Shown here: positions 1 through 64,000 of the stretch, in pieces | Layout of the letters: each line of letters starts with the position of its first letter | Position numbering within the stretch: position 1 is the stretch's first letter | Sequence record: FJ373894 | DNA: 64,000 nt | Source: Shigella phage Ag3 | Reading direction: 5' to 3' (one strand) | Program-made: the position numbers and the translations under genes | The notes under the pieces: generated by a model | What the model was told of the DNA's origin: nothing | Seen by the model: only the letters and a program-made list of their open reading frames with translations | Database searches by the model: none

Positions 1-72
1 TTAATTTATTTGGTCTAAACATGCACGCGAAATAATATGTATGTCATGTTAACCAACACACGAGAGTAATAT

Positions 73-450
73 ATGAAACAGTTCGTAGGATTATATGCGG
101 TCGGATGCAGTAAGCCAGACGCCATCCTCACCGCAGGGCAATTTGTCACAGGCACCCCAGTTTGTCTGACGCAGCTGGCGTCAGACAAGAACTTACCATC
201 GGAGCCGCGATTTGTCCCTCTGGGTTTGATGACAGGCCTGAAAGTTGGTCTGTATGTCGGTGTGGTGACGTTTGAAAACGGCGTCGAAGCGAAGGTTCTG
301 CCATTCAAATTGGGCAGCGAACAAATGCTGAAGGACACTATCAGTGAACACCTGAACGCACAATGTCTGGTTTCTCTGGACAAATTGTTCGGCGCAGTAT
401 CTGATGAAGGCGAGGCCACCCCCGCCTATGTGAATCAAGATCAGTCGTGA
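73..450 (+). CDS. hypothetical protein (125 aa)
   Basis: ORF track; balanced composition, whereas the overlapping minus ORF 15..419 is S/T/P/R-rich; weak RBS. Confidence 0.35.
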   Translation: MKQFVGLYAVGCSKPDAILTAGQFVTGTPVCLTQLASDKNLPSEPRFVPLGLMTGLKVGLYVGVVTFENGVEAKVLPFKLGSEQMLKDTISEHLNAQCLVSLDKLFGAVSDEGEATPAYVNQDQS

Positions 451-1949
451 TTACCCAGCGCCACCTTCATGAACTCCACAGGGTGGCGCTCTGTCAGGTA
501 GAACTTGTATCGCTCATGAGAGTGCCTGATAGCGTGGTTCGTGCTGGCGTTGTACGACACATCATCCACTAAGTCCCATATCCACGCGACGTCCTTGGAG
601 GAGTGCTGACGCATCAGACGACCCAATGTCTGTATGACGCGGATATATGACTTGCTCGGGTGCGCCAGTACAAGGTGGTGTAGCTTCTTGATTGACACAC
701 CCTGTTGCATTGTCCCGTATGAAGCCAACAACGTGATATCCTCTCCATCCTCCATCGCTTTCTGTATGCGGCGGCGGTCTTCGATCTTCACTTCCCCGTT
801 GATGACAAACACGTTGGGCTTGACTGCGCTCAGCATATCGTACACAACCATCATGTGGGCGTCAATACGCTCGAACATGATGGCCACGTTCCCTTTCAGA
901 TTCAGTGCCATCTTGGCGATCAGTTCGTTGCGGGACTGGTGTGTAATAAGGTATTCTATTTCCTTGGTATAATCCCCGTCCAGACCAACAGCATCCGCCG
1001 GAGTGTGCTTTAGCTGAATCATCTTCACTTTGATGTCAGTGGCGTACCCGAGATTGATAAGGTCGCGAGCCGTGATGATCTTATGGTACGCCCCGAAGTG
1101 AGCCACCACCTGAAGCCCGGCAACTTTGGTGTTCGACAGCGTACCTGTAACCCCCAGGCGCTGGTCGGCGTAGATGCAGTTGTTGAGGATATAGGACAGT
1201 TTCTCAGACTTGGAGGTATGCACTTCATCCACCACGATGTCACCGAACTGGTGGAACCATTCCTTCGGCTGGTCTTGAATGCCCTGCCATGTACTGATGA
1301 CGATTGGTTTGCTGATTTCCTTTGTCGCGCCCTCAAAGATCAACTGAGTGTTGGCAACGGGCTTCCAATCGCTGCCGTGTGCGTACTCTTCAAAGTTGTC
1401 GTACAGCTGAGTGACCAGGTGAATCGACGGCACCACGATAAGCGTCTTCAGAGGACTTTCGAGAGCTTCTCTGCGCTGCCTGTAGTACCGCGCCATGACA
1501 TACAGAATAAAGGACTTACCAGCACTCGTAGCCAGTTCACAGACGCATCTGGTTTGACGCATAGCCTTGGCGATGGTGTCGTACTGATAGTCGCGGGTCT
1601 CAGCATCGATGTATTCGTGATTTTCGGTGCGGATCTTTGGATGGAGACTGTCGATGAAGTCATGGATTTCTTGATCTGGGATGTCCTGAATGTACTTCAG
1701 AGCCGGATCCAGTTCAATGGTGTATTTGTTGTTCTTGCAGAACTTGAACACCTCAAACAGTAGGCCGATATCAATCAGACCGGATGACTTGGTGAACAAG
1801 CGAACAACCCCGTCCCATTTAGAGAAGGGGTTGGGAACGAAGTTCGGGTCTTCGAATTTGAAGTAGTCATTCAGCTCTTCCCTGATAGAAAGATCTGCGA
1901 TGCAACGCATGCGGACTTCGTTAACCTTAACAATCTGAATGTCTGCCAT
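441..1949 (-). CDS. SF2 DNA helicase (UvsW-like)
   Basis: ORF track 441..2063; internal ATG at 1949 preceded by GGGAG; GKS Walker-A-like and VVDEVH motif II. Confidence 0.7.
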   Translation of the reverse strand: MADIQIVKVNEVRMRCIADLSIREELNDYFKFEDPNFVPNPFSKWDGVVRLFTKSSGLIDIGLLFEVFKFCKNNKYTIELDPALKYIQDIPDQEIHDFIDSLHPKIRTENHEYIDAETRDYQYDTIAKAMRQTRCVCELATSAGKSFILYVMARYYRQRREALESPLKTLIVVPSIHLVTQLYDNFEEYAHGSDWKPVANTQLIFEGATKEISKPIVISTWQGIQDQPKEWFHQFGDIVVDEVHTSKSEKLSYILNNCIYADQRLGVTGTLSNTKVAGLQVVAHFGAYHKIITARDLINLGYATDIKVKMIQLKHTPADAVGLDGDYTKEIEYLITHQSRNELIAKMALNLKGNVAIMFERIDAHMMVVYDMLSAVKPNVFVINGEVKIEDRRRIQKAMEDGEDITLLASYGTMQQGVSIKKLHHLVLAHPSKSYIRVIQTLGRLMRQHSSKDVAWIWDLVDDVSYNASTNHAIRHSHERYKFYLTERHPVEFMKVALGNHD

Positions 1950-1966
1950 ACAAAATCTCCCAAGAT

Positions 1967-1981
1967 ATATGGGGTATTTAG
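1967..1981 (-). promoter_or_regulatory. late-promoter-like motif CTAAATACCCCATAT
   Basis: Minus-strand motif about 20 nt upstream of helicase ATG. Confidence 0.35.
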
Positions 1982-2724
1982 CGATCCGGCCAGACTCCGT
2001 TCTGTTCTTTATCCATGCGATGGTACAGACGAACACGCTCAAACATCTTTGCCAGGATGTCATCGCGGTTGAACTCTATGATGGTTGGCGTCAACGATGA
2101 CTCGTTGGCAATCACATTGATGAGGCGGGTGATCTTGACACCGAACATCTGCTGGAACATAACAGAGTACAAGCACAGTTGGATACTGTAGTCCTCGATC
2201 ATTCCCCGCGTCTTCATGGTGTTCGATGTCTTGAAGTCGATGATAGCAGGCTTACCCTCATAAACCCCAATAAGGTCCACTCGACCTGCGAGACCAAGCA
2301 CCTCGCTATATAACGGGATCTCCTGAGCATAGATCTTTGTCATCTTGTTCAGATAGGGGAACAGCTGCTTGAACATGAACATGTATTCGCCAGCCGCTTC
2401 CAACACTTCTTTCATTGGGCGGTTCTTCAAATACAGTTCACATGCAAGGTGCAGCTTCTCCCCTCGGTCAGCGCAACGCATGGTCTCAAGGTCGGCGGCC
2501 TCTGCACCCAGCTTCTCCCTCCAAGCCTCAAGCCATTCATGATCACCAGTACGCCCCAGCATCGTCGTTACAGACGTCAGCTTGACACCAGTTGGTGACA
2601 CATAATGACGACCGTTCTCCGTCGTCACACACTCCAGTTCCTTATGAGGAAGTTCGTACTGCTGGAATGTGTAATGACGATTTTCGAAGTCGTTCAGCTT
2701 GCGCAGGGCTTGGAGAGATGCCAT
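1978..2724 (-). CDS. PD-(D/E)XK nuclease (RecB/Cas4-like)
   Basis: ORF track 1978..2802; ATG at 2724 overlaps upstream stop (ATGA); motifs GRVDLIG, IIDFKTS, QLCLY. Confidence 0.6.
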   Translation of the reverse strand: MASLQALRKLNDFENRHYTFQQYELPHKELECVTTENGRHYVSPTGVKLTSVTTMLGRTGDHEWLEAWREKLGAEAADLETMRCADRGEKLHLACELYLKNRPMKEVLEAAGEYMFMFKQLFPYLNKMTKIYAQEIPLYSEVLGLAGRVDLIGVYEGKPAIIDFKTSNTMKTRGMIEDYSIQLCLYSVMFQQMFGVKITRLINVIANESSLTPTIIEFNRDDILAKMFERVRLYHRMDKEQNGVWPDR

Positions 2725-3176
2725 CAGGAACCATCCATATATTTTCGCCAATCGATGGCATTCTTCACTTCGTATCCCAGCTTGTTCAGGCGATCCAAAC
2801 AAGTCTCGATGAACTTGACTTTTGCTTTTTGTTCTTGTAACAGAACAGACAGTTCTACATAGTCATCGTCGGCTTTGACCCATGTGTCCAGGTCAGACTT
2901 CAGGGGGCGAACCTTCAGGGGGCGCTCTGCGTAGATGTTCGGGGGTAACTCCCCTGCGTAGTAGCGGCGCAGATAGAGATCGATCTGGCGGAAGCGCCCG
3001 TTGAGGAATTCAAGATAACGCCCCTCACGCAGATAATGCCGTTGTACGGCCATCCAAGAGCGCCCGATTTTCAGTGAGATCTGGTCAAGGTTCATGTCTT
3101 CTGGGTCCACTGTAATCAGCGGCTCCAGTTCGTTCATGATGTCCTCGGTTGCCATTGTCTGTAGTTGTTCTTTCAT
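2724..3176 (-). CDS. hypothetical protein (150 aa)
   Basis: ORF track; tightly packed in minus-strand operon. Confidence 0.5.
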   Translation of the reverse strand: MKEQLQTMATEDIMNELEPLITVDPEDMNLDQISLKIGRSWMAVQRHYLREGRYLEFLNGRFRQIDLYLRRYYAGELPPNIYAERPLKVRPLKSDLDTWVKADDDYVELSVLLQEQKAKVKFIETCLDRLNKLGYEVKNAIDWRKYMDGS

Positions 3177-3218
3177 AAAATATCCCAGCTTGTCAATGTC
3201 ATAGAATTATACCGTATT

Positions 3219-3719
3219 TCATGGATTAGAATCAATCACCTTCCCACCAGATAGTGGGACCAGCTGCTGGAACTTGAACGTCACTGTCGTCACCAGCTGA
3301 GGTACAGCCGCATCCACGTCCACCAGTACGTTGTCCAGAGCAGTCGGACGGGCTTCCTCCAGCACGAGAGTGAGGCCAATCGGTCGGTTGAGGTTATCCA
3401 GTAATTCAATGGTAATGTCCTTGGAGACAGCCAAATCCTTGCCGACGTTGCTGGTGATCCATTGGTGGATCTGTAACCATGATTTCCAGTCCTCGTCTAT
3501 AACGAAAGTAAATACGACGGGATCATAGGTTAAACGTTCTGAAGGGATAGAAACCAGTACGTCGCCAGGAGACGGACCATCGATGCCTTCAGAGTATACT
3601 CCTGGTATACTGAAGTCGTGGATGTTACGGGTTAGGAGTACAAGGTCTCCGATAGTCAGACGCCACTTATCGGACGCCGCGAAATTAGGGTTTTCGTTCT
3701 TGAATTGTACGTCGGACAT
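3219..3719 (-). CDS. hypothetical protein (166 aa)
   Basis: ORF track. Confidence 0.5.
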   Translation of the reverse strand: MSDVQFKNENPNFAASDKWRLTIGDLVLLTRNIHDFSIPGVYSEGIDGPSPGDVLVSIPSERLTYDPVVFTFVIDEDWKSWLQIHQWITSNVGKDLAVSKDITIELLDNLNRPIGLTLVLEEARPTALDNVLVDVDAAVPQLVTTVTFKFQQLVPLSGGKVIDSNP

Positions 3720-3757
3720 AATAGCACCTTTTGCTGTGGAGATATTTTGTGACCCTG

Positions 3758-4399
3758 ATGCGCGGGATCAGTAGATTGTTGTTGGCATGCGCGATGCTCT
3801 TGCTTACGAGCTGTCGCATCTTTGTCACGCCAATAATTTCTGTTTCCGAACTCTGGAACCCAGAAGTACGCACCGTACCCGTGACGTTGTCGGCCAGTGT
3901 TCCTACTTGTAACAAGGGTATGCTGGACATCATCGTGCAAGAGTTCCAGACCTTTCAGAAGCTCGTGCCTTTGGGTTGCTTCGAGGAGAACACGAGCACC
4001 CTCAAGCCATACTGGAAGACCACGATTCCCCTCCTGCGTCGTGGCGATGAAGGGAAGATTCCATACCTATCAGCAAGTATTTATTACTCTCAGAACAACA
4101 GCATCATCATCACTTTTAATCCATCATTCTACGCCAAGCTGAAGCAACACATGGTTGGGCGACTGAGTGAAACGTCGGATATAATCGTGACGTTCAAGAT
4201 CATGAATGACTCAGACAAGCCAGTACGAATCGCAACTCAGGGTGTGTTTGTCAACAACGATGCTGTTGGGAATGAGATGAACATCTTCGAAGTTAACCCA
4301 GGGGGGACGATCTGGATTAGACTGAGTAATGTGGGTGTGAACTCCCTACTGTTGGATGGCATCGAACCAGTGGGAGTTCTTCCGGCGCGGGAGCGCTGA
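3758..4399 (+). CDS. putative lipoprotein
   Basis: ORF track 3731..4399 (TTG); ATG at 3758 gives MRGISRLLLACAMLLLTSC with lipobox-like LTSC. Confidence 0.45.
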   Translation: MRGISRLLLACAMLLLTSCRIFVTPIISVSELWNPEVRTVPVTLSASVPTCNKGMLDIIVQEFQTFQKLVPLGCFEENTSTLKPYWKTTIPLLRRGDEGKIPYLSASIYYSQNNSIIITFNPSFYAKLKQHMVGRLSETSDIIVTFKIMNDSDKPVRIATQGVFVNNDAVGNEMNIFEVNPGGTIWIRLSNVGVNSLLLDGIEPVGVLPARER

Positions 4400-4400
4400 A

Positions 4401-5129
4401 TTACTTCAGCGCGCTCTTCAGATTATCAGAACCGATGTTGTTGATAACGCCACCAGCACACAGGTCTTTAGCCCACTCAGACAGTACATTGGCGAACGAG
4501 AAGTTCAGACACTTGCTGACCATGTCTTGGATGTGGGCTAACTCTGAGGCAATACCATTGGCGATATCCTGACCGATTTGCGCCACCTGAGCAATAGCAT
4601 CGTTGATGTATCCGGTAACTTCGGCGGCCAGCGCCTGGATCTTTGCCAGGCCAGCGCTCACACCCTGCGCAACTAACTCAGCCAGTTCGGCCATCTTGGC
4701 AGTAACAGTGCTGAGAGCGCCCTCCATAGCCCCGATCCACTGGCGCCCAAGAGTCTGTATGACGCCGAAGGCATTGTTGATCAGATCACAGTTGGTCGGC
4801 TCGCGCTCGATTGACTTCAGGCCAGATTTGTACGACACGGAAGTCCCGATGCGGGAATACGCTTCGTTCACAGTCTGATCACCATAGTTGTTCAGTGTGG
4901 TGAGGCTGGTGTCGGCAGAGGTGAACATCGTGTTCGTTTCATTGAGTTTGGCTGTGGTTAGACCACCTGCCGTCAGAGCGCCCTGGATTTGCGTATTTCC
5001 GGTGTTTGCCAGTGCAGCTGTAGTCGCCTTGCCGCTGGTGATTAAACCCTGAGACGTGCTGCTGAGGGACGGGAGAGGATTGTTAAATGCGTTACCCTGC
5101 TCAAGGGCGTCATAGATCTGTGCGTTCAT
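4401..5129 (-). CDS. hypothetical protein, possible virion protein
   Basis: ORF track 4401..5144; two in-frame ATGs (5144, 5129); CTAAATA motif and hairpin just upstream. Confidence 0.5.
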   Translation of the reverse strand: MNAQIYDALEQGNAFNNPLPSLSSTSQGLITSGKATTAALANTGNTQIQGALTAGGLTTAKLNETNTMFTSADTSLTTLNNYGDQTVNEAYSRIGTSVSYKSGLKSIEREPTNCDLINNAFGVIQTLGRQWIGAMEGALSTVTAKMAELAELVAQGVSAGLAKIQALAAEVTGYINDAIAQVAQIGQDIANGIASELAHIQDMVSKCLNFSFANVLSEWAKDLCAGGVINNIGSDNLKSALK

Positions 5130-5130
5130 A

Positions 5131-5163
5131 GAAAATACCCCCATGGATGATGGGGGTATTTAG
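5131..5163 (-). promoter_or_regulatory. CTAAATACCCCC motif within an inverted repeat upstream of 4401..5129
   Basis: Arms AAATACCCCC / GGGGGTATTT around ATGGATGAT loop. Confidence 0.4.
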
Positions 5164-5167
5164 GTGA

Positions 5168-5335
5168 TCATGGCAGTTTGTAAACGAAGTTGGACCAGAA
5201 CTTCCGAGCGAACTTCTTGGCATAGACCTTCCAGTCGGCGTATTCGCCCTCCTTCAGGTCGTTGTAGGTCTCGAACCCTACTGCTCCCAGGAAGTACGCC
5301 GTGAAGATATAGCAGAACAGATTGACGACAAACAT
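5168..5335 (-). CDS. small hydrophobic protein (55 aa)
   Basis: Manually translated MFVVNLFCYIFTAYFLGAVGF...; GGAG RBS; below ORF-track length cutoff. Confidence 0.35.
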   Translation of the reverse strand: MFVVNLFCYIFTAYFLGAVGFETYNDLKEGEYADWKVYAKKFARKFWSNFVYKLP

Positions 5336-5376
5336 GATGTATCTCCGCTGTGTGAACTCAAATTATTTATGGTATG

Positions 5377-5799
5377 TTACAAAAGGCGCTTGGTCTTCGG
5401 CTTGCCCATCAGTGTGATGTCCACAGGGAGGCCAGCTTTCTTGCAACGGTTGATCATGTCCAGGGTGCCAGTGGACGAACCATCCCACATCGCAATCGGA
5501 TACACTTCCAGCTTGGTCTGCCTGACGAGATCCAATGCCTTGTCTAACATGTCCTGATTGCGTTTGTTGCCCATCCCTTTCCCATACTTTTCATAATAGC
5601 TCGGAGGGATTGGCATAGGAGTGATATGAACATAATTGATTTCAGCCCAATCACGGCAAATCGTGTCGACACCCGTGGCCTCACCCTCGATCAACGTATA
5701 GACTTCATGAGGATCGAGGAGTTCGTCCAGCTTGGCGAATACCTTATCCCGCTCGGTGATTGAGCGGGAACCTGTAACGAGTACGATATATTTCTTCAT
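5377..5799 (-). CDS. SLOG-fold protein (DprA/LOG-like, DUF2493-type)
   Basis: Internal start MKKYIVLVTGSRS; motifs VLVTGSR and EGEATGVDTICRDWA. Confidence 0.5.
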   Translation of the reverse strand: MKKYIVLVTGSRSITERDKVFAKLDELLDPHEVYTLIEGEATGVDTICRDWAEINYVHITPMPIPPSYYEKYGKGMGNKRNQDMLDKALDLVRQTKLEVYPIAMWDGSSTGTLDMINRCKKAGLPVDITLMGKPKTKRLL

Positions 5800-5804
5800 G
5801 GAAC

Positions 5805-6125
5805 TCACAGCGCCCCAAGATTGCCGATGACATACAGGGAGCACAGAGGAGTGCCTGACGAACGGGGTTCGATTGTCATCCCGCTCAGGCGGATCAGTTC
5901 CAGTAAGCCGTCAGTGGTTTGATACGCGCGTGTCGAACCGTTCGGGCGATAAAGCTCCAGCTCGGTTCTTCCTTCCTTTAATGCATTACGGATACGAGCG
6001 AACACACTGTGGTCGCCGAACTTCTGTTTCAGAAGGTCCAGCTTGGTGACCAGTCGACGACGCGATTTGCGCGCACGAGGGTTCTCTTTTACGACCGCTT
6101 CTAAAATTGGGATGCTGTTAGCCAT
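5805..6125 (-). CDS. hypothetical protein (106 aa)
   Basis: ORF track. Confidence 0.45.
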   Translation of the reverse strand: MANSIPILEAVVKENPRARKSRRRLVTKLDLLKQKFGDHSVFARIRNALKEGRTELELYRPNGSTRAYQTTDGLLELIRLSGMTIEPRSSGTPLCSLYVIGNLGAL

Positions 6126-6184
6126 GATAAAGTCCTCTATTTGTAGGGGATAGGGTATGCGGTTAACATACCCCGTTCAAAGGT

Positions 6185-6466
6185 TTAGAACAAATGCTCG
6201 CCTTCCACATGGTATGCTAACACGCCGTCAGAACATTCAAAATACATGTTATCATATTCCCACAGAGCGGTGATTTCTTCACCCTGGCAAACTACCGAAA
6301 ACTTCGGCTGGCTGGCCTTAACTGGAAATTTTTCAGGGGAAGAGATTGGGGTGAATTTGGCATTTCTGACGGCCATACCAACAAATTGCTGCAATGTTAC
6401 TTTGTAACGAGAGTGGGTGATAGTACCAGCATTCAGAGCTTCGATCAATTGCGCTTTAGTTGTCAT
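6185..6466 (-). CDS. hypothetical protein (93 aa)
   Basis: ORF track. Confidence 0.45.
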   Translation of the reverse strand: MTTKAQLIEALNAGTITHSRYKVTLQQFVGMAVRNAKFTPISSPEKFPVKASQPKFSVVCQGEEITALWEYDNMYFECSDGVLAYHVEGEHLF

Positions 6467-6519
6467 GATATAGTTCCTTCATTTCAGAGTCAGTGTCGTA
6501 CTGCTTATGGAATGAAGTA

Positions 6520-6567
6520 TACGGGGTTTATTGAAGAAGTAAACCCCGTATTCAACTTTTTATTGAA
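6520..6567 (-). promoter_or_regulatory. 11-bp stem hairpin with TTCTTCAATAAA in loop/stem, plus second TTCAATAAA copy
   Basis: TACGGGGTTTA / TAAACCCCGTA stem; second half-site at 6559..6567. Confidence 0.4.
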
Positions 6568-6568
6568 T

Positions 6569-6805
6569 TTATTTAAAACGGTCAGGAAGGGTGTCGTGCA
6601 GTTCAGCTGACAGCACCAAGAACTTACCATCCGTCGTTGGGAAGCAATAGTCTTTATTGATGTGACGCAAGTGTTCAGCTACAGCTGCCACGCAGTCATC
6701 TGTCACGTCGGTCTTCTCACCAACCCACATGCTGGTTTTGGTGTTCAGCCTACCCTGGAATATAGTACCAGTCAGAGGGCTTGCGCCGATCTTTTTGATA
6801 ATCAT
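6569..6805 (-). CDS. hypothetical protein (78 aa)
   Basis: ORF track. Confidence 0.45.
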   Translation of the reverse strand: MIIKKIGASPLTGTIFQGRLNTKTSMWVGEKTDVTDDCVAAVAEHLRHINKDYCFPTTDGKFLVLSAELHDTLPDRFK

Positions 6806-6813
6806 GTTTGACC

Positions 6814-7254
6814 TCAGTTAATGCGGAACAGATGTGGATAACCACCAGGATGACCCTGACCCGTAACGAACACGTCGAACTTCGAACCCTTGATCAGGCC
6901 AGGCAGATTGCCAGAGTCCAGCAGTTCTCGGATCTGATCCATCGCCAGCATCCAGTTCTTAGCAGGTTCAGCTTCAGCCTCTCCACGATTGAGGACGAGT
7001 TCACCTTCAGAATAATACTTCCCGCTGTCCTTCATGTAGTACAGCTTGATATGGATATACTGAGGGGATGGGACCAAACGCCAGCCGTCATCAATCAGAT
7101 CCTGGCGATCATTATCCAGGGACTGGTAATCGATCTCACCAGACGCCAGACCATAGCTGCGCATGTAGCGGAACTTCTCAACACGGTCTTTCACGTCAGA
7201 GATGAAGAACTCCTTCGTGGCAGGACTGATGAAAATGTATTTCTCTTTTGACAT
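6814..7254 (-). CDS. hypothetical protein (146 aa)
   Basis: ORF track. Confidence 0.5.
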   Translation of the reverse strand: MSKEKYIFISPATKEFFISDVKDRVEKFRYMRSYGLASGEIDYQSLDNDRQDLIDDGWRLVPSPQYIHIKLYYMKDSGKYYSEGELVLNRGEAEAEPAKNWMLAMDQIRELLDSGNLPGLIKGSKFDVFVTGQGHPGGYPHLFRIN

Positions 7255-7266
7255 GATATAGATCCT

Positions 7267-7524
7267 TCAGTTCAAAATGGGATGTTCGTCGATATCGGAC
7301 TGCGTTGCAATCTCCCAGCGGACGATGTTCTCGGTTGTGATGAAATCACGGTTCAGGTGAGAGGCTGGCACATACACCATCGTGTCGACCATGAAGTAAC
7401 GCTGCTCGTTGTTCCAGGAGTCAACGTAAGCCTCAATGAGGCATACTTCGATCACTTCGCCTTTCGGCTTCTTCACAGTCTTTTTCAGGTACATGACGCA
7501 GCCCTCGGATAGTAGACGGGGCAA
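7267..7524 (-). CDS. hypothetical protein (85 aa)
   Basis: ORF track. Confidence 0.45.
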   Translation of the reverse strand: MPRLLSEGCVMYLKKTVKKPKGEVIEVCLIEAYVDSWNNEQRYFMVDTMVYVPASHLNRDFITTENIVRWEIATQSDIDEHPILN

Positions 7525-7554
7525 TAATACCTCTCGCCCCGTTATTGAAAACTG

Positions 7555-7797
7555 TTATCCTTCTTGTTCTTCCCAACCCCATTCATCTTCCCAAGACTGG
7601 CGAGGGGTCTTGCCCGCTTCGTAATCATCACGCCATGCGTCGGCGTCGGCGGCTGAACCACCCTGGCTTTTCGCGACTTTGCACAATACGTCGTGCCACT
7701 CACGGAAGGTGGAGTTGGCGACTGTGGTGTTTACAGAATCTTCTTTCAGGCTCATTGTGATTTCCTCGATTAATAGAGAGGGTAATAATACCCTCAT
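7555..7797 (-). CDS. hypothetical acidic protein (80 aa)
   Basis: ORF track. Confidence 0.4.
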   Translation of the reverse strand: MRVLLPSLLIEEITMSLKEDSVNTTVANSTFREWHDVLCKVAKSQGGSAADADAWRDDYEAGKTPRQSWEDEWGWEEQEG

Positions 7798-7814
7798 GCA
7801 ATCTTTGAAACTCT

Positions 7815-8147
7815 TTATCCAGCCAAAGTCATATTCTGGGAACCAACCCCATCTTCACATTCTGGATGACATGAAGTGCCCAGTTTTTCATGGATTACAT
7901 CCAGATGGGTAAAGATAGCGTCGATGATATCGTCTTGGTCAGACTGGACGTCAATCACCAAGCCGACCAGACCAGGCGCGGCCATTTCTTTATCTTCACC
8001 TTTCTGAGTGGTTGGGTAATCACCGTCGAGTTGGATACGGATGTTTCTGATATTGGTGAGGAGGTTGCACAAACGCTCTTTATGAGAACGAGCATTGACC
8101 AGAATTTGGGACACGGATTGTGTTGGTGATACGAGGTTACTTGACAT
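7815..8147 (-). CDS. hypothetical protein
   Basis: ORF track 7815..8189; ATG at 8147 preceded by AGGAG. Confidence 0.45.
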   Translation of the reverse strand: MSSNLVSPTQSVSQILVNARSHKERLCNLLTNIRNIRIQLDGDYPTTQKGEDKEMAAPGLVGLVIDVQSDQDDIIDAIFTHLDVIHEKLGTSCHPECEDGVGSQNMTLAG

Positions 8148-8239
8148 GATTTGTACTCCTGTTGTATGGTTGACTGTACAAGCATACAACAGGCAGGTGT
8201 ATTGAACAACGCGGGTATTAAATCGACACGATAAAGGAA

Positions 8240-8479
8240 TTAACTCGGAATGTGTCTAGCGATCTTCTTGTTGATGTCGTCTAGCAGAATACTCATCGTA
8301 TCTTTGTAGACCTCTACAGCCAATATCGATTTGGAATTCATGAATGAGCTGAAGATACCAGATTTCAAACGCCTCAACTCCTTTTCCGCTTCTTCAATCT
8401 GTCCCATGATGTATTTCTTCGCGCCCTGTAGCTCTATAGCACGGATGTCTATTTCTTTATCGTTCATGATGGCCTCCAA
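8240..8479 (-). CDS. hypothetical protein (79 aa)
   Basis: ORF track; GGAGG RBS; directly downstream of capsid-gene terminator. Confidence 0.45.
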   Translation of the reverse strand: MEAIMNDKEIDIRAIELQGAKKYIMGQIEEAEKELRRLKSGIFSSFMNSKSILAVEVYKDTMSILLDDINKKIARHIPS

Positions 8480-8513
8480 TTAGTTTGGCACATCATATAG
8501 CGAATCCCCATAA

Positions 8514-8541
8514 TGAAAAACCCCGCCGAAGCGGGGTTTTG
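8514..8541 (-). terminator. rho-independent terminator after capsid gene
   Basis: Minus-strand CCCCGCTTCGGCGGGG followed by TTTTT. Confidence 0.7.
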
Positions 8542-8559
8542 TAGGACCAGCCTGTTGGA

Positions 8560-9891
8560 TTAGAACAGACCTTTGATCAGACCTTTACGGAAGTAAGGGT
8601 TGCTGTCCTGAGCGATACCATCGGCAGTCACGTAAACCTGTGGGTCCTGGTTCGCTGGGATCTGTACGAATGGGTTCGCGCAGATGCCGTAACGAGTTTT
8701 GAACGCCATACGTGGGCTGAAGGTGGTTTCACCCTGGGTGCGGTACATTTCCAGCGGTACATACGGCGCGAAGAAGATACCAGCATCCAGCGCGGTCGCG
8801 CCTTTGTATGCCAGGGTGATGTACTCTGCTACTGCATACGGGTCGATGTAAACGCGCATGCCGTTAGACAGAACACCAGCGAAGGTCTGACCAGTTGGGT
8901 CAATCGCCAGCTTGGTGTTTTCCTGTAGCGCCGGGGCGTAATCCAGCATGCCGGACATCGCCAGAGCAGATGCTACGTTCGGAGAACACAGAACACGGTT
9001 GCCTTTACCACGACGGGTGTCAACACCGATGCCGTTCGCTTCAACTTCCAGCATGAAAGTCATGTACTTCCATTTTTCCAGCGCCCAACGACCGGAGATG
9101 TCGGTGGAGATGTCTACAACGCCGTTTGCGCCGAATTTTTTGAAGCGTACTGCACTGAAGTTCATGGTACGGATGAACTCACGGTTCATTTCCGCCTGAA
9201 TTTCAGTTACCATCACGTCGGACAGGATGCTGTCAACGTCTTCGCCGTGGATCGCCATCATGTCCTGGCGCAGTTCATGGCTGTAGTCAGCGTACAGGCC
9301 ACGAGACTTCGCAGTCACGGTTGCTTTCTGAACGGTGATACCAACACGTGCCCATGGGTTGGTGGTGGTGCCCAGCAGTTCAGCGTCGGTGGTTGGCATG
9401 CCTTTACCGATGGTGGTCACGCCAGCGCCGGAACCTTCGATCTCGGCCTGAGTAAAGCCAGATGGATCGCCAGCCTGTACAGTACCGTCACCAGAGTAGC
9501 CGGAATCAGCTTCCTGCATGAACAGTTCTTTACGGGACTGTTGGGTGTTGGATGAGTCGCCGACGCCCTGGCGAGCACGCAGAGCAAAGATCTGACCGTC
9601 AGGACCAGACAGCGGCTGCACGCCGAAGAAGTCCATCGCGATGTTGATCGGAGCCAGACGTTTTGCCATGTCGATCAGGACTGGCTGCCATTTGCCCACA
9701 GAGTTGTTCACAGAACCAGGAGCGTCAGATTCGCCCAGGTTTTTGGCGTTCCACTCAGCCTGGTTTTGCAGCAGGCGGACAGCAACGTTTTCGGCAGAAA
9801 GCGGCTGGATACTTTCAGATTCTTTCTGAAGAACTGGCAGCCACTGCTCGCGCATTTGTTCGGTAACAAGTTTCTTAGCCATGATGGTCAT
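8560..9891 (-). CDS. major capsid protein (T4 gp23-like)
   Basis: N-terminus MTI... and FFGVQPLSGPDGQIFALRA resemble T4 gp23; sits after protease and scaffold; alternative start 9882. Confidence 0.8.
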   Translation of the reverse strand: MTIMAKKLVTEQMREQWLPVLQKESESIQPLSAENVAVRLLQNQAEWNAKNLGESDAPGSVNNSVGKWQPVLIDMAKRLAPINIAMDFFGVQPLSGPDGQIFALRARQGVGDSSNTQQSRKELFMQEADSGYSGDGTVQAGDPSGFTQAEIEGSGAGVTTIGKGMPTTDAELLGTTTNPWARVGITVQKATVTAKSRGLYADYSHELRQDMMAIHGEDVDSILSDVMVTEIQAEMNREFIRTMNFSAVRFKKFGANGVVDISTDISGRWALEKWKYMTFMLEVEANGIGVDTRRGKGNRVLCSPNVASALAMSGMLDYAPALQENTKLAIDPTGQTFAGVLSNGMRVYIDPYAVAEYITLAYKGATALDAGIFFAPYVPLEMYRTQGETTFSPRMAFKTRYGICANPFVQIPANQDPQVYVTADGIAQDSNPYFRKGLIKGLF

Positions 9892-9929
9892 TCCTTACAT
9901 TGATATTCAGTTAAGTTGAAATTACTTAG

Positions 9930-9960
9930 TAGTTCAAAATCAAGCCCCCTTTCGAGGGCT
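9930..9960 (-). terminator. hairpin/attenuator between scaffold and capsid genes
   Basis: GC stem with one mismatch, U-rich tail on minus strand. Confidence 0.4.
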
Positions 9961-9973
9961 GTGGCTGCTAAAA

Positions 9974-10840
9974 TTAGCCGTTGATGCCGAAGCGACGATT
10001 ATAGTCGGCCAACTGACGCTTGATAGATTCTTTCAGCTCTTTGTCTGTTTCATCTTCATCGTCTTTGCCATCGTCGTCGTCATCGCCTTCTTTCTTAGAC
10101 TTTTTGCCTTCGTCGACTTTGTCTTTGTCGCCTTTGTTGTCGTCGTCACCGTCTTTGCCGCCGACTTTGTCCTGGAAGTCATCGTCATCGCCTTCTTTCT
10201 TCGCGGACTTACCTTCTACCAGGTTGCGGAAGGTGTGTACGCGGGAAGCGAATTCGCTTTCGGTGGTGAACTGCACCGCTTCCAGCAGATTGACAACCGT
10301 TGCTTTCTTGGTGTCGACCATGCCTTCACAGATACGGGCGATCACAGAGTCGCGCAGAGTCGCATTCGCGGCTTCTTTGATTTGACGGTTTTCGCTTTCA
10401 GCAGCCGCAGCGCGTTGTTCTGCTTCGGTCAGGCGGGCAGTCAGCGCAGCGATCTGGCCGTTTTCGTCAGTCGCAAAGTTGATACCAGCTTCTTTCAGAA
10501 CGCCAGTCAGGCCAGTCAGCAGGTTTTCAGCTGCTTCACGCTTGATCTGAGCATCGATTGCAGGAGCGTTGGTGTTAGCCCACTCTTCTACAACAGCGTT
10601 CAGGAAGCTGTCAACTTTGGTTGCGATCTCCATCAAGTGAGACTCTTTCAGCTGAGCAATCTCAGACTGATGAGCTTCAACCAGACGCAGGCGCTCGACG
10701 TTGGCAGCGTTTTCGGTTTCTTGAATAGCGGTCAGGCGAGCGGCTTCTACTTTAGATTCCAGCAGACCAGACACTTTATCCAGGAAGTCGGTGCTGAGGC
10801 CGTTAACGCCCTCAAACAGTTTTTGCAATTCAGGTTTCAT
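9974..10840 (-). CDS. prohead scaffold protein (gp22-like)
   Basis: Helical, strongly acidic KKEGDDDD low-complexity tail; between protease and capsid genes. Confidence 0.65.
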   Translation of the reverse strand: MKPELQKLFEGVNGLSTDFLDKVSGLLESKVEAARLTAIQETENAANVERLRLVEAHQSEIAQLKESHLMEIATKVDSFLNAVVEEWANTNAPAIDAQIKREAAENLLTGLTGVLKEAGINFATDENGQIAALTARLTEAEQRAAAAESENRQIKEAANATLRDSVIARICEGMVDTKKATVVNLLEAVQFTTESEFASRVHTFRNLVEGKSAKKEGDDDDFQDKVGGKDGDDDNKGDKDKVDEGKKSKKEGDDDDDGKDDEDETDKELKESIKRQLADYNRRFGING

Positions 10841-10864
10841 GATTATTTCCTTCTGAACGATTTT

Positions 10865-10876
10865 CAGTATTTAGTG
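10865..10876 (-). promoter_or_regulatory. late-promoter-like CACTAAATACTG upstream of scaffold gene
   Basis: T4-late-like TAAATA core about 25 nt upstream of ATG. Confidence 0.35.
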
Positions 10877-10885
10877 AGGCTGAAT

Positions 10886-11554
10886 TCAGCCCAGATGTCT
10901 CAATGCGATATCGAGGCGGCGCAGGAAGTCGTCTTCGAACTGAATATTGGTTTTCACCAATGAATCGACCACTTGCCCTTTGATGTCTTTAGGAACCCAA
11001 ATTCCTGAAGATTCATCAAGCTGCCATTCAACAGATTCGCTCACAGCCTTTACATAACAAACTTGTCCAGAAGGACGGTCGACTGCATCAACAGCAGTGA
11101 GCATAAAGCCAGGTTGAACGTCGTCATAACCGTTCACCGACTTGGTCTCACCAAGGCCACGTGTAGACACGGCCAAGTTGAAGTCTGCTTCAGCCAGAGC
11201 ACGAATGATCTGGCCTTTTGGTGTATTTAGCACACGCGCTCGACCGATTGCGTTTGTACCCTCCCAACGGAGGCTCTCGGTCTTCAGCGCAGCTTCAGCA
11301 ATATCTGGGAAAGGGTAGTCGGGATGTTTGAGTTCACCGATTGCGCGACGATCCTGAACATACTCTTTGTCATATGCTTCGACAGCTGGTATGCCCACTT
11401 TCTGGAGATCGTAGTTGCGTCCATTACGGTTCACCTGATTACACATCACGAATGGACCTTCGATGAACATAGCCTTACCCCCGGTGGAGGTCGTGCTTTC
11501 ACCAATTTGGAGGTCTTTCCCTATCGCCGTGATCTCACGCAACAGTTTCATCAT
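10886..11554 (-). CDS. prohead core protease (T4 gp21-like)
   Basis: GELKHP...GRARVL...STRGLGE matches T4 gp21 GELNHP...GRARVI...SSRGLGS. Confidence 0.85.
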   Translation of the reverse strand: MMKLLREITAIGKDLQIGESTTSTGGKAMFIEGPFVMCNQVNRNGRNYDLQKVGIPAVEAYDKEYVQDRRAIGELKHPDYPFPDIAEAALKTESLRWEGTNAIGRARVLNTPKGQIIRALAEADFNLAVSTRGLGETKSVNGYDDVQPGFMLTAVDAVDRPSGQVCYVKAVSESVEWQLDESSGIWVPKDIKGQVVDSLVKTNIQFEDDFLRRLDIALRHLG

Positions 11555-11561
11555 TCGCTCC

Positions 11562-11867
11562 TTAACTCAGTCCCATCATTTTGCGGAACTTCATCGCTTT
11601 CTTCTTACGACGCTCAATCTTTCGACTGTAGCCCATACCCATGCGTTTCTTGGCTCGGATTGCCTTGCGGTTGCCCAGCTTGCGGGTACGGCGCTCACTG
11701 GCGACCATAACCTCACAACGAGAACCATCCGCAGACAATTTGAAACCAGGAGCGCACTGCAGGCGACGGCGGCGTTTACCTTTTGCATTCACCTTGTCAA
11801 TGACTTTCTGCTCGTCCATGCGGGAAGCCAGGAAATCAGCGAATGTTGCAACTTCTTCGATTTCCAT
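11562..11867 (-). CDS. highly basic small protein, possible internal head/core protein
   Basis: ORF track; Arg/Lys-rich; position equivalent to T4 gp68. Confidence 0.4.
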   Translation of the reverse strand: MEIEEVATFADFLASRMDEQKVIDKVNAKGKRRRRLQCAPGFKLSADGSRCEVMVASERRTRKLGNRKAIRAKKRMGMGYSRKIERRKKKAMKFRKMMGLS

Positions 11868-11877
11868 GATGCTCTCC

Positions 11878-12096
11878 TTATTCGTCTTGCGCAGGAGACA
11901 TGTCTTGACTCAGAGAGTTCATGACATATGCGGTGCCCTGTTGAACGAGTTCCTGGGCGCGAGCGGACAGTTCAGTTTGACATTCTGCAACAGCAGCATC
12001 GGTGTCACCAGCGATGATTGCTTTTACCAGATCGATAGCGGCCATGTTCATATCCTCTAAATGTTTTCTATACTTAGTCGAATTATTCTTCACCAC
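11878..12096 (-). CDS. small prohead core protein (gp67-like?)
   Basis: ORF track; position between portal and protease. Confidence 0.35.
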   Translation of the reverse strand: MVKNNSTKYRKHLEDMNMAAIDLVKAIIAGDTDAAVAECQTELSARAQELVQQGTAYVMNSLSQDMSPAQDE

Positions 12097-13774
12097 CAGG
12101 AGGGTTAGTCGCTGGGATGACGTTAGGTCTGAATTTCAGTGGGCTGACTTCACCGCCGCCGAAGCCGCCTGATTCATCTGCCTGCACTTCAGGATATTTG
12201 CCTTCTTTCTTCTCTTGCGCGATCTTCTCTTGCTGATCTTTGATGTCTTCGTCAGACATACGCAGCAGATTGCGCTGAGCATAATCGATAGAGAACAGGG
12301 TGCCAATGTACGGTTCGATCTGACCAAGAGCAGACATGCGTTGTGCCAGGATTTCGTTTTCCTGCTGCTCACGAATGAAGCTGTCAGATGTAAATTCGAA
12401 CTTGACAAACGGCTTGATCTTTTCGTTCCAATCAGTCTGGTCAGTGATGTTCTTCAGGATCAGCTGACGACGAAGAAGTTCAAGGAAGAATCCTGAATAA
12501 CGACGACGCAGGCCTGCGCAGAATTTGTTGAAGCGCAGTTCTTCCTGGGTGATTTCAGCAAGATTGGAACCACCGATGTTGATGGAACCTTCCTCTTGGA
12601 GGCGGCTCTTAGGGATCATCAGAGCCTCGTAGAGCTTCTCGCGGAAGTATACCACATGATCCATTTGACCCAGTTGATCGCCACCACCTACGTTGGATAT
12701 CTCCGTTGCGTTCTGCCCTTCGCGGCGCGGCAACCAGTAGTCTTCAGCGATACCCATCAGATGGGTATTGCCTGCCACTTTACCAGTGGTGCGATCATAC
12801 GCCAGACGGTTCTTGAATTTACCCATCATGGCTTGCATGTATTCTTCGGCCGACTTCTTGCCCAGCGTACCCACGTCGAGATAGAACGCTCGCTTCTCTG
12901 GAGCACGCGTGATGGCGTAGATGACCGTCGCATCCTCAGTTGTAACGAGGTTGTTCAGGGGACGGATAGCGGGGTTCAGCAAGCCTGGGATAACCCCATT
13001 GGCCAACGGATCTTCACCACTGTCGATGTAGACAACGCTTTCTTCATCAAACACCAGTTCCTGCTGTGACGGCTGGAAGTTCTGAGACGTGCCCGATTGC
13101 CCAGTAAACTGATTGCGGTTGTAGTTCGGGTTGTAGTAGTATTGAAGTTTGACTTCTCCAATTACCTCGATACCGTCGCGAACTTCTTTCTTCACGATGT
13201 ATACAGGGCGGATGCAGCGCGAATCCAGCATCACCAGTTTGGCAATACCACCTTTCTTGTTCTTTGGATCTACGACAACATGGTATGCTTGACGACCTTC
13301 TACATACCAACGACGGATCTTTTGATATGCGGTGTTGTTGAAGTCCATGAGTTCAAGAACTTCCTTGAAGGCATCATTGATCTTTTCTTTGATGGAGTCG
13401 TCGATGCCTTCAACCTTTTCCAGATTGATTGTGACGGGAGTCTCATCCTCTTCACAGGTGACGACGTCGTTCACGATAATATCGACAGCCTTACGGATCT
13501 CAGGTTGCTGAGCCATAGACTGATATTCTTCGACGACTTGTTTGACGCTGAGTAGTTCACTCTCAACGCCTACGAAATTGAATGTGTTGGCACCGCCCTG
13601 CAAGATGATAGAACCATCCTGAGCATCGTCCAGCGCAACAACAGCCGCTTTTGAAAGCAACTTCTCTTCTTGGTTCGTTACCAGTTTGTCGGTGTCTACC
13701 GGGGCTTCAATCTTCCCGCCAGTACCGAACAGACCGAAGAACCCGTTACCGAATGCACCATTACCGAATGCCAT
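12083..13774 (-). CDS. portal protein (gp20-like)
   Basis: 563 aa; synteny between tail tube and prohead core genes. Confidence 0.65.
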   Translation of the reverse strand: MAFGNGAFGNGFFGLFGTGGKIEAPVDTDKLVTNQEEKLLSKAAVVALDDAQDGSIILQGGANTFNFVGVESELLSVKQVVEEYQSMAQQPEIRKAVDIIVNDVVTCEEDETPVTINLEKVEGIDDSIKEKINDAFKEVLELMDFNNTAYQKIRRWYVEGRQAYHVVVDPKNKKGGIAKLVMLDSRCIRPVYIVKKEVRDGIEVIGEVKLQYYYNPNYNRNQFTGQSGTSQNFQPSQQELVFDEESVVYIDSGEDPLANGVIPGLLNPAIRPLNNLVTTEDATVIYAITRAPEKRAFYLDVGTLGKKSAEEYMQAMMGKFKNRLAYDRTTGKVAGNTHLMGIAEDYWLPRREGQNATEISNVGGGDQLGQMDHVVYFREKLYEALMIPKSRLQEEGSINIGGSNLAEITQEELRFNKFCAGLRRRYSGFFLELLRRQLILKNITDQTDWNEKIKPFVKFEFTSDSFIREQQENEILAQRMSALGQIEPYIGTLFSIDYAQRNLLRMSDEDIKDQQEKIAQEKKEGKYPEVQADESGGFGGGEVSPLKFRPNVIPATNPPGGEE

Positions 13775-13840
13775 GATTAAGTCCTCAACATTTTCTTGTA
13801 ATTAGTGAGGGGGAATAAGATTCCCCCAGCACTGAGGACA

Positions 13841-14374
13841 TTACAGGGACTTATCAGAAATGGCCTGGAAGTAACGCAGATCGACAGTGAACTGAGTATA
13901 TGAGTCCATTGCAGACATATCCAGTTCCAGCTGGCCGAGGTTCTGAGGCCAACCCCCCTGCAGAGTCCAGGTCTTAGTGACGTTGTCGTTCGCATCCAGT
14001 AACTCCATGATCACGTCACGGAAATAGTCATCTGGATTCGCCGCCGCACGGTTGCTGTTGCTTCCGTTAATGCACTGCTGCCAAACTTCAAAGGCGTTGT
14101 AAGCAGAGTTGTTCACGACGTTGATGAACGTAATAGGAAGCGCTTCGAAGCGACGATCACCAGGGAATGGAAGTTCACGGCCACCCCAAGGCACAAGGAT
14201 CTCACCCAGCTGGCCAGTAGGAGTGTTGGTTGTTACTGCCAACAGAGACACGTCGCGAATGGTATCCGCGCCAGCTACGAATGCTGGGAAGTTGACGGTC
14301 ACACGCCAGCGGTGCTGACGCTGTACGCCGCCCCCACGGGACATGGCCGCGCGAAATTCATTAACTGTAGCCAT
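13841..14374 (-). CDS. tail tube protein (gp19-like)
   Basis: 177 aa immediately downstream of sheath gene. Confidence 0.6.
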   Translation of the reverse strand: MATVNEFRAAMSRGGGVQRQHRWRVTVNFPAFVAGADTIRDVSLLAVTTNTPTGQLGEILVPWGGRELPFPGDRRFEALPITFINVVNNSAYNAFEVWQQCINGSNSNRAAANPDDYFRDVIMELLDANDNVTKTWTLQGGWPQNLGQLELDMSAMDSYTQFTVDLRYFQAISDKSL

Positions 14375-14427
14375 TATAGATTCTCCAAAAAGAGTTACAC
14401 AATTCTAATTAGTGCTTTCAATGAAAT

Positions 14428-14443
14428 TGCCCTCCGAAGAGGG
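14428..14443 (-). terminator. hairpin after tail sheath gene
   Basis: GCCCTC-TTCG-GAGGGC on minus strand; weak U tract. Confidence 0.4.
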
Positions 14444-14452
14444 CATGTTCCA

Positions 14453-16348
14453 TCAGGAAGCGGCTACGATGCCACCGCCAGTTTCGATCTCGCTGAACTC
14501 CATGTCCGGACGTACTGCAGCAAAGTCCAGATACACCCAGTTGATGGAGTATTCTGGTTTCAGCCAGATACCCGCAACCATCTGGTTCGCAGCGATGATG
14601 TCGGCGGTGTTGTTGTCGGCGTCGCACTTCACCTGACCATCGTAGATCGCACCCATGTTGGCCAGCTGGCGGATATACGGGCGTACAGCGTTGCTGAACA
14701 GGCTACGAGTGAATTCATCGTTGTTCTCACCAAGGTAGTATTTGGCGATGGCAGCGATGTTCTGCTCGGCCATGATGAACAGACCGCGAACGTTGATGCG
14801 GTCAAACGCAGACGGGCGAGTCAGACCAGTCTTGTCGCCGTACAGCACGATGCCTTCGTTGGAGAAGGTGACGATGCTGTTGATCTGGTTGCGATACAGC
14901 ACAGCACGCTCATCAGAAGACGCAGACCACGCCATGCGGTTATAGTTGTTGTATTTGCCACGGTTGTGGAACGCAGGGGATTTGTAGATGCCCGCGATCT
15001 CAATGCTGCGTGCCCAAACACCCGCCGTACCACCACAAGCAGGGATCCAGCGCATCTTATCGTTGTACTTGTCGTACACATACGCCCAGTTGTCGTCCAT
15101 GAAGAAGTAGGAAGAGTCACGTACCAGGCTTTCACGCCAGGCCACAACATCTTCCATCTCACGACCACGGTTGCCGACCACAACGTCACGCAGAGGAGAC
15201 ACGAAGGACACAGTGTCTTTGCGCTCGGTGGAGAGATCAATCAGTGTCTGTTGCTCAATGAGTTCTTCACAGAATGCAAACACAGGCTTGGCGTCATACG
15301 CTTCGGCATTGTTCAGGGCTTCAATGGCCGCCACACGGTTGCCAGTGTAATCGTCTACACCACCTTCGAGTTCAGTGACGCCAGCAGCCAGGGTAGTGGC
15401 GAAGGTGTACACCCAATTTGAGGTGTCGTTGATCACGTCTTTGAAGTACGCATTGGAGCCATCGGATTTCTTAGAACCCTGAGTGGCCTGCATCAGTTCA
15501 TATTTTTCGATAATAGAACCGGAAGCACCAACAGTGGTGGTCACTGCAGTCGCAGTCAGACCGTTCGCATCAGGCACGATAGCAGTCACAGTCTGAGGAC
15601 CGATTGCTTTGTGAGTGACGGTGACGGTGTTGGACTTCACGACAACAGAAGAATACACGTCAGTCAGAGCCGTCAACGCAGTGCCGATTTTGGTCGCCAG
15701 GGTGGCCGGGGTGTCAGTGTCAGTGTACGCCACGTCTTCGCCAGCAACAGAGATTGAGCCTGCACCAGTAGCCGTACCGGATACGGAGATACGATCAACC
15801 TGACCAACAGCGCCAGAAGAATCTGTGATGCGACCGACTTTGTCAACGATGACGATGTGGTATTCGCCAGCCTGTGGAGCATATGCGAAGTTGTTACGGA
15901 ATTCCCAAGTCGGGAATCCAGCAGCATCACACACGTTGATCGCAACGTCGTTACCCAGGGAGCCAGCATAGCGGCCTGTCCAGGTAATAGACGCAGATGG
16001 GGACGCGGTTTCGAAGTCCAGTTTGTTACGGATAAGGATTGCAGTCTGACCTTTGGTTACAGCGTTACGTGCCGCCGGACCGACCACACGGGTCACCCAT
16101 GCAACAGAGCTGTAAGACAGGAAGTCAGCAATCACCAGGAAGTCGGTGGCAGTTGCATCGTTTGGCTTGAAGAATTTCTTCACCAGACCAGTTTCACCAC
16201 CAGTGACCAACACAGGGAGTTCTGCTTCACCCCATTGGAATTTACCGACGGTCGCACCCTGAACAACAACGGATGGAGACGTCTGAAGCGTGGCATCACG
16301 CTCAGTCCACTGTACGGACGGCGCAACGCTGAAGCTTTGAGTTGCCAT
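14453..16348 (-). CDS. tail sheath protein (T4 gp18-like)
   Basis: ORF track 14453..16381; ATG at 16348 with GGAA RBS; YDKYNDKMRWIP and YGDKT...FDRINVRGLF match gp18. Confidence 0.85.
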   Translation of the reverse strand: MATQSFSVAPSVQWTERDATLQTSPSVVVQGATVGKFQWGEAELPVLVTGGETGLVKKFFKPNDATATDFLVIADFLSYSSVAWVTRVVGPAARNAVTKGQTAILIRNKLDFETASPSASITWTGRYAGSLGNDVAINVCDAAGFPTWEFRNNFAYAPQAGEYHIVIVDKVGRITDSSGAVGQVDRISVSGTATGAGSISVAGEDVAYTDTDTPATLATKIGTALTALTDVYSSVVVKSNTVTVTHKAIGPQTVTAIVPDANGLTATAVTTTVGASGSIIEKYELMQATQGSKKSDGSNAYFKDVINDTSNWVYTFATTLAAGVTELEGGVDDYTGNRVAAIEALNNAEAYDAKPVFAFCEELIEQQTLIDLSTERKDTVSFVSPLRDVVVGNRGREMEDVVAWRESLVRDSSYFFMDDNWAYVYDKYNDKMRWIPACGGTAGVWARSIEIAGIYKSPAFHNRGKYNNYNRMAWSASSDERAVLYRNQINSIVTFSNEGIVLYGDKTGLTRPSAFDRINVRGLFIMAEQNIAAIAKYYLGENNDEFTRSLFSNAVRPYIRQLANMGAIYDGQVKCDADNNTADIIAANQMVAGIWLKPEYSINWVYLDFAAVRPDMEFSEIETGGGIVAAS

Positions 16349-16388
16349 AATCTTATTCCTTCTCGGTAGAGTTTCGCTCAATTTGAAA

Positions 16389-16399
16389 GTTATTTAGTG
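16389..16399 (-). promoter_or_regulatory. late-promoter-like CACTAAATAAC upstream of tail sheath gene
   Basis: TAAATA core about 40 nt upstream of ATG 16348. Confidence 0.35.
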
Positions 16400-16400
16400 A

Positions 16401-18611
16401 TCACCGTCTCAGCCATTCTTCCATGGACATGCCAGAGCGTTCGTCATACACCTGAACTCCACCAAACCCTGGGATACTCTCTATAGAGTGAGGATCTGGT
16501 GTTGAAAGCACACCCCCGAAAGGTAACATCTGAGATTCTTCCATCGCAGATAATCTTCCTCTCATGTCCACAGAGATACTTGAGTTTGTGAGATCACTAA
16601 ACCATTCTTGTTTCACCGCCCATGCATAGAGCACGAGAGGCATCACACAGTCATCATGACAACCATCATCGGCTTCATACCTTGTCCCAGTCCATACGAA
16701 TGTACTGAGTTCATCTATCGTGTCTTGGTCATCAACCACCAGCATCTCACGTTCGATAAGCGCCTTGAGGTTAGCACAACCATTCGAACGCACTTTCTTG
16801 TTCGTGTTGATGCCAGGCTCAGGGCGGCGGCCACCAATTCGTTTGCCAGTACCCTTCGCATCTGTGGTAGTGAAGATGATCTCTGGGTATTCAATTTCCT
16901 GGTATAGAATTGTGATTACCTGGCCGCCCACGTCGTTGTTGGTTTCAACCAGCATCGGACACGTGCCATATTTCTCGCCCATGTCGGCGATAGTGTATGC
17001 ATACATCATTGGAGGTATCGTGTTGTTCCGATACTTGGCCGCAATCTTGTGAGGATAGTCTGTGATATCCAAGATGGTCAGAACAGAGTAATCCCCCTCC
17101 ACACCTTTGCCTGTATCGGCGATACCCATGTAGATGCGCTTCGGATCGTAATCGTGGTAGATCTTGGTGAACTCGTTCGGCTCCTGATAGAGTTTCGAGG
17201 TCATCTTGTCTAGACACTTGGCAGGTATCAGTGATCCTACAGAACCACGGAACTTGATACCGAATTCCTGATCGAAACGTGCATCGCCCAGCTTCGCCCT
17301 CTGTTTGGATTCCCAGTTCGGATCCTTGGTGTATGTTGGAACACGATACCATGGAACCTCTGTGAGTTTGAAGTCGTTGTACTGAGGGTGTTCTGGGTTC
17401 GCCTTGGTGACGATGTCGTAGAACAACCCGCGCTGACCTTTCGGCGTACTGGTCAGGATACAACGTGATGTATCTGCAGATGCAATCGCCGGGAATGTAG
17501 ACTCCCAGAATTCAAAGTCGTTTTCGATGAACGCCACTTCGTCCACATACAGTAGCGATACGGAACGACCACGGATAGAGTCAGAAGATGTCGCATAAGC
17601 ATAGATCTTCGATCCGTTTTCGAACTCGATGAGTGTGGAGCCGAACTTCTCACAACCCTGTTGGAGGAAGAATGGCAAATCCTGGTATGCCTTGCGGATA
17701 CGGTCTAGGATTTCAATCGCCTGCTTCTCTTTGTTCGCCAGTACCGCGATCTCTTTGTCAGAGTGGAACATCGCATACCAGAGCAGGAACGCTGCTACGA
17801 CTGTCGTGTTGTGGCTGAGGAAGCCGTTGGTGTAGTAGCGCTGATCACTAGATTTCACCTGCAGGTCAAACATGTGATGCATCTCACCAGTCTGCCATAC
17901 CTCAACGACTTCTTCTAGACCTTCTTCGGTCATTAGCCGTGAACCAGCAACCAGATCTTTAGCAAACACTTCCTTCATGTTCTGATTGAAGAACATGTGA
18001 TCATCGGCCACGTTGATACGACGACCACTGGAAGTGATGACAACGTACTCTTGGTACAGCTTAGTCTTGTGCGCGGCGATGACAGGCACCCAGCCTTTGT
18101 CACAGCGAACAAAATAACGCTTGCCGAAGCGGCTGTCTACGAACTTATCGTGTTTGCCAAAGGCATTCAGTGGCTCGGCGTGATTTGGTCCCTCGAAGCG
18201 GCTGTGAAGCTCCTCGATGGTGACTTTAAACTCTTCTTGGCTGAACGTATCGTAAACCTCGACGATGCTGTCACCCTTCACACACTTACCAGACTGACGC
18301 GCCTGAACCACGGCGTTGAAGCGGTGATCCTGGAAGTCATGGAACAGCTGCTTCTGATAATCATGCATATCGAAGAGGATGAAGCCCTTATCGATGGTCG
18401 TGATCTTGTAGTAGTTGGCGGCGAAGTAATGAGCGTCCATTGCGCACTCAACGAACTCCGATTCTTGATCGTCGGTCAACATCAACTCTACACGAGGAGC
18501 ACGCACAGACGGCTTGCGCATGAACGTCTGGTCCATACGCAATCTGACATCATCAATCTTGAATCCCGTCTTTATCGGGGCATATTCAATATCACGCTTC
18601 TGATACGCCAT
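16401..18611 (-). CDS. terminase large subunit (T4 gp17-like) carrying an intein
   Basis: MHDYQK, RQSGK|TTVVA and AYATSSDSIRG...YVDEVAFI match gp17; ORF track starts at GTG 18620, ATG 18611 has RBS. Confidence 0.9.
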   Translation of the reverse strand: MAYQKRDIEYAPIKTGFKIDDVRLRMDQTFMRKPSVRAPRVELMLTDDQESEFVECAMDAHYFAANYYKITTIDKGFILFDMHDYQKQLFHDFQDHRFNAVVQARQSGKCVKGDSIVEVYDTFSQEEFKVTIEELHSRFEGPNHAEPLNAFGKHDKFVDSRFGKRYFVRCDKGWVPVIAAHKTKLYQEYVVITSSGRRINVADDHMFFNQNMKEVFAKDLVAGSRLMTEEGLEEVVEVWQTGEMHHMFDLQVKSSDQRYYTNGFLSHNTTVVAAFLLWYAMFHSDKEIAVLANKEKQAIEILDRIRKAYQDLPFFLQQGCEKFGSTLIEFENGSKIYAYATSSDSIRGRSVSLLYVDEVAFIENDFEFWESTFPAIASADTSRCILTSTPKGQRGLFYDIVTKANPEHPQYNDFKLTEVPWYRVPTYTKDPNWESKQRAKLGDARFDQEFGIKFRGSVGSLIPAKCLDKMTSKLYQEPNEFTKIYHDYDPKRIYMGIADTGKGVEGDYSVLTILDITDYPHKIAAKYRNNTIPPMMYAYTIADMGEKYGTCPMLVETNNDVGGQVITILYQEIEYPEIIFTTTDAKGTGKRIGGRRPEPGINTNKKVRSNGCANLKALIEREMLVVDDQDTIDELSTFVWTGTRYEADDGCHDDCVMPLVLYAWAVKQEWFSDLTNSSISVDMRGRLSAMEESQMLPFGGVLSTPDPHSIESIPGFGGVQVYDERSGMSMEEWLRR
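17808..18284 (-). mobile_element. mini-intein (159 aa) in terminase Walker A motif
   Basis: Begins CVKGDSIVEV after RQSGK, ends HMFDLQV...NGFLSHN followed by T; removal restores RQSGKTTVVA. Confidence 0.8.
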
Positions 18612-19299
18612 CGTCTTCACCTTCTTCCTTCGGCTCTGCCTGAACTTCGATTACATCTTCTTCGGGATCAGGTCCTTTGGACGCAGCTTTCGCTGCAGTA
18701 CGTTCTTCAGCACGTTTACGGGCGTCTTCGATGGTCTTCAGTAGATCACGGGAAGACCTGGCCTGTTTGCCGACGTTGACCGTGGTTGTACCATCAGGGG
18801 ACGTGGTGACCTCGACGGTTGTTTCGTCCCCAGGAGGTGGCTCTTTGTCGCCTGTAACGGCCTTGATGGTCTTCTGGTTCTCCATCAGGTCTTTGTTCAG
18901 ACCGCGCATGAGTTCGCCCAACTCTTTGAAGACTGTGAACGCGCGGGGTGCTTCAGTGGTCGTCGCGAGTTTGGCCGCCTGTCCCATCATGAACATCGTG
19001 GCTTCCTGCATGGCATAAGTCGTGTCACGGATGCGTTTGTAGTCGGTGGTGGCGTCCGTGTCTTCGAAGTCTGGAACCTTAGACTCCTTGGACTTCAGCT
19101 CTTCTGGGTCCAGAGAAGGAGGGAACACCACAGGCTCATACCCTGCAGGCTTTTCACCCAACCATTCGCCTGTATCCGGATCATAATCTTTTCCAGCCAC
19201 AGGCGAGGTCTTCTCCATGACTTCTTGAGCGACCTCATCCCGCGCTTGGATAGCACCGAGGGTGGACAATAGGCGTTCTGACATAGCACTCATAATCAA
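18592..19299 (-). CDS. terminase small subunit (gp16-like)
   Basis: Directly upstream of and overlapping large terminase; central region resembles T4 gp16. Confidence 0.6.
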   Translation of the reverse strand: MIMSAMSERLLSTLGAIQARDEVAQEVMEKTSPVAGKDYDPDTGEWLGEKPAGYEPVVFPPSLDPEELKSKESKVPDFEDTDATTDYKRIRDTTYAMQEATMFMMGQAAKLATTTEAPRAFTVFKELGELMRGLNKDLMENQKTIKAVTGDKEPPPGDETTVEVTTSPDGTTTVNVGKQARSSRDLLKTIEDARKRAEERTAAKAASKGPDPEEDVIEVQAEPKEEGEDDGVSEA

Positions 19300-19991
19300 T
19301 CTCCAGGATGATGTACGCCGTCTTTGTCAACACGGAACCACTCTGGTAGTTCCGTCCACGGCGTTTTCAAATCATTAGACATTTCGATAATTATCTCTTT
19401 GATCCCGTTGGGATCCCCGCCACCGCCGTTGTCCACCCAATAGTCGTACCCATAGATGAAGCCGCTCAGCTGGAACATGAAGGAGCAGTCGACGTGTGGT
19501 GAATCAGAAGCATCCCCTTCCCAGTTATCGGACATCTGGTGGTTAATCAGTTGGATCTTGATCTTCTGGTCTTGCTGTAGTGTATCGTTGTCCTTGATGC
19601 CACAGTCTAGAGAGGGGGTGAATACCGAATAAACCTGCTCTAGCACCTGTAACATCTCAACCAATTTCTTGGTTCGGATATTGTACTCAAAATCGATAAT
19701 CAGGGGAATTCGCTGCTTCGCCCCGGCTGTTGGCGTCGATTGTCGATTGTGGTACGTCTTCGTCACTTGTTTGTTGATCTCAAACTGACCAAAAGAGAAG
19801 GTCGCAAATGGGAGCATGTTGGATGGCACGTTCCTGTTGAGGTCATTGCGTCTCCCGATGGCCATGTGTAATGGGACTTCCATAAGGCCACGCTCTGTGT
19901 TCACCTTCAGATCAGACATAATGGTGGCAAACAGATTGATGTATTTCATCAATGAATCATGGTAGAAGTAATTTTCAAATGGTCTGGCCAT
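19296..19991 (-). CDS. tail completion/sheath stabiliser (gp15-like)
   Basis: Synteny only. Confidence 0.45.
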   Translation of the reverse strand: MARPFENYFYHDSLMKYINLFATIMSDLKVNTERGLMEVPLHMAIGRRNDLNRNVPSNMLPFATFSFGQFEINKQVTKTYHNRQSTPTAGAKQRIPLIIDFEYNIRTKKLVEMLQVLEQVYSVFTPSLDCGIKDNDTLQQDQKIKIQLINHQMSDNWEGDASDSPHVDCSFMFQLSGFIYGYDYWVDNGGGGDPNGIKEIIIEMSNDLKTPWTELPEWFRVDKDGVHHPGD

Positions 19992-19993
19992 GA

Positions 19994-20644
19994 TTATTCT
20001 CCAAAGTCGATCTTCATCTTGTCTACTGCAAGCCCCTTCTCAAGCACATCCGCCAAAGCATTGTCGGTCTGCAGAGAAGAATCCTTGTACACGTCCGGTT
20101 CGTTCTCTTCGTCCAAGATGGACAGACGTTTGTCGATATCGTCGATCTCCGGAACGCCTGTATCGAAGTTTTCGTTGCCGTACTGGAACAACGTGCACGG
20201 CAGAGAGAACGTATACCATTTGCCAAATTGCATGAAGTCTTCATCGTTGTTTGGGTTGTTGACCTTGAAGATCTTGTTCGCCAGGGGCAGGTAGATCAGG
20301 TCACCTTCCTGAGGTTGTTGTTCAATCCCAACACCGTTGCCTATCACCTCAGCAAAGCGGCGGCGCGAGATAGAGAACGTCACCTCATCCTGTAGATTAA
20401 TACCCCCGAACTTCTCCCACATCTGGGTGTTGAAGCCCTGGTAATCCTGCATGTAAACTTCGATGTCGAACGCTTGGTCGAATCGATGGTTTGCATCGTT
20501 GGTGACTGGGAATTTTTCAACGATGGAACGTGGTATATACTTGACGTCTATCCCACGCAACTGAATCATTTCTTGCACCAAATCTTCAATCAGCTTCTGT
20601 GTGCCTTGGTGATTGGTGGCGTTGAAATATTTTGAAGTGGCCAT
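19994..20644 (-). CDS. neck protein (gp14-like)
   Basis: Synteny; GAGGG RBS; CTAAATACC motif upstream. Confidence 0.45.
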   Translation of the reverse strand: MATSKYFNATNHQGTQKLIEDLVQEMIQLRGIDVKYIPRSIVEKFPVTNDANHRFDQAFDIEVYMQDYQGFNTQMWEKFGGINLQDEVTFSISRRRFAEVIGNGVGIEQQPQEGDLIYLPLANKIFKVNNPNNDEDFMQFGKWYTFSLPCTLFQYGNENFDTGVPEIDDIDKRLSILDEENEPDVYKDSSLQTDNALADVLEKGLAVDKMKIDFGE

Positions 20645-20663
20645 ATCGATACCCTCAATTTTG

Positions 20664-20674
20664 AAGGTATTTAG
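20664..20674 (-). promoter_or_regulatory. late-promoter-like CTAAATACCTT upstream of gp14-like gene
   Basis: About 20 nt upstream of ATG 20644. Confidence 0.4.
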
Positions 20675-20703
20675 TCGAAGTTTATTCTTTTGAGGAATAA
20701 CTC

Positions 20704-20916
20704 ATGCAAGTGGAAGACATCAAAGAAGTTCGCAGCGGTCGTCGCGTCCGAATCATCTGTGTGGACGCCAAGATTGGAGGCGGTGATTACGACATCGTCG
20801 GTCTGGTGAAGGAAGTGGATGGCACAGACTTCATTGAGTGGTGGAACTCCAAAGACAAGACCGAAGACGGCCTGCTGCGTGGTAGTGGCAACGGAAACCT
20901 GGATTTGAAAATCTAA
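20704..20916 (+). CDS. small hypothetical protein (70 aa)
   Basis: GAGGAA RBS 6 nt upstream of ATG; hairpin immediately after stop. Confidence 0.4.
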   Translation: MQVEDIKEVRSGRRVRIICVDAKIGGGDYDIVGLVKEVDGTDFIEWWNSKDKTEDGLLRGSGNGNLDLKI

Positions 20917-20921
20917 AAGAA

Positions 20922-20941
20922 GGGCGGGGGAACCCGCCTTT
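20922..20941. terminator. bidirectional hairpin between small plus ORF and gp13-like gene
   Basis: AGGGCGGG-GGAA-CCCGCCTT flanked by A-run and T-rich sequence. Confidence 0.5.
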
Positions 20942-20943
20942 CC

Positions 20944-21714
20944 TTATCCCATATAGAAGTCAATCGGGTATTGCTGGCCAGTACGAAGTTCTTCCTCTAA
21001 ACGCTCGATCTCCGCTTCAGCCTCACTGAACATAGTATCACCATCCAGCTCAATACCGCCAGGGAGACGGATGCCTCTTGCCTTCTTCAGCACCTCCGCC
21101 CAACGGCGTTTTACCAGAGCTGTTGCATACGCCTTCAGCCACATGTCATTCCATGCTTCTTCATTACCCTCTACCTCTGGGTCGATGTTCTGGAAACATT
21201 TGAACGCCAGAGCCTCGTCCTTCGTCAGGGCGAATTGAGGGTAGAGTTTGCGCTGGAATTTCTTGTACACGAAGGTGCGCTTCACGTTCAGCACACTGGT
21301 GATGTCGGACAGACGCTGCTGCATTGAGACATAATCGATCAGGCGGATAGACACCAGCGCTGACTTCGGCACCAACATAGCCTGCGCCATTTGCCACTGA
21401 GGGGTTGCCCAGTTACCGATAGATTCAATAGGTGGTCCTGGAATGACTTCGGTGACGTCATCGATATCTTTCGGGAATTCGATGTAGCCCTTCGTGATAG
21501 TGTCGTCATCAACGACATGGACGAAGAACGCATCCTGGCTACCATCGCGGTGATACTCCCAGAATTTCTGTAGAGCGTCATCGACAGCGTCGGACACCTG
21601 TGATGGGTCGAGGTTGATCTGAATTACGGGTGCCCCCAATTTCTTGAGGATGTAATTCATAAACCCCTTGCGGTCTCTGATAGAATTAACGGCCATTGAC
21701 GTTCCCCTTACCAC
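20944..21714 (-). CDS. neck protein (gp13-like)
   Basis: Synteny only. Confidence 0.45.
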   Translation of the reverse strand: MVRGTSMAVNSIRDRKGFMNYILKKLGAPVIQINLDPSQVSDAVDDALQKFWEYHRDGSQDAFFVHVVDDDTITKGYIEFPKDIDDVTEVIPGPPIESIGNWATPQWQMAQAMLVPKSALVSIRLIDYVSMQQRLSDITSVLNVKRTFVYKKFQRKLYPQFALTKDEALAFKCFQNIDPEVEGNEEAWNDMWLKAYATALVKRRWAEVLKKARGIRLPGGIELDGDTMFSEAEAEIERLEEELRTGQQYPIDFYMG

Positions 21715-22048
21715 TCTGGAGATCAGATACCGTAATCCGCAGAGTTCGCACGTCGTCGGACAGACTGCTGCTATTGAGTTTTAATTCAGCAACGTTCTGC
21801 TTGACGTAGTTGACGTCTGTGTTCAATACAGCGATCTTCTCACTCATATCGTTGACTTTGACAAGGATCTGGTCAACCTTGTTGGAATCCCGCTCAACCA
21901 CATCAAGACGGTTTTCGAACTTACCCATCATCCAAACAACCGAGCCAACAGAGACTATCGCCGCCGTCAGCACCCCGGTGAGGATCGCTTTCACATCGAT
22001 CACAGTGTTAGTTTGAGTTGTCATCTTGGCCTCCTGACGGGAGTTCAA
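21686..22048 (-). CDS. membrane-anchored coiled-coil protein
   Basis: ORF track; one hydrophobic segment then heptad-like region. Confidence 0.4.
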   Translation of the reverse strand: MNSRQEAKMTTQTNTVIDVKAILTGVLTAAIVSVGSVVWMMGKFENRLDVVERDSNKVDQILVKVNDMSEKIAVLNTDVNYVKQNVAELKLNSSSLSDDVRTLRITVSDLQSGKGNVNGR

Positions 22049-22256
22049 TCCCGAGGTGTTCCGCCATGAGTTGTACCGTCGCTGTCAGTTGATCGATCTG
22101 CGCTGCCTGCGCTGCAATAGTTCTGTCCTTTTCTTCCTGATTACGACGGGCGTTCAGAGCCGCTAAACCAGCAGCGCTGTCTGTGCAGATGATAGCCCCA
22201 GGGCAAGAGCTACTTCTCATCATCGATGCATGCCCCTGTACTTTTACACCACGCAT
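22008..22256 (-). CDS. hypothetical protein (82 aa)
   Basis: ORF track. Confidence 0.35.
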   Translation of the reverse strand: MRGVKVQGHASMMRSSSCPGAIICTDSAAGLAALNARRNQEEKDRTIAAQAAQIDQLTATVQLMAEHLGIELPSGGQDDNSN

Positions 22257-22306
22257 GATAATATCCTCTGTTAATGGCGGGGTTGCCCCCGCCTTGGTAA
22301 TACTAC

Positions 22307-25300
22307 TTATGCCAGAGCAATCAAACGGAAATCTTTGAATGATGGCGGCGCTGTACGGTTGCCTCTCACCAGCAGGCGGATCTTCAGGCCAACGAAAGGA
22401 TTGGTGCTGTCCACAGTCTTGTCATATTCGTATTCAAAGAATGTAGAACCGTCATTGACCAGAGGGGATGTTGGAGTCACAGTTTCCCATGCCACGTCAT
22501 CCATCTCCTGACCAGCGCGGAGCAGTTTCACCTGTACAGTCATTGAAGACTGAGAAGGTAGCATCGCACCGAAGTACTGTTTCAGAGTGGTGCAAGGGTT
22601 ATCGAATCCGATATCCTTGGTCACATAACTGAACACGTCTTCAAACGGATCCACCCCGTAGGTGTTGAAGATGATAGTGAAATCATCTCCATCAATCATC
22701 GGAGCCGTGTACACGTTGCTTTCGTTACGCGTCATTGTCGCCCGCACCTGGAAGTCACCCACTTGGCGATAGATGCCTTCCGTCGACAGAGACACGTCCG
22801 TATCGGATTCGAACTCAGCCCAATCAGAGAATGAGTTGGAGGTCGCATCGCGGTAACGGTATTCCAGTTTCAACACAGAACCTTCCAGGGCTGAATTGGT
22901 GACGCTTGCGTAGAACATGTCTACCAAGTAGTTGCCCAGGAAAGAAGCCTCTTCACCACCAATCTGCCCGTCGGAGTCGGCGTTGGAACTCAGAACAAAT
23001 TTGAACGTCGTGAACGTCGCGTCTGTCACAGTGTGTTGGGCGTTCAGTTGCTCAGGAGTGAAACCACAACCACCCGTCAGACCAGACAGGGTAACACTTT
23101 CACCCGCAGTCAGGCCATGCCCCGGCGCGTACACTGTAACAGTTGAAGAACCGTTGACACATTTCACGGTGTTCAGACCCAGAGGGCGGATCTTCGGACC
23201 GACTTTAGCATCGAAGGTCACGATGTTTGAACCAGCGGAGAAGTTACAGCGATACACACGGAACTTCATATCGGCAGTCTGGTTTGGAGTCCAAGTCGTG
23301 CCGTTGGAAGACGTGAAGAACACACCAGTGTACGGCTGCTTGGCGATGTACTCGTTGGTCAGCAAGTTCTTTTTGCCCATCTCTGCGATGTATGCGTTGT
23401 AGTCCTGAGTGTTGGCCAGGAGCACGATCGCGAACTCAGTCTGCGCCTGCAGATACACAGGATAATCAAACTTGAACATCGTTGGTACAGAAGAGTCTGT
23501 GGAGACGGAAACTTCTGATGGGTTCAAAGTCTTACGAGTGACCACAGTCGTCGCAGGCAGGCCATTACTCATCTCACGGATTTCCAGAGTAATCGGGATA
23601 TCACGGGACTTGGTGGAGAAGAAGACTTCAATCCCTTCGATGTACTCGCCACCAATATTGGTAGCAACCATGAAGGATTGAGCAATCGGGTCTTTCCACT
23701 TCGCAACTTCAACCGTCTCCGTTTTGTTTTCGGTGGACTTGGTCGCAGTGTAACCCAGGACGCGAGTGTTGACATAGGTCTTCTGAATGCCCTGTTTCTT
23801 ACCGAAGGATTTGTGAACCGCTTCAGCATTGGTCAGGGTATCGTCAGCAGACTTGCTGTCCACAGGACTATCAGTCAGACGGAAGACGTTGTCGCCCGTG
23901 TTGAACTTAACAGTCTCGTTCTGAGGAACTGCGAACACGCCTTTGATGTTGCCGTTGGCGTCAGTATTCAACGCACCACCCAGGGAGCCGCCGTTGGGTG
24001 TACAGTACGCGCTAACATCGCGTCCAGAGAAGAACGGATACACGCGAGTAAACGGACGCAGGCCTGTGGCTTCGAAGTTGATGTTCGTTTTGCGCATGTA
24101 TGGGATAACCTGCGTTTCAACGATCTGCTCGCCAGTCAGGGTAGTGGTCGTCTTGTCGGTGTACGTGTACGTGGTGACGTCACGGGTAGACACAGTCGTG
24201 CGGTAGCGGTAGCCCCACCATACACCGCCTGCGCCATGCGGTTCCCACACACGCTCAGACACGGAAACAGTACGCCATGTGCCATACACAGAACCTTCTT
24301 TGATCGCGCCGCGTGTGTTGATCGTTTCGTTGATCACACGTGGAGCAACATAGTAGTTCTCGAACCAGTAGTCGGTGGTCGGGTTCAGCTTCAGGAAACC
24401 TTCCCAGTTGAATACCGCATATGGGTTCACGTTGATGGTCGTGGTCGCATAATCCTGGCGCACAGAGATCTCACGGGTGTAGTTGCATACAACCATGCCA
24501 TCCTGAACGTTGTTCCAGCCCACTGGCGTCAGGTCAACCGCATTCTGCTGAACGAACGGGCGTAGGCGACCATTGTCAGTGTCGATTGAACCTACCCAGT
24601 CAGCAGACAAATCGTCGATCAGACGGAAGTCTTTGAACGGGTCGGCAGCGATACCGTTTTTGAAGCGCGGGTTGCCAGTGATCGGGTCGAACACCTGCTG
24701 AGTCATAGCTGAAGATTCCAGCTGTGACAGTGAGGTGTAGTATTCAACATTGGAGATACGGGTCTCCAGTTTACCGATATCACGCATCGTGTAACGACGG
24801 TTGTCGATGGTACGAATCTGAATATCGTCGATGTTGGCCGTGTAAGGCGGGATCATCAATTCGTACAGACGCATGCCGTTGTCTGGGATCGCAGGCGAAG
24901 CCAGGTTGTTGGAACTCACACCACGCGCAACGTTAAACACGCCGTTGTCGGCCAGATACACAGCATCAATACGAGGCAGATAGTACTCCGCATCGAGGAC
25001 GATAGCAGTGTTCGGGCGAACCATATCAGTGTCGGAAGCACCGCTGGTGATCTTAGGACGGAAGTCCAGGCAGTCTGCCAGGCCATACACAGTACCAGAA
25101 CTGGACGAAACATAGTTCGGAATGTCTGGGTAATCGATGGAAGAATAGGAATCCGCTGTGAAGAAATCACCAGAGCTGTGAGCGAAATACTGATACACCA
25201 CCGTGAACGTCCCTGAAATGGCTCCAGTGCCCGATAACAGGTTAGAACGATAGTATGCAGCATCACGCTGGCCGCCGTCCAGAGTGAAGTTAGAGGTGAC

Positions 25301-27145
25301 GTCAGCGCCACTTGCATTCTTCACGCTGACCAGCTTGTAGCCGTCGTGGTTGTTCAGCTGTACGCTGGCCGCCGAAGTGAACGTCACAGTCTCGGTGACT
25401 TCGGTAACAGTCTTGGTCTTGATCGTCGCTGTGGTGCGGACCATCAGTGCCAACAGGTTGATAGACTGGTTGGCGTACCCCGCACCCAGGGAAATCTGCA
25501 GTGCTGAACCGACCGGAGTACCAGTCAGGGACAGTCCCGAAGAGATATCAAACTGAGCTGCAGTGCCGTCTGCCTTCGCCGCTGAGTACAAAGAGAATTC
25601 AGGGCTGAAGCTGTAACCCAGAGGAGCAGAGATAGAGCCTGCGCCTGCCGCGTTCAACGTGATCTTGTTTGACCGCAGGACGGTGTAGTTGATGTCGATG
25701 GTCCCCGTAGGAGCCAGCGTCTTCACACCAAATACAGGCAGAGGGAAGATCAGGTCAATTGCTGAACTCTGGCTGAACTGATTAGACTCCAGTTCGCAAG
25801 AGAACATTGTTGTACCGCTTTCTTCGTATGCAACTTTGGTGACAGTACCCATGTCCCCAGTGACAACGAGGTCGCGCATATACAGACGGAATTCCGCTCC
25901 AGAACGTTCTGCTGAAATCAGGAGGGCAGTGGCCTGGACAGCGCTGGATGCGTTCAGGAACTTGTAACGGATTGTGCGAGAGACAACCGGAACCCCTTTG
26001 GAGTTCTTGGACACCAGATAGTTGCCAGTCGCAACAGCCACAGGGTTGTTGTTCAGGGTATCGGTGTCACGGGCTTTATCAATAGTGACCAGCTCTTCGC
26101 CGAGGTTTTCGATACGACGGCCACGAACGTAGGAGATCCCTGGCTTCATGACCGCCACGAATTTGCTTGCGTCACCACCTTCGGCCGGAGTGTACACGCC
26201 GCCGTTGTTGTTCTCTTTCAGATGTTCACGCAGGTCGATCTGGTGAGTAGAGACGTTGTAATCCCCGTTGGTCTCATAAGTGCGCTGCGCCATACTGTCT
26301 TCGAGGATGTTGTAGGTGGACTGGGTCACCATGGACTGAATGCGCCCGTCTTTGACTTTCGCCAGTTCAACGAAGTCGGCCACTTCTTCATCATAACCGT
26401 AGCGAGACAACACGAGGTCGATGCGCAGGCGATGCGCACCAGGGGCTTTGGAGTTCGGAGTACCCTGAGCATTGGAGAACAGACTTTCGTCTTCGGTTTC
26501 GGTGACGATGGTCTCTGTCACTTTGAATCCAACGCGGTGTGAGGTGGAGTTGGATGCGTTGTCGACGATCAGGGTAGCAGCCTCAACATCCAGGAACATG
26601 CCGCGGACGAAGTAAACGCCTTTGGTCATGCGCGCAACAATAGAGCCACCGACAGTAGCAGCCACACCATAGCCGACACGAATGAAATTATCGTTCACGT
26701 CGTAGGTGTTGAAGTACAGGTTGTCACCAGCTTCGAAACCGTCTGAACTACCACTCTCAGTCATCTCTAAGATGGCGTACATTGTATCCGGCTCAGCCAG
26801 GTAACGTTCCAGAGACAGGACGCGCGCTTTCGCATTGTTGTCCTTACCCAGAACATAGAGTTCGGAGATACCTTCCAGATCGGTGAACTCGCTACCACCA
26901 GCCAGAGTGAACTTCATGGACACTGCGGTGTTGGTGATTGTCAGGCCGCCGGGGATAACCATCGAACCGTCTTTGAACAGATGGTTCCCGAGTTTCTCCA
27001 GCTGATCCTGGAAGATGGTCTGCATCTGGTTCAGTTCACGCGTCTGAACTTTGATAGGAGCCGGACGGAACAGGATGCGTGAAAAACGCTTCTCTGGATT
27101 CCAATCATCCCAGTATGGGCGGCGGTTGAGGTTCATTTCTTGCAT
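22307..27145 (-). CDS. large virion structural protein (about 1612 aa)
   Basis: ORF track 22307..27283; ATG at 27145 with GGAG RBS; T/S/G/N-rich beta-type composition. Confidence 0.7.
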   Translation of the reverse strand: MQEMNLNRRPYWDDWNPEKRFSRILFRPAPIKVQTRELNQMQTIFQDQLEKLGNHLFKDGSMVIPGGLTITNTAVSMKFTLAGGSEFTDLEGISELYVLGKDNNAKARVLSLERYLAEPDTMYAILEMTESGSSDGFEAGDNLYFNTYDVNDNFIRVGYGVAATVGGSIVARMTKGVYFVRGMFLDVEAATLIVDNASNSTSHRVGFKVTETIVTETEDESLFSNAQGTPNSKAPGAHRLRIDLVLSRYGYDEEVADFVELAKVKDGRIQSMVTQSTYNILEDSMAQRTYETNGDYNVSTHQIDLREHLKENNNGGVYTPAEGGDASKFVAVMKPGISYVRGRRIENLGEELVTIDKARDTDTLNNNPVAVATGNYLVSKNSKGVPVVSRTIRYKFLNASSAVQATALLISAERSGAEFRLYMRDLVVTGDMGTVTKVAYEESGTTMFSCELESNQFSQSSAIDLIFPLPVFGVKTLAPTGTIDINYTVLRSNKITLNAAGAGSISAPLGYSFSPEFSLYSAAKADGTAAQFDISSGLSLTGTPVGSALQISLGAGYANQSINLLALMVRTTATIKTKTVTEVTETVTFTSAASVQLNNHDGYKLVSVKNASGADVTSNFTLDGGQRDAAYYRSNLLSGTGAISGTFTVVYQYFAHSSGDFFTADSYSSIDYPDIPNYVSSSSGTVYGLADCLDFRPKITSGASDTDMVRPNTAIVLDAEYYLPRIDAVYLADNGVFNVARGVSSNNLASPAIPDNGMRLYELMIPPYTANIDDIQIRTIDNRRYTMRDIGKLETRISNVEYYTSLSQLESSAMTQQVFDPITGNPRFKNGIAADPFKDFRLIDDLSADWVGSIDTDNGRLRPFVQQNAVDLTPVGWNNVQDGMVVCNYTREISVRQDYATTTINVNPYAVFNWEGFLKLNPTTDYWFENYYVAPRVINETINTRGAIKEGSVYGTWRTVSVSERVWEPHGAGGVWWGYRYRTTVSTRDVTTYTYTDKTTTTLTGEQIVETQVIPYMRKTNINFEATGLRPFTRVYPFFSGRDVSAYCTPNGGSLGGALNTDANGNIKGVFAVPQNETVKFNTGDNVFRLTDSPVDSKSADDTLTNAEAVHKSFGKKQGIQKTYVNTRVLGYTATKSTENKTETVEVAKWKDPIAQSFMVATNIGGEYIEGIEVFFSTKSRDIPITLEIREMSNGLPATTVVTRKTLNPSEVSVSTDSSVPTMFKFDYPVYLQAQTEFAIVLLANTQDYNAYIAEMGKKNLLTNEYIAKQPYTGVFFTSSNGTTWTPNQTADMKFRVYRCNFSAGSNIVTFDAKVGPKIRPLGLNTVKCVNGSSTVTVYAPGHGLTAGESVTLSGLTGGCGFTPEQLNAQHTVTDATFTTFKFVLSSNADSDGQIGGEEASFLGNYLVDMFYASVTNSALEGSVLKLEYRYRDATSNSFSDWAEFESDTDVSLSTEGIYRQVGDFQVRATMTRNESNVYTAPMIDGDDFTIIFNTYGVDPFEDVFSYVTKDIGFDNPCTTLKQYFGAMLPSQSSMTVQVKLLRAGQEMDDVAWETVTPTSPLVNDGSTFFEYEYDKTVDSTNPFVGLKIRLLVRGNRTAPPSFKDFRLIALA

Positions 27146-27175
27146 TTTGATGCTCCATCGATAGGTGCCATTATA

Positions 27176-27191
27176 GAGATATTTAGTATAC
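27176..27191 (-). promoter_or_regulatory. late-promoter-like ACTAAATATCTC upstream of giant structural gene
   Basis: About 35 nt upstream of ATG 27145. Confidence 0.3.
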
Positions 27192-27203
27192 AGCCAACCG
27201 AGG

Positions 27204-27236
27204 AATAGAAAGAAAAAGCCCCTCATCTGAGGGGCT
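27204..27236 (-). terminator. rho-independent terminator after tailspike A
   Basis: Minus-strand AGCCCCTCAGATGAGGGGCT followed by TTTTTCTTTC. Confidence 0.65.
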
Positions 27237-27243
27237 TTGTCTA

Positions 27244-29028
27244 TCAAGCGGAAGCATTCCATTGACCAGCATTGATCACCCATGTGCTCGTTACTTTTGA
27301 ATACACCATTTTCACGAGATTCATTTTCGTGGTGGCGGTGTTGGCACCAGTCACATCGACAGGGACACCCGCTATGCTCAATGAAGCAATGTTTGAACCT
27401 CTCAGTAAAAACGTCAGCTCCATACCATCATATGGCGTACCGGTAAATGCGATGTTGGAACCAGAAGAAACGTTTCTTCGATAGCACCCATAACCGCTGT
27501 TTATGTCGACAGAGTCAGTTGTGAGCTGTAATGGCAATTTTCCACGACTTAATTTACATGCCGTTACAACGCCGAGATCATCAATGCCTCGACTTGCGCC
27601 CCAACGTGCGATGTTGACTATGTGGCCAGTCACACCAGCGTCTTGCGCACCACCAATGTCGAAGAAACCTCCAGCCCTTGTTCCCCATATCGGCTCATCA
27701 ATTAAGCTGTTGGTGGAGTTGGTTATACTATACCCATGCGCGAGGGTTCCTTGGCTTGGGGAAGAGTGTGTACAATCTCGGAATGTGGCATCTTGAGAAC
27801 CACTGATGCGGACATCAGAGATACTATTGTTCTCATAATACATTCCATACACCTTAGTTCCCTTGGCCTGATCCAAGAATCCATATTTCGTGGTATTCTG
27901 GCTGAATCCGTTAACAAAACAGACTGCTTCTGTAGGGAATGTTGTGGTATAATCCCAAGAAGTCCCGCCGTCGGTGGAGTGTCTTACGATAATACCATAA
28001 TCCGGCATATCCACTTCCGGAGCACCAGAATAACCATCAAACCCTGTTATAACGATAGCATTGGCTCCGTTCTGTACTATTAACCGACTCGAACCAGCCC
28101 CACCACCGATAACCTCACAACCGTCTATCTTCAATCCATAACACAAAGTCCCTATCTCTATCCCGATATTATTAATGGCTGTGCCCATGTCCACCCACAT
28201 CATATCTAGATGACCATGGTTCCTCCAATATTTGGCTCTGAAAGCGACGCAACCCGTTTTACCATTCAACGATATCCTGATATTGTGTAATTTGCAGTTT
28301 CTCACTGCATTCCCACCAGAACGAGAAGGATCAATCGTGAGTACACCAACGTTGTTTTCACCAGCCAAGAATAATGCGCCGGAATGTGCATAAATTTCAG
28401 AGTTAGGATAAAACGCCAACGCCTGGCCAGTTACCGTATAGTTGCCAGGAAGAAACTGGAATGTCCCACCCTGGGATAATTTAGTTTGTATAAGAGACTG
28501 AGACATCGAAGGGTCGATAACAGTTAGACGATAAAACCCAGAGTATAACTCATCTCTTAATGCATCTGGATCCAATTTCACCCAGTTAGAACTTGACAAT
28601 CCACCAGTATTGGCAATGGTGCCACCAGCGTTTACAGATTTGGGTAAAGTCCCACCCCAACGGTAAAGACTTGTACCATCAGAAACGACTTCATTTCTTA
28701 CACGTATCGTGAACCCCGAATCGAAGTTTTCGACCAAAGTTACAAATTCCTTCCGAAGTACTGCAAGAACCCCCAGGTCTACGGTGCCCGTATTGTGTAC
28801 GAGAATGCCGTCTGCCATGCTGGTGATGGTAGCGCCAGCAGGCAGGTTAGAAGGCAGAGCATAGGAGCGCTGGGGCACCTTGTCGTAGATCACCTTATAA
28901 CCAGTCAGGGTGGATCCTGGTTTAGCATACAGAACCTCGGACTTCTTGCACCCGAACTTGCGTGCAATAGAGTCCTTGTTGGTCTCTTTCGAGACCGTAC
29001 CTTTCGGCTGTGAAAATTGCGGATTCAT
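27244..29028 (-). CDS. tailspike protein A (594 aa)
   Basis: N-terminus MNPQFSQPKG shared with 31692..33713; Gly/Asn/Thr-rich beta-helix-like repeats. Confidence 0.7.
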   Translation of the reverse strand: MNPQFSQPKGTVSKETNKDSIARKFGCKKSEVLYAKPGSTLTGYKVIYDKVPQRSYALPSNLPAGATITSMADGILVHNTGTVDLGVLAVLRKEFVTLVENFDSGFTIRVRNEVVSDGTSLYRWGGTLPKSVNAGGTIANTGGLSSSNWVKLDPDALRDELYSGFYRLTVIDPSMSQSLIQTKLSQGGTFQFLPGNYTVTGQALAFYPNSEIYAHSGALFLAGENNVGVLTIDPSRSGGNAVRNCKLHNIRISLNGKTGCVAFRAKYWRNHGHLDMMWVDMGTAINNIGIEIGTLCYGLKIDGCEVIGGGAGSSRLIVQNGANAIVITGFDGYSGAPEVDMPDYGIIVRHSTDGGTSWDYTTTFPTEAVCFVNGFSQNTTKYGFLDQAKGTKVYGMYYENNSISDVRISGSQDATFRDCTHSSPSQGTLAHGYSITNSTNSLIDEPIWGTRAGGFFDIGGAQDAGVTGHIVNIARWGASRGIDDLGVVTACKLSRGKLPLQLTTDSVDINSGYGCYRRNVSSGSNIAFTGTPYDGMELTFLLRGSNIASLSIAGVPVDVTGANTATTKMNLVKMVYSKVTSTWVINAGQWNASA

Positions 29029-29198
29029 AAGAATCTCCTGTTGTTTATTCTCGATGGTATGCGCAACGGCTTATTTAGTTGTCGGCGAGTCCAGGTATGC
29101 CGCCACCGAATATGTTGCTGGTGAACGCGCAACTGGATTGGCTTATCGAACAGACTGGAACAAAGCGCGTTATCAGGTCTGACATGGACGAATGCGAC

Positions 29199-29223
29199 TG
29201 AAGAAAAGGTCCCTTTCGGGACC
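29199..29223 (-). terminator. rho-independent terminator after tailspike B
   Basis: Minus-strand GGTCCCGAAAGGGACC followed by TTTTCTTC. Confidence 0.65.
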
Positions 29224-29229
29224 TTGACT

Positions 29230-31506
29230 TTAGTTCTGAATCAACACGGCATTGTACGATAGTGGAAAATCACCAGAAGTTCCTGAACGGGTAAACTGGT
29301 AGTTAGACCCAGAAACACCAGCAGCGACAGACGCCAACTGACTCGCTGAAGTGGCTGTCACCGCAATGCTACGGCCAGATACCAGGCTAACTATACCGAC
29401 AGCGGCAGTAACGGACCCAACGCCATTCGGGATAGTAACTAACCCGACTTGCTTGTCCGGGTGTGTCGGGGAGTCATAATGGTAGAACTTACACGAAGCT
29501 CCACCCACAAAAACCTGCCCGTAAAAGTAACAATTTTTTGTTGTTACGCTAGAGCCACCAGTTTGGTTATCTAAAACAGTAATTCCCAGTGGCTTATTTG
29601 CCAGGAATGTACAATTTTCCGCAGTTACTCCAACTACAGAGTTCACTAAAAGGTCTCCCTGCTGTGCTGCATCAATGTCATTGTTCTGGAAAAGGCAATT
29701 CACAAGCTTTGGTCTTGCCGGTACTAGGCCACCTTCTTTAATAATCTCAAGACCAAAGTAACGGCTGTCAGAGAATTTAACACCTGTAGCCATAAACTCA
29801 TTACAAGAACCCTGAATTACCACACAAGATTTATTACCGCTGCGGTTGCTGCTGTAATACCCGTTTGTTAATTGTAAATACTGAGTATTAGTCGCTCTCA
29901 GTGCAATACCGGTGGCAAGGTCTGACATGACGTCAGTCAGCCATATCCACCGGCAGTTAACTATCTCTATAGCTGCGGTGCCTAAAGTGTTATCACCACA
30001 GGCGTAGAATCTATCGCCTAGCAGCTCAATACCCTCTATGTTCGTGCTCACATGAGAGCTGTTTTCGGTTATGAACAGCCCGCATTTACACCCATTGAAT
30101 GTATTCTGGTTAAATCGAGTGTTAATCTGTCCCCCACCAAGTACAACACCGTATGTACTGGCAGCGAATCTGTTGAACCTGAAATCAAGCTCTCCAGCCC
30201 CATAACCGCCGGGTGCATCTACGCAATATTTAAGGAAGGCAAAAGAACAATTTTCAACTGTAACCAAAGGCGCTTCGATTCGTATACCAGTTGATGTGGA
30301 TTCTACGGTAACTGACTGAATCGTAAAGTCCGCAAGTCTTGCAAATTCATGAGTAACCTTGAAACATGTATCTCCGTCATTTTCAGGGCAGAATGTCGTG
30401 TTGAGCTTGCCCGCTCCGATAAGATTGGCGGGGCTATCAATAACAATATCTTTTACGAAATATTTCTCCGTTGCCGCCGGGACAAATACTGTATTAGACG
30501 CTGTAGAGGCGAGCTTAGCTGCGGCCAATGCGGCATTGATGGCCTGTGACCATGTATTAGACCCAGTTTTATAGTCGGCGGCATTGAAATAGACGGCATG
30601 GCGGGCGTTAATTATAGCCTGCTCTACAGTAACACCAGAAGAAGTCCCGACTAACGTAGCCCCGGAGCTTGCCGCTAAATCGTTTCTTAAATTTGGGTCC
30701 GTTTGTGGAGTCCAGTCGGCAACAGCAACAGGGTTGGTACTTGCTGCGATTACATGCGGCAATGCACCACTCCAGGAATACCAGGTCTTACTTACCGGGT
30801 CATATACCACTTTGTCACGGTCATTAATTGTTAAAGTGCCGCCTACGCTAAAAGTTAAACCAGAGTCAGCGTAGCCATTTTCAATAGCCCAGTTGAGTTT
30901 TAACTTGATCAAATCATCACCAACAGAGTCTAAACTCTGTTGCACCGTTTGCCCCGACGTAGTTCCAACAAGGCTTGCCCCATTATCAGAAGCCAACGCC
31001 AGGTAATTTTGTTTTACGGACATTTCTGACACGACCCAAACTCCAGCCGCAGGCGAACCTGTGAGGAAACTCACAACTCCTGTTGTGCTGTTGTAGCTGT
31101 AGTTGACACCAGGAACCTGGAACTTCCCGTCAACATACAGAGACTGTACGCCGTAGGTTGTGAAGTCTGGCGTGAAAGTAGTCTCGTTACCGTCCGCCTG
31201 AAACTTGTAGATTCTGATCCCGTTTTCATAATCTTCTGGGGACAGGATCTTGTCAAACAGACAGTACACTACATCATCAGCCTCTAGTGCTCGACCGAGG
31301 TTGACTGTGTTGCCATCGATTTCATAGTTGTCGACAGGAACCTGAACACCACCATTGATAGTGATGAAGCCCGTAACGGGATAGAACGGGAGGGAGATAA
31401 ACGTCTCTCCACCCGTTGCGGTATAAGTGTATGGAATCTGGTGTGGTGCTGTTACAACCGCTCCAAAGATGCTCTCGACGTTTCTGGTCATTTGAAGATA
31501 CCCCAT
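29230..31506 (-). CDS. tailspike protein B (758 aa)
   Basis: Beta-helix-like repeats (NCSFAF, NCTFLANK); alternative start 31491. Confidence 0.65.
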   Translation of the reverse strand: MGYLQMTRNVESIFGAVVTAPHQIPYTYTATGGETFISLPFYPVTGFITINGGVQVPVDNYEIDGNTVNLGRALEADDVVYCLFDKILSPEDYENGIRIYKFQADGNETTFTPDFTTYGVQSLYVDGKFQVPGVNYSYNSTTGVVSFLTGSPAAGVWVVSEMSVKQNYLALASDNGASLVGTTSGQTVQQSLDSVGDDLIKLKLNWAIENGYADSGLTFSVGGTLTINDRDKVVYDPVSKTWYSWSGALPHVIAASTNPVAVADWTPQTDPNLRNDLAASSGATLVGTSSGVTVEQAIINARHAVYFNAADYKTGSNTWSQAINAALAAAKLASTASNTVFVPAATEKYFVKDIVIDSPANLIGAGKLNTTFCPENDGDTCFKVTHEFARLADFTIQSVTVESTSTGIRIEAPLVTVENCSFAFLKYCVDAPGGYGAGELDFRFNRFAASTYGVVLGGGQINTRFNQNTFNGCKCGLFITENSSHVSTNIEGIELLGDRFYACGDNTLGTAAIEIVNCRWIWLTDVMSDLATGIALRATNTQYLQLTNGYYSSNRSGNKSCVVIQGSCNEFMATGVKFSDSRYFGLEIIKEGGLVPARPKLVNCLFQNNDIDAAQQGDLLVNSVVGVTAENCTFLANKPLGITVLDNQTGGSSVTTKNCYFYGQVFVGGASCKFYHYDSPTHPDKQVGLVTIPNGVGSVTAAVGIVSLVSGRSIAVTATSASQLASVAAGVSGSNYQFTRSGTSGDFPLSYNAVLIQN

Positions 31507-31519
31507 AGAGGATTTGCCA

Positions 31520-31534
31520 ATATGGGGTATTTAG
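31520..31534 (-). promoter_or_regulatory. late-promoter-like CTAAATACCCCATAT upstream of tailspike B
   Basis: Identical 15-mer to 1967..1981. Confidence 0.4.
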
Positions 31535-31691
31535 CGAATGGATAAGAAGTCGCAGGACTACCCACTTGTTTTATCTGATTACGAATTTACCCAGGCTGAT
31601 ATCGTTAATCAGCGTAGCCACTATGTTTGCCAGTTGGGTGGTTGTTAACGTGTTCACATCACCACGCAATTGCTGGCTACAACAATGATTG

Positions 31692-33713
31692 TTAGCTTAG
31701 ATTTAGACTAAACCCACCATTTGACTTGCTTATCATACCACGAACAGTTTTGTTGCCTCCACCGCTGTATTCGTCATATTGCATTTTGACATTTACAGCG
31801 ATGTTGGCGTCAATTGAATCCCATCCAGCAAAGTTCAGGAACACATTTCCGCTAGTGTCTACTGATATTGTTGGCGTGGCTGCTGTTCCTTTTGTGAACG
31901 TACTTTGCACTGAACCTTCCATTGTGCTTGCTGCTGGAGTTGTACCCATCACTAATGTTCCCTGCAATCGCCCATGCCATGCGCTAGAAACACCTGAAAC
32001 CGGGGAGTTGGCTACAACATCAACCGTCCACAAACTTACGTTTCGGTACGTACTCACAGTGCCAATTTTAAAATTCCTGGAATCTCCAGCGGCTTTAATG
32101 AACAGCATTGAACCCGTAGCGCATTTACTTGAATCAGGCGCTGCACCTGCAGATGCAAAATCAGAGAATGTGCAATTATCAAATTTTACTTTGCTGTAAT
32201 CGGTAGCTGTTAACTTAGCTTCTGGTGCATTAACATTTTCGAATTTAACTCCGCCATAGTTCGCCACTGCGCCTGTAAGCTGATTGGTATTGACATATAC
32301 ATCACCACCATTCAGCTTTCGGACCACCAGGTCACGACAGATAAATCCATTAATAGAATCGCCTGACGTCCAGTTATCGTTGGTGTTGAAGTTAAAGAAC
32401 CATGCATGGTTACCAGAGTCTCCGCCGCCAAGTTCTATGCGTCCGGTGATCACAATATTTGAATAACCATAGCCACGCGGGTTATTATCTGCTACAGACT
32501 CGTCAATCAGCTTTGTTGTGCCAATAACACTTCCCCAATTCCCCCCGACGACATCATAATTGATGGTTATGTTACGCATCAGCCCGGCAATCATCGTCTC
32601 TGTTATGGTGCTGTCCCAACCCCAATCCAGCCATATTGGTGCTACGCGGTACGGAAGCGTGTAACGCCCTGTGCTACGATATTTGTAATTGACTGTAAGA
32701 TTAGATATTTGATTATCCATGTTACCGTTATAGAAATACATTTTGATTGGCGTACCCTGTTGAGTATCAATGGCATCAACAGTTATCTGGCCACCACCAC
32801 AATTGTTCGTCAGAAAGAAATCACGACGGCAACCATTATTAACTGTATGGATGTCAACTACACCAACATTACCAAGGAGATGTGGATAGCGAGTGTCATT
32901 GTTCACACTGCGAGCAAAGAGATTTTTTACATTAGTACATTCGTAGCCTTGATAGCACTTGTTAGTCTTGCCAATAAATGTGAAATTATTGCATCCATTC
33001 AGGCGCAGTGGGGTTAGTCCGCGTTTGTCATCACCGACATACTCAAGGGTGGAAGAAGCATCCACTTCAAACACCAGATTGGTGATATTCGTCAGGTCGA
33101 ACACGCGCGTCAGGTCAAATGCACCGGAGTAAAGCAGGGTGTCCCTGATAACCAGTCCGCGAATTTCAAGGCAGTCCATATTACTTAAAGTAAAGATGGT
33201 ACTAAGACCGCCACTACCAGGACCAAAGTTCACAACCTGGTCAAAAATAATTTCAACACTTTTTAGGTTGTTAGATGTGATGTAAGACTGCAAAGATTGC
33301 AGTGTACCGAATCGGGAGAAGTAAAGGACACGTTTGTTTACAACTGAATCAAGAGCATCTTTTACTGTAGATGATTCGTATCCGACAAGACTTGCCTTTT
33401 CACCCGTCAGCAGTTCAGAACCCAGCGTTTTGCTTTCAACGCTAACCCATGCTGAAGATGATACACCACCAGTTGATTGTGGTGTTGAGTTTTTGTTCAC
33501 AGTTTTGGGCAAAGACCCACCCCAGGTATAACACTGGGCACCATTGATATGCCACACGGCGTCGGTTGCAGTCGTCACAGTAGCACCGTCTTCAAAACTA
33601 CCTTCGACCAAATTAAGACCTAAATCCGACAAAGCCCGCCGCCACAATTCACGCGGGTTTTTGTTGATTTCTTTGGCTGTTGAACCTTTCGGCTGATTGA
33701 ATTGCGGATTCAT
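31692..33713 (-). CDS. tailspike protein C (673 aa)
   Basis: N-terminal module shared with 27244..29028 (MNPQFNQPKG, WGGSLPK, TGGVSSS); beta-helix-like repeats. Confidence 0.7.
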   Translation of the reverse strand: MNPQFNQPKGSTAKEINKNPRELWRRALSDLGLNLVEGSFEDGATVTTATDAVWHINGAQCYTWGGSLPKTVNKNSTPQSTGGVSSSAWVSVESKTLGSELLTGEKASLVGYESSTVKDALDSVVNKRVLYFSRFGTLQSLQSYITSNNLKSVEIIFDQVVNFGPGSGGLSTIFTLSNMDCLEIRGLVIRDTLLYSGAFDLTRVFDLTNITNLVFEVDASSTLEYVGDDKRGLTPLRLNGCNNFTFIGKTNKCYQGYECTNVKNLFARSVNNDTRYPHLLGNVGVVDIHTVNNGCRRDFFLTNNCGGGQITVDAIDTQQGTPIKMYFYNGNMDNQISNLTVNYKYRSTGRYTLPYRVAPIWLDWGWDSTITETMIAGLMRNITINYDVVGGNWGSVIGTTKLIDESVADNNPRGYGYSNIVITGRIELGGGDSGNHAWFFNFNTNDNWTSGDSINGFICRDLVVRKLNGGDVYVNTNQLTGAVANYGGVKFENVNAPEAKLTATDYSKVKFDNCTFSDFASAGAAPDSSKCATGSMLFIKAAGDSRNFKIGTVSTYRNVSLWTVDVVANSPVSGVSSAWHGRLQGTLVMGTTPAASTMEGSVQSTFTKGTAATPTISVDTSGNVFLNFAGWDSIDANIAVNVKMQYDEYSGGGNKTVRGMISKSNGGFSLNLS

Positions 33714-33759
33714 GTGAATCTCCTGTTGTTCTCATGAAGCCCCGAAGGGGCTTTATCAA

Positions 33760-36700
33760 TTAGAAGTTGCGAGACATCTCGAACCATATACCAGCTCGGC
33801 GCTGGAGAGTCATGATAGCCAAGCCACCGGAAGCCGTGGCGTTCACCCCACCTTTGAGGCGCATCACAGTACTATTGTGAGTGAGGACAACCCCATCACC
33901 CATACGCAGGTTGATAATATCACCCGATTGTGCACCAGTGAAGTCGGTGATGGTTCCTGAAGCGATATACAGATTCGGACCAAACACCGCAGATGGGGTG
34001 CCACCCGACACCGTCACTTCACCTTTCGGATCATCAAGAGCAGTGACGTCTCTTATCACGTTGAAAGCGCCGCGCCCACGGCTAAGATAATACTTGCTGG
34101 TAGTAGCCCCGCGAGCAGCAATGTTGGTCAGGGAACCATCAGTCATCAGGGTTCCGGCGTCGTATGCATAAACAACATGCGGACGAGACGTGACCGAGTT
34201 AATGACTTCGTCATGGATGTTGACGTTGTACATTGCTTTGTTATTGGTGGCGGCCAGATAGATAGCGCAAGATCCCGCTCCATACGCGTTACCGCCGATA
34301 TTGATGTTGCCTGTGTCGCCAGCGATAGGAGTGGTGTTCGGGTTACGGGAACTACTGTAGATCGCCAGAGGATAGTCTGCGGTCAACACCCAATCAGATT
34401 CCACGGCGATGCTCGCCAAGGAACCAGCAAACAAGCCGTTGGCATTGACAGACACGTTGGTGACGCCAGCGCCCATGTAAACGCTGTATTTCCAGTCGCC
34501 GAGGATTGTATTCCCACTGACGGTACATTGGTCAACGCCCTTGTAAAGCTGGATCGCTGCGTCATCTGATGGAGATACAGCCGCTGTCGAAGTCTGGATA
34601 TGGTTACCAGAGATATTGATCCAACGACACCCCCAAGCGACGTTGACGCCAGAACTACCACCATCAATCAGAAGGTTGCCAACGACATTTACTCGCTGGC
34701 AGTTTGGACTGAGGTTGATGTTTCGGTGGGTGTTCCCTATGATGTGGTTCTTCGTAATCAGTGTGCGGAACAGACCCAGCCCCTGAACACCATGGGTGCC
34801 CCCAGAAATGAAGTTTCCTTCAATGATGGTATCGCGCAACGTGATCGTAGACGGGAACAACGGAACCCCAGCATTGGTGTCTAGGCCACCATACAGAGAT
34901 GTGATCTGCCCGATCATCCCGATGCCACAAATCGCATAGTTGCCTGTGCCCGCCCAAGGATCGGTTGGCATCTCAATGACGTTTTCGCTGATTTTGTTGT
35001 TGATGTTCATGGAAGTCGTGCTGGTCGTACCGATACGGATACCGTATGCCTCGCCAGTCCCATCCAGACCATAAACATAGTTCTTTTCAATAGTCGCACG
35101 GATAACGCCGGAAACGATGATACCCTTCCTGGTGTTGTTGTTGCCATTTAGGATACAGTTTCTGATTTGTAAATCGGTGTGCCCAGTATCAACAAAGGAG
35201 TAGAGCAGTGTGTCTGTGTTGGCAACGATACACTTCAGCTTCAGACCATCGATAACTTTGACACCAACTGTCACCAGAACACGGCCTACACCATAAACCT
35301 TTTCTGTACCGCGGACGATAACTCCTGGATGGCTCGCGGCATAATCAACAGCACCCTGAACAGCCAGAGTGAAATCTGTGTTTTCATCGACGTACTCACC
35401 AGCCGTAACCAGATGAGAGAATTGCTCTGGCGTGACATAGTATTGCATTTCGGCCAAAGTGCCCTGGGGTGTTACAACGACAGCGTTTGCACCCACCAGA
35501 CCTGTATTCCCGGCCAGCAACTCGCCTTTGTACGCTTCAAGGGCGTCTTTACTGCCAGGGGCTGGTAAGAGTGGCACCACAACGTTGCCAGGAGCGTAGG
35601 ACAAGTTGCTTCCGCTCACAGATACGATGGACGCGCCTGTTGGGATACCAGAAGGCAGACCCCAGATCTTCTGTGCAACGACATCATAGATAACCGTCTT
35701 TCCGTCCAGTTTGGTGATGGTATCGGACGACAAAATAACCTGAGAATTCGGTACGTTCACGGAACGTGCCACTTCGTTTGGTGTACGGTCGATCTGATTG
35801 TACAGGGTTGGGTCACCATTGATGACGACAACAACTTCATCACCAGCTTCGAGTTCGTCGGCCAGCGTGATGATCTTCGTAACGGAGTCATAAGTGAAGC
35901 CCAGGCCTTTCTGCTGGCGGGATCCATCGATAAAGATCTCAGAAACATCTTCGGCATCGACATCCAACTCGATCTCAGTTTCACCACCCACAGCTGATCC
36001 GCTATTGTATATCCAAGTGATAACCGTACCGCCGCCGGAACCACCGGAGCCATCGCCCAACTGGATCGGGACATATTGGATGACCTGCAGCTCGGAACCT
36101 GATGGGATTGATGGACTGAAGTCGACATTGAAACCATTGAGGGAATACTTTGACTCCAGCAGGCGCTTCCCGTCAACATACACATCAACAATGGACGGCT
36201 GTGTGGTGAGAGTTACCTGAGCTGTATCTGATGCAACTGTCTCAGTGAAGATGGTACGACTGTAAACGCGCCCCTGGCCAAGACCGACGCCAGCAGTCAC
36301 AATCCAACCACGCGCGTCTCCAGACCAGGTAAAGGTCGCAGACACGCTATCGGTGGAGAGAGTCATAGGCTCTACAGAGCCGTACATTGGGTGACCATTT
36401 GGGTCAATGGTCAGAGGATACAGGGAGAACTTTCCATACAAGTCACAGACTGTAACAGAATCGCCAATGCGCGTAGGGGAAGGGAACACCACCGTAGAGA
36501 CGCCTGTGGAGTTGTCTACCAGATAGCCTCGCCCTTCAGTGAGCGTTGCCGTAGAGGCATGCGGAAGGGCTTCCCAGCGGATACCACCGCCACCCAGCGG
36601 CAACCATCCACCATTTTCGTAGAAGCCCTCAAATTCGTCGGAGTCGGCATTGTAGCGAACAGAAGACGGGAGGCCTGCGCTGGCATTACCCTCGGGTAAA

Positions 36701-36819
36701 GTCAGGACAGCATCTGGTCCATGCTCAATCGTACCCGTGTTGAGGATACCAGCCAAAGTAGACTGTTCTTCAGCCACCAGACCGAGAGGGAAAACAGGCT
36801 GTGTTGGTTTATTAGCCAT
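33760..36819 (-). CDS. tailspike protein D (about 1019 aa, TSP4-like)
   Basis: ORF track 33760..36849; ATG at 36819 with GGGG RBS; long N-terminal domain plus C-terminal repeats. Confidence 0.7.
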   Translation of the reverse strand: MANKPTQPVFPLGLVAEEQSTLAGILNTGTIEHGPDAVLTLPEGNASAGLPSSVRYNADSDEFEGFYENGGWLPLGGGGIRWEALPHASTATLTEGRGYLVDNSTGVSTVVFPSPTRIGDSVTVCDLYGKFSLYPLTIDPNGHPMYGSVEPMTLSTDSVSATFTWSGDARGWIVTAGVGLGQGRVYSRTIFTETVASDTAQVTLTTQPSIVDVYVDGKRLLESKYSLNGFNVDFSPSIPSGSELQVIQYVPIQLGDGSGGSGGGTVITWIYNSGSAVGGETEIELDVDAEDVSEIFIDGSRQQKGLGFTYDSVTKIITLADELEAGDEVVVVINGDPTLYNQIDRTPNEVARSVNVPNSQVILSSDTITKLDGKTVIYDVVAQKIWGLPSGIPTGASIVSVSGSNLSYAPGNVVVPLLPAPGSKDALEAYKGELLAGNTGLVGANAVVVTPQGTLAEMQYYVTPEQFSHLVTAGEYVDENTDFTLAVQGAVDYAASHPGVIVRGTEKVYGVGRVLVTVGVKVIDGLKLKCIVANTDTLLYSFVDTGHTDLQIRNCILNGNNNTRKGIIVSGVIRATIEKNYVYGLDGTGEAYGIRIGTTSTTSMNINNKISENVIEMPTDPWAGTGNYAICGIGMIGQITSLYGGLDTNAGVPLFPSTITLRDTIIEGNFISGGTHGVQGLGLFRTLITKNHIIGNTHRNINLSPNCQRVNVVGNLLIDGGSSGVNVAWGCRWINISGNHIQTSTAAVSPSDDAAIQLYKGVDQCTVSGNTILGDWKYSVYMGAGVTNVSVNANGLFAGSLASIAVESDWVLTADYPLAIYSSSRNPNTTPIAGDTGNINIGGNAYGAGSCAIYLAATNNKAMYNVNIHDEVINSVTSRPHVVYAYDAGTLMTDGSLTNIAARGATTSKYYLSRGRGAFNVIRDVTALDDPKGEVTVSGGTPSAVFGPNLYIASGTITDFTGAQSGDIINLRMGDGVVLTHNSTVMRLKGGVNATASGGLAIMTLQRRAGIWFEMSRNF

Positions 36820-36822
36820 TTC

Positions 36823-36863
36823 AAATACCCCTAAATGTGTTCGTTTCATCTAGGGGTATTTAG
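36823..36863 (-). promoter_or_regulatory. CTAAATACCCCTAG motif plus inverted repeat upstream of tailspike D
   Basis: Arms AAATACCCCTA / TAGGGGTATTT; downstream arm supplies GGGG RBS. Confidence 0.4.
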
Positions 36864-36871
36864 TTTTCACT

Positions 36872-38083
36872 TTAGAAAGAAGCGACTAGATTGTAGTCAA
36901 CGGAGCAAGCAGTCGTCGTGTTCGCATTTGTTATCGTCAAACGAAGTTTTGAAGACACCACAGAACCCGCGAATGTCACCGTACCGGAAGTGGACTTCTG
37001 AATCAACAGCTCGGTCTTGATTGTCCCGTCACGGGTGATCGTCACACGATACGTATCCACGACGTTGCCTGTACCCCATTGTGCACTGATCAACACCTGG
37101 CAAAGGTTCACCAAATCGAAGTCGGGCAACGCAGAGTTCCCCGAAGCAGAGACAGTGATGCTGCTTGGGTTGGTCTTCCCGATCTTCACACGGGCAGCAA
37201 TGTCGGCGTCCAGGCTTGTCATTTTGGCGTTGTAGGTCGATGTGTTGACCTTTCCAGACAACGTGGTATTGATCGTGCCGATATCACTCTGAATGCCGCT
37301 GATGGAACTGTCCAACGCCGCCATCTTCGTGTTATACGTACTGACGTTCACTTTGTTGTTCGTCAGATCCAGTATACTGGTGTCCAGGCTAGACATCTTG
37401 GAGTTGTAAGTCGACGTGTTGACCTTCGCTGCCAGAGTGGTGTTCACAGTGTTGAACTGAGACTGGATATCCAACATATCGGCGTCGTAATCAACAACCT
37501 TCAGATAAGCGTTGAAACGCGTATCATTGAAGATAGAAGTCACAAACGCAGATGTGTCGTACTTGACAGTGTCGGTTCCACTCACCAGTAACATGGTAGT
37601 TGGCACACCAGTACCAGAGTAAGTGACCAGATTTGTGCCGTCGAAAGTGAGTTTGTTGTAGCCGCCAGATAACAACTCGATTTTCAGACCAGAGTTAACC
37701 CCGGCAGTGTCTTCACTCACGCCGTGCTTGCGCAGCATAGACAGATTGACGCCATCAGTGGAATCAACTGGCTCATCTGCGATGGTAAGTTTCTTCCCCG
37801 TAGGGATACTGACACCAGCATTGGCTCGGATTTCTGTGGCAAAAGTCTTCCGCCCGTTGATAGTTTGTTCCCCACCGTCGGTGCGAATCACCTTATTATC
37901 CAACGTGTCGTAGATGTCATCCACAGAACGCTTCAGCTCATACGTCAGATGAGCTGAAGGAGGAAACAACGGATCGTCAACAGCGAAATCGTTGATAACA
38001 TCGTTCTTGCTTACTTTGTCGTCAACAGAACCAAGAATTGCGTCAATCTGCTGACCTGTATATTGACTCAGGAAATCGGCCAT
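36872..38083 (-). CDS. tail fibre protein with internal tandem repeats
   Basis: Three repeats of about 33 aa (KVNTSTYNxKMxxLDxxI). Confidence 0.6.
   Translation of the reverse strand: MADFLSQYTGQQIDAILGSVDDKVSKNDVINDFAVDDPLFPPSAHLTYELKRSVDDIYDTLDNKVIRTDGGEQTINGRKTFATEIRANAGVSIPTGKKLTIADEPVDSTDGVNLSMLRKHGVSEDTAGVNSGLKIELLSGGYNKLTFDGTNLVTYSGTGVPTTMLLVSGTDTVKYDTSAFVTSIFNDTRFNAYLKVVDYDADMLDIQSQFNTVNTTLAAKVNTSTYNSKMSSLDTSILDLTNNKVNVSTYNTKMAALDSSISGIQSDIGTINTTLSGKVNTSTYNAKMTSLDADIAARVKIGKTNPSSITVSASGNSALPDFDLVNLCQVLISAQWGTGNVVDTYRVTITRDGTIKTELLIQKSTSGTVTFAGSVVSSKLRLTITNANTTTACSVDYNLVASF
37186..37486 (-). repeat. in-frame tandem repeat inside tail fibre gene
   Basis: Repeated GTTGACCTT...GTGTT...CAT units visible in nucleotide sequence. 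Confidence 0.5.
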
Positions 38084-38085
38084 TT

Positions 38086-38940
38086 TTAACTCCTTGAACT
38101 TTCCAGGAATACGGTAAACCCAGCAGGATGGAAATGCTGACGGAAGACGCGCTCAAACACACCTTCAAAATCAGATACGTCGCCAGGAACTCTTATCACA
38201 TACGTGAATTCATCATAGTAGTAATCGTCACGCATTCCTGTCGCGCCGTCACATTCAAAGTTATCGTCCAAACCACCAATTTCTTCCTTGGGATAGTACA
38301 CACTCACTGGGCAACCAAAGTAAATCCAGAAGAACAATTCAATCGCTTTCTTCGTCCCGCGAATGCGATAAATGTGTTTAAGCAACTTCAACCAGCGGAC
38401 ATGGTCCAGCGTTCGACGTTTGGTTCCCTCGACATACACAGAGAGCGTGTCTCCGTCTGAAGTCACCAAACTGTCCGAACCAACTGGCACAAACTTCCCG
38501 AACTCCAGGAAGGTCTTATCAACCGTTCTCTGGAATCCGAAATCAGCATACCAATCGTCGATGCGTTCGTTCTTGTCTTCCATTGAGATTAATGGCCGAC
38601 CGTCTACATCCAGCAAATTTTCGAAGTCTAGCGCCATCATGTTCTCAAACGTGCGCGTCAGGAACTTGTCTTCCAAGAAGTCCTTGGCCTCGGTCCCTGG
38701 TGTCTTGCGCTTCTTGATGTCAATCAGCTGCTCAATAGGAGATTGATCCGTATTTGGGTTCACCCAACCATCAGTGTCTGCCAGATACGCCAAGATCTCC
38801 TCTTCGGTGAATCCCTGCTGGCGATACAGCCAGTTGAAGAACGTGTCCATGAACTCGATGAACACTGGGAATTCATTCTGGTAGAACAATGGGGTTTCAT
38901 ATTTCACCCCATTGTGTCCGTTATTGAGATCTTTGGACAT
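38086..38940 (-). CDS. virion/baseplate-associated protein (284 aa)
   Basis: ORF track; overlaps upstream gene by 20 nt. Confidence 0.45.
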   Translation of the reverse strand: MSKDLNNGHNGVKYETPLFYQNEFPVFIEFMDTFFNWLYRQQGFTEEEILAYLADTDGWVNPNTDQSPIEQLIDIKKRKTPGTEAKDFLEDKFLTRTFENMMALDFENLLDVDGRPLISMEDKNERIDDWYADFGFQRTVDKTFLEFGKFVPVGSDSLVTSDGDTLSVYVEGTKRRTLDHVRWLKLLKHIYRIRGTKKAIELFFWIYFGCPVSVYYPKEEIGGLDDNFECDGATGMRDDYYYDEFTYVIRVPGDVSDFEGVFERVFRQHFHPAGFTVFLESSRS

Positions 38941-40702
38941 AACGCACCTCCGGCTCCACAGTTACAGCACCGATGCGAAGCACCTGGTTCTGTGTGGCCT
39001 GAATGTTCTGGTCAAGACCGTCTGGAGACACGATGATAGTCACTCCCTCGGTGTTGTAGTTGGATACTGTGATGCGCTGGAGTTCAACAACGCCATTCAC
39101 ATAATCAACCGTTCCAACAGCTTGTACCAGATATTCCTTGGTCGTGTCTGCTGTACTCACCTTGTACATATTCAGGACACCGCTGACATCGCGCATGTAG
39201 TAAGTGAAGTCGACCTCGGCCGGAAGCGGCTTAAACCCACTGATACGCACAGAACCAGATGCAATTGAGCGTCCATAATCGAACGTGAAGCTGTCCAGTA
39301 CCCCATAGTCTGGCTTGAAGTGGCGCTTGTACTTCACGGAAGCGATGTTTGACGCTATCGATCTGTCCATGTCGGTGATGGCCGACTGCAACTGCTCTTT
39401 ATCGAACAGTTCGTCGAATCCTTCCAGGTTCCCCAAGCCCCAGTTGACAACACCGTTCTTTACGACTGTCTTCAACTGCTCTTCGGTGTAGGCCGTGGAA
39501 GTCGGATCCCAGAACACGCGGGTGGTGACATCAACATAAGTCAGTTCGGCGTCGACAATCTTGGGTGTGATCGTACCCACATTGTACTTGTCCAAAGTCG
39601 CCACGATATCTGCCTTCTCAGCGTCCGACAGCGTCTCACCAACAGAAGGTACTACAGCAATGTAAACGTATCCAGAGTCGGGCGGAGATAGCGTGTCGCC
39701 GCCATATGCTTTGGCGCGGGAGACGTTGGAGAACAGACGCTCGGCCAACACAGCATAATCGACTTCGGCTACCGCCGCACCCTCAGCCTGATAAGCCAGC
39801 GGAGCAAGGCGCTTGATATCCTCAATGCTCTCTGGGTCTGTACCGCCAGAAGAACGTTCTGACACCAGCTCAACATCTACAAGGTTGAAGCCCCCGATGG
39901 AAGACGCAGAGGACAAGGCAGTGATGTCATTGCCGTCTGCACCAGATGTCTCCAGATACTGAAGGTACACGACGTTCCCGTCTTCTACTCGCTTGCAGAT
40001 ATAACCGTCGCCGAATTCAAACGTGTACATCCCGTCCAACCCCAGCTCAACGAAGTAGAGTTGTGCATACTGGCTCAAATCGAACGGGCTGACATATCGT
40101 GAGAAGGTAGACCGCACGTCGGAGGTCTCAGATTCTTGCACCTGCACCACCATGTGGTTGATGTCCACGGAAGAAGACGGGATCACATAGGTGGAGATCG
40201 CGCTGCCTTCCACGTCATAGGACTTGTACAGCCAGTTGCCCTGCACGAGTTTGATGTTCTCGAACTTGTAAGAGCCGTCTACAAGAGAGGCGCTCACAGG
40301 TTGGTCAACCGTGAAGTTGTAGGATTTGCCATCCTTCGCTCCAATGAACATCGCCCGGCGGTCCATTACAATCGTATCTGGAGCCGTGCTGGCGTCATAT
40401 GGAGTGACTGTGACGTTTGCGTACAGGAACGCCGCCTGGTGGTTGTGAGGGGTGTAAGACAAGAACCCCGCCGCCAGACCGACATTAGAACGCTGTTGTG
40501 CAGAGTGAAGATGGCTTTCGCCATTCAGCATGTTCTGCATGAACCCGATAGAGTTGGCATCCGAGGCCAAGATACGCACGATTGCACTGAGACCAGAACC
40601 TTCAAAGTCATAATCCTTGAAAGTTGGATCAGCTTTCATGCGCTTCTTGATAAGATACTCGAAAGCCCTGACATCGAGTGAAGGAACTGTTTGTGTGGCC
40701 AT
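38921..40702 (-). CDS. baseplate wedge protein (gp6/J-like?)
   Basis: ORF track 38921..40717; ATG at 40702 with GGAG RBS; first gene of late operon. Confidence 0.5.
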   Translation of the reverse strand: MATQTVPSLDVRAFEYLIKKRMKADPTFKDYDFEGSGLSAIVRILASDANSIGFMQNMLNGESHLHSAQQRSNVGLAAGFLSYTPHNHQAAFLYANVTVTPYDASTAPDTIVMDRRAMFIGAKDGKSYNFTVDQPVSASLVDGSYKFENIKLVQGNWLYKSYDVEGSAISTYVIPSSSVDINHMVVQVQESETSDVRSTFSRYVSPFDLSQYAQLYFVELGLDGMYTFEFGDGYICKRVEDGNVVYLQYLETSGADGNDITALSSASSIGGFNLVDVELVSERSSGGTDPESIEDIKRLAPLAYQAEGAAVAEVDYAVLAERLFSNVSRAKAYGGDTLSPPDSGYVYIAVVPSVGETLSDAEKADIVATLDKYNVGTITPKIVDAELTYVDVTTRVFWDPTSTAYTEEQLKTVVKNGVVNWGLGNLEGFDELFDKEQLQSAITDMDRSIASNIASVKYKRHFKPDYGVLDSFTFDYGRSIASGSVRISGFKPLPAEVDFTYYMRDVSGVLNMYKVSTADTTKEYLVQAVGTVDYVNGVVELQRITVSNYNTEGVTIIVSPDGLDQNIQATQNQVLRIGAVTVEPEVRYVQRSQ

Positions 40703-40740
40703 GTTTATCTCCATCACCTGAACTTGAATATGGTGTTGAA

Positions 40741-40752
40741 GATATTTAGTGG
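40741..40752 (-). promoter_or_regulatory. late-promoter-like CACTAAATATC upstream of baseplate gene
   Basis: About 35 nt upstream of ATG 40702. Confidence 0.35.
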
Positions 40753-40985
40753 GATGGGATTGAAACTTCCTCGCGCGTTATTTTATTATACTATCACTCG
40801 CTTCACTGCGTTCCGCTCGGATAACACCGCCTTGACAGGCAGTCCCATTCCACAGCCATGGAGGCTGCTTTTCGTTGTTCGTTAACACTCACAACTCAAA
40901 GGGCACAGCGATACGATACAGTCTCTGAGTGGTGTAGAAAAGTAGTTTTTGCCTATTAATAAACCGCGCTCCTATTTGTTGGCCT

Positions 40986-41015
40986 TTAATTCAATAACAC
41001 CTTCACCAATATAAT
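40986..41015 (+). promoter_or_regulatory. sigma70-like promoter candidate
   Basis: TATAAT at 41010..41015; weak -35 TTAATT 18 nt upstream. Confidence 0.3.
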
Positions 41016-41051
41016 AGTGCGGTCAATTAACCATATATTAAGGAACCTCTC

Positions 41052-41624
41052 ATGCACATCAACACTGCTATCACGAAACACATCATTCCTTTGTTAGAGA
41101 AATATGAAGGGAAGAAATCAAAGGATATTTCGTTTGAAGATATATCCGCCGAAGTGAAGCGCTTGACACGTAAAGAAGTCAATTTCCGCCGTGTTCCCCC
41201 ATCTGCAGTAGATCGGGCAAAGTCAGATTTGAACACGGCTTCCACTTTCTCCTTTAATATCGATGCCACGGCGACATTGGTATCCGAATTAACGCAGTCG
41301 TCACAAGCCCGTCGCGATCGCTTCCGCCATTTATGTGTGGCCAACGACTATCCTAGCACCCGTGTCGGCATCAAGCTTGAAGCAATCCGCTCCGAGGTGT
41401 GCTTCACAGTGAACTATATCCTGGAGCCTGAAACCAGCAACATTTATTTCGCAGCCATCATCGGCTTCTATGGTACATCCATTAATGGTTGGGCTGAGCG
41501 CGTTGAATTAAAAGAGACTCTGAACAAACACAGCATCCCGTCCACCCATTATATGTCGCTCGCAGCCGCCCGTGAATATGTGTATCTGCTCGAGCGTGAT
41601 GTGAAGTTAAAAGTGGTAAAATAA
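41052..41624 (+). CDS. hypothetical protein (190 aa)
   Basis: AAGGAA RBS; TATAAT-like hexamer 41010..41015 upstream. Confidence 0.5.
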   Translation: MHINTAITKHIIPLLEKYEGKKSKDISFEDISAEVKRLTRKEVNFRRVPPSAVDRAKSDLNTASTFSFNIDATATLVSELTQSSQARRDRFRHLCVANDYPSTRVGIKLEAIRSEVCFTVNYILEPETSNIYFAAIIGFYGTSINGWAERVELKETLNKHSIPSTHYMSLAAAREYVYLLERDVKLKVVK

Positions 41625-41681
41625 CGCTTTATTCAATACAGAATTGCAGTAAAGTTAGTTGCATGGAAGGGAGGGAACACT

Positions 41682-41828
41682 ATGTTTTACATGATGTTGC
41701 TCCTCATCCTCCTGATCGGGATTACCTTTACTCTCCTGGGTCTACCCGATCAGTCCGGTACTCAGTCGCCCACTTCGGCGCATCCGGTTTTGAGTGAAGG
41801 TTCGTCCGCACTGCTGTGGGCAGTGTAG
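41682..41828 (+). CDS. small hydrophobic peptide (48 aa)
   Basis: Manually found; GGAAGGGAGGG RBS; MFYMMLLLILLIGITF. Confidence 0.25.
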   Translation: MFYMMLLLILLIGITFTLLGLPDQSGTQSPTSAHPVLSEGSSALLWAV

Positions 41829-43681
41829 CTCAAAGAGGAGAGGACTTTTCAAATTAGCTGGTCTGTGGTAAAGTATTAAACACGAGGGAAACAGCGCATT
41901 GAGTTAGGCATCTAAAGCCGACCTCACTAATCCCAGTCTCAGGGGCATGCGTGAATAGAGGCGTGACATCCACCTTGCATGGTGTTAGTGGACGCACTGA
42001 CCGTCGGAGAACGAAACTCCCTGTTGTAGCGTGATTAGCTCAGAAATAGAGAGCACCCCGTTGGCAAGTCGACACCAACACATAGGGGAGGTCGGGGGCG
42101 CTAATCTCCATCACGCCGACAACATTATGAGTCTTCATAGAGGGTTCATAATGTTGCGTCAAAGGGCAACAAAGGTTCCTGTTGGTTGAATTAACTTGAT
42201 TCATAGTTCCTGCTGATCTTCCCGGATTCGAAGGAGCACCAACAGGCGAGGCCGGATGCGTAAGTTCCGGCAAATCGATGGCGAGGTGGTGCATTGGTGA
42301 CACGGGGTAGCGCCCAGAAGTGTGGTTCGATTCCACACCCTCGCCAACAAATTAAAGGGTTTTCAATAATGGATTGCAGAGTATAGTTAACCCACTGAAC
42401 GAAAAGCTGTTTGGGCACTAGACAAACACTTCGATGTGAACCCAGGACATGGCGTCTTGTGCTCAAACAGGTTTTCGTTTTCGTTGTGCGTGACTTTGCG
42501 GGTTTTAAGAAACAGACCACAAAAATAAATGCAAACGATGATGTAGTTCTGATGGCGGCGTAATAGCCTATAAGTCAGTGAGGTCTTCCGACTCCTCATA
42601 ACAAAATTCGGCGCACTAAAAATAGGCGGGAGGGTGTGATTAATAAGCTCCCGCCGACATCTGAGAGGGCACTTGATCGAGGTCGGTATCCGCTATACGG
42701 GATGCTGTAAAATGAATCCACGGAGTGTCCTCCCAGATGTGTCTCACAGCGCATCAGTTTGCAGTTATGCAAGCTTCAATAAGTTAAAACGCGCCTCAGG
42801 CGTTATGGGATAAAGCCTTAAACAGTGGAATCCCCAGGGCTGGCAATCCCTGTTAAAGAAGTAGCCGTGTGGGGGTCAGCCCCCACAACGCAAAGTAGAG
42901 TCCTCTGGACGTTGAACTTAACCCAAGGGTTGATTCACATGGTGAACGTTCCCGGCGGCGATAGTACAAGATGAGGGGTCATTGAAGTTCAGAGAACTCT
43001 ACTTTGCGGCAGGTACTGCAAAACAGTGATCATCCTGACAAGCGTGATCACTCTTCGACAAAGCATCGCATCGTGGCCATCAACCACATCCTCGCTCTAG
43101 TGATGAGTGGTGTTATGTTCTGTCGGCCAGCCTCGTTTGGTCCGAGCGTAGAGGACAAGTGCTGAAGTGTGACGAAGACACTGAAGTGCGGGTTGTTTAG
43201 TGAATCCTGCTAAGCGCAAGGGTTGAGTGGCAAGAAACACCTGAGGATAAGTCAACGCCATTATTCGCCATGATAATGGCATCGGGAGGCACCCGACGCT
43301 AAACCGTTTGGCCTGACGAAACAGGCAAGTATCTGGGGTCGATCACCTTATCCTCACCCAGATGCGGGTTGTAGCATGGCTGCAACTCTGATGGCTCTCA
43401 ATATTCCATAATGTGTATCGGTTGTGGATGACAGGTAAATGAGCGGAAAGGCGAGAGCCATCAGAGTTGTGACCAACCCGATCTTGCAAGCCCGTATCCC
43501 TGTATGGTTAAGACTTGCAAGTGGAAAGCCCTGGAAAAATAAACGCCTGTGGTGAGGCTACGGTGCAAGCCAAAGACCCACAGAAGCGCGTTGCCGTGAG
43601 GCGCACAAACAGGCATGCATGAACTGATCATGCACAAACGGGATAAAGGGTTGACAGTCCTTGGTTGGTCACACAATAATT

Positions 43682-43761
43682 TGGAGGATGATGGAAGGGG
43701 TAGACATTCCCTGAGGGGATGGCGGCAGCCGTTGAAGGTTCGAATCCTTCTCCTCCAACCA
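43682..43761 (+). tRNA. tRNA-Ser-like (anticodon UGA), non-canonical
   Basis: Perfect acceptor TGGAGGA/TCCTCCA and T-arm GAAGGTTCGAATCCTTC; long variable arm; C at position 33 and poor D-stem. Confidence 0.4.
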
Positions 43762-43946
43762 AATTGAGGGGCGATAGTTTAAGGGATAGTTGTCCGGACA
43801 GCGAATCCTCATAGAGAACGGCTGGGCGGCCAAACCCAGCAGGTGAGGTGAAAATCCTCAAACCCCGCCAAACATTGTTGGACTGCCAGCAAGCTCCGGT
43901 CTACGGCAGGCGTGATGGGATCGCGGAATTCAAATACCGCCTTGGG

Positions 43947-43956
43947 AGCACCTAAA
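43947..43956 (+). promoter_or_regulatory. late-promoter-like CTAAATAAAC upstream of small ORF
   Basis: About 35 nt upstream of ATG 43989. Confidence 0.3.
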
Positions 43957-43988
43957 TAAACCAGTTGTTCAATAAACAACTGGTGAGT

Positions 43989-44189
43989 ATGATGAAAACG
44001 TTCGGTGATTTTATTGCTGAGTGGGATGGCCTCGCCACCGACAACAAAGAGATTGTCGAGTTTGTTGAAAAGCGAGGTGACAAGTGGGTTGTCCTTGACC
44101 ACACCAAGACGAAGGTTCTTGGTACACATGACACCAAAGCTGACGCTGATGCCCAATTAAGGGCGATTGAAGCGAACAAGCACGGATAA
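43989..44189 (+). CDS. small hypothetical protein (66 aa)
   Basis: ORF track 43965..44189; ATG at 43989 after GGTGAG; CTAAATAA motif upstream. Confidence 0.4.
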   Translation: MMKTFGDFIAEWDGLATDNKEIVEFVEKRGDKWVVLDHTKTKVLGTHDTKADADAQLRAIEANKHG

Positions 44190-44190
44190 A

Positions 44191-44266
44191 GACGATGTAG
44201 TTCAGTCGGTAGAACGGCGGTCTGTTAAACCGTATGTCGCAGGTTCAAGTCCTGCCATCGTCGCCA
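44191..44266 (+). tRNA. tRNA-Asn (anticodon GUU)
   Basis: Cloverleaf by hand: acceptor GACGATG/CATCGTC, loop CTGTTAA, T-arm GCAGGTTCAAGTCCTGC, encoded CCA. Confidence 0.85.
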
Positions 44267-44523
44267 GACAATGGGTGTGAACGAAAGTGAATAGGCACGA
44301 AGTACGCGACCGACAAGCTCCAAGCCTCTGTCCAATAGCCGAACGGAATCTGAAGACGACGATAGTAACGCCCACCAAATTCAGAGTGTAGAGGCTACAG
44401 TAGTGCGCACCTCACGGGTTGCTACACCGGACACTCTGATACAAATCTGCCGCTGCGTGGATTAGCTGAGGAAGGATGGCCGATGTCCTCGAGCGTGGCC
44501 CAGCACGCAGCGGTAGACCAAAT

Positions 44524-44607
44524 GTGAGTGTGGCAGAGCGGTCGAATGCAGGAGACTGTAAATCTCCCCGTAACAGCGCGGTGGTTCGAATCCATCCACT
44601 CACACCA
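44524..44607 (+). tRNA. tRNA-Tyr (anticodon GUA)
   Basis: Acceptor GTGAGTG/CACTCAC, anticodon arm GGAGACTGTAAATCTCC, long variable arm, T-arm GGTGGTTCGAATCCATC, CCA. Confidence 0.85.
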
Positions 44608-44829
44608 AACACAGTAAGCGTTGCAGCCAGCTGTGTATAAAATGGGGTGACTCCACATCGGAAACGATGCCCCAACTTCCAGAAATGGTCGGGCGCAAAG
44701 CCTGTAAAGTTCCAGGAGATCGAACCAGAAGGCACTGGTCGCCAGTTAACCAATCGGCGCTGAGAAGCGCGGGGAGTTGGGCTACGGCAGATCAAATGCT
44801 CAATCGGGTGTGAATCCCGTTCAAATTTC

Positions 44830-44913
44830 GCGGGAGCCATAGGGGTTGGACAGTAGCCGACTGATCATCGGCGACGATCACTGGACAGGTTCGAATCCTG
44901 ATCTCCCGCTCCA
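44830..44913 (+). tRNA. tRNA-like gene, possibly Ile (GAU) or pseudo-tRNA
   Basis: Acceptor GCGGGAG/CTCCCGC, anticodon stem GCCGA/TCGGC with loop CTGATCA, T-loop TTCGAAT; extra base and 12-nt variable region. Confidence 0.35.
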
Positions 44914-44917
44914 AATT

Positions 44918-45006
44918 GGAAGGTTGCCCGAGAGGTTTAAGGGACTCGACTGCTAATCGAGTGGGGCTTTTAGCCCCCGAAGGTTCGAATCCTTCACCTT
45001 CCGCCA
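44918..45006 (+). tRNA. tRNA-Ser (anticodon GCU)
   Basis: Acceptor GGAAGGT/ACCTTCC, D-stem CCC/GGG, loop CTGCTAA, variable arm GGGGC/GCCCC, T-arm GAAGGTTCGAATCCTTC, CCA. Confidence 0.85.
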
Positions 45007-45570
45007 AATTTGCGATCATCGCGGAAATCCCAGACGCGAGTGGAGGCCAGGGTGAAGACTGGCACATGGGCACTGACGGCAAAGGTGTTCTACCTCCTGG
45101 AATTGGGTGGCCTGAATGGTAGGGAAAGCAGCCAAGCGTTGTGGGTTCAACTCCCACTCACCCAGCCCCAGATGGAATGGGTCCATCATCGCAAATCATA
45201 TTTTGGGCGTGACTTCCTGAAGAGTTAGAAGGTGTGCATGCCGACTCTCTCGTAATCGGGTGTTTAGGAAGTTAAGAAAATCGCGGCGAGGATAGTGAAA
45301 TGCAAATAGCTTTCTCTACGCCGACGACTTCAGGTTCGATTCCTGACGCGCTCTCCCATAAGGCAGTACCAGTGCGAAGTGTGTAGTCTTTTCAACCCAT
45401 CCCCATCGATGTGGTATAGCCAGGTAAGGAAACCTGGCTTTCTTTTGCCCCCAGCTTAATGTCTTCTTATCACCCCAAATATGTAATCCTTCGTCGTAGT
45501 TTGTTCAATGATACAAAGGGGTTTAAAATTTAACCGTTAAAACCCCTATCATTGATTTGAGGATACACCA

Positions 45571-46224
45571 ATGCGTAATGTTTCTATCTGGGAAAATACT
45601 GAAGAATGGGAATTGCAGTCCACCCCAACTATAATCCGTATGTTCCAATACAAAGGCAACAAGCGTACTCTGAACGAGTTCTTGTCGCCGAATTATATCC
45701 ATCGCGGCTCCCAGCTCGCTCCGCGTGATCTCAACCAGCCTGGCGAATGCACACCCTTTGATCTCGGCGTGAAGGGGCAGGTTGTCCTTATGGGTTACTC
45801 TAGTATTACCGCCGCCGAAGAGGGCAACGGTCAACCGTTCAAAGTATTCCATACACGCGAACAGGCAATCCATTGGCTGGTCAAAAACTTCTTCTATTTC
45901 TATGGCGATGAAAGCGCAACCCGCCGTTGTCGTAAAGCCGTTTCTATGGACTTCGACGCAGAGAATCGGAAGTACCAGGCCATGGCTCGCGAGTATGAAA
46001 AGAATCTCGTCAAGCCTGTCACTGTGGTTGACAACAAATACGTCGCTGAAGCCCCGCGTCATACAGTGAATATCGTTCCGGCCTGTGAAACGAAAGCGCC
46101 GACACCGCCTACTCCTCCGGTCAGTCGTGTTCTGAATGATCAGGGCGCTCCGGTAAAACAAAAGGCCAAGAAATCGTCATTTGTGGATAACATGATGAAG
46201 TTCCTGCGGTTGTTCGGGAAATAA
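45571..46224 (+). CDS. hypothetical protein (217 aa)
   Basis: GAGGA RBS; hairpin upstream. Confidence 0.55.
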   Translation: MRNVSIWENTEEWELQSTPTIIRMFQYKGNKRTLNEFLSPNYIHRGSQLAPRDLNQPGECTPFDLGVKGQVVLMGYSSITAAEEGNGQPFKVFHTREQAIHWLVKNFFYFYGDESATRRCRKAVSMDFDAENRKYQAMAREYEKNLVKPVTVVDNKYVAEAPRHTVNIVPACETKAPTPPTPPVSRVLNDQGAPVKQKAKKSSFVDNMMKFLRLFGK

Positions 46225-46280
46225 TAGAAGGGGGGTGTCTCTCTGCAGTAAATAATAGACACCCCTTATGGAGAATTACC

Positions 46281-46790
46281 ATGAAAGCATTTTCTGATTT
46301 TGTTAACAACCGCCTCCAAGAAATAGACCACCCTCTCATGAAGGGTAAGACACCGCTCACCACACAGGAAATGGTGAAAACAATCAATGATTACTCTGGC
46401 ATCCAGTTCAAACATGCGTCCAGCAAACAAGGCGGTTTACAACGACTAGACCACCAAATCGAATTAGGATACAGAACAACAGTAGGTGGTAAAACTGTTT
46501 CTGTAAACACGTCATTCCGCCCTATCGATCAGGCGACTATAAGAAAGTTGGATCTAGACAAGAATATCACTAGTGGTATGGATAACACTCACTATGAAAA
46601 TTCTGAGATCATATTCGAAGTAGGCGGTGATGGTTACTACAAGACAATGAAAGGCAAGAACGACGGAAATACCAAATCCATTAATGAACTTAAGAACGAA
46701 TTAAAAACGGCAGGCAGCGCCCTGAAATCTAGTAAAAACTCGGAAGACCTGGTCGAAAAATTGAAGTCTGCTGGATACCAGTCCTTCTAG
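46281..46790 (+). CDS. hypothetical protein (169 aa)
   Basis: GGAG RBS. Confidence 0.55.
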   Translation: MKAFSDFVNNRLQEIDHPLMKGKTPLTTQEMVKTINDYSGIQFKHASSKQGGLQRLDHQIELGYRTTVGGKTVSVNTSFRPIDQATIRKLDLDKNITSGMDNTHYENSEIIFEVGGDGYYKTMKGKNDGNTKSINELKNELKTAGSALKSSKNSEDLVEKLKSAGYQSF

Positions 46791-46872
46791 ATTCAGGAAA
46801 TAATCTGAGATTCTCCTTTTCTATACTCCTGTAGATACGCTATGATAAGCCAATGTCTACAGGAGAAATAGA

Positions 46873-48129
46873 ATGAACAAATTCGCTGCACAACCCCTCG
46901 CTCCATATATTCCGTTTCACACGTTAGGGAAAGGTCCATACAAAACGATTTTTGATGTCCTCTCTCTTCATCGTGAACATATTCACTGGGAAGACTACCT
47001 CTACAAACACACTCCGTGTGAACTCGTCGCCAACCCCGAAACTAACCAGCAGGTCTGGTTCAAGCGTGAAGATTACTTCGCGCCGCTATCTTGTTATATG
47101 AATGGCAAGCAGGGCATCAACGGCAGCAAACTCCGTCAGGCCATCTGGCTCATGGTTGAGCACCTGAAGGCCGGAGGCTCCCCTGACATCATCCACGGCA
47201 CTGTCGTTGGTAGTCCGCAGTCCCCTATGGCGACGGCAGTCTCTCGGCACTTCGGCGGCAAGACAACCACTGTACTCGGCGCGACCAAACCCACCACTTG
47301 TATGAACCATGATATGGTGGAAATGAGTGCCTGGTTCGGTAGTGAGTTCAACTTCGTCGGCTCCGGCTACAACAGCACCATCCAACCTCGCTGTAAGAAG
47401 CTCATCGAGCAGGTGAATCCAAAGGCGTACTACCTGGAATATGGTATTACCCTGGACCACACAGTGCATTCCCCCGAGCGCATCGCAGGATTCCATATGC
47501 TGGGCGGCGAGCAGGTTGCTAACATCCCTGACCATATCACCGATCTGATCATCCCTGCTGGATCATGCAACTCATGCACAAGCATCCTGACCGGGCTGGC
47601 GATGCACCCTAAGCCTAATCTGAAGCGTGTTTATCTGATTGGGATTGGACCAAACCGCCTGGACTTCATTGAGAGCCGCCTGCGCATCATCGGCAAACAG
47701 GCCAATCTGCCTCACATTGTCGACTTCACCCGTCGTTATCACGACAACCCAGACTATGTCCACGGCAAGAAGGAGCTTCAGCATGCCTCTAAGAGCGTTT
47801 CGCTGGCTGTCCTCCTAAGTGGTATCAGGCAGAAGGGAGAGCCAGAGGTCGTGCTTCCTCGTTTTGAGGTACACCATTGGGATCTTCACACCACCAATTG
47901 GGTTCGTTACAATGACCTGATGGATTATCAGTGGGGTGATATTGAGTTGCACCCTCGCTATGAAGGCAAGGTCATGACCTGGATCCAGCAGAACAAGCCC
48001 GAGTTGCTCAATGAGAACACTCTGTTCTGGATTGTGGGTAGCAAGCCGTACATCGAGCCAATGAAGGCCGCATGCCCTGAGCTGGCTATCCCAGATGAAG
48101 TGAACGTCAACACCTTCACTCCTTCCTGA
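46873..48129 (+). CDS. PLP-dependent enzyme, fold type II (ACC deaminase/D-cysteine desulfhydrase-like)
   Basis: FKREDYF...NGSKLRQA resembles KRDD...GGNKLRK lysine motif; 418 aa. Confidence 0.6.
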   Translation: MNKFAAQPLAPYIPFHTLGKGPYKTIFDVLSLHREHIHWEDYLYKHTPCELVANPETNQQVWFKREDYFAPLSCYMNGKQGINGSKLRQAIWLMVEHLKAGGSPDIIHGTVVGSPQSPMATAVSRHFGGKTTTVLGATKPTTCMNHDMVEMSAWFGSEFNFVGSGYNSTIQPRCKKLIEQVNPKAYYLEYGITLDHTVHSPERIAGFHMLGGEQVANIPDHITDLIIPAGSCNSCTSILTGLAMHPKPNLKRVYLIGIGPNRLDFIESRLRIIGKQANLPHIVDFTRRYHDNPDYVHGKKELQHASKSVSLAVLLSGIRQKGEPEVVLPRFEVHHWDLHTTNWVRYNDLMDYQWGDIELHPRYEGKVMTWIQQNKPELLNENTLFWIVGSKPYIEPMKAACPELAIPDEVNVNTFTPS

Positions 48130-48135
48130 TCCCTT

Positions 48136-48149
48136 CTAAATACCCCATA
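48136..48149 (+). promoter_or_regulatory. late-promoter-like CTAAATACCCCATA (copy 1)
   Basis: Followed by GGGGTATCTATG. Confidence 0.35.
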
Positions 48150-48235
48150 CAACCCGTGTGGGGTATCTATGAAACCTTTCTTGAATATTTCCGTGATATC
48201 GTCCTGTGCAAACCCGGCCTGGCAGTGCGGGAAGC

Positions 48236-48250
48236 CTAAATACCCCATAT
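48236..48250 (+). promoter_or_regulatory. late-promoter-like CTAAATACCCCATAT (copy 2)
   Basis: 25 nt upstream of ATG 48275 with GAGGAA RBS. Confidence 0.4.
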
Positions 48251-48274
48251 GGCTAACCCACTGAGGAACCCAAC

Positions 48275-48733
48275 ATGCCAACCTCCAAATTGTTTGAATC
48301 AGAATACACCAATGACATCCCCGTATGGACTGGTGTTCAAGACGGTATCACGATTGAGCTGTTTGATCGTGAAGAGACGGGCGCGGAAGAGATCTATGCA
48401 GGCGTTGAAGGCACTGATGTTGTCCGCGCCGCCGTAGCCCTTGCCACCTTCCTGGAAGATGCGCCGATTGATGGTGTGCCGTTCGAGGCGCACGTAGATC
48501 CCGAGGATCCAACGTCTATTATCATCACGGTGAATGGAGTGCCATACACTTCGTACAGCATCGAGACGGACGAAGAGGGCAGCGGAGCGCTGTATATTGC
48601 CACTGACCTGCAGCTGGAAGACGATGAGATGGATTATCTGATTCAGAATGGGGTACTGCCACCGTTCACAGATGAAGACCTGGACACAGAACTGGCCGCC
48701 GTCGGTGACGATGACGACTTCTGGGAAGAATAA
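48275..48733 (+). CDS. highly acidic protein (152 aa)
   Basis: GAGGAA RBS; about 30 percent Asp/Glu; two CTAAATACCCCAT motifs upstream. Confidence 0.6.
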   Translation: MPTSKLFESEYTNDIPVWTGVQDGITIELFDREETGAEEIYAGVEGTDVVRAAVALATFLEDAPIDGVPFEAHVDPEDPTSIIITVNGVPYTSYSIETDEEGSGALYIATDLQLEDDEMDYLIQNGVLPPFTDEDLDTELAAVGDDDDFWEE

Positions 48734-48736
48734 CAA

Positions 48737-48763
48737 AAAGGGGCATTAAGCCCCTTTCTTTTA
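48737..48763. terminator. bidirectional terminator between convergent genes
   Basis: AAAGGGGC-ATTAA-GCCCCTTT then CTTTT; A-run on other side. Confidence 0.65.
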
Positions 48764-49132
48764 GAACTCGCCCGTGTGGGCTGTGAATCTCATGGTAACG
48801 GTTTCGGTTCGCTCATCCTTTCGGAATTCGAATTTCAGACCTTCCTGGAGCATCCTTTCTCCCAGCAACTTCTTGAACTTTTTCATTTCGTGCTCTGACG
48901 GATAATGAGGACATCTGTAAGCCTGGTGGAATGCCGTGAACATATTGTCAAAGGTATACCCGCAAACGACGTATGCCATATCGTCAATTTCAACGCCTCG
49001 TGACGCCTCGAGCATAAGGGCTTTCTTCACTTCTTTGACAAAGATGTCGACAGCCTTTTCAACTTTGCTCATAGCATTCCAGGCCTGAGCCTGGGTTATG
49101 GTTGCTTGTAGTTCCTGTGCGAAGTTGCTCAT
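48761..49132 (-). CDS. hypothetical protein (123 aa)
   Basis: ORF track. Confidence 0.5.
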   Translation of the reverse strand: MSNFAQELQATITQAQAWNAMSKVEKAVDIFVKEVKKALMLEASRGVEIDDMAYVVCGYTFDNMFTAFHQAYRCPHYPSEHEMKKFKKLLGERMLQEGLKFEFRKDERTETVTMRFTAHTGEF

Positions 49133-49515
49133 TTCACTTCTCCTTCACGGTAGTCCGGGTGCACCACAGAGTTCTTCGCCTGACCATTCAAGAACTCTTC
49201 CACGATTTGTTTGGCTTCTGCAATGGAAGAAGCGCGCTTGTTCAACACACGCCATTCGAATCCCCAGCGCCCGTCTTCTTTCTGATCCCATTTGGCGATG
49301 TGAAGTTTAATGACGAGATCAGTCGCGTTTCGGTGAACAGACGGCTCATAGCTTTCTTCGTGGGACATATAGGCCGCACAAGCGCCGTTCTTGTACTCAG
49401 CTGCTGGCCATGCGCGGCGCTCAAAGGAGCGATAACGCCCCGTTGGTTCAGGGGCGACACGCCAGGTCAATTTGATCTTGGCTTCCAAACGAGCAGGAGT
49501 TTTGGGCATAGTCAT
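49129..49515 (-). CDS. hypothetical protein (128 aa)
   Basis: ORF track; AAGGA RBS. Confidence 0.5.
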   Translation of the reverse strand: MTMPKTPARLEAKIKLTWRVAPEPTGRYRSFERRAWPAAEYKNGACAAYMSHEESYEPSVHRNATDLVIKLHIAKWDQKEDGRWGFEWRVLNKRASSIAEAKQIVEEFLNGQAKNSVVHPDYREGEVK

Positions 49516-49563
49516 GATATAGTCCTTCAGTTCAAAGTAAGCCCCCGAAGGGGCTTGGTCATA

Positions 49564-50121
49564 TTAAAGACGGGAATCCAGCCAGGCGTTCTTTTCGTTC
49601 TGCCACTCCCAAGCGGCCTGACCGCCTGCCATGATCACTTCCAGGGAAGGAGTATTGTCGTCCTCGCCGCCGTGAAGGTCAGGGTCGAAGCCGTCGTCTT
49701 CAGGATCGTCTTCGCACTCATTCTGATAAGCGGAATATTCGATGTAATGGGCTTCGGCTTCACAATCCATGTCACCCAGAGCTTCCTCGAGGGACATTTT
49801 ACCTTCGGCGATCAGTTCGGCAGTCGCGTCGTCCAGGCCTGCGTCTTTCGCTTCAACGAACAGTTCGTGACGTTTCTGGAAGAAAAAGAACTGCATGGCT
49901 TCAATGCGTGAGTCGAAGAACTCTTGGCGAGGAGCAGTGATTTCACGACCATCAACCTTGCTTACCATCACGACGCGAGAACCGTACTCAACCAGGAAGC
50001 GGCCACCTTTCACTGGGTTGGAACCGTCAATTGTGCCCAGAGTGGTGATTGCGCGGCCTTCTTCAGTCCCGAACATTACGGTTTTGCCTGATTTGGACTG
50101 AGCGATAATCTCGATTGCCAT
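49564..50121 (-). CDS. hypothetical protein (about 185 aa)
   Basis: ORF track 49564..50301; internal ATG at 50121 with AAGGAAATACATC RBS. Confidence 0.5.
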   Translation of the reverse strand: MAIEIIAQSKSGKTVMFGTEEGRAITTLGTIDGSNPVKGGRFLVEYGSRVVMVSKVDGREITAPRQEFFDSRIEAMQFFFFQKRHELFVEAKDAGLDDATAELIAEGKMSLEEALGDMDCEAEAHYIEYSAYQNECEDDPEDDGFDPDLHGGEDDNTPSLEVIMAGGQAAWEWQNEKNAWLDSRL

Positions 50122-50182
50122 GATGTATTTCCTTCTCTTCAGATTGTTGTTTGTTCGTACTACAATTAGAAGTATACGCCAG

Positions 50183-50212
50183 TTATTGAAGAAGTAAACT
50201 TTATTCAATAAA
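50183..50212. promoter_or_regulatory. inverted repeat TTATTGAAGAAG...TTATTCAATAA
   Basis: Both orientations of the TTCAATAA half-site within 30 nt. Confidence 0.35.
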
Positions 50213-50216
50213 TATT

Positions 50217-50429
50217 TTAATAAATTTTGAACTCTGCTCCCTTGTACGTCGCCGACCCTCGTTCTATGAGACCGTCTGGGACAATCACCTTTGTCGGCCA
50301 ACCGCCATCGGGAGCCTTAACAGTCAGGCGTGTCTTGTGATCACCCAGCTGTGTCTGTTCATAGATCCTTCCGCGCACTATCGTCGCCCCGCCCTGGGTG
50401 ACGAGCAATCTCTTGTTTACCACTTTCAT
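50217..50429 (-). CDS. hypothetical protein (70 aa)
   Basis: ORF track. Confidence 0.4.
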   Translation of the reverse strand: MKVVNKRLLVTQGGATIVRGRIYEQTQLGDHKTRLTVKAPDGGWPTKVIVPDGLIERGSATYKGAEFKIY

Positions 50430-50471
50430 TCCCTAAACACCAAAAGAAAGGGGAGTTTCCTCCCCTTGAAC

Positions 50472-51062
50472 TTATTTCTTCAGATCAGGCCACGCACCAG
50501 AGGTCGCAGTAGACCCAGCTGGGGGAGCAGACTCAAGATCGGGAGCACCCGACTGAGTAACAACAGTGGGATCTTTTTGTACGACCCTGACCCCAAACTG
50601 CTTGAGAGCATCCACAGCCTGGGCTTTTCGCCCGTTGCTTTTGTAGTGGTTGTAGCCTTTGATACCGAATGATGCACTAATTGCTGTCAATAATGAATAG
50701 GTATACCATTCAGGTGCGGTATCGAGCGCCTGGAGGCCACCGATTACTGCTTTGATGAAATCCCCTTTATGATACTCACCAGGGAACAAAATCAGTTCCA
50801 CAACCGGAGCAGTCATGACGAGGATAGCGGGTACGGCCAACACAATAGTCCAGAATTCGTCTTTCCAAGATCCGCCGACTTCGGTGATCTTAGACAGCTC
50901 CCAATCAGAGGAGGACTTGATGGCCTCCAGCTTGACGTCGTGTTTGGCCTGAACAACTTCCCGCTTATATTGGATCAAATCAGTCCCGAGGTTCCAGAGT
51001 TGCTTGAGCGCCCCTGGGATCATACCAACGAGGGGGATTGCCATAATAAACTCCTTGGTCAA
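50472..51062 (-). CDS. membrane protein (196 aa)
   Basis: ORF track; several hydrophobic segments. Confidence 0.5.
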   Translation of the reverse strand: MTKEFIMAIPLVGMIPGALKQLWNLGTDLIQYKREVVQAKHDVKLEAIKSSSDWELSKITEVGGSWKDEFWTIVLAVPAILVMTAPVVELILFPGEYHKGDFIKAVIGGLQALDTAPEWYTYSLLTAISASFGIKGYNHYKSNGRKAQAVDALKQFGVRVVQKDPTVVTQSGAPDLESAPPAGSTATSGAWPDLKK

Positions 51063-51123
51063 TGAATGGCTCTATGGTTAAATATGCCCACGTGCTAACG
51101 GCACGGATAACCTGGAGAATTAC

Positions 51124-54123
51124 ATGACCGTCTTCTATACGAACGTTGCCCGCCGGGGCAATGACCTGTTGATTCGAATCGCAGATGACATGGGTAATCG
51201 CCGTCTGTTGAAAAAGAAATTCGAACCCACTCTCTATTTACCCACGGCTGATTATTCAAATGTTGAAAAGGTCGGCTTGCTCAACGAACCCCTGGTCTCC
51301 AAGAAGTTCCCTGACATGCGCACTGCCGACAACTACCTTGAGGAGTATAAGGAAGTCCAGGGCGCGGCCATCTATGGACAGACGGATTATGCATACCAGT
51401 TCATCGCCCACAGTTTCCCTGGAAAGATTGAGCCGGATTACTCCAACATCCATATTGCTAACCTCGATATCGAAGTGTTCACCGCTGGGTGGAAAGACGG
51501 GGAGATGACCAAGGGTCCATTCCCTCATCCGACTATTGAGCAGCAGACGTTCAAAGGTAGCGAGGCACGCATCCGCCGCTTCCATCAGCAGGTACTGGCT
51601 AACCATGACTTCATCCGTGAGCACTTTCCCAGTTCCTTTATCAGCAACAACGTGACCGACCAGTTCCCTATCATTGATAGCAATGGCAAGATCACCCAGG
51701 ACATGAATGCAGCGTTCCCTATCACGCTCATCCAGCTTCAGGACATGGCGACCAATAAGTTCATGGTGTGGGGTATGCCGTGCGCGAAGGATCGTGCGAA
51801 GTTCAGATACGATCCAGAAGACGCGGAGATCGGTGGACTTGAGGTGGAGTACAAGGAGTTTGTCACCGAGCAGGATCTGCTGCGATCTTTCCTTGACTTC
51901 TGGTCACAGCGTCAGTTTGATGGCTGGACAGGCTGGAACATTGAAACGTTCGATAGCCCGTATCTTGTTGAGCGCATGAACCAGGTTCTGGGCGAAGCCG
52001 AAACATCGCGCCTCAGTCCTTGGGGTATCATCAAGAAGCGTATCATTCGCGATAAGAAGGGCGATATCACGACGTATCAGTTCGTGGGCTGTCCTATGCT
52101 CGATTATATGCAGATCTACAAGAAGCACACGTACACCACCCGTGAGCGGTACTCTCTTGATTGGATTGCTTACTGTGAGCTGGGTGAGAAGAAGATGGAC
52201 TACAGTGAGAGCAAGTCGCTCTTTGACCTGTACTTCAACGACTATGCCAAACACACCCGATATGGTATCAAGGACGTCAAGCTGGTATGGCGTCTTGAGC
52301 AGAAGCTGCGTTTGCTTCAGCTGATGTTCGTCCTTGCGTACCGCACCAAGTCCAACTATGAAGACGGCCTGGGTACAGTGGCTCCGTGGCTGGCCATGTG
52401 CTACTATCGTCTGTATGAGAAGGGGATAGTGCCTAAGATCCAGCGTGTATACGATGGTCCGACCGATTTTGAGGGCGCATACGTCATGGAGGTGACACCA
52501 GGAATCTACTTCTGGGTCTTCTCTGAGGACTTGAACTCCCTCTACCCTCACATCATCCAGCAATACAACCTCGGTCCTGAGACTATCGTTGGCGACAAAC
52601 ACCAGCGCCGTGAGATCATTGAGGCTATGTGTGAAGAGCTGGCTACTCAGATGAATAACATGGCAACGCCGATGCACAAACGTCGGTTGATGAAAGCCCT
52701 TCACGACAAACTGTTGCGTGCGATTGACGAACGCCTGCAGGTTGTTGATGAACTGGTTGCCCTGGGTGAGTTCCACTTTGAAACCCTGCGCCGCTACAAC
52801 GTGTCCTTCACGCCGAACGTTCAGTTCTTCAGCAACGAGAAGATGTCGTTCCTGTCTGAAATCATGCGCGGTATCTACAGTGACCGTAAAGTAGAGAAGG
52901 CCAAGGGGCTGAAGTACGAGCAGTGGGCTGGTTGGTGTAAAGAGATGGCGAAGGGTGACTTCCATCTTGAGTCTGCGATGAAGTCCCGCTACTACGATCC
53001 AGAGTGGTATGAAGAGCACAAGAACATTGATCTTGATGCACTGACCGAAGTGATGAAGAAGTGGGAAGATCTGGGCGTTGCTCAAGACACCCTACAGCAA
53101 GGTCTGAAGATCTTGATGAACGCAGGTTATGGCGCGATCTCAAACGTCTGGTTCAAAGAGTACTTCAACCTCAACATCGCCGAAGCCATCACCACATCTG
53201 GCCAGCTGATCAACAAATGGAACAAGCGTTACACCGATGATTACCTGAACAAGCTGTGTGGTACGACAGGCCAGGACTTCGTCATCGCGGGTGATACCGA
53301 CTCCAACTACATCTGCATTGAGCGTCTTGTCAAGCAGTTGTGGCCTGATGTTACTGACCATCATGCTATGGTTGATAATATCGACCAATGGATCAAAGAC
53401 AACTACCAGCCGAAGACCAATGAGTGGGCACAGCTTCTGTGTAACACCATGAACGGATTTGAACAGCGCATGGTGTGGGAGCGTGAAGTAATTGCATCAG
53501 CTGCCGTCTGGCGAGCCAAGAAGATGTATGCCATGGCCGTGTACGACAGTGAGGGTATCAAGTACGAGAAGCCGAAGATCAAGTTCAAAGGTCTGGAAGC
53601 CCGTAAGTCCACCACGCCGGAATGGTGTCGTGAGCGTCTTGTTAAGTGCTATGAGAAGATCCTACTCGGCACAGAAGAGGAAGTACAGACGCTCATCTCC
53701 CAGTACAAAGAGGAGTACATGAAGCTCTCTGTAGACGATATCGCCAAGGCGTCAGGCGTGTCCGACATAGAGAAGTGTGTGGCCGCCGACGGCTCGTTCA
53801 TCTCTGGTGCTCACTATGCTGCCAAGGCATGTGTGGGTTACAACCGCATGGTAGAGAAGAACGAAGACCTCGGCCTGCCGATGATTGAGTCGGGTGATAA
53901 GGTCAACATGGTACTGCTGAAGAATGGCAACCCGTTTGGCCAGAATTACTTCGCATATCCTGAGTTCTTCCCCGAGGAACTGGGTATGGGTAAATGGGTG
54001 GATTACCATACAGCCTTTGAGAAGTCCTTCATCGACCCGATTCAGTCCATCCTTGACGTGGTCGGCTGGTCGCACAAGCGTCGTGTGAACCTTCTTGCCA
54101 TGATGCAAAAGAAGAAAGGTTGA
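51124..54123 (+). CDS. DNA polymerase, family B (T4 gp43-like)
   Basis: FTGWNIETFD exo motif, SLYPHII, VIAGDTDS; 999 aa; GGAG RBS. Confidence 0.95.
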   Translation: MTVFYTNVARRGNDLLIRIADDMGNRRLLKKKFEPTLYLPTADYSNVEKVGLLNEPLVSKKFPDMRTADNYLEEYKEVQGAAIYGQTDYAYQFIAHSFPGKIEPDYSNIHIANLDIEVFTAGWKDGEMTKGPFPHPTIEQQTFKGSEARIRRFHQQVLANHDFIREHFPSSFISNNVTDQFPIIDSNGKITQDMNAAFPITLIQLQDMATNKFMVWGMPCAKDRAKFRYDPEDAEIGGLEVEYKEFVTEQDLLRSFLDFWSQRQFDGWTGWNIETFDSPYLVERMNQVLGEAETSRLSPWGIIKKRIIRDKKGDITTYQFVGCPMLDYMQIYKKHTYTTRERYSLDWIAYCELGEKKMDYSESKSLFDLYFNDYAKHTRYGIKDVKLVWRLEQKLRLLQLMFVLAYRTKSNYEDGLGTVAPWLAMCYYRLYEKGIVPKIQRVYDGPTDFEGAYVMEVTPGIYFWVFSEDLNSLYPHIIQQYNLGPETIVGDKHQRREIIEAMCEELATQMNNMATPMHKRRLMKALHDKLLRAIDERLQVVDELVALGEFHFETLRRYNVSFTPNVQFFSNEKMSFLSEIMRGIYSDRKVEKAKGLKYEQWAGWCKEMAKGDFHLESAMKSRYYDPEWYEEHKNIDLDALTEVMKKWEDLGVAQDTLQQGLKILMNAGYGAISNVWFKEYFNLNIAEAITTSGQLINKWNKRYTDDYLNKLCGTTGQDFVIAGDTDSNYICIERLVKQLWPDVTDHHAMVDNIDQWIKDNYQPKTNEWAQLLCNTMNGFEQRMVWEREVIASAAVWRAKKMYAMAVYDSEGIKYEKPKIKFKGLEARKSTTPEWCRERLVKCYEKILLGTEEEVQTLISQYKEEYMKLSVDDIAKASGVSDIEKCVAADGSFISGAHYAAKACVGYNRMVEKNEDLGLPMIESGDKVNMVLLKNGNPFGQNYFAYPEFFPEELGMGKWVDYHTAFEKSFIDPIQSILDVVGWSHKRRVNLLAMMQKKKG

Positions 54124-54176
54124 TTCAATAAACCAAAGGGGGATATAATTCCCCCTGTTAACCCTTTGACAAACAG

Positions 54177-54527
54177 GTGATTGAAATGAAACTCAATAAG
54201 ATTCTTCTGGTGTGCGCTCTGGCTTTCTCTACCACTGCATGCTCCACCCTTCTGGACGTTGCGTCTACTGTAGACCTTGACGCTCCGTCGTTCACCAATG
54301 AACAAGCCGTGTCTAAGATGGAAGATACCATCAAGGCTCATGCCGCTCTTGACAACACCACTCCTGGTCCATTACAGACCGTCTGCAACTATGACGATTC
54401 CATCCAGGAAGACGAAACCTACCACTGCACCACCTACGTGAAGCAGGCCTCTGTCGTACTGTATGCTGACTGCACCGAAGAGCAGTGCGTTGCCACAGGC
54501 TATGACAAAGTGGAGAAAGATCAATGA
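54177..54527 (+). CDS. putative lipoprotein (116 aa)
   Basis: Signal peptide MKLNKILLVCALAFSTTAC. Confidence 0.5.
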   Translation: MIEMKLNKILLVCALAFSTTACSTLLDVASTVDLDAPSFTNEQAVSKMEDTIKAHAALDNTTPGPLQTVCNYDDSIQEDETYHCTTYVKQASVVLYADCTEEQCVATGYDKVEKDQ

Positions 54528-55303
54528 ACAACCTGGTCTGTCTTTACGACGCAAACACGAAGGTCGGCGGCCTGTATCGCGTCCTGGTGGATGTTGATCT
54601 GACGTTGGTCGATAGCCTGTCCCCTTGGGTTCAGTGGTTCAATGAAGAGAACATCGCCGCCGCTGCTATCGCTACGGGGGAACATAAGTCATATCAGTTC
54701 CAGCCGATCACCAAAGAGTGTTATATGGCTCATGCTGGCGACCTGGCTATTCTGATGCGCGAACGTGCACATCCGGCGTGGTTGATACGCCGCGTGTACC
54801 TCGCTGGGCAATGGATGTATGCTCCTACAGGGCGTGATCCTATGGATTGGTGGCGTCGCCCCGATCTGTATGCCAAGATGAACCCGCTTCCTGGTGCTTA
54901 CGAGTTCCTGGTGAATCTGAAGAAGATTCTGCTCGAAGACTTTGACAATGTTGAATTCATCGCAGTGTCCAAGTGTGAGCCGGAACACGAGCGCAGCAAG
55001 CGCCAGTTTGTCTACGACAAGTTCCCTGGTATCTTCAACGGATTTGTCAGTACTGACGAAAAGCATCTGCTGGCAGGCGATGTCCTGATTGATGACAATC
55101 CGAAGTATGTTGAGCCGTGCGGCCTGAACAACATCTTCGTCATCTTTGTTCCTCAGGGCAATTATGAAAAACTGGATCTTTCGAATTCGGAAGATATGCT
55201 TTATATTAAACCAGTAGAAGGCCAGAACCACTTCGACTTCCTGAACCGCAATATTGTCGAAGTGGTGAATCGCCTGATTGGTCATTATCAATACGTCCGA
55301 TAG
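54524..55303 (+). CDS. HAD-superfamily 5'(3')-deoxyribonucleotidase-like phosphatase
   Basis: VLVDVDLTLVD (DxDxT) and DVLIDDNP motifs. Confidence 0.55.
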   Translation: MNNLVCLYDANTKVGGLYRVLVDVDLTLVDSLSPWVQWFNEENIAAAAIATGEHKSYQFQPITKECYMAHAGDLAILMRERAHPAWLIRRVYLAGQWMYAPTGRDPMDWWRRPDLYAKMNPLPGAYEFLVNLKKILLEDFDNVEFIAVSKCEPEHERSKRQFVYDKFPGIFNGFVSTDEKHLLAGDVLIDDNPKYVEPCGLNNIFVIFVPQGNYEKLDLSNSEDMLYIKPVEGQNHFDFLNRNIVEVVNRLIGHYQYVR

Positions 55304-55312
55304 GAGGACATC

Positions 55313-55618
55313 GTGCAAGAACAATCCAAGTTTGGGGAAACCCCAGACAAGCGTTCCGGTGATAGCGATATGGATGGCGTGATTATCCATGTCAACAACT
55401 TTATTCGCCAGCAGGAGACTCCGACTCCTATCGGCGCAGCCAAGGCTCTCCATGACGTACTGGTGGAGATCGGTCAGCGCTCTGAAGCGGATGAAATCTT
55501 CTATAACTTCGACGACCAGTATAAAGTGAAGTTTGAAGAGAATGGTCGTCCGCAGGTTGCTGTATTCTGGGCACCTTGGATGGGCGGCGTGAGCTGGCGT
55601 ATTGAGGATGCTATGTAA
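55313..55618 (+). CDS. hypothetical protein (101 aa)
   Basis: AGGAGGA RBS. Confidence 0.45.
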   Translation: MQEQSKFGETPDKRSGDSDMDGVIIHVNNFIRQQETPTPIGAAKALHDVLVEIGQRSEADEIFYNFDDQYKVKFEENGRPQVAVFWAPWMGGVSWRIEDAM

Positions 55619-56304
55619 TGCTGTCGCTCTACCTGATCACGAATCTCGTCAATCATAAATTCTATATCGGTGTCACTTCAGAACCGGATAGGCGGTTGGC
55701 TGAGCATAAGTGTGGTCAGGGGAGCATTGCATTACAACGAGCGTTCAAGAAATATGGTGAAGACCAGTTCACGTTTGAAGTTCTGTTCCGAGGGAAGGAA
55801 TCAGTTATCCTTGAGATAGAGTCTGAACTGGTCTGTCAGGAGATCCTTGACTCTGGGTGGTGCTACAATATGGTCGTCGGTGGTGGGAAGCCTCCATTGG
55901 CCACGCCTGATTCATCCGCAAAGAGTGCTGCAACCCGCAAACGTTTGATCGCTGAGGGTAAGATCAAGCCACCTCCCCGCATATCGGCTGAGTCACAAAG
56001 AAGGGGTGGTGAAACCAGAAGGAAACTGATATCCGAGGGAGTGATAAAGAAGCCATTACCTCCCTCTCCAGAAGCCCAGAGGCGAGCAGGTGAAACAAGG
56101 AAACAGTTGCATGCTCTTGGCCTGATAGACATTGGTCCTGGCCGCGATGAAACGATTTACAAATGGCAGCACAAAGATGGTCGCATTGTTGAGTTAAGAA
56201 GATGCGATATGGAACTTCAATATGGCCTCCCTTCTGGTAATATAACGAATCTCTTGAAAGGTAGGGCTAAAACATGTCTCGGTTGGAGAATAATGAATGG
56301 CTAA
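55618..56304 (+). CDS. GIY-YIG homing endonuclease (Seg/I-TevI-like)
   Basis: LYLITNLVNHKFYIGVTS...RRLAEH matches GIY-YIG; Arg-rich C-terminal repeats. Confidence 0.8.
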   Translation: MLSLYLITNLVNHKFYIGVTSEPDRRLAEHKCGQGSIALQRAFKKYGEDQFTFEVLFRGKESVILEIESELVCQEILDSGWCYNMVVGGGKPPLATPDSSAKSAATRKRLIAEGKIKPPPRISAESQRRGGETRRKLISEGVIKKPLPPSPEAQRRAGETRKQLHALGLIDIGPGRDETIYKWQHKDGRIVELRRCDMELQYGLPSGNITNLLKGRAKTCLGWRIMNG

Positions 56305-57214
56305 AATAATTGTAGTGAAGGGAACAAGTGGCGTGGGCAAGGGTACGAGAGTGGTCCAGTTCATCGAATGGCTCCGTACGAAGCTGGAGCCTACCGAACT
56401 CACCTACACCATTGGTGACAAGACGCGCCCGTTTGGCCTGAAATTCGAAGAGCTGAAGTTAATCTTCGTCGGCCAGTACACTGTGTCCAACAAATCTGGC
56501 CTGGCCTCCTGGACTTCCATGGATGCTATTCATGCTACCACAGGCTCGGGTGATATCGCTCGTGATCTGGTCAAAGGCTGGCTGGCCCAGGGTTACACTC
56601 TGGTGTGCGAGGGCGAACCTCTGATGCTGTCGGATAAATGGCGTCCTGAATGGATGTTCAAGAACTATCCGATTGAATCACTGTCACTGCTGTACTTTGC
56701 ATACCCTGACCGCTATCAGTACGATGCCCGCATCCGTGGTCGCTCTGGTAAAGAAGCAGGGGACTCCGGCTGGTCGCGCAACGAATCTTACTCCAAGGAG
56801 TTTGAGAAGTCGAAGGCCGAAATGCTGGCGCTGGGCTTCACTGTGGCTGTTGATGATTACAGCGGACAGGATATCCTGTATAAATCACCGGATGCCAACA
56901 CCCAGGAGTTCCTGACCAGGCAGCAGTCGGAGTTGGCGGTACTGCCGTTCGACGCCCCGCTTTGGGTGGTGGGTAATGCGATTTGTCATCAGATACGCTC
57001 TGAACTGCGCGATGTTGACATGCACACCAAAGACTTCTACGCCTACTGCGAAACCAATCCGATGACCCGTGAGGTCGGTGGCCGGGATCCTTTGGCGCAC
57101 AGAGTCCCTGAGAAGCCGCAGAAGGCATCCAAAACTAAAACCAAGGCGAGCGCCCAGCCAGAAGCACCGAAGGCGGCGTCGCGCTCTCTCCTTGACCTGA
57201 TGAAGAAGGGGTGA
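56297..57214 (+). CDS. P-loop kinase (candidate DNA/nucleotide kinase)
   Basis: Walker A VVKGTSGVGKGT; 305 aa; overlaps endonuclease stop. Confidence 0.6.
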   Translation: MAKIIVVKGTSGVGKGTRVVQFIEWLRTKLEPTELTYTIGDKTRPFGLKFEELKLIFVGQYTVSNKSGLASWTSMDAIHATTGSGDIARDLVKGWLAQGYTLVCEGEPLMLSDKWRPEWMFKNYPIESLSLLYFAYPDRYQYDARIRGRSGKEAGDSGWSRNESYSKEFEKSKAEMLALGFTVAVDDYSGQDILYKSPDANTQEFLTRQQSELAVLPFDAPLWVVGNAICHQIRSELRDVDMHTKDFYAYCETNPMTREVGGRDPLAHRVPEKPQKASKTKTKASAQPEAPKAASRSLLDLMKKG

Positions 57215-57414
57215 TCATGAAACGGTTGTCTAATTATCTGTTATTCGTCGGTCTGGTTATGGCAGCCGTTTCAATGTGCGCTGCCCTAGCCTATCATTTC
57301 ACCCCTCTGGGCTTAACAACCTCAGAGAAGTTGAACGTGACTGTGATGTACTGTATTGGCGCGGTGATGTCTATCGGCGCTGCTGGTTACAAAATATTCA
57401 AGGAACCAAAATGA
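57211..57414 (+). CDS. small membrane protein (67 aa)
   Basis: ORF track; hydrophobic. Confidence 0.4.
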   Translation: MIMKRLSNYLLFVGLVMAAVSMCAALAYHFTPLGLTTSEKLNVTVMYCIGAVMSIGAAGYKIFKEPK

Positions 57415-57791
57415 AAATTCAAATCCCTCGCGATGCTGTGGCTGTCGCAATTGACTACACCGGAAACGCCAAGCACATTACTGCCGTGCGCCTGATTCCT
57501 GAAAAGAACTGCGTGATCCCTCAGTTCCAGCTGAACGCCAACCCGTCGTCCAAAGACTTCGGTCAGTGGCTGCAGGCTGCTCCGTTCCGTACCCAGACGA
57601 ATGCCCAGATGTTCATCTCGGGTAAGACCCACACTGCAGCCCGTCTGTGGTTCGTGACCGCTGACCGTCGCTTTGTCGATATGTGGGAGCGCCCGATGGG
57701 GTTCGTGAAACCAGAAGACATTCAGCTGGCTCCTGAGCCTGAAGTTGTTGCTCCTGCCGAGGAAGCGAAAGATGAAGATCAGGTCGGTTGA
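57411..57791 (+). CDS. hypothetical protein (126 aa)
   Basis: ATG overlaps upstream stop (ATGA); AAGGAA RBS; ORF track gives 57276..57791. Confidence 0.5.
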   Translation: MKIQIPRDAVAVAIDYTGNAKHITAVRLIPEKNCVIPQFQLNANPSSKDFGQWLQAAPFRTQTNAQMFISGKTHTAARLWFVTADRRFVDMWERPMGFVKPEDIQLAPEPEVVAPAEEAKDEDQVG

Positions 57792-57957
57792 TTTTATCTT
57801 CATGATGCTGATGTTCGTTATCTTTACGGTTTCACTCGTCGGTGTCATGGTCACAGAAGGGGTTCCACAACGCCCCTTCCTGGTGATTTGTCCTATATCG
57901 ATCACCACTTTCTTCTATCTGGCGTTCCGTGTTGAACTGGGGACCAAACTCAAATGA
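57772..57957 (+). CDS. small membrane protein
   Basis: ORF track 57745..57957; ATG at 57772 after GGAAG. Confidence 0.35.
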   Translation: MKIRSVDFIFMMLMFVIFTVSLVGVMVTEGVPQRPFLVICPISITTFFYLAFRVELGTKLK

Positions 57958-59180
57958 CCCATCTATCTAAAATGCCGACGGGCTACGCGCCCCCGGCTGA
58001 ATGGAAGTACCCGATTGACCTGGCTGTTGATTATCGTAAGCCTGAGAATCGCATGTACCTGCTCAAGGCTTGGGTGGAGGCGCTGTCCTACACCGAAGAG
58101 CACAACCAGCAGATGCGTCTGATGGATTATGCGATCGAAGTCACTGAAGGTATCAGCCTCGAACAGAAAGTCGAGCGCAAGATCTGGATGGCATTCCTTT
58201 GGGGTTGTTGCTACAACGCCATCGGTCCATGGACGATCTACAGTGAGTTCCCTGTGCCACCACAGTCCAAAGAAGAGATGCAGCGCTTCTCTGATTGGTA
58301 CAACCTGAACTTTGATCGCATGCGCTTCGATACCGACTGTCGCTACCGCAAGTCGAAGATGATTCCATGTGTTCAGTCCTATATTGACTGGCTGGCTGGC
58401 CGTACTCAATATGACGCTTTCCGTGAGATGTTGGTGTGCATCGATAAAGCAGAACAATTCACTCAGCTGTGGGACACGGCGATGTCCTGGAAATACTTCG
58501 GTCGCCTCAGTGCCTGGAACTTCCTAGAAGCCCTGAACATGGTCTTCGGGGACGAATACACCATTGACGTCCCTGGCTTCATGCTGCGTGACCGTGATGG
58601 CAGTGAGTCCAACCGTAATGGCGCGGCGTTCTTGTCCAACCGTGATGATTGGGTGACCAAGCATGGGAAGAAAAAGATCAATGGCTGTCCTATCACTGAT
58701 GAAGAGTGTGACATCCTTGAGGCCGACCTTGAACAGGCGTTCAAGGAATGCGTGGCTGAGTTCGGGCATCTGACGTTCATCAATCGCCTGAACTTTGAAA
58801 CCTCCGGCGCATGCTGGCTGAAGAAGTTCTTCCGTGAAAAGAACACCCGTTACATTGGGTGGGATGCCGAGCGTACCTGGGATGAGATCGACTACATGGA
58901 ACGCATCTGGCCGGAGTACTCCTGTGCAGCGCTCTGGGAAGCCCGTTCACTCTGGCTACCAGATACCCTGTTATGCGAAAAGGCACCTCCAGGGCACGTT
59001 CCAGGCGTTCAGAAGTGGAAGATGCCTGTGTTCTTTGAGACTGGCGTTCCTCTGCACATCTGGCATCTGCAAAAGGGTACGCGCTGGGAGCCTGACCAGG
59101 TGTATCGAGAATTGGGTAAACCGAAGATTGATAAACCGAAGTCCAACAGCGTCAACCTCATGGCACTCTTGAAACGCTGA
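57954..59180 (+). CDS. hypothetical protein (408 aa)
   Basis: ORF track; coupled to neighbours. Confidence 0.55.
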   Translation: MTHLSKMPTGYAPPAEWKYPIDLAVDYRKPENRMYLLKAWVEALSYTEEHNQQMRLMDYAIEVTEGISLEQKVERKIWMAFLWGCCYNAIGPWTIYSEFPVPPQSKEEMQRFSDWYNLNFDRMRFDTDCRYRKSKMIPCVQSYIDWLAGRTQYDAFREMLVCIDKAEQFTQLWDTAMSWKYFGRLSAWNFLEALNMVFGDEYTIDVPGFMLRDRDGSESNRNGAAFLSNRDDWVTKHGKKKINGCPITDEECDILEADLEQAFKECVAEFGHLTFINRLNFETSGACWLKKFFREKNTRYIGWDAERTWDEIDYMERIWPEYSCAALWEARSLWLPDTLLCEKAPPGHVPGVQKWKMPVFFETGVPLHIWHLQKGTRWEPDQVYRELGKPKIDKPKSNSVNLMALLKR

Positions 59181-59216
59181 TATAAATATCCTCGCCTATA
59201 AAGTGAGGATATTATC

Positions 59217-59384
59217 ATGTTACAAGATCTGTTGGTCTACGCACTTCCGGGTGTGGTTGTTGGATTCATCGCAGGTGCTCTGGTCTTCCGCAAACACGCG
59301 CAAGACGGTGAAGTGATTGTTCAGAAGGGTAAAGACATCCTGGAACAAATCGAAGCCAAACTGGACGAGCTGAAGAAAAAGTAA
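59217..59384 (+). CDS. small membrane protein (55 aa)
   Basis: Manually found; GTGAGGA RBS; MLQDLLVYALPGVVVGFIAGALVF. Confidence 0.4.
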   Translation: MLQDLLVYALPGVVVGFIAGALVFRKHAQDGEVIVQKGKDILEQIEAKLDELKKK

Positions 59385-59400
59385 TCTGATTGCGATTGCG

Positions 59401-59412
59401 TTCTTCAATAAA
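59401..59412 (+). promoter_or_regulatory. conserved TTCTTCAATAAA motif
   Basis: Also at 62321..62332; reverse orientation at 6527..6538 and 50183..50194. Confidence 0.35.
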
Positions 59413-59450
59413 GGGGAATGGGTTAATATTAGCCCGTTCCCCTTTCTTTT
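59413..59450 (+). terminator. rho-independent terminator
   Basis: GGGGAATGGG...CCCGTTCCCC 10-bp stem then TTTCTTTTT. Confidence 0.65.
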
Positions 59451-59466
59451 TGCAAGGAAATACATC

Positions 59467-59679
59467 ATGGCAATGAAACGAATTGAAGATATGTCCCTAC
59501 TGGATATGGAAGCGACTTTTGGTGATTACTTTGAGTCCACTCCGAAACAAAAAGACCCTCTGGTTGGCCGTCTGGTGGTTTCTGAAGCGTTCGCACAGAA
59601 AGTTCGCGAAGGTCTTCCGCCTGAATATGGGCGCTTCCGTAATGGCGCTTCCGTTATCGTCATGGGTGAATCTAAATGA
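59467..59679 (+). CDS. hypothetical protein (70 aa)
   Basis: AAGGAAATACATC RBS. Confidence 0.45.
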   Translation: MAMKRIEDMSLLDMEATFGDYFESTPKQKDPLVGRLVVSEAFAQKVREGLPPEYGRFRNGASVIVMGESK

Positions 59680-60062
59680 CACAGTCCGAATACAAACAGT
59701 ACCTGTACGATCTGTTCATGAAAGAAACGGATGGTACACTCCACCCTAAGAAAGCCACTATCGTCGTGCTGCATTCACAAGGCGCCCTGTCATTCTCCTA
59801 TCTTTTCAAAGAATTGGATCTGATGGGCATTGAATATAAAAAGCACATTACGCCAGAACGCACTCTGAAGCGCGCAATCGCTCACTGCGTCCATTCAGTG
59901 GCAACTGTTATGTTCCGCCATCACATCACATTTGATGAAGCGCTGGACCCACAGTACCATGAAGAGCGTTGGGATCTGTTGTTAAAGAACGGTGCCAAGC
60001 CTGAGCACAAAGATCAACTCCTTGGGATGACCAAGGCGCAACTCGTGGATGGTGTGTTATGA
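59676..60062 (+). CDS. hypothetical protein (128 aa)
   Basis: ORF track; start overlaps upstream stop. Confidence 0.5.
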   Translation: MTQSEYKQYLYDLFMKETDGTLHPKKATIVVLHSQGALSFSYLFKELDLMGIEYKKHITPERTLKRAIAHCVHSVATVMFRHHITFDEALDPQYHEERWDLLLKNGAKPEHKDQLLGMTKAQLVDGVL

Positions 60063-61171
60063 TCTATCTCCTGTTTGGTGTGCCATTGATACTGGCCATC
60101 CTGTTTGTGGTCTACCACCGCAAGACCCATGAGCCGAAAGAGACTCTGATTGCGACGGCGATTGTGGTGGTGCTGTCCTGTCTGATTCAGGTCGGGGCTT
60201 ATGCTGCGTTCTCCCTCGGCAGTTCAGGGGACGTTGAGATCCTGAACGGATACGTCACTGGCAAGGAGCGCAATAAGGTGAGCTGCGAGCACTCGTATCA
60301 GTGCAACTGCTACTACACCACATCATGCTCCGGTTCCGGTAGCAGCAAGTCCTGTACCCGTACTCGCCATTGCAGCACCTGCTATGAGCATTCGTATGAC
60401 GTGGACTGGGATGTGCTGACGACTGTTGGTAATCTGACGATTGACCGCATTGACCGCCGTGGTCTTGGCCAGCCGCCGCGCTGGGCGCAGGTTCAGATTG
60501 GTGAGCCAGCCGCCCGTGAGCACTCCTACATGAACTATGTGCTGGGCAACAAGGACTCTCTGTTCTCCCGCTCAGACCAGCAGTTTGCTGAGCGCTTCAA
60601 AGACAAGATTCCCAAGTACCCTGAGGTCTATGACTACTATCGTGTCACTCGTGTCCTGAACGTGTCCGGCCTGGCTTTGCCAACCACATACTGGAACGAC
60701 TACCTGAATGATGTTCTGAAGAAGCTGGGCGCGGCCAAGCAGGTGAACATCGTCTGGGTTGTGACATCCGGTCAGCCAGTTGAATATTTCCAGGGCTTGG
60801 TCTATGCATGGGATGGCGGTAAAAAGAACGACGTTATCGTCGTGACCGACATCAGCAAAGACCTGAAGATCAATTGGGGTAAGAGCACTTCGTTCGCTGA
60901 TGGTATGCACAACCGTGAACTTCACTCCCGCAACGGTATGGACCTGACTGGGCATGATATGGGCATCGGCGTCATGACAGACGTTGTCGCCAACATCACT
61001 AAAGGCTACAACCGCGTTGAGATGAAGGAAATGGAGTACCTGAAGTGGCGGGAACTCAAGACCTGGGAAGTTGTGGTTGTTGTTCTGCTGGGCTGCTTGC
61101 CATTCACCGCAATTTTCATATTGCAGCGAATGGAGTACAATGGTGGCCGTCGTTATCCGTTTAATTTTTAA
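60059..61171 (+). CDS. Cys-rich membrane protein (370 aa)
   Basis: N- and C-terminal hydrophobic segments; CEHSYQCNCYYTTSCSGSGSSKSCTRTRHCSTC cluster. Confidence 0.55.
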   Translation: MIYLLFGVPLILAILFVVYHRKTHEPKETLIATAIVVVLSCLIQVGAYAAFSLGSSGDVEILNGYVTGKERNKVSCEHSYQCNCYYTTSCSGSGSSKSCTRTRHCSTCYEHSYDVDWDVLTTVGNLTIDRIDRRGLGQPPRWAQVQIGEPAAREHSYMNYVLGNKDSLFSRSDQQFAERFKDKIPKYPEVYDYYRVTRVLNVSGLALPTTYWNDYLNDVLKKLGAAKQVNIVWVVTSGQPVEYFQGLVYAWDGGKKNDVIVVTDISKDLKINWGKSTSFADGMHNRELHSRNGMDLTGHDMGIGVMTDVVANITKGYNRVEMKEMEYLKWRELKTWEVVVVVLLGCLPFTAIFILQRMEYNGGRRYPFNF

Positions 61172-61189
61172 TCAAAAGAGGAAGTAAGA

Positions 61190-61759
61190 ATGTCTCAATC
61201 TAAGAGTATTGCAACAGGTTGGATCGTTGGTTTGGCTTTGCTGGGCATGGTGATTGTCTGCATCGGTACAGTCATCAGCTACTTCAACGACTTCAACCGC
61301 ACCGAACAGCAGGTCAAGAAGTTCAACAAAGACTCCGAGAACTACCTGAGCAACTACACGCTCAAAGTTCAGGAGACGGCGCAGATTCCTGACATGTACA
61401 AAGACGGCCTGAAGGAAGTGATCAAAGGTACGTTCGAAGGGCGTTATGGCGCTGATGGTTCCAAGGCGGTCATGCAGTGGATCCAGGAGCAGAACATTCA
61501 GTTCGATTCCAGCCTGTACAAAGAGATCCAGGTGGTGATCAGTTCTGGGCGTGATGAATTCCGCATCAGCCAGACCAAGAAGCTGGATATCTGCGCAATG
61601 TACGAAACCAAGCTGGCTCAGTTCCCTGGTTCGTTGATCGCTGGCATGTTTGGCTACCCGCGCATCGACCTTGACAAGACCTGCCAGGTGGTGAGCGATA
61701 CCCGTACCCAGGCCGCGTTCGACGCTGGGGTTCAGAAACCGATCAACTTCAAAGGCTGA
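61190..61759 (+). CDS. LemA-family protein
   Basis: N-terminal TM helix; C-terminal FPGSLIAGMFGY...PINF resembles LemA FPNNIVAGMFGF...KVNF. Confidence 0.55.
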   Translation: MSQSKSIATGWIVGLALLGMVIVCIGTVISYFNDFNRTEQQVKKFNKDSENYLSNYTLKVQETAQIPDMYKDGLKEVIKGTFEGRYGADGSKAVMQWIQEQNIQFDSSLYKEIQVVISSGRDEFRISQTKKLDICAMYETKLAQFPGSLIAGMFGYPRIDLDKTCQVVSDTRTQAAFDAGVQKPINFKG

Positions 61760-61891
61760 TATCATGTCAGAACGTGATAAAGAAATCGTCAAGCACGCCA
61801 ACACGCTGGCAAAGGAGCTTGGCATTGAAATTGAAGTCAAGAACATGGATGACGTTCTGACTTTCTTAAACAAATGTTTGGGGTACGAATA

Positions 61892-62317
61892 ATGGCTCTG
61901 AAACTTACTGAATCACTGACGCTGGACCAGCAGCAGGCGCTGTTAGACGAAGTGGTGATCTCTGCTGTCAAACAGGGGATCATCCGTGACGACACGTTAC
62001 TCACCCGCCCTGAGATGATTCATCATCTGGTGGTGTGCCTTGGCGAGGCCAACAATCCTCGCAAAAAGATCCGCATGTTCAAAGGCGGCGTGATCTATCC
62101 AAACGGGCGTTTCGGTTTCATTGAACCAGTGTTGAAGACTGATGGCACCCCAAACAATAATGGTGGGCATATCAAGACCTCAATCCCAGTGACACCGTAC
62201 ACCGAAGGGGTTGATGCACTTTCTTGGTTCGAGACAATCAACACCATTTATGTGATGGCACCGGACGGTAAACCAGTTCAGGATCTGCGAGGCGGCAAAG
62301 TAGAATCTGAAGACTAA
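61892..62317 (+). CDS. hypothetical protein (141 aa)
   Basis: ORF track 61874..62317; ATG at 61892 overlaps stop of a 42-aa upstream ORF. Confidence 0.5.
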   Translation: MALKLTESLTLDQQQALLDEVVISAVKQGIIRDDTLLTRPEMIHHLVVCLGEANNPRKKIRMFKGGVIYPNGRFGFIEPVLKTDGTPNNNGGHIKTSIPVTPYTEGVDALSWFETINTIYVMAPDGKPVQDLRGGKVESED

Positions 62318-62320
62318 TCG

Positions 62321-62332
62321 TTCTTCAATAAA
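62321..62332 (+). promoter_or_regulatory. conserved TTCTTCAATAAA motif
   Basis: Immediately after stop of 61892..62317, before terminator. Confidence 0.35.
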
Positions 62333-62333
62333 A

Positions 62334-62367
62334 GGGGATAGGGTATTATTGCTCTATCCCCTTTTTC
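62334..62367 (+). terminator. rho-independent terminator
   Basis: GGGGATAG...CTATCCCC stem then TTTTTC. Confidence 0.7.
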
Positions 62368-62742
62368 ATGGACAAGAACATGACAGACAAGCCAAGAAAG
62401 ATTGCGATTGTTGGAGCCGGACTGGGCTCTCGGTTGATCAAAGTTCTACTGGAAGAGAAGCTACCAGGAGTTGAGGTTGTGCACATCACTCCCGACGATA
62501 TTCCGAAGCGTCGGAGTGAGCCTGGTGAGCGTATGATCATCTGTGACGAGCTACAACAGATGCCGGACACCAAGGCTCTGCTTGTCAAGCTGAAACAACG
62601 AGACACGGAGATGTCTGCTGAATGTGATATGCGGGAGTTCTATGCCGACCGCCGCTATCAAGAACCCACACGCCTGCGTGGAGCCGCTGCTCACAAACGT
62701 CAGGCCACTAAAATGAAGAACAAACGCCGGAGCAAACGCTGA
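62368..62742 (+). CDS. hypothetical basic protein (124 aa)
   Basis: ORF track; follows terminator. Confidence 0.5.
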   Translation: MDKNMTDKPRKIAIVGAGLGSRLIKVLLEEKLPGVEVVHITPDDIPKRRSEPGERMIICDELQQMPDTKALLVKLKQRDTEMSAECDMREFYADRRYQEPTRLRGAAAHKRQATKMKNKRRSKR

Positions 62743-63194
62743 TGACTACCAAACCAACTTATGAAGAATTGGCACAGACCATTCTGACCTTTGACAGTAC
62801 TCTGAAGACCCTGTACAAGGTGCTGGGGAATAACCCGACTTCGGAGTCAGGCAACACAGTCAATCTTCTGTTACTGCTGAACCCTCTGTGGGATATTGAT
62901 GCCACTGTTGCTGCCCTGAAAGATCCTGGGGCACAGGAACCGGAACCGGAGCCAGCCCCTGTATCCACGGGGATTCAGAATTATCTGGAGAACTTTGATG
63001 AGTACTCCTTCACTGACCTGCTCCTGCGCGATATGATCAACGCAGAACGCCGTCGCCAGGAAAAGAACTGTCCTGTGGTCCAGTCTGATGAAGAAATCGA
63101 GCAGAGCGTTCGCGAAGGACTGGAGGCTTCTATAGGCCTGGCTGTGATGATTGTTCAGGCGCTGTCCTATGCTGCCAAGGGGGAAACGAAATGA
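62742..63194 (+). CDS. hypothetical acidic protein (150 aa)
   Basis: ORF track; ATGA overlap with upstream stop. Confidence 0.5.
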   Translation: MTTKPTYEELAQTILTFDSTLKTLYKVLGNNPTSESGNTVNLLLLLNPLWDIDATVAALKDPGAQEPEPEPAPVSTGIQNYLENFDEYSFTDLLLRDMINAERRRQEKNCPVVQSDEEIEQSVREGLEASIGLAVMIVQALSYAAKGETK

Positions 63195-63391
63195 AGAAAT
63201 CATCTGCGGCTGTTGCTGCTATGCTAGCGCTGTCAGAAATGGAAATCGCCGCCGCGCATCGTGGTGATGATATGTGGGGGCGTCGTTACACTCAGGGTGG
63301 CACACCCGGCGAACCGGGACATGGTCGCCCGTCTGTAACCCGCAAGAAGAAGGCGAAGACCAATGGAAAGAACAAGCGCAAACGTAAGTGA
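63191..63391 (+). CDS. small basic protein (66 aa)
   Basis: ORF track. Confidence 0.4.
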   Translation: MKKSSAAVAAMLALSEMEIAAAHRGDDMWGRRYTQGGTPGEPGHGRPSVTRKKKAKTNGKNKRKRK

Positions 63392-63546
63392 GGAGCGCCT
63401 GAAGGATTTGTCCGTTGGCAATCCCAAGTTAGCCAGATCATGGGTGATGTTTGAAGAAGGTAAGATGATGGCCGACGAGATCATCTTCCTTCGAGCAGAG
63501 GTCGCTCGATTAAGTAAAACCGAACCCAAAAAGTAGAGGATATGTT

Positions 63547-63894
63547 ATGAGTTCTATTGAACAGCTGATCACCCCACAGTATGTGTACTCCAACATTGTT
63601 GAGCACCTGCGCTCACAGTTGAACGTGGGAACCCTGAGCAGCACTGACCTGAAAGATCTACAGATCACTGAAGTTGAAGTGGCCGCGTTCGGTAGCCGTT
63701 ATCACTTCAATGTGGACTACACGCGTGTAGAAGAGCAGCAGTCCTCTATCATCGCACTGGCCACTCCGGTCAACCCTCGCAAAGAGCCTGTGTCGGTCAC
63801 CCGCACCGTCGTGGGCTATCTTGAGGAAACCCTTGAGCCTGGGGCAACCCGACCGACATTCAACTTCCAGGCACGATTTGCCACCGAAGATTGA
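63547..63894 (+). CDS. hypothetical protein (115 aa)
   Basis: ORF track; terminator follows. Confidence 0.5.
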   Translation: MSSIEQLITPQYVYSNIVEHLRSQLNVGTLSSTDLKDLQITEVEVAAFGSRYHFNVDYTRVEEQQSSIIALATPVNPRKEPVSVTRTVVGYLEETLEPGATRPTFNFQARFATED

Positions 63895-63902
63895 TCTGAA
63901 CA

Positions 63903-63926
63903 AAGCCCTCAGCCGAGGGCTTTTTC
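63903..63926 (+). terminator. rho-independent terminator
   Basis: AGCCCTC-AGCC-GAGGGCT followed by TTTTT. Confidence 0.7.
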
Positions 63927-64000
63927 AATTGAAGCCCACCACAGTATCATACCCACTCAATCAATATGTTTCCCTTTGACATTGATAGGATTTCTATACT

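What the first reader, a model, noticed from the sequence alone, without database searches (positions are those of the whole stretch)
1967..48250. Recurrent CTAAATA(CCCCAT) motif upstream of late and structural genes
The 15-mer CTAAATACCCCATAT or close variants (core (C)ACTAAATA) lies 20-45 nt upstream of the start codons of many minus-strand structural genes and of plus-strand genes at 43989 and 48275. It resembles the T4 late promoter TATAAATA, so it is probably this phage's late promoter, which would make the helicase and the acidic protein late genes. The 48275 gene has two copies.
Basis: partly seen in the sequence, partly recalled or inferred. Interest (0 to 1): 0.5.

Follow-up and report, generated by a model that had tools for sequence, protein, structure and literature searches.

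The report
Late-gene promoter motif of ViI-like phage
The repeated CTAAATA sequence is real and is very probably the late-gene promoter of this ViI-like (Ackermannviridae) phage, a motif already published for the group; the new detail is that at about half the sites it is built into an RNA hairpin that hides the ribosome-binding site, as at a few phage T4 genes.

Summary
CTAAATA occurs 14 times where 3.3 are expected. Thirteen copies lie in the 10.9% of the window that is intergenic (P = 4e-12). All 14 point the same way as the gene downstream, and the 13 intergenic copies end 23-43 nt before a start codon.

The window is an Agtrevirus-type phage, almost identical to Salmonella phages P46FS4 and SKML-39. 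'CTAAATAcCcc' is already quoted in the literature as a signature regulatory motif of ViI-like phages. CTAAATA at -12 is also the predicted late-promoter consensus of the T4-like phage Aeh1. The closest complete genome encodes gp55-, gp33- and gp45-type late-transcription proteins. The late-promoter reading is therefore well supported, but it is not new and no transcription-start data were found.

Corrections and additions:
- The helicase is UvsW, which is also late in T4.
- The upstream 'second copy' at 48136 is the orphaned promoter of an ADP-ribosyltransferase gene deleted in this lineage.
- Capsid, portal, tube and gp017 genes use the variants CTAAGTA and CTAATTA.
- At 7 of 13 sites the motif's 3' half and the C-rich tail form the 5' arm of a hairpin that pairs with the Shine-Dalgarno sequence. 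This matches the arrangement at T4 genes e, soc, 49 and I-TevI.

The parts
1975..1981 (-). CTAAATA, 25 nt before the start of the UvsW-like helicase gene (444-1949). Only a weak hairpin.
5133..5163 (-). CTAAATA (5157-5163) plus a 12-bp hairpin (5133-5161, -17.2 kcal/mol) whose 3' arm GGGGGTAT is the Shine-Dalgarno region of gp031 (DUF7217). An early-type promoter at 7524-7549(-) points through the small genes into it.
9923..9929 (-). Variant CTAAGTA, 40 nt before the major capsid gene. Conserved in relatives and preceded by a terminator-like hairpin (9943-9960).
10868..10874 (-). CTAAATA, 27 nt before the scaffold gene (PF25623). No hairpin covering the Shine-Dalgarno sequence.
12071..12077 (-). 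Variant CTAAGTA, 25 nt before gp017. The orthologous site in a Kuttervirus reads CTAAATA.
13799..13805 (-). Variant CTAATTA, 24 nt before the portal gene. Conserved in all relatives examined.
14406..14412 (-). Variant CTAATTA, 31 nt before gp015 (probable tail tube). The ortholog in L019 reads CTAAATA.
16391..16397 (-). CTAAATA, 42 nt before the probable tail sheath gene.
20649..20674 (-). CTAAATA (20668-20674) plus a hairpin (20649-20670, -10.2 kcal/mol, z = -3.4). The 3' arm GAGGGTAT is the Shine-Dalgarno region of the neck protein gene (Hc2, gp008).
27180..27186 (-). CTAAATA, 34 nt before the 1612-aa gp003 gene. Weak CUCUAU/AUGGAG pairing. A canonical terminator-like hairpin (27215-27238) lies just upstream.
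29072..29078 (-). CTAAATA, 43 nt before the 594-aa tailspike-like ORF. No hairpin.
31498..31534 (-). CTAAATACCCCATAT (31520-31534) plus a hairpin (31498-31530, -16.3 kcal/mol, z = -4.6) before the 758-aa tailspike gene. The likely start is the ATG at 31491, not the in-stem ATG at 31506.
36822..36863 (-). CTAAATA (36857-36863) plus a 16-bp hairpin (36822-36862, -21.0 kcal/mol, z = -6.9). The 3' arm AGGGGTATTT is the Shine-Dalgarno region of the 1019-aa tail protein gp207.
40706..40749 (-). CTAAATA (40743-40749) plus a hairpin (40706-40744, -13.2 kcal/mol) that pairs ATCTTCA with TGGAGAT, the Shine-Dalgarno region of the baseplate wedge gene gp204. One pair shows a compensatory change across genera.
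43952..43984 (+). CTAAATA (43952-43958) plus a hairpin (43960-43984, -13.1 kcal/mol) before a 66-codon ORF (43989-44189) inside the tRNA cluster. It overlaps a TTCAAT-N14-TATGAT early-type motif.
48136..48166 (+). Orphan CTAAATA (48136-48142) plus a hairpin (48140-48166, about -17 kcal/mol), followed by a 31-codon stub (48168-48263). This is the relic of the promoter and leader of a deleted ART-PolyVal gene.
48236..48250 (+). CTAAATACCCCATAT, 32 nt before the very acidic 152-aa protein gp197 (pI 4.05; 48275-48733). No hairpin.
11224..11230 (-). The only copy inside a coding sequence (prohead protease gene). Probably chance or a minor internal promoter.

Best explanation
CTAA[A/T/G]TA, usually preceded by A and followed by a pyrimidine-rich stretch, is the -10-type late promoter of this Ackermannviridae phage. 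By analogy with T4 and Aeh1, it is read by host RNA polymerase carrying the phage's gp55-family sigma factor, helped by the gp33 coactivator and the sliding clamp. It occupies -12 to -6, so transcription should begin at the first A or G about 5-7 nt after the motif. It drives virion genes and UvsW. At about 40% of the sites there is a second layer (inferred). The DNA from the motif's 3' half through the C/T-rich tail encodes the 5' arm of a hairpin whose 3' arm is the Shine-Dalgarno sequence of the downstream gene. RNA that reads in from upstream contains the whole hairpin and is poorly translated. RNA started at the embedded late promoter lacks the 5' arm and is translated. The sequence shows the motif statistics, position, orientation, conservation and hairpins directly. 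The recognition factor, start site, timing and translational effect are inferred.
For: Enrichment, intergenic location and orientation. Downstream genes are scaffold, sheath, neck, baseplate wedge, tail and tailspike genes, plus UvsW, and T4 UvsW is late. The same heptamer at -12 is the predicted late consensus of Aeh1, and T4 TATAAATA spans -13 to -6. The motif is quoted as a signature of ViI-like phages, which have gp55, gp33 and gp45 homologs. SKML-39 gp068 matches phrog_234 late sigma (3.6e-52) and cyanophage gp55 proteins, and gp106 matches PF16805 (1.2e-18). Across 12 orthologous alignments, identity jumps from about 0.66-0.72 upstream to 0.95-1.00 across the motif, with no conserved upstream element in this profile. 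The motif is kept before orthologous genes in Klebsiella, Erwinia and Serratia phages. Position-5 variants before capsid, portal, tube and gp017 genes interchange with CTAAATA between relatives. Position +1 is a purine in 11 of 17 sites. Hairpins: 7 of 13 sites have z between -2.6 and -6.9. Summed energy is -136 kcal/mol for read-through RNA, -74 for shuffles and -43 for predicted late RNA. The Shine-Dalgarno window is 73-100% paired in read-through RNA and 36-55% in late RNA. The hairpins persist in five genera with altered arms and sense-strand G-U pairs. They are not terminator-like. An early-type promoter at 7524(-) reads toward gp031. The T4 precedent is documented.
Against: I found no transcription-start, time-course or binding data for any Ackermannviridae phage, so promoter function and the start position rest on analogy. 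The gp55 and gp33 genes are not in the window, and neither gave a direct sequence match to a solved structure. Six of the 13 exact-motif sites and all 4 variant sites lack a significant hairpin, so the hairpin is not part of the promoter itself. The helix cores (CCCC/GGGG, CUUC/GGAG) are invariant. RNAalifold on unedited alignments finds only one clean compensatory pair, so promoter and Shine-Dalgarno constraints could explain part of the conservation. The pyrimidine-rich -5 to -1 stretch also occurs at hairpin-free sites and could be a promoter feature that happens to complement purine-rich ribosome-binding sites. For several hairpin genes (gp204, Hc2) I could not identify a source of read-through RNA.
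Confidence: 0.85

Rival explanations
1. The motif is an RNA-level signal rather than a promoter. It would be a single-stranded A/U-rich cleavage site next to a stem-loop, used by RNase E or a phage endonuclease to cut polycistronic mRNAs in front of each gene. Some hairpins would then stabilise the new ends.
For: The motif is strand-specific and intergenic, as a processing site would also be. It often directly abuts or overlaps a stable hairpin. T4 uses endonucleolytic cuts in intergenic regions extensively.
Against: Six of the seven positions are invariant and only position 5 is tolerant, which looks like sigma/-10 recognition rather than a loose nuclease preference. The heptamer equals the Aeh1 late consensus and shares TAAATA with T4. 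The dedicated late sigma and coactivator are present in the family. In most hairpin sites the motif is partly inside the stem, not single-stranded. At gp204 it heads a divergent transcription unit.
Confidence: 0.05
2. The motif is the late promoter, but the inverted repeats are not translational gates. They would be weak terminators, pause sites or 3'-end stabilisers for the upstream gene, or incidental pairing between a pyrimidine-rich promoter-proximal stretch and purine-rich ribosome-binding sites.
For: Three hairpins start within 7-12 nt of the upstream stop codon (gp030/gp031, gp206/gp207, orf418/orf31). The stretch from -5 to -1 is 69% pyrimidine, including at hairpin-free sites. The helix cores are invariant, so covariation support is thin. 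The gp031 hairpin is followed by UAUUUUCU.
Against: None of the seven is scored as terminator-like on the sense strand, and the sequence after the stem is not a conserved U-tract across genera. Stems extend beyond the pyrimidine tract into the motif's ATA and into genus-specific upper stems. The 3' arm always contains or abuts the Shine-Dalgarno sequence, 4-9 nt from the ATG. Canonical terminators sit upstream of 5 of 10 hairpin-free late promoters and 0 of 7 hairpin promoters (Fisher P = 0.04), which suggests the two devices are alternative ways of dealing with read-through.
Confidence: 0.3
3. The conserved block is the promoter of a phage-encoded single-subunit RNA polymerase (T7-like), with the start site inside the block.
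For: Conservation extends about 8 nt beyond the heptamer, giving a 15-nt block at some sites.
Against: No RNA polymerase gene is annotated in the complete SKML-39 genome, whereas the gp55/gp33 system is present. The extended block is present at only 4 of 17 sites.
Confidence: 0.01

Closest known systems
'CTAAATAcCcc' regulatory motif of ViI-like phages (Viunalikevirus/Ackermannviridae), as quoted in the EspM4VN genome paper (PMC7283392)
   Same: It is the same sequence in the same phage group (the window is an Agtrevirus), found before the same kinds of genes.
   Different: The accessible literature lists it only as a 'unique regulatory motif', with 5 full-length copies in EspM4VN. I found no start-site mapping, no mention of the position-5 variants and no mention of its hairpin context. 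The original description (Adriaenssens et al. 2012, recalled from memory) could not be read here.
Late promoters of T4-like phages: T4 TATAAATA (-13 to -6) and Aeromonas phage Aeh1 CTAAATA (from -12)
   Same: It is a single -10-type element with no evident -35, placed before virion genes and uvsW. The heptamer is identical to the Aeh1 consensus. gp55-, gp33- and gp45-type factors are encoded by the family.
   Different: C at -12 and A (not T) at -13 differ from T4. The sigma factor is only remotely related: 24-32% identity to cyanophage gp55 proteins and no direct match to solved structures. Position -8 tolerates G or T at the most highly expressed genes.
T4 genes e, soc, 49 and I-TevI, and Aeh1 mobE: a late promoter embedded in the 5' strand of a hairpin that sequesters the ribosome-binding site
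   Same: The architecture is the same: the promoter lies in the DNA that encodes the 5' arm, the Shine-Dalgarno sequence is in the 3' arm, and the predicted late transcript lacks the 5' arm.
   Different: In T4 it is described for a handful of genes sitting in early regions. Here it occurs at 7 of 13 exact-motif promoters, including core baseplate, neck and tailspike genes, and it is conserved across five genera. The effect on translation has not been tested here.

Membership tests
T4-type (gp55-dependent) late promoter | A short A/T-rich -10-type element related to TATAAATA, with no -35 element | tested here: met
   CTAAATA shares TAAATA with T4 and equals the Aeh1 consensus. Conservation begins abruptly at the C, with no conserved upstream block in the profile.
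T4-type (gp55-dependent) late promoter | The phage encodes a gp55-family sigma, a gp33 coactivator and a gp45 sliding clamp | tested here: met
   In the closest complete genome, SKML-39, which is about 96-100% identical over shared genes: phrog_234 at 3.6e-52, PF16805 at 1.2e-18, and a weak gp45_C match at 0.0017 plus the record's annotation. None of the three genes lies inside the window.
T4-type (gp55-dependent) late promoter | Located upstream of virion structural and other late-class genes, co-oriented with them | tested here: met
   13 of 14 copies are intergenic and 14 of 14 are co-oriented. Downstream genes are scaffold, sheath, neck, baseplate, tailspikes and UvsW.
T4-type (gp55-dependent) late promoter | Transcripts start about 6 nt downstream of the element, late in infection and dependent on DNA replication | not testable with these tools
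   I found no start-site or time-course data for Ackermannviridae. The only indirect support is that +1 is a purine in 11 of 17 sites.
T4 e/soc-type translational gating by a promoter-embedded hairpin | A stable helix that pairs the Shine-Dalgarno sequence and/or the AUG with an upstream segment | tested here: met
   Seven sites have energies from -10 to -21 kcal/mol and z from -2.6 to -6.9, with the Shine-Dalgarno window 73-100% paired. RNAalifold recovers the core helices.
T4 e/soc-type translational gating by a promoter-embedded hairpin | The late promoter lies within the DNA encoding the 5' strand, so late RNA lacks that strand | tested here: met
   The 5' arm starts at motif position 2-6 in 6 of the 7 hairpins. 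With T4/Aeh1 spacing the predicted late RNA loses the arm, and summed energy falls from -136 to -43 kcal/mol. This depends on the inferred start site.
T4 e/soc-type translational gating by a promoter-embedded hairpin | Longer transcripts from upstream promoters actually enter the gene | tested here: inconclusive
   It is plausible for gp031 (early-type promoter at 7524(-), co-directional genes, no canonical terminator), and for orf66 and the orf31 relic. No source was identified for gp204 or Hc2.
T4 e/soc-type translational gating by a promoter-embedded hairpin | Pairing, not just sequence, is under selection (compensatory changes) | tested here: inconclusive
   Folding each sequence separately shows both-sided changes at 2, 3 and 6 stem positions in three site families, with none broken. 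The unedited alignments give only one clean compensatory pair, and the cores are invariant.
T4 e/soc-type translational gating by a promoter-embedded hairpin | Translation is repressed on read-through RNA and relieved on late RNA | not testable with these tools
   This needs reporter or ribosome-binding experiments.
Intrinsic (Rho-independent) terminator | A G+C-rich stem followed directly by a U-tract | tested here: not met
   None of the seven motif-linked hairpins is scored on the sense strand. The tails after the stems differ between genera and are not U-tracts.

The most novel reading that the evidence does not exclude
In Ackermannviridae, the 'cCcc' tail of the published late-promoter motif is not a promoter determinant. 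Together with the motif's own 3' half, it would be an anti-Shine-Dalgarno arm. A large share of late genes (baseplate, neck, tailspikes and accessory genes) would then be translated only from transcripts started at their own embedded promoter. This would turn the T4 e/soc curiosity into a family-wide way of insulating each gene's protein output from read-through transcription, used as an alternative to placing a terminator upstream.
Probability: 0.4. Interest if true: 0.45.

Novelty: already known. Interest (0 to 1): 0.3.

Why it matters
The motif gives a practical rule for annotating late transcription units in ViI-like phages, several of which are used or proposed for biocontrol of Salmonella, E. 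coli O157, Dickeya and Enterobacter. The refined consensus CTAA[A/T/G]TA extends that rule to the capsid, portal and tube genes. If the promoter-embedded hairpins do gate translation, they would show that a mechanism known from a few T4 genes is used systematically to tie each structural protein's synthesis to its own late promoter. That bears on how large phages set virion protein stoichiometry, and on how to engineer these genomes: an insertion upstream of such a gene would leave it silent unless the embedded promoter is kept. None of this changes current understanding of phage transcription.

Tried and rejected
- Literature searches for transcription-start mapping in Ackermannviridae found nothing. 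The original Viunalikevirus paper is not held. A bare 'CTAAATA' search returned mostly primer sequences.
- Sequence searches of the SKML-39 gp55 and gp33 homologs against solved structures gave no match at E <= 0.01. Homology rests on PHROG and Pfam profiles and on tblastn to cyanophage gp55.
- Rfam found only tRNAs, so the hairpins belong to no curated RNA family.
- The terminator explanation was rejected because none of the hairpins is scored on the sense strand and the tails are not conserved U-tracts.
- The sigma-70-type promoter scan was no better than shuffles.
- A single-subunit RNA polymerase promoter was rejected because no such gene is annotated in SKML-39.
- MAFFT misaligned the 3' arms of the most distant sequences, so the RNAalifold counts understate, and my per-sequence folds may overstate, the covariation.
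- Pseudomonas phage Cygsa01 (58% GC) showed no CTAAATA before the orthologous genes. I did not work out its motif.
- My first start-codon choices for the 758-aa tailspike gene and orf31 were wrong and were corrected.

Full report
**What the window is**

The window is from a ViI-like myovirus (Ackermannviridae, genus Agtrevirus). Segments match Salmonella phage SKML-39 at about 96% nucleotide identity, and Shigella and Dickeya phages at 85-97%. Individual proteins are 99.5-100% identical to Salmonella phage P46FS4. I fetched the complete annotated SKML-39 genome and projected its 208 coding sequences onto the window by tblastn, adding window-specific ORFs. The resulting map has:
- a minus-strand block of virion and recombination genes at about 440-40,700;
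- a divergent intergenic region;
- a plus-strand block with four tRNAs, DNA polymerase and many small genes.

About 89% of the window is coding.

- The exact 15-mer CTAAATACCCCATAT lies at 1967-1981(-), 31520-31534(-) and 48236-48250(+), with a one-mismatch copy at 48136-48150(+).
- The core CTAAATA occurs 14 times against 3.3 expected. The largest count in 100 dinucleotide-preserving shuffles was 7.
- Thirteen copies lie in the 10.9% of sequence that is intergenic (P = 3.9e-12), and all 14 are co-oriented with the local genes (P = 6e-5).
- The gap from motif end to start codon is 23-43 nt at the 13 intergenic sites.
- In the whole SKML-39 genome, 15 of 19 copies lie in the 7.8% that is intergenic (P = 7e-14).
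- The one coding copy, 11224(-), is within chance expectation.

**What is downstream**

By homology and profile searches, the genes behind the 13 intergenic copies are:
- the capsid scaffold, the probable tail sheath and the neck protein Hc2;
- the 1612-aa gp003 (large protein of unknown function), two tailspike-like ORFs, the 1019-aa tail protein gp207 and the baseplate wedge protein gp204;
- gp031 (DUF7217);
- a UvsW-type helicase (PF21241 N-terminal domain);
- a very acidic 152-aa protein (pI 4.05);
- a 66-codon ORF inside the tRNA cluster;
- a 31-codon stub.

**The motif is already known**

- The CBA120 paper (2011) noted gp55, gp33 and gp45 homologs in ViI-like phages but said the late promoter sequence was 'not yet identified'.
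- The LIMEstone paper predicted 33 late promoters by similarity to T4.
- The EspM4VN paper (2020) lists 'CTAAATAcCcc' as one of two 'unique regulatory motifs' of the group. From memory, this traces to the 2012 proposal of the genus Viunalikevirus, which I could not read.
- In the T4-like Aeromonas phage Aeh1, the predicted late-promoter consensus is exactly CTAAATA starting at -12. The T4 TATAAATA box spans -13 to -6.
- I found no transcription-start mapping for any Ackermannviridae phage.

**Evidence for the late-promoter reading**

- The factors are present in the closest complete genome. SKML-39 gp068 matches the PHROG late sigma family (3.6e-52) and is 24-32% identical to gp55 proteins of T4-like cyanophages. 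gp106 matches the Pfam late-transcription coactivator family (1.2e-18). A sliding clamp is annotated. None of the three genes lies in the window. Neither the gp55 nor the gp33 homolog matched a solved structure by sequence.
- Conservation has the expected shape. I collected 60 related loci and aligned 12 orthologous sites. Identity to the window is about 0.66-0.72 immediately upstream, jumps to 0.95-1.00 across CTAAATA, and stays at or above 0.85 for about 8 more nucleotides. No conserved upstream element shows in this profile, as expected for a T4-type late promoter with no -35.
- The motif is kept before the orthologous baseplate and tailspike genes in Klebsiella (Taipeivirus), Erwinia (Nezavisimistyvirus) and Serratia (Miltonvirus) phages, whose proteins are only 30-54% identical.
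- With T4/Aeh1 spacing, position +1 is a purine at 11 of 17 sites. The stretch from -5 to -1 is 69% pyrimidine.

1. The 'helicase as a late gene' is the expected state. T4 UvsW is expressed from a late promoter to shut down origin R-loops.
2. The 48275 gene does not have two promoters of its own. In LIMEstone-type and Kuttervirus relatives, the upstream copy with its hairpin precedes an intact 152-154 aa gene of the ART-PolyVal ADP-ribosyltransferase family (PF18760, 2.4e-10). The second copy then follows just before the acidic-protein gene. In the window, SKML-39 and two other contigs, that gene has suffered an internal deletion. What remains is its promoter, hairpin, start codon and an 8-31-codon out-of-frame stub, 100 nt upstream of the next promoter.

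**The consensus is broader than reported**

The gaps before the major capsid, gp017, portal and tube genes carry one-mismatch variants at the usual distance: CTAAGTA at 9923(-) and 12071(-), and CTAATTA at 13799(-) and 14406(-).
- Both CTAAGTA copies in the window, and 2 of the 4 CTAATTA copies, are in this position.
- They are conserved at the orthologous positions, and position 5 swaps with A in some relatives: the tube site in L019 and the gp017 site in a Kuttervirus.
- The working consensus is therefore aCTAA[A/T/G]TA, which gives 17 candidate late promoters in the window.
- ATAAATA before gp030 (5364-) and TATAAATA before gp181 (59181+) are two further possibilities.

**Hairpins that include the motif**

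At 7 of the 13 exact-motif sites, the segment from the motif to the ATG folds into a hairpin far more stable than shuffled controls. These sites are gp031, Hc2, the 758-aa tailspike, gp207, gp204, orf66 and the orphan site. Energies run from -10 to -21 kcal/mol, with z from -2.6 to -6.9.
- In 6 of the 7, the 5' arm starts at motif position 2-6, so it includes the motif's own ATA and the C/T-rich tail.
- The 3' arm carries the G-rich Shine-Dalgarno sequence (GGGGT, GAGGGT or GGAGAT), 4-9 nt from the ATG.
- Summed energies are -136 kcal/mol for the motif-to-ATG RNA, -74 for shuffles and -43 for RNA starting at the predicted +1.
- The Shine-Dalgarno window is 73-100% paired in the long form and 36-55% in the late form.
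- Bases of a -10 element cannot be part of the transcript it starts, so the full helix can form only in RNA that reads in from upstream.

This is the arrangement documented for T4 genes e, soc, 49 and I-TevI, and cited for Aeh1 mobE. There the late promoter lies in the DNA for the 5' strand of a helix that sequesters the ribosome-binding site, and only late transcripts are translated.

**How strong is the hairpin evidence?**

In favour:
- The hairpins persist at the same three site families in five genera with changed arms. At gp204, ATCTTCA/TGGAGAT becomes AACTTCA/TGGAGTT in Erwinia, AGCTCTA/TTGGAGTT in Serratia and ATCTCC/GGAGAT in Klebsiella.
- The upper stem at gp207 is different but complementary in each genus.
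- One Serratia tailspike site uses entirely different arms (AATAATCG/CGATTATT) that still begin inside the motif.
- G-U pairs occur on the sense strand only, which argues for RNA rather than a DNA cruciform.
- None of the hairpins is scored as terminator-like, and their tails are not conserved U-tracts.
- Canonical terminator-like hairpins lie just upstream of 5 of the 10 hairpin-free late promoters and of none of the 7 hairpin promoters (Fisher P = 0.04). This hints that the two devices are alternative ways of handling read-through.
- An early-type promoter (TTCAAT-N14-TATTAT, 7524-7549 minus strand) points through the small genes gp024-gp030 directly into gp031. That is the situation the T4 model requires.

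Against:
- The helix cores are invariant, so they say nothing either way about selection for pairing.
- RNAalifold on the unedited alignments recovers the helices but finds only one clean compensatory pair.
- Folding each sequence separately can overstate covariation.
- The pyrimidine-rich stretch is also present at hairpin-free sites.
- For gp204 and Hc2 I could not identify where read-through RNA would come from.

I rate the translational-gating reading at roughly even odds (0.4-0.5) and the promoter reading at 0.85.

**Verdict**

This is a real, highly non-random and correctly interpreted feature, but it is not new. It is the published signature motif of this phage group and matches the predicted late promoter of Aeh1. 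What this analysis adds is the relaxed consensus that covers the capsid, portal and tube genes, the explanation of the tandem copy as a relic of a deleted gene, and the observation that the motif's C-rich extension is largely the anti-Shine-Dalgarno arm of T4 e/soc-type hairpins used at many late genes.

Noticed in passing
window 7524-7549(-), 40990-41015(+), 42362-42387(+), 43968-43993(+), 45504-45529(+), 50165-50190(-), 54124-54149(+), 62324-62349(+): The group's other published motif, TTCAAT-N14-TATAAT (usually TTCAATAA...), has 8 matches with at most 1 mismatch, against 0.15 expected. It sits before non-structural and small genes, so it complements CTAAATA and is probably the early, sigma-70-type promoter class.
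   Followed up: partly
window 48136-48263(+); L054, L055 and L058 at about 4470-4968: An ART-PolyVal ADP-ribosyltransferase gene (152-154 aa, PF18760) is intact in LIMEstone-type and Kuttervirus relatives. In this lineage it is internally deleted, leaving its promoter, its hairpin and a 31-codon stub.
   Followed up: yes
window 5364-5370(-) and 59181-59188(+): cATAAATA lies 28 nt before gp030, and an exact T4-type TATAAATA lies 28 nt before gp181. These may be additional late promoters with A instead of C at -12. The gp030 copy is conserved in four relatives.
   Followed up: partly
window 27170-27197(-): A sigma-70-like TTGGCT-N16-TATAAT (10 of 12 matches) overlaps the CTAAATA before gp003, with the late motif lying in its spacer. 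This could be dual promoter use or chance.
   Followed up: no
SKML-39 genome positions 62019 and 67118 (L002 12019 and 17118): Two CTAAATAC copies sit in the loops of terminator-like hairpins (GGGCAC...GTGCCC followed by TTTATCTTTT, and TCCCCC...GGGGGA followed by TTTCTTTTCT) in a non-structural region. This context differs from the hairpins in the window that cover the ribosome-binding site.
   Followed up: no
window 43651-43680(+) and 43952-44266(+): A near-consensus sigma-70 promoter (TTGACA-N18-AATAAT, 11 of 12 matches) precedes tRNA-Ser. The CTAAATA at 43952 precedes a 66-codon ORF (phrog_3684) that ends 1 nt before tRNA-Asn. The downstream tRNAs may therefore be transcribed both early and late.
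   Followed up: no
window 46873-48129(+): The 418-aa ORF upstream of the orphan promoter has a weak, sub-threshold match to pyridoxal-phosphate-dependent enzymes (PF00291, 3.4e-7, 30.3 bits against a cutoff of 35).
   Followed up: no
L064 (Pseudomonas phage Cygsa01, 58% GC): This distant relative has the same baseplate gene order but no CTAAATA before the orthologous genes. 'ATAAGTACCCC' before its gp6-like gene may be the equivalent motif.
   Followed up: no

What the first reader, a model, noticed from the sequence alone, without database searches (positions are those of the whole stretch)
5131..5161. Inverted repeats pairing the promoter-like motif with the downstream ribosome-binding region
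At 5131..5161, 31507..31534 and 36823..36861 the AAATACCCC element is complemented by a GGGGTATTT element that overlaps the RBS and start codon of the next gene. The resulting 9-11 bp hairpin would sequester the Shine-Dalgarno sequence in read-through transcripts but be absent from transcripts initiated at the motif. That could couple translation to promoter choice.
Basis: inference. Interest (0 to 1): 0.45.

Follow-up and report, generated by a model that had tools for sequence, protein, structure and literature searches.

The report
Late-promoter hairpins masking ribosome-binding sites

Summary
The window comes from a ViI-like (Ackermannviridae) phage, and the genes at all three sites are on the minus strand. 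Read in that direction, each site runs CTAAATACCCC, a loop, GGGGTAT(T/C)T, then 6-8 nt and an ATG. The hairpins have 10-16 bp stems (-16 to -21 kcal/mol, z -4.4 to -8.2). I found three more in the window: 48136-48171(+), 20674-20642(-) and 59181-59219(+).

CTAAATAcCcc is already listed in the literature as a regulatory motif of this family. Its core matches the T4 late promoter TATAAATA, and some relatives carry TATAAATACCCCC at the orthologous position.

The arms are kept in relatives whose downstream protein is only 63% identical, while loops and spacers change. Stem changes are G-C to G.U or A-U to G.U. Each 5' arm pairs best with its own 3' arm.

Folding leaves the Shine-Dalgarno (SD) sequence fully paired in read-through RNA. 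It is about 35-55% open in RNA that starts 5-7 nt after TAAATA.

In Vi01 the same module precedes the endolysin and the Holliday-junction resolvase genes, the counterparts of T4 genes e and 49. The same scan recovers T4 e, 49 and soc.

Verdict: a new member of a known kind. No start sites have been mapped, and a leaky-terminator role is not excluded.

The parts
5153..5163 (-). Site A promoter motif CTAAATACCCC. It forms the 5' arm AAATACCCCCAT at 5161..5150.
   Evidence: Orthologous positions in relatives read TTTAAATACCCCC, TTAAATACCCCC or TATAAATACCCCC.
5133..5144 (-). Site A 3' arm ATGGGGGTATTT, holding the SD GGGGGT (5142..5137). The loop is 5149..5145.
   Evidence: -17.2 kcal/mol, z -4.4. 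Invariant in 18 related loci while the loop and the SD-to-ATG spacer vary.
4401..5129 (-). Gene downstream of site A (242 aa; matches phrog_2114 and the C-terminal part of the phrog_289 'GTP-binding domain' profile). The true start is the ATG at 5129..5127.
   Evidence: The start is conserved as ATGAACGCACA in all relatives and equals the annotated Vi01_142c start.
5168..5335 (-). Conserved 55-aa ORF upstream of site A. Its TGA stop ends 4 nt before the promoter motif.
   Evidence: The substitution pattern in relatives is that of coding sequence. It corresponds to Vi01_143c.
31524..31534 (-). Site B promoter motif CTAAATACCCC. The 5' arm ATACCCCATA is at 31530..31521.
31498..31507 (-). Site B 3' arm TATGGGGTAT, holding the SD GGGGT (31504..31500). 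The 13-nt loop is 31520..31508.
   Evidence: -16.3 kcal/mol, z -4.8. Conserved in 5 loci plus Vi01 even though the upstream DNA is unrelated.
29230..31491 (-). Tail spike gene downstream of site B (753 aa). Start ATG at 31491..31489.
   Evidence: phrog_13781, tail spike.
36853..36863 (-). Site C promoter motif CTAAATACCCC. The 5' arm AAATACCCCTAGATG is at 36861..36847.
36823..36837 (-). Site C 3' arm CATTTAGGGGTATTT, holding the SD GGGGT (36831..36827). The 9-nt loop is 36846..36838.
   Evidence: -21.0 kcal/mol, z -8.2. It has a G.U pair that is G-C in relatives L021, L022 and L026.
33760..36819 (-). Large tail spike / tail protein gene downstream of site C (1019 aa). Start ATG at 36819..36817.
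   Evidence: Ortholog of Vi01_173c.
48136..48171 (+). Site E: CTAAATACCCCATACaacccGTGTGGGGTATctATG. The same module, now in front of a vestigial 31-codon ORF.
   Evidence: -17.2 kcal/mol. In Vi01 the same module drives the 149-aa gene Vi01_183. The vestigial state is shown.
20642..20674 (-). Site G: CTAAATACCTTCAaaatTGAGGGTATcgatATG, upstream of the neck / head-closure gene 19994..20644. It contains a U.G pair and has no U tract.
   Evidence: -10.2 kcal/mol, z -3.7. Conserved in Vi01 at 113404.
59181..59219 (+). Site H: TATAAATATCCTCGCctataaaGTGAGGATATTatcATG, upstream of a 55-aa ORF. The promoter is a perfect T4-type TATAAATA.
   Evidence: -14.9 kcal/mol, z -6.3. Conserved in Vi01 at 152314. 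ORF shown.
1971..1981 (-). Site D: a perfect CTAAATACCCC upstream of the helicase gene 441..1949, with only a weak, interrupted hairpin. It serves as a contrast site.
   Evidence: -7.5 kcal/mol, z -1.9.
48236..48246 (+). Site F: a perfect CTAAATACCCC upstream of gene 48275..48733, with no hairpin. It serves as a contrast site.
   Evidence: z -0.08.

Best explanation
Each site is one compact module. It holds a gp55-type late promoter, (C/T)TAAATA, followed by a pyrimidine-rich 'anti-SD' run (CCCC, CCTTC or TCCTC). Then come a loop, the SD of the next gene (GGGGT, GAGGGT or GAGGA) extended by TAT(TT) so that it is the reverse complement of the promoter arm, a 3-8 nt spacer, and the ATG.

RNA that enters from upstream carries both arms. 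It folds into a -10 to -21 kcal/mol hairpin that buries the SD, so ribosomes initiate poorly. Transcription also starts at the module itself. By analogy with T4 the start lies about 5-7 nt after TAAATA, inside or just past the 5' arm. That RNA lacks the 5' arm, the SD is free, and the gene is translated. Expression of the downstream gene is thus tied to firing of its own late promoter.

Shown by sequence analysis here: the repeats, their stability, their conservation, the position of the SD, and the accessibility contrast in folding.

Inferred: that the motif is an active late promoter, the start-site position, the existence of read-through RNA, and the size of the translational effect.
For: (1) Identity of the phage. 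The window is about 97% identical to Shigella phage MK-13 and Salmonella phages SKML-39 and P46FS4. Relatives encode the T4-type late-transcription proteins gp55, gp33 and gp45 (Vi01 annotation; literature).

(2) The motif. CTAAATAcCcc is listed as a family regulatory motif in PMC7283392.
- All 6 perfect copies are in the sense orientation.
- 21 of 25 TAAATA hexamers are on the sense strand, and most lie 25-50 nt upstream of late-gene starts.
- Orthologous sites in other genera read TATAAATACCCCC, a perfect T4 late promoter.

(3) The hairpins.
- Six sites have z-scores from -3.7 to -8.2.
- They are enriched against permuted hexamers, with p = 2e-4 in the window and 4e-8 in Vi01.

(4) Folding. 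The probability that the SD is unpaired is 0.00, 0.16, 0.00 and 0.00 in read-through RNA at sites A, B, C and E. It rises to 0.34-0.56 in RNA starting 5-7 nt after TAAATA. Sites D and F show no change.

(5) Conservation.
- The arms are kept in every ortholog variant, at -11 to -21 kcal/mol, while loops and spacers vary.
- Stem changes are G-C to G.U or A-U to G.U. These preserve pairing only in sense-strand RNA.
- Own-arm pairing averages -15.0 kcal/mol against -7.1 for swapped arms. The own arm is best in 10 of 11 modules, and 0 of 20000 permutations do as well.

(6) Vi01 carries the module before the endolysin and the RuvC-like resolvase genes. These are the functional counterparts of T4 e and 49.

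(7) Positive control. The same scan on 100 kb of T4 recovers e (TATAAATACCTTCTA..TAGGAGGTATTATG), 49 and soc. For T4 e, the review reports that the structure lowers lysozyme synthesis about 100-fold and that late transcripts lack the 5' strand (PMC3014915). By the same folding method the T4 e hairpin is -13.3 kcal/mol, no stronger than those in this window.

(8) Sites G and H, and largely B and E, have no U tract after the stem. SD masking is the feature all sites share. None is called terminator-like by the scan that does find the canonical terminators nearby.
Against: No transcription start site, promoter assay or expression data for any Ackermannviridae phage turned up in the papers searched. 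The key step, that late RNA lacks the 5' arm, therefore rests on analogy with T4.

Sites B and C lie inside the late structural cluster. RNA reading into them would come from upstream late promoters such as the one at 40748, and it is unclear why such RNA should be kept untranslated.

Site A, and the Vi01 endolysin and resolvase sites, are followed by UAUUUUCU or UAUUUUUA. One ortholog was annotated as a rho-independent terminator in phage AG3 (Torf098).

Stem covariation within ortholog groups is weak, because the 5' arm is also constrained by its promoter function.

Two perfect motif copies (D and F) have no hairpin, so the CCCC run is not explained by pairing alone.

In the predicted late RNAs the SD is only about 35-55% open.
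Confidence: 0.62

Rival explanations
1. The hairpins are mainly leaky intrinsic terminators, or 3'-end stabilising hairpins, of the upstream transcription unit. They happen to overlap the next gene's late promoter and SD because the genome is compact. In this reading, expression is insulated by stopping upstream RNA polymerase rather than by masking the SD. This could also operate together with SD masking.
For: Every module begins 4-10 nt after the stop codon of the upstream gene.

The G-run of site A is followed by UAUUUUCU. The Vi01 endolysin and resolvase sites are followed by UAUUUUCUU and UAUUUUUA.

The AG3 genome paper lists the endolysin-upstream hairpin as the rho-independent terminator Torf098.

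Unrelated IMG/VR phages carry TATAAATACCCC-loop-GGGGTATTTTTTTATG, with a long U tract.
Against: Sites G and H have no U tract. Sites B, E and C have only 4 U among the 8 nt after the G-run.

Loops of 9-13 nt at C and B are poor for termination.

None of the six is called by the terminator scan, which does find canonical terminators in the window such as 27238-27215, 20938-20923 and 59410-59445. The scan scores the tail after the full stem, so it would miss a shorter sub-stem at site A.

The bases after the G-run follow the complement of AAATA (always TAT, never TTT). That points to selection for pairing with the promoter rather than for U-richness.

A terminator has no need to contain the SD, yet all six 3' arms do.

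The analogous T4 e hairpin lets early transcripts through.
Confidence: 0.22
2. Translational coupling. The hairpin keeps the downstream SD closed until a ribosome finishing the upstream ORF melts the base of the stem. Translation of the downstream gene would then depend on translation of the upstream gene, not on promoter choice.
For: The upstream stop codons lie only 4-10 nt before the 5' arm. A terminating ribosome could therefore reach the first few base pairs.
Against: The stop codon is always outside the stem. By my estimate a terminating ribosome would open at most about 0-4 of the 10-16 bp.

At site B the upstream gene ends about 157 nt away in the window, and the upstream DNA differs completely between relatives while the module is unchanged.

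Site E keeps its hairpin in front of a vestigial ORF.

This reading does not explain why the 5' arm is always the promoter motif.
Confidence: 0.06
3. The repeat acts at the DNA level, either as a palindromic binding site for a dimeric regulator of late promoters or as a cruciform that modulates promoter opening.
For: The repeats are perfect or near-perfect palindromes that overlap a promoter.
Against: The spacing between the half-sites ranges from 4 to 13 nt within the window and changes between orthologs. A dimer with fixed geometry would not tolerate that.

The imperfections are G.U pairs on the sense RNA, which would be mismatches in DNA.

The distal half always coincides with the SD at a fixed distance from the ATG.
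Confidence: 0.04

Closest known systems
T4 late-gene translation-initiation-region hairpins (genes e, soc, 49, and I-TevI in the td intron)
   Same: A gp55-type late promoter (TATAAATA) lies in the 5' strand of a hairpin whose 3' strand holds the SD and/or AUG. Upstream-initiated RNA is poorly translated, and late RNA lacks the 5' strand (PMC3014915).

The resemblance extends to the sequence. T4 e is TATAAATACCTTCTA...TAGGAGGTATTATG and T4 49 is AATAAATACCCTTATCT...AGGTAAGGGT. Window site G is CTAAATACCTTCA...TGAGGGTAT.

In Vi01 the module also precedes the endolysin and the resolvase genes.
   Different: The promoter core here is usually CTAAATA rather than TATAAATA.

The module is more frequent. 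About 9-10 of 58 TAAATA sites in Vi01 and 6 of 25 in this window carry it, against 3 clear cases in the first 100 kb of T4 (134 TAAATA sites).

It also sits inside the late structural cluster, in front of tail-spike and neck genes, not only at late genes embedded in early regions.

Nothing has been tested experimentally in this family.
The 'CTAAATAcCcc' regulatory motif of ViI-like phages (Ackermannviridae)
   Same: It is the same sequence. It is listed as one of two 'unique regulatory motifs' of these genomes (PMC7283392).
   Different: The papers I read list the motif and do not mention the inverted partner or the SD.

My analysis suggests the motif is a composite: a late-promoter core (C)TAAATA plus an anti-SD arm (ACCCC). 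Four of the six perfect copies in the window are hairpin arms.
RBS-sequestering hairpins of phage homing-endonuclease genes (mobE of Aeh1, I-TevII/III, segB)
   Same: An RNA hairpin hides the RBS of a gene that upstream promoters read into (PMC3014915).
   Different: The genes here are structural, lysis and recombination genes rather than mobile endonucleases. The 5' arm here is the promoter itself.
Rho-independent terminators with an upstream A tract and a downstream U tract
   Same: A G+C-rich stem flanked by AAATA and TATTT sits directly after a stop codon. One ortholog was annotated as a terminator.
   Different: The U tract is weak or absent at most sites, some loops are long, and the SD is always inside the stem. 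The terminator scan does not call any of them.

Membership tests
T4-type late-promoter / RBS-masking hairpin (e, soc, 49, I-TevI class) | The 5' strand of the hairpin contains a gp55-type late promoter element (TATAAATA or a close variant) in the sense orientation. | tested here: met
   (C/T)TAAATA lies in the 5' arm at all six sites. Site H, and the site A orthologs L009, L012, L013, L015 and L018, read TATAAATA. This is a sequence match only; promoter activity was not tested.
T4-type late-promoter / RBS-masking hairpin (e, soc, 49, I-TevI class) | The 3' strand of the hairpin contains the SD and/or the start codon of the downstream gene. | tested here: met
   GGGG(G)T, GAGGGT or GAGGA lies in the 3' arm, 3-8 nt from the end of the stem to a conserved ATG.
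T4-type late-promoter / RBS-masking hairpin (e, soc, 49, I-TevI class) | The structure is stable enough to block initiation, and the SD becomes accessible once the 5' strand is missing. | tested here: met
   Hairpin energies are -10.2 to -21.0 kcal/mol, against -13.3 for T4 e by the same method. The probability that the SD is unpaired rises from 0.00-0.16 to 0.34-0.56. This is computational only.
T4-type late-promoter / RBS-masking hairpin (e, soc, 49, I-TevI class) | Late transcripts start within or after the 5' strand. | not testable with these tools
   Inferred from the T4 late-promoter geometry and the mapped T4 e ends. No start-site data for Ackermannviridae were found.
T4-type late-promoter / RBS-masking hairpin (e, soc, 49, I-TevI class) | Upstream-initiated transcripts read through the site. 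| tested here: inconclusive
   Same-strand genes end 4-10 nt upstream at A, C and E, with no canonical terminator in between. At G a canonical terminator lies about 250 nt upstream. The timing class of the upstream RNA is unknown.
T4-type late-promoter / RBS-masking hairpin (e, soc, 49, I-TevI class) | The phage encodes the gp55 late sigma factor with gp33 and gp45. | tested here: met
   These genes are not inside this 64-kb window. They are annotated in Vi01 (Vi01_103c, 069c and 135c) and reported for AG3, CBA120 and SW16-7, which are relatives of the window.
Rho-independent (intrinsic) terminator | A G+C-rich stem with a short loop (3-8 nt). | tested here: inconclusive
   Met at A, E, G and H (loops of 4-7 nt). 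Not met at B (13 nt) or C (9 nt).
Rho-independent (intrinsic) terminator | A U-rich tract (at least 5 of 8) directly after the stem. | tested here: not met
   None of the six sites is returned by the terminator scan, which does find canonical terminators nearby. Counting from the G-run instead of from the full stem, only site A reaches 6 of 8; C, B, E and H reach 4 of 8 and G reaches 3 of 8.

The most novel reading that the evidence does not exclude
In Ackermannviridae the T4 device may have been generalised into a portable 'promoter-locked RBS' cassette. The ACCCC part of the published CTAAATAcCcc motif would be an anti-SD arm rather than a promoter element.

The cassette would precede about ten genes per genome, including three of the four tail-spike genes in Vi01. 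It would make translation of each gene depend on its own promoter even among late polycistronic RNAs. That would set the dosage of each tail spike independently and allow whole promoter-hairpin-gene units to be swapped between phages.
Probability: 0.25. Interest if true: 0.45.

Novelty: new member of a known kind. Interest (0 to 1): 0.3.

Why it matters
It gives a concrete, testable function to the conserved 'CTAAATAcCcc' motif of ViI-like phages. It also suggests that part of the motif is an anti-Shine-Dalgarno arm rather than promoter sequence.

It corrects annotation in two ways. First, hairpins of this type have been called terminators. Second, start codons have been placed on the ATG inside the stem.

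It matters for engineering. Ackermannviridae tail-spike genes are being swapped or added to change host range. Constructs that move a gene without its promoter arm, or that place it behind another promoter while keeping both arms, may be poorly translated.

Biologically it extends a classic T4 control device to a second family and to many more genes. It does not reveal a new principle.

Tried and rejected
Rejected explanations
- Chance: ruled out by shuffles, permuted-hexamer controls and arm swapping.
- Plus-strand reading: after GGGGTATTT at 5153-5161 the plus strand reads AGGTGATCATG, which looks like an RBS and start codon. That ORF is only 44 codons long and is antisense to a conserved 55-aa minus-strand ORF whose substitution pattern in relatives is that of coding sequence.
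- Known RNA family: Rfam at gathering thresholds finds only three tRNAs in the window.
- Pure terminator and DNA-operator readings: judged less likely (see the rival explanations).

Searches that found nothing
- Literature on start-site or transcriptome data for Ackermannviridae: no usable result.
- The 2024 family review does not mention promoters or hairpins.
- The tail-spike papers do not mention the intergenic modules.

Other points
I used it only for illustration.
- An extra GGGGTAT at 6174(-) turned out to be an unrelated small hairpin that does not involve the SD.
- One search was an empty script.

Full report
**What the window is**

An 8-kb stretch around the first site is 97-98% identical to Shigella phage MK-13 and Salmonella phages P46FS4 and SKML-39, and it matches about 290 ViI-like (Ackermannviridae) phage records in all. 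From position 1 to about 45,000 the long ORFs are on the minus strand. From about 45,500 onward they are on the plus strand.

PHROG searches identify the genes that follow the three reported sites:
- 4401..5129(-) is a conserved protein of unknown function. It also matches the C-terminal part of a 'GTP-binding domain' profile.
- 29230..31491(-) is a tail spike.
- 33760..36819(-) is the large tail-spike / tail protein.

**Checking the observation**

AAATACCCC occurs 8 times against 0.28 expected. The 11-mer CTAAATACCCC occurs 6 times, always in the local direction of transcription: minus strand at 1981, 5163, 31534 and 36863, and plus strand at 48136 and 48236.

Read on the transcribed minus strand, the three sites are:
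- A: CTAAATACCCCCAT-catcc-ATGGGGGTATTT-tct-ATG
- B: CTAAATACCCCATA-ttggcaaatcctc-TATGGGGTAT-cttcaa-ATG
- C: CTAAATACCCCTAGATG-aaacgaaca-CATTTAGGGGTATTT-gaa-ATG

The repeat finder reports A as 12 nt at 100% complementarity and C as 15 nt at 93%. Folded as RNA, the hairpins are -17.2, -16.3 and -21.0 kcal/mol, with z-scores of -4.4, -4.8 and -8.2. None of 200 shuffles folds as well.

The stems are 10-16 bp rather than 9-11 bp. The start codon lies just outside the stem, and the SD (GGGG(G)T) is inside it.

**More sites of the same design**

A scan of every TAAATA in the window found three further modules:
- E at 48136-48171(+): CTAAATACCCCATAC-aaccc-GTGTGGGGTAT-ct-ATG, -17.2 kcal/mol.
- G at 20674-20642(-): CTAAATACCTTCA-aaat-TGAGGGTAT-cgat-ATG, -10.2 kcal/mol, upstream of a neck / head-closure gene.
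- H at 59181-59219(+): TATAAATATCCTCGC-ctataaa-GTGAGGATATT-atc-ATG, -14.9 kcal/mol.

Two perfect motif copies have a weak hairpin or none: D at 1981 and F at 48236.

Stems of at least 8 bp that begin inside the hexamer and end just before an ORF start are found at 6 of 25 TAAATA sites. The figure is 7 of 270 for the 14 permuted hexamers (p = 2e-4). In Vi01 the counts are 9 of 58 against 16 of 1656 (p = 4e-8).

**What the motif is**

One genome paper lists 'CTAAATAcCcc' as one of two 'unique regulatory motifs' of these phages (PMC7283392). Its core matches the T4 late promoter TATAAATA.

Several lines of sequence evidence fit a late promoter:
- In the window, 21 of 25 TAAATA hexamers are on the sense strand. 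Most are preceded by C and lie 25-50 nt before the starts of structural genes.
- At the ortholog of site A, other genera read TTTAAATACCCCC, TTAAATACCCCC or TATAAATACCCCC.
- Site H is itself TATAAATA.
- Relatives encode the T4-type late sigma gp55, gp33 and the gp45 clamp (Vi01_103c, 069c and 135c; literature).

This is good circumstantial evidence. Promoter activity has not been shown, and I found no start-site or transcriptome data for the family.

**Conservation**

Site A was recovered in 18 IMG/VR genomes whose downstream protein is 63-99% identical. The arms AAATACCCC(C)/GGGGGTATTT are essentially unchanged (one locus carries four Cs instead of five). The loop changes (CATCATCCAT, ATCAATT, AAAATT), and the SD-to-ATG spacer varies from 5 to 9 nt.

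Sites B, C and E behave the same way. At B the module is retained even though the DNA upstream of it is unrelated between phages.

Every ortholog variant still folds, at -11 to -21 kcal/mol.

The few stem differences are G-C to G.U (site C) or A-U to G.U (site E). Sites C and G contain G.U pairs. These preserve pairing only in RNA of the sense strand, which argues against a DNA-level palindrome.

Each site extends the stem with its own sequence beyond the shared AAATACC/GGTATTT core, so the arms co-vary between sites. Own-arm folding averages -15.0 kcal/mol against -7.1 for swapped arms. The own arm is best in 10 of 11 modules, and 0 of 20,000 permutations do as well.

**Folding with alternative 5' ends**

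With 80 nt of upstream RNA, the SD window is unpaired with probability 0.00 (A), 0.16 (B), 0.00 (C) and 0.00 (E). In RNAs that begin 5-7 nt after TAAATA, the probability is 0.34-0.56. Sites D and F show no such difference.

**Comparison with T4, tested rather than recalled**

The review by Uzan and Miller (PMC3014915) covers four T4 genes: e, soc, 49 and I-TevI. It makes three statements:
- Their SD and/or AUG is sequestered in a helix.
- For e, the longer early transcripts form the structure, and lysozyme synthesis falls about 100-fold.
- Transcripts from the late promoters immediately upstream lack the 5' portion and are well translated.

I fetched the first 100 kb of T4 and ran the same scan. 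It recovered three known cases:
- e: TATAAATACCTTCTA-taaatact-TAGGAGGTATT-ATG
- 49: AATAAATACCCTTATCT-attta-AGGTAAGGGT
- soc

T4 e and 49 use nearly the same arm sequences as the window's sites.

In Vi01 the scan found the module upstream of nine genes:
- the endolysin Vi01_086c: TTTAAATACCTCTGCA-atcac-TGCGGAGGTATTT-tctt-ATG
- the RuvC-like Holliday-junction resolvase Vi01_072c
- three tail-spike genes
- the neck gene
- the site A gene
- Vi01_183
- Vi01_200

The endolysin and the resolvase are the functional counterparts of T4 e and 49.

**The main rival: terminators**

Every module starts a few nucleotides after an upstream stop codon. At site A, and at the Vi01 endolysin and resolvase sites, the G-run is followed by UAUUUUCU or UAUUUUUA. 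The AG3 genome paper lists the endolysin-upstream hairpin as the rho-independent terminator Torf098. Unrelated IMG/VR phages carry TATAAATACCCC-loop-GGGGTATTTTTTT-ATG, which looks like a terminator, a promoter and an RBS in one.

Several points count against a purely terminator role:
- G and H have no U tract.
- B, C, E and H reach only 4 U in 8.
- B and C have loops of 13 and 9 nt.
- The bases after the G-run always follow the complement of AAATA (TAT...).
- All 3' arms contain the SD.
- The terminator scan finds the canonical terminators of the window but none of these six sites. It scores the tail after the full stem, so it would miss a shorter sub-stem at A.

I consider partial termination at A, and perhaps at C, plausible and compatible with SD masking.

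**Caveat on the regulatory logic**

In T4 the device protects late genes that sit in early regions. Here, B and C lie inside the late tail-spike cluster. RNA reading into them would come from upstream late promoters such as CTAAATA at 40748. The hairpin would then tie translation to the gene's own promoter rather than separating early from late expression. The purpose of that is unknown; dosage control or insulation of tail-spike cassettes is speculation.

**Verdict**

I found no description of it for Ackermannviridae in the papers I could search. I therefore class it as a new member of a known kind, of modest interest.

The start sites, the promoter activity and the translational effect remain to be shown.

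Noticed in passing
window 48136-48265 (+): Site E is a relic. A complete promoter-hairpin-SD-ATG module precedes a 31-codon ORF, which is what remains of a gene that is intact in Vi01 (Vi01_183, 149 aa). In relative L033 the mini-ORF is in frame with the C-terminal remnant of the displaced upstream gene. In the window it is frameshifted by one A.
   Followed up: partly
window 4401-5844 (-): The 500-position PHROG profile phrog_289 ('GTP-binding domain') is covered by two separate ORFs: 5377..5844 (profile positions 7-146) and 4401..5129 (259-500). A conserved hydrophobic 55-aa ORF (5168..5335) and the site A module lie between them. Vi01 has the same split (144c/143c/142c).
   Followed up: partly
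whole window; Vi01 (L041-L044): TAAATA is strongly strand-biased: 21 of 25 copies are on the sense strand. In Vi01 it is under-represented (58 copies against 80-160 for hexamers of the same composition), as expected for a signal that is avoided elsewhere.
   Followed up: partly
window 27170-27197 (-): CTAAATATCTC at 27186..27176 overlaps a sigma-70-like promoter (TTGGCT, 16 nt, TATAAT). The AG3 paper lists this promoter as the early promoter Porf206. A late and an early-type promoter may be superimposed upstream of the 1658-aa gene.
   Followed up: no
window 43952-43990 (+), next to the tRNAs at 44191-45003 (+): A CTAAATA motif followed by a 10-bp hairpin (ACCAGTTGTT/AACAACTGGT) sits on the plus strand upstream of a cluster of three tRNA genes, inside a region that is otherwise minus-strand. 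It is conserved in Vi01 at 137388.
   Followed up: no
Vi01 45650 (L041); window ORFs 4401..5144 and 29230..31506: Start codons are easily placed on the ATG inside the 3' arm (ATGGGGGTA...). The Vi01_072c annotation and the mechanical ORF list both do this. Relatives show that the downstream ATG is the conserved start.
   Followed up: yes
IMG/VR loci L050, L053, L094, L096, L103 and others: Modules of the form TATAAATACCCC-loop-GGGGTATTTTTTT-ATG occur in unrelated viral contigs. Examples precede a ~267-aa protein starting MAEP/MAQP and a ~115-aa protein starting MRPQ. L094 is a T-even-type gene e (TAAATACCCCTATATAAGGGGGTATTATGAATATATTCGAA). The design appears widespread among phages with TATAAATA-type promoter motifs; I did not identify these contigs.
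   Followed up: no
window 46873-48129 (+): The gene for a 418-aa protein of unknown function (phrog_3650) is present only in some relatives (window, L033, L036). Its presence goes with loss of the C-terminal end of the neighbouring gene, which suggests an insertion or replacement event.
   Followed up: no

Follow-up and report, generated by a model that had tools for sequence, protein, structure and literature searches.

The gene terL, encoding the large terminase subunit, is located on the minus strand of the 64,000-nt stretch of Shigella phage Ag3 DNA analyzed here (the window). Ag3 is a Vi1-like phage and belongs to the Ackermannviridae. In the mechanical list of open reading frames it appears at 16401..18620 (-) with 739 aa from a GTG at 18620, and this is the length which had been given in an earlier note on this DNA. 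The frame is as listed, but the true start is probably the ATG at 18611, three codons downstream of the GTG and behind GAAGGTGAAG, so that the precursor gene would span 16401..18611 (-) with 736 codons plus stop. This start was taken from homologue annotations, which give 736 aa for Maynard, EspM4VN, AV101, and MK-13. With the ATG at 18611 as start, the insert described below is numbered Cys110-Asn268. Here, the start of terL is overlapped by terS, the gene of the small terminase, at 18592..19299 (-) (Pfam DNA_Packaging, 4e-7).

The host protein belongs to the T4 gp17-type large terminases; according to Pfam and the gp17 alignment, it carries the ATPase, with the Walker A and B motifs, at its N-terminus and an RNase H-like nuclease at its C-terminus. 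Its exteins match Pfam Terminase_6N (4e-17) and Terminase_6C (2.8e-6), and the gene shares 99.2% nucleotide identity with the terminase large subunit gene of Salmonella phage P46FS4. The 577-aa protein without the insert was aligned to T4 gp17 (3ezk) with 3.6e-71. The alignment covers residues 29-517 and takes in the GKT and LLYVDE motifs, and no gap is present at the junction RQSGKTTVVAAF / RQLGKTTVVAIF. This bears out the earlier statement that terL resembles gp17 throughout except for an insertion of 159 aa. More specifically, the N-extein (residues 1-109; 18285..18611, minus strand) aligns to gp17 up to SRQLGK and is closed by RQSGK, the first half of the Walker A motif, at 18285-18299 (-). 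The C-extein (468 codons plus stop; 16401..17807, minus strand) matches gp17 at TTVVAIFLAH and further downstream across the nuclease domain. Its first residue at 17805-17807 (-) is the Walker A Thr of TTVVAAF, which at the same time is the +1 nucleophile of the insert.

The insert itself lies at 17808..18284, the exact position which had been noted before, although no strand was given there; it is located on the minus strand. The translation CVKGDSIV...YYTNGFLSHN is free of stops and yields 159 aa (18.5 kDa, Cys1 to Asn159), which the translation, Pfam, profile, AF2, and Foldseek results described below assign as a mini-intein. It is preceded by RQSGK and followed by TTVVAAFLLW, in agreement with the boundaries read earlier, namely a leading Cys, a terminal ...NGFLSHN and the adjoining Thr.

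An alignment of 26 sequences, termed A1, is the basis of the profile, the invariance calls and the AF2 model. Within this alignment the catalytic set C1, H96, D140, H158, and N159 is invariant, and Thr occupies the +1 position in all family members at this terminase site. The block A nucleophile Cys1 (18282..18284, minus strand) is present in 26 of the 26 sequences. Block B is formed by A93-D94-D95-H96 at 17997..18008 (-), of which A93, D94, and H96 are invariant, so that the usual Thr is replaced by Ala. A Thr at this block B position is frequent in inteins but does not define them; VidaL, for which the crystal structure 6vgv has been solved, aligns here with Ala and gp41-1 with Ser. Block F contributes the invariant Asp140 at 17865..17867 (-), and block G consists of Ser157-His158-Asn159 at 17808..17816 (-), likewise invariant, with the penultimate His and the terminal Asn. 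In contrast to these blocks, the linker FEGPNHAEPLNAFGKHD (intein residues 30-46; 18147..18197, minus strand) is a variable site; relatives have long insertions at this point or are divided between two genes. Here, columns 31-75 of A1 are rich in indels, the extra sequence of relatives of 443-523 aa is accommodated and the split relatives begin at profile positions ~40-47. In Ag3, the intein is encoded by one uninterrupted reading frame, which makes it a contiguous form and not a naturally split one.

More than 40 homologues lacking the intein read GK/TT at the insertion point, and comparison of the junction in protein as well as in DNA gives RQSGK/TTVVAAF at the same position. These homologues are present in syntenic gp13-gp14-gp15-terS-terL-sheath loci, and close intein-free terL alleles are found in P0015 (85% identity), in P0016-P0019 and in the Vibrio phages D524 and K444. 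In P-loop NTPases, the Lys and the Thr of GKT have to adjoin in order to bind ATP and Mg. This speaks against a domain of 159 residues, tolerated or functional, which stays in the active terminase and is not removed at the protein level. A functional domain retained in this way would also be expected to show the strong purifying selection seen for the insert. However, it would part the Lys from the Thr of GKT, as follows from P-loop knowledge and from the gp17 structures 3cpe and 2o0h, and the invariant positions of the insert coincide with the catalytic ones of inteins and do not outline a patch for binding or at the surface. We therefore consider retention of the insert extremely improbable. 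For inteins, the site between Lys and Thr of the P-loop has been described as a 'classic' insertion site (Kelley et al., 2016, mBio).

Searches with the insert point in the same direction. The A1 profile retrieved 11 matches among the PDB sequences, all of them inteins, with VidaL (5.3e-12) and gp41-1 (1.6e-11) at the top, and the single insert sequence found CatC as best match. The Hint-domain search that had been proposed in the earlier note thus led to inteins and HINT domains by profile and by fold, the scores of the single sequence against Pfam and TIGR models lying below their cut-offs: Pfam Intein_splicing (PF14890) was matched with an E-value of 6.7e-8 and 32.9 bits at a gathering threshold of 35.8, TIGR01445 with 15.9 against 24.5 and TIGR01443 with 10.7 against 15.6. 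Furthermore, database homologues have precomputed PF14890 matches. Since AlphaFold on the insert sequence alone reached a pLDDT of only 47, the model based on the 26-sequence alignment was used instead (pLDDT 94.2, pTM 0.87). This AF2 model displays the horseshoe beta fold of HINT domains, with a lower pLDDT of 83-84 in the linker. In a Foldseek comparison with the PDB, all of the top 50 structures are inteins or HINT/BIL/Hedgehog proteins, VidaL (6e-11) and NpuDnaB (8e-9) ranking first, and TM values reach up to 0.83.

Within the HINT superfamily, a non-splicing domain of the pretoxin HINT or BIL type, which only cleaves or stays in the mature protein, has to be considered. Several Dickeya phage records name terL a 'pretoxin HINT domain protein', PT-HINT (PF07591) matches the insert weakly (E 1.2e-3, 19.6 bits), and the lower-ranking Foldseek matches include BIL2 and Hedgehog structures. 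On the contrary, these 19.6 bits are under the PT-HINT cut-off of 27.7 as well as under the Intein_splicing score, and downstream of the insert a toxin domain is absent, since the rest of the terminase with ATPase and nuclease is found there instead. The insert contains the full set of intein residues, including the terminal His-Asn and the +1 Thr, and sits exactly within a conserved catalytic loop that is closed seamlessly in intein-free homologues. In addition, cleavage without ligation would ruin an essential enzyme in ~280 viable phages. A non-splicing HINT domain is therefore very improbable.

An intein is thus the identity on which sequence profile, predicted fold, catalytic residues and intein-free alleles agree, and the E-values of profile and fold together with the intein-free homologues joining exactly at GK/TT rule out a chance resemblance. 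Concerning its class, the presence of Cys1 and the occurrence of Asp140 instead of Cys in block F rule out a class 3 intein. A group I intron was also set aside, since the reading frame stays open and its product adopts a HINT fold. Outside the HINT core, A1 and the AF2 model reveal a linker of 17 residues and two short helices and nothing more, and no endonuclease family of Pfam or NCBIfam was matched within the 159 aa. The earlier suggestion of a mini-intein lacking room for a homing endonuclease therefore stands. A search of the six-frame translation of the 64,000-nt window with the intein profile detected no second copy. With high confidence, we regard the insert as a class 1 mini-intein placed within the Walker A motif of the terminase, between its Lys and Thr, devoid of a homing endonuclease and an old resident of the enterobacterial Ackermannviridae.

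For this mini-intein, a conventional splicing pathway can be proposed. TerL would be translated as an 84.6 kDa precursor with an interrupted ATP-binding loop, in which the HINT domain would fold. Cys1, aided by His96 of block B, would perform an N-S acyl shift, and attack of the +1 Thr on the resulting thioester would lead to a branched intermediate. Cyclisation of Asn159, aided by His158 and the block F Asp140, would then free the 18.5 kDa intein, and an O-N shift would generate a normal peptide bond in a 66.1 kDa terminase with intact GKT loop. The ligated product would contain the junction peptide ...ARQSGKTTVVAAF..., and the tryptic peptide TTVVAAFLLWYAMFHSDK would mark the spliced product, as ...YYTNGFLSHNTTVVAAF... 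would mark the precursor. We infer the splicing reaction, and that packaging would need it, from the conserved residues, from a low dN/dS and from the viability of the ~280 cultured carrier phages. Here, dN/dS is 0.04-0.06 in the intein and 0.03 in the extein among close relatives, which were taken since synonymous sites are saturated in the comparison with Maynard and dN/dS was not computable. It can also be soundly inferred that the terminase ATPase would depend on splicing. In the literature, no splicing experiment and no proteomic junction evidence was found for terL inteins of Ackermannviridae or Vi01-like phages.

The Ag3 terL intein is already known, as its orthologue was annotated and published in 2013. 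For Salmonella phage Maynard, GenBank KF669654 lists an 'intein from Cys110-Asn268'. This TerL intein of Maynard and Marshall (Kuttervirus; Tatsch et al., 2013; Luna et al., 2013) shares with that of Ag3 the gene, the site RQSGK/C...SHN/TT, the length of 159 aa, the residue numbers and the catalytic residues, but the Maynard allele differs with 72% aa identity in the intein and 89% in the extein. The Ag3 allele is common to Agtrevirus (EspM4VN, ChubbyThor, P46FS4) and Limestonevirus phages, in whose records the intein is unannotated. In the closest records, terL is entered just as 'terminase large subunit' or is misnamed 'pretoxin HINT domain protein', and the assignment is therefore of value for annotation. 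The intein is real and ordinary, and the current understanding of inteins and terminases is unchanged by it.

Among solved proteins, the best matches in sequence and structure are the atypically split terminase inteins AceL-TerL, GOS-TerL, the consensus Cat-TerL (6dsl), and VidaL (6vgv). In contrast to these, the Ag3 intein forms one continuous chain, for which splicing in cis would be expected, it is followed by Thr at +1 instead of the Cys listed for AceL-, GOS-, and Cat-TerL, and the structure-based sequence identity to the split TerL inteins is only ~20%. In many uncultured relatives of the Ag3 intein, the linker of residues 30-46 is the point of division between two genes, the N-fragment having ~40 residues, and such a short N-fragment is the architecture that has been described for AceL-TerL and GOS-TerL. 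Split TerL inteins serve as tools in protein engineering, and the 18.5 kDa mini-intein with Thr at +1 is related to them as a contiguous form.

The P-loop inteins TerL1-a of mycobacteriophages are similarly placed between the invariant Lys and the nucleophilic Walker A Thr (Kelley et al., 2016, mBio), with the same implication that splicing would be needed for ATPase activity and oligomer assembly. However, their host is a Terminase_1 protein, as opposed to the gp17/Terminase_6 type that hosts the Ag3 intein, and no relationship between the intein sequences could be detected here. For other mycobacteriophage terminase inteins, splicing has been demonstrated, and some of the mycobacteriophage inteins carry active endonucleases (Kelley et al., 2016, mBio). 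The cyanophage-like inteins gp41-1 and NrdJ-1 resemble the Ag3 intein in being compact, phage-derived HINT domains of class 1, but reside in a helicase and a ribonucleotide reductase, respectively, are naturally split and are shorter (~125-150 aa).

A homologue search gave only two stand-alone entries when the intein was the sole query, and the full-length protein had to be used instead. The intein is present in ~277 of the ~280 enterobacterial Ackermannviridae records with a closely related terL, in both subfamilies, and its carriers are viable cultured phages. The GC content is 49.9% in the intein and 49.5% in the host gene. Composition equal to the host gene and near-universal presence indicate that the intein is no recent arrival in Ag3. 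A recent horizontal acquisition, marking Ag3 or its terL as laterally transferred, would account for the intein-free alleles of close relatives (P0015, P0016-P0019, D524, K444) and for the disagreeing histories of intein and extein. Besides composition and near-universal presence, it is contradicted by the identical or nearly identical intein of the closest relatives (ChubbyThor 100%, EspM4VN 96%, Dickeya phages 95.6%), by the synonymous divergence from Maynard, which is saturated in intein and extein alike (pS 0.76), and by the lack of an endonuclease to drive homing. We judge such an acquisition to be quite improbable and adhere to a long-established intein.

Nevertheless, alleles of this old intein appear to have been exchanged. 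At least three intein alleles exist, and their distribution across the subfamilies is discordant with that of the extein. AV101 (Aglimvirinae) and PhaxI (Kuttervirus) have inteins of 96% identity but exteins of only 86%, and Ag3 and AV101 share 97% in the exteins but only 75% in the intein. The extein identities of P0052, P0076, and P0080 are distorted by an in-frame GIY-YIG fusion and were left out of this evidence. The discordance together with the intein-free relatives points to exchange by recombination. Lacking a homing endonuclease, the intein would be unable to home by itself; purifying selection would keep it splicing-competent because the host gene is essential, and homologous recombination in the conserved extein flanks would occasionally exchange alleles when related phages infect the same cell. 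The description of the insertion as a marker of lateral transfer thus applies to allele exchange between related phages, but not to a recent arrival in Ag3, given the host-like GC content of the intein and its near-fixation in the family. As intein and extein disagree, a terL tree or a PCR marker based on the unspliced gene mixes two histories.

The family-wide retention of an endonuclease-free intein under strong purifying selection would also be compatible with conditional splicing, by which the intein would time or gate DNA packaging as a post-translational switch. This would add to the reading given above and not replace it, and such roles have been proposed for P-loop inteins (Kelley et al., 2016, mBio). 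On the other hand, retention is fully explained by the lethality of an imprecise deletion from the catalytic loop, intein-free relatives manage without the intein, and a redox trap would lack a conserved second Cys, as Cys61 is Ser or Thr in relatives. A redox switch of Cys1 with a second Cys was therefore rejected, and conditional splicing in general appears improbable.

In Ag3, terS adjoins terL and no free-standing endonuclease gene lies beside terL. The gene directly upstream of terL in LIMEstone1 and pSal-SNUABM-02 instead encodes a homing endonuclease (F-LimIX and a NUMOD3 protein, respectively). It is conceivable, if rather unlikely, that such free-standing endonucleases introduce double-strand breaks in trans and render the endonuclease-free intein mobile between the Ackermannviridae subfamilies by 'collaborative homing', and that contiguous, split and insertion-bearing forms are stages of one life cycle. 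The ~280 cultured phages, together with intein-free, split and insertion-bearing relatives at one P-loop site, form a natural series, which can be used to study how inteins persist and spread after the loss of their endonuclease.

The terminase frame of 739 residues reported in the earlier note is present at 16401..18620 on the minus strand, where it opens with GTG. An alternative ATG at 18611, three codons downstream and behind GAAGGTGAAG, gives a protein of 736 residues. This length is annotated for terL in Maynard, EspM4VN, AV101 and MK-13, and the ATG agrees with every homologue annotation; in this numbering the insert spans Cys110-Asn268. The start overlaps terS by about 20 nt (region 18609-18620). 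Pfam places Terminase_6N and Terminase_6C on the two flanks of the insert, and the neighbors of terL are the small terminase, gp15, gp14, sheath, tube, portal, protease, scaffold and major capsid protein, a T4-like morphogenesis block. Over terL, nucleotide identity reaches 99.2% to Salmonella phage P46FS4 and 99.0% to Shigella phage MK-13, which makes the window an Agtrevirus-type member of the Ackermannviridae.

Translation of 17808-18284 (minus strand), exactly the coordinates proposed from inspection, yields 159 residues without a stop, CVKGDSIVEV...QRYYTNGFLSHN, preceded by RQSGK and followed by TTVVAAFLLW. As a single sequence, this insert scores E 6.7e-8 with the Pfam family Intein_splicing (32.9 bits, curated cut-off 35.8) and 0.02 with TIGR01445, and six of the seven matches in a weak phmmer list against the PDB are inteins. 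These scores indicate inteins, though marginally. Homologous inserts were therefore excised from 763 terminase homologues, and 26 mini-inteins with 32-82% identity to that of the window were aligned (alignment A1). Searched against PDB sequences, the A1 profile retrieved inteins only, with VidaL (5.3e-12), gp41-1 (1.6e-11) and the consensus TerL intein CatC (7.7e-8) leading, followed by PhoCDC21-1, DnaX, NrdJ-1 and PolB16. An AlphaFold model based on A1 reached a mean pLDDT of 94.2 and a pTM of 0.87; the 50 top-ranked PDB structures found with it by Foldseek are without exception inteins or HINT relatives, headed by VidaL (6e-11) and NpuDnaB (8e-9), then Mtu RecA, gp41-1 and RadA.

The catalytic set is invariant in A1 and comprises Cys1, His96 (block B), Asp140 (block F) and His158-Asn159 (block G), while the +1 residue is Thr in every family member at this terminase site. 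In block B the usual Thr is replaced by an invariant Ala, as at the same place in VidaL, for which a crystal structure has been solved. The presence of Cys1 together with Asp, not Cys, in block F points to a class 1 and not a class 3 intein. Apart from two short helices and a 17-residue linker (residues 30-46), the model consists of the HINT core, and no endonuclease family was matched in the insert by Pfam or NCBIfam profiles. By profile and predicted fold, the insert is a mini-intein lacking a homing endonuclease, as had been proposed.

Without the 159 residues, terL encodes 577 residues that align to T4 gp17 (PDB 3ezk) at 3.6e-71. This alignment, which the earlier note had suggested as a check, is ungapped at the junction (ARQSGKTTVVAAFLLW vs. 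SRQLGKTTVVAIFLAH), so that the intein parts Lys and Thr of the Walker A motif GKT. More than 40 intein-free homologues read RQSGK/TTVV at this position. In close relatives among them, such as P0015 (85% identity) and P0016-P0019, the gene order is that of the window and the DNA matches up with both of its junctions. Lys/Thr has been described as the "classic" P-loop insertion point of inteins, and terminases as their commonest hosts in mycobacteriophages (Kelley et al., mBio 2016); 22 Terminase_6 inteins have been listed from bacterial genomes (Novikova et al.). The element is found at a textbook site in a textbook host protein. Boundaries, profile, fold, catalytic residues and the gp17 junction together confirm the original observation and support its interpretation.

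The precursor of 84.6 kDa would have its P-loop interrupted and would be processed by the standard class 1 pathway, with an N-S shift at Cys1, attack by Thr+1, cyclization of Asn159 and an O-N shift. This would set free the intein (18.5 kDa) and leave a terminase of 66.1 kDa whose GKT loop is uninterrupted. That the intein of the window splices is suggested by the invariant catalytic residues, by purifying selection and by its many carriers, since about 280 cultured, plaque-forming phages have the intein within an essential gene. The dN/dS of the intein is 0.05 vs. EspM4VN, 0.04 vs. LIMEstone1 and 0.06 vs. pSal-SNUABM-02, with about 0.03 for the extein, values that indicate strong purifying selection. 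For any Vi01-like phage, no splicing experiment or junction peptide was found in the literature; a "terminase large subunit precursor" and a few TerL peptides, but nothing further, are given in one proteomic paper.

The TerL intein as such is not new, having already been described in sister phages. In GenBank KF669654 (Salmonella phage Maynard) the gene is labelled [quoted passage not shown] and mat_peptide features mark the homologous coordinates. The intein is also reported in the 2013 genome announcements of Maynard and Marshall. The Maynard intein has identical boundaries and 72% identity. In the records closest to the window the intein is unannotated, and the word "intein" is absent from a 2024 review of the Ackermannviridae. 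Because of the intein, terL is called "pretoxin HINT domain protein" in several Dickeya phage records; this label was rejected here, since PT-HINT stays at 19.6 bits, below its cut-off of 27.7, and the sequence downstream contains no toxin module. The record "Enterococcus phage Efm 3-10" (111 kb) holds a Kuttervirus-type TerL intein (75.5% identity) and looks mislabelled or contaminated. The records with such labels are KM209228, KM209320, KJ716335 and OR844942. Beyond earlier descriptions, only two things are added, a discordance between alleles and a series of contiguous, split and insertion-bearing forms.

The insertion had also been proposed as a marker of lateral transfer, which is only partly right: the evidence favors longer-term mobility and speaks against a recent acquisition. 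The GC content of the intein (49.9%) equals that of the host gene (49.5%), the intein occurs in about 277 records vs. about 280 with a closely related terL (at least 80% identity over the query segment) in both subfamilies, and synonymous divergence from Maynard has reached saturation to the same degree in intein and extein, all of which argues against recent arrival. Two observations favor mobility over a longer time scale. Metagenomic relatives, and Vibrio phages such as D524 and K444, have intein-free alleles, and inteins related to that of the window are found at this position in very distantly related gp17-like terminases, from phages of Salicola, Delftia and Campylobacter.

Most informative on transfer is that intein and extein histories disagree within the Ackermannviridae. 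The window and AV101 (Aglimvirinae) are 97.1% identical in the extein and 75.5% in the intein, AV101 and PhaxI (Kuttervirus) 85.8 and 96.2%, and PhaxI and Maynard 97.1 and 78.6%, respectively. pSal-SNUABM-02 is likewise discordant (intein dS 1.41 vs. extein dS 0.42). At least three intein alleles therefore exist, and they have been exchanged between lineages. Between the window and AV101, DNA differences affect 22% of intein and 10% of extein positions; the divergent block begins about 60 nt upstream of the intein, stops about 60 nt short of its end and is followed by a 210-nt stretch with one mismatch. Since the tracts do not coincide with the intein boundaries, the exchange probably took place by homologous recombination rather than homing. 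Free-standing homing endonuclease genes do lie directly upstream of terL in LIMEstone1 (F-LimIX, 2492-2748 of locus L006) and pSal-SNUABM-02 (a NUMOD3 protein, 2498-2772 of locus L007); a link between them and the allele exchange would be speculation. In the window, this position is held by terS.

Among 1.84 billion cluster representatives, the A1 profile matches 2,766 at E<=1e-3 and 331 at E<=1e-30. Many matches begin, within the first ten residues of the protein, at profile positions 40-47 and continue into the terminase C-extein. The homologue P0044, for example, starts with MSSLLSESVDRKFIESF... and runs to ...GILSHN/TTVVGAF; like P0128, P0181, P0222 and many others, it consists of the C-terminal ~120 intein residues, from the RKF motif, and the C-extein. 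Such proteins are the C-terminal parts of terminases divided at the linker and represent naturally split versions of the intein, which implies a short N-intein (~40 aa) on a separate gene. The same architecture has been described for AceL-TerL and GOS-TerL, natural atypical split inteins, and the best PDB matches are VidaL and the consensus CatC. In other relatives, this linker is longer by 290-360 residues. The element of the window is the contiguous, minimal form of this family.

Endonuclease domains normally sit between intein blocks B and F. In four metagenomic gp17-like terminases (P0082, P0116, P0086, P0157), with inteins of 443-523 aa after GK, the extra residues lie instead in the linker between block A and the conserved KF motif. 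This added sequence contains many Ser, Arg, Asn, Gln and Lys residues and matches no Pfam family; P0082 and P0116 share it in conserved form. Three further homologues (P0097, P0128, P0123) contain, besides the P-loop intein, a second one just before Walker B (...RG../C...HN/C-LLY[IL]DE). That of P0097 encloses a GIY-YIG domain resembling SegE (E 1.3e-4), a type of endonuclease that is unusual in inteins. In P0080 (Vibrio phage VP-1), P0052 and P0107, a GIY-YIG domain follows the terminase ATPase domain in frame and replaces the nuclease domain, which suggests that terL of these Vibrio-type relatives is further interrupted by an endonuclease gene or intron.

Elsewhere in the window, about 1.9 kb at 41.8-43.7 kb (within 41800-45010) have no open reading frame of at least 120 aa and adjoin a tRNA cluster, for which ARAGORN predicts Ser-tga (43682-43761), Asn (44191-44266), Tyr (44524-44607) and Ser-gct (44918-45006). 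Three of these four reach the Rfam gathering threshold, Ser-tga being absent. The RefSeq record of MK-13 likewise has about 2.3 kb unannotated at the same place, and it names one tRNA "Ile."
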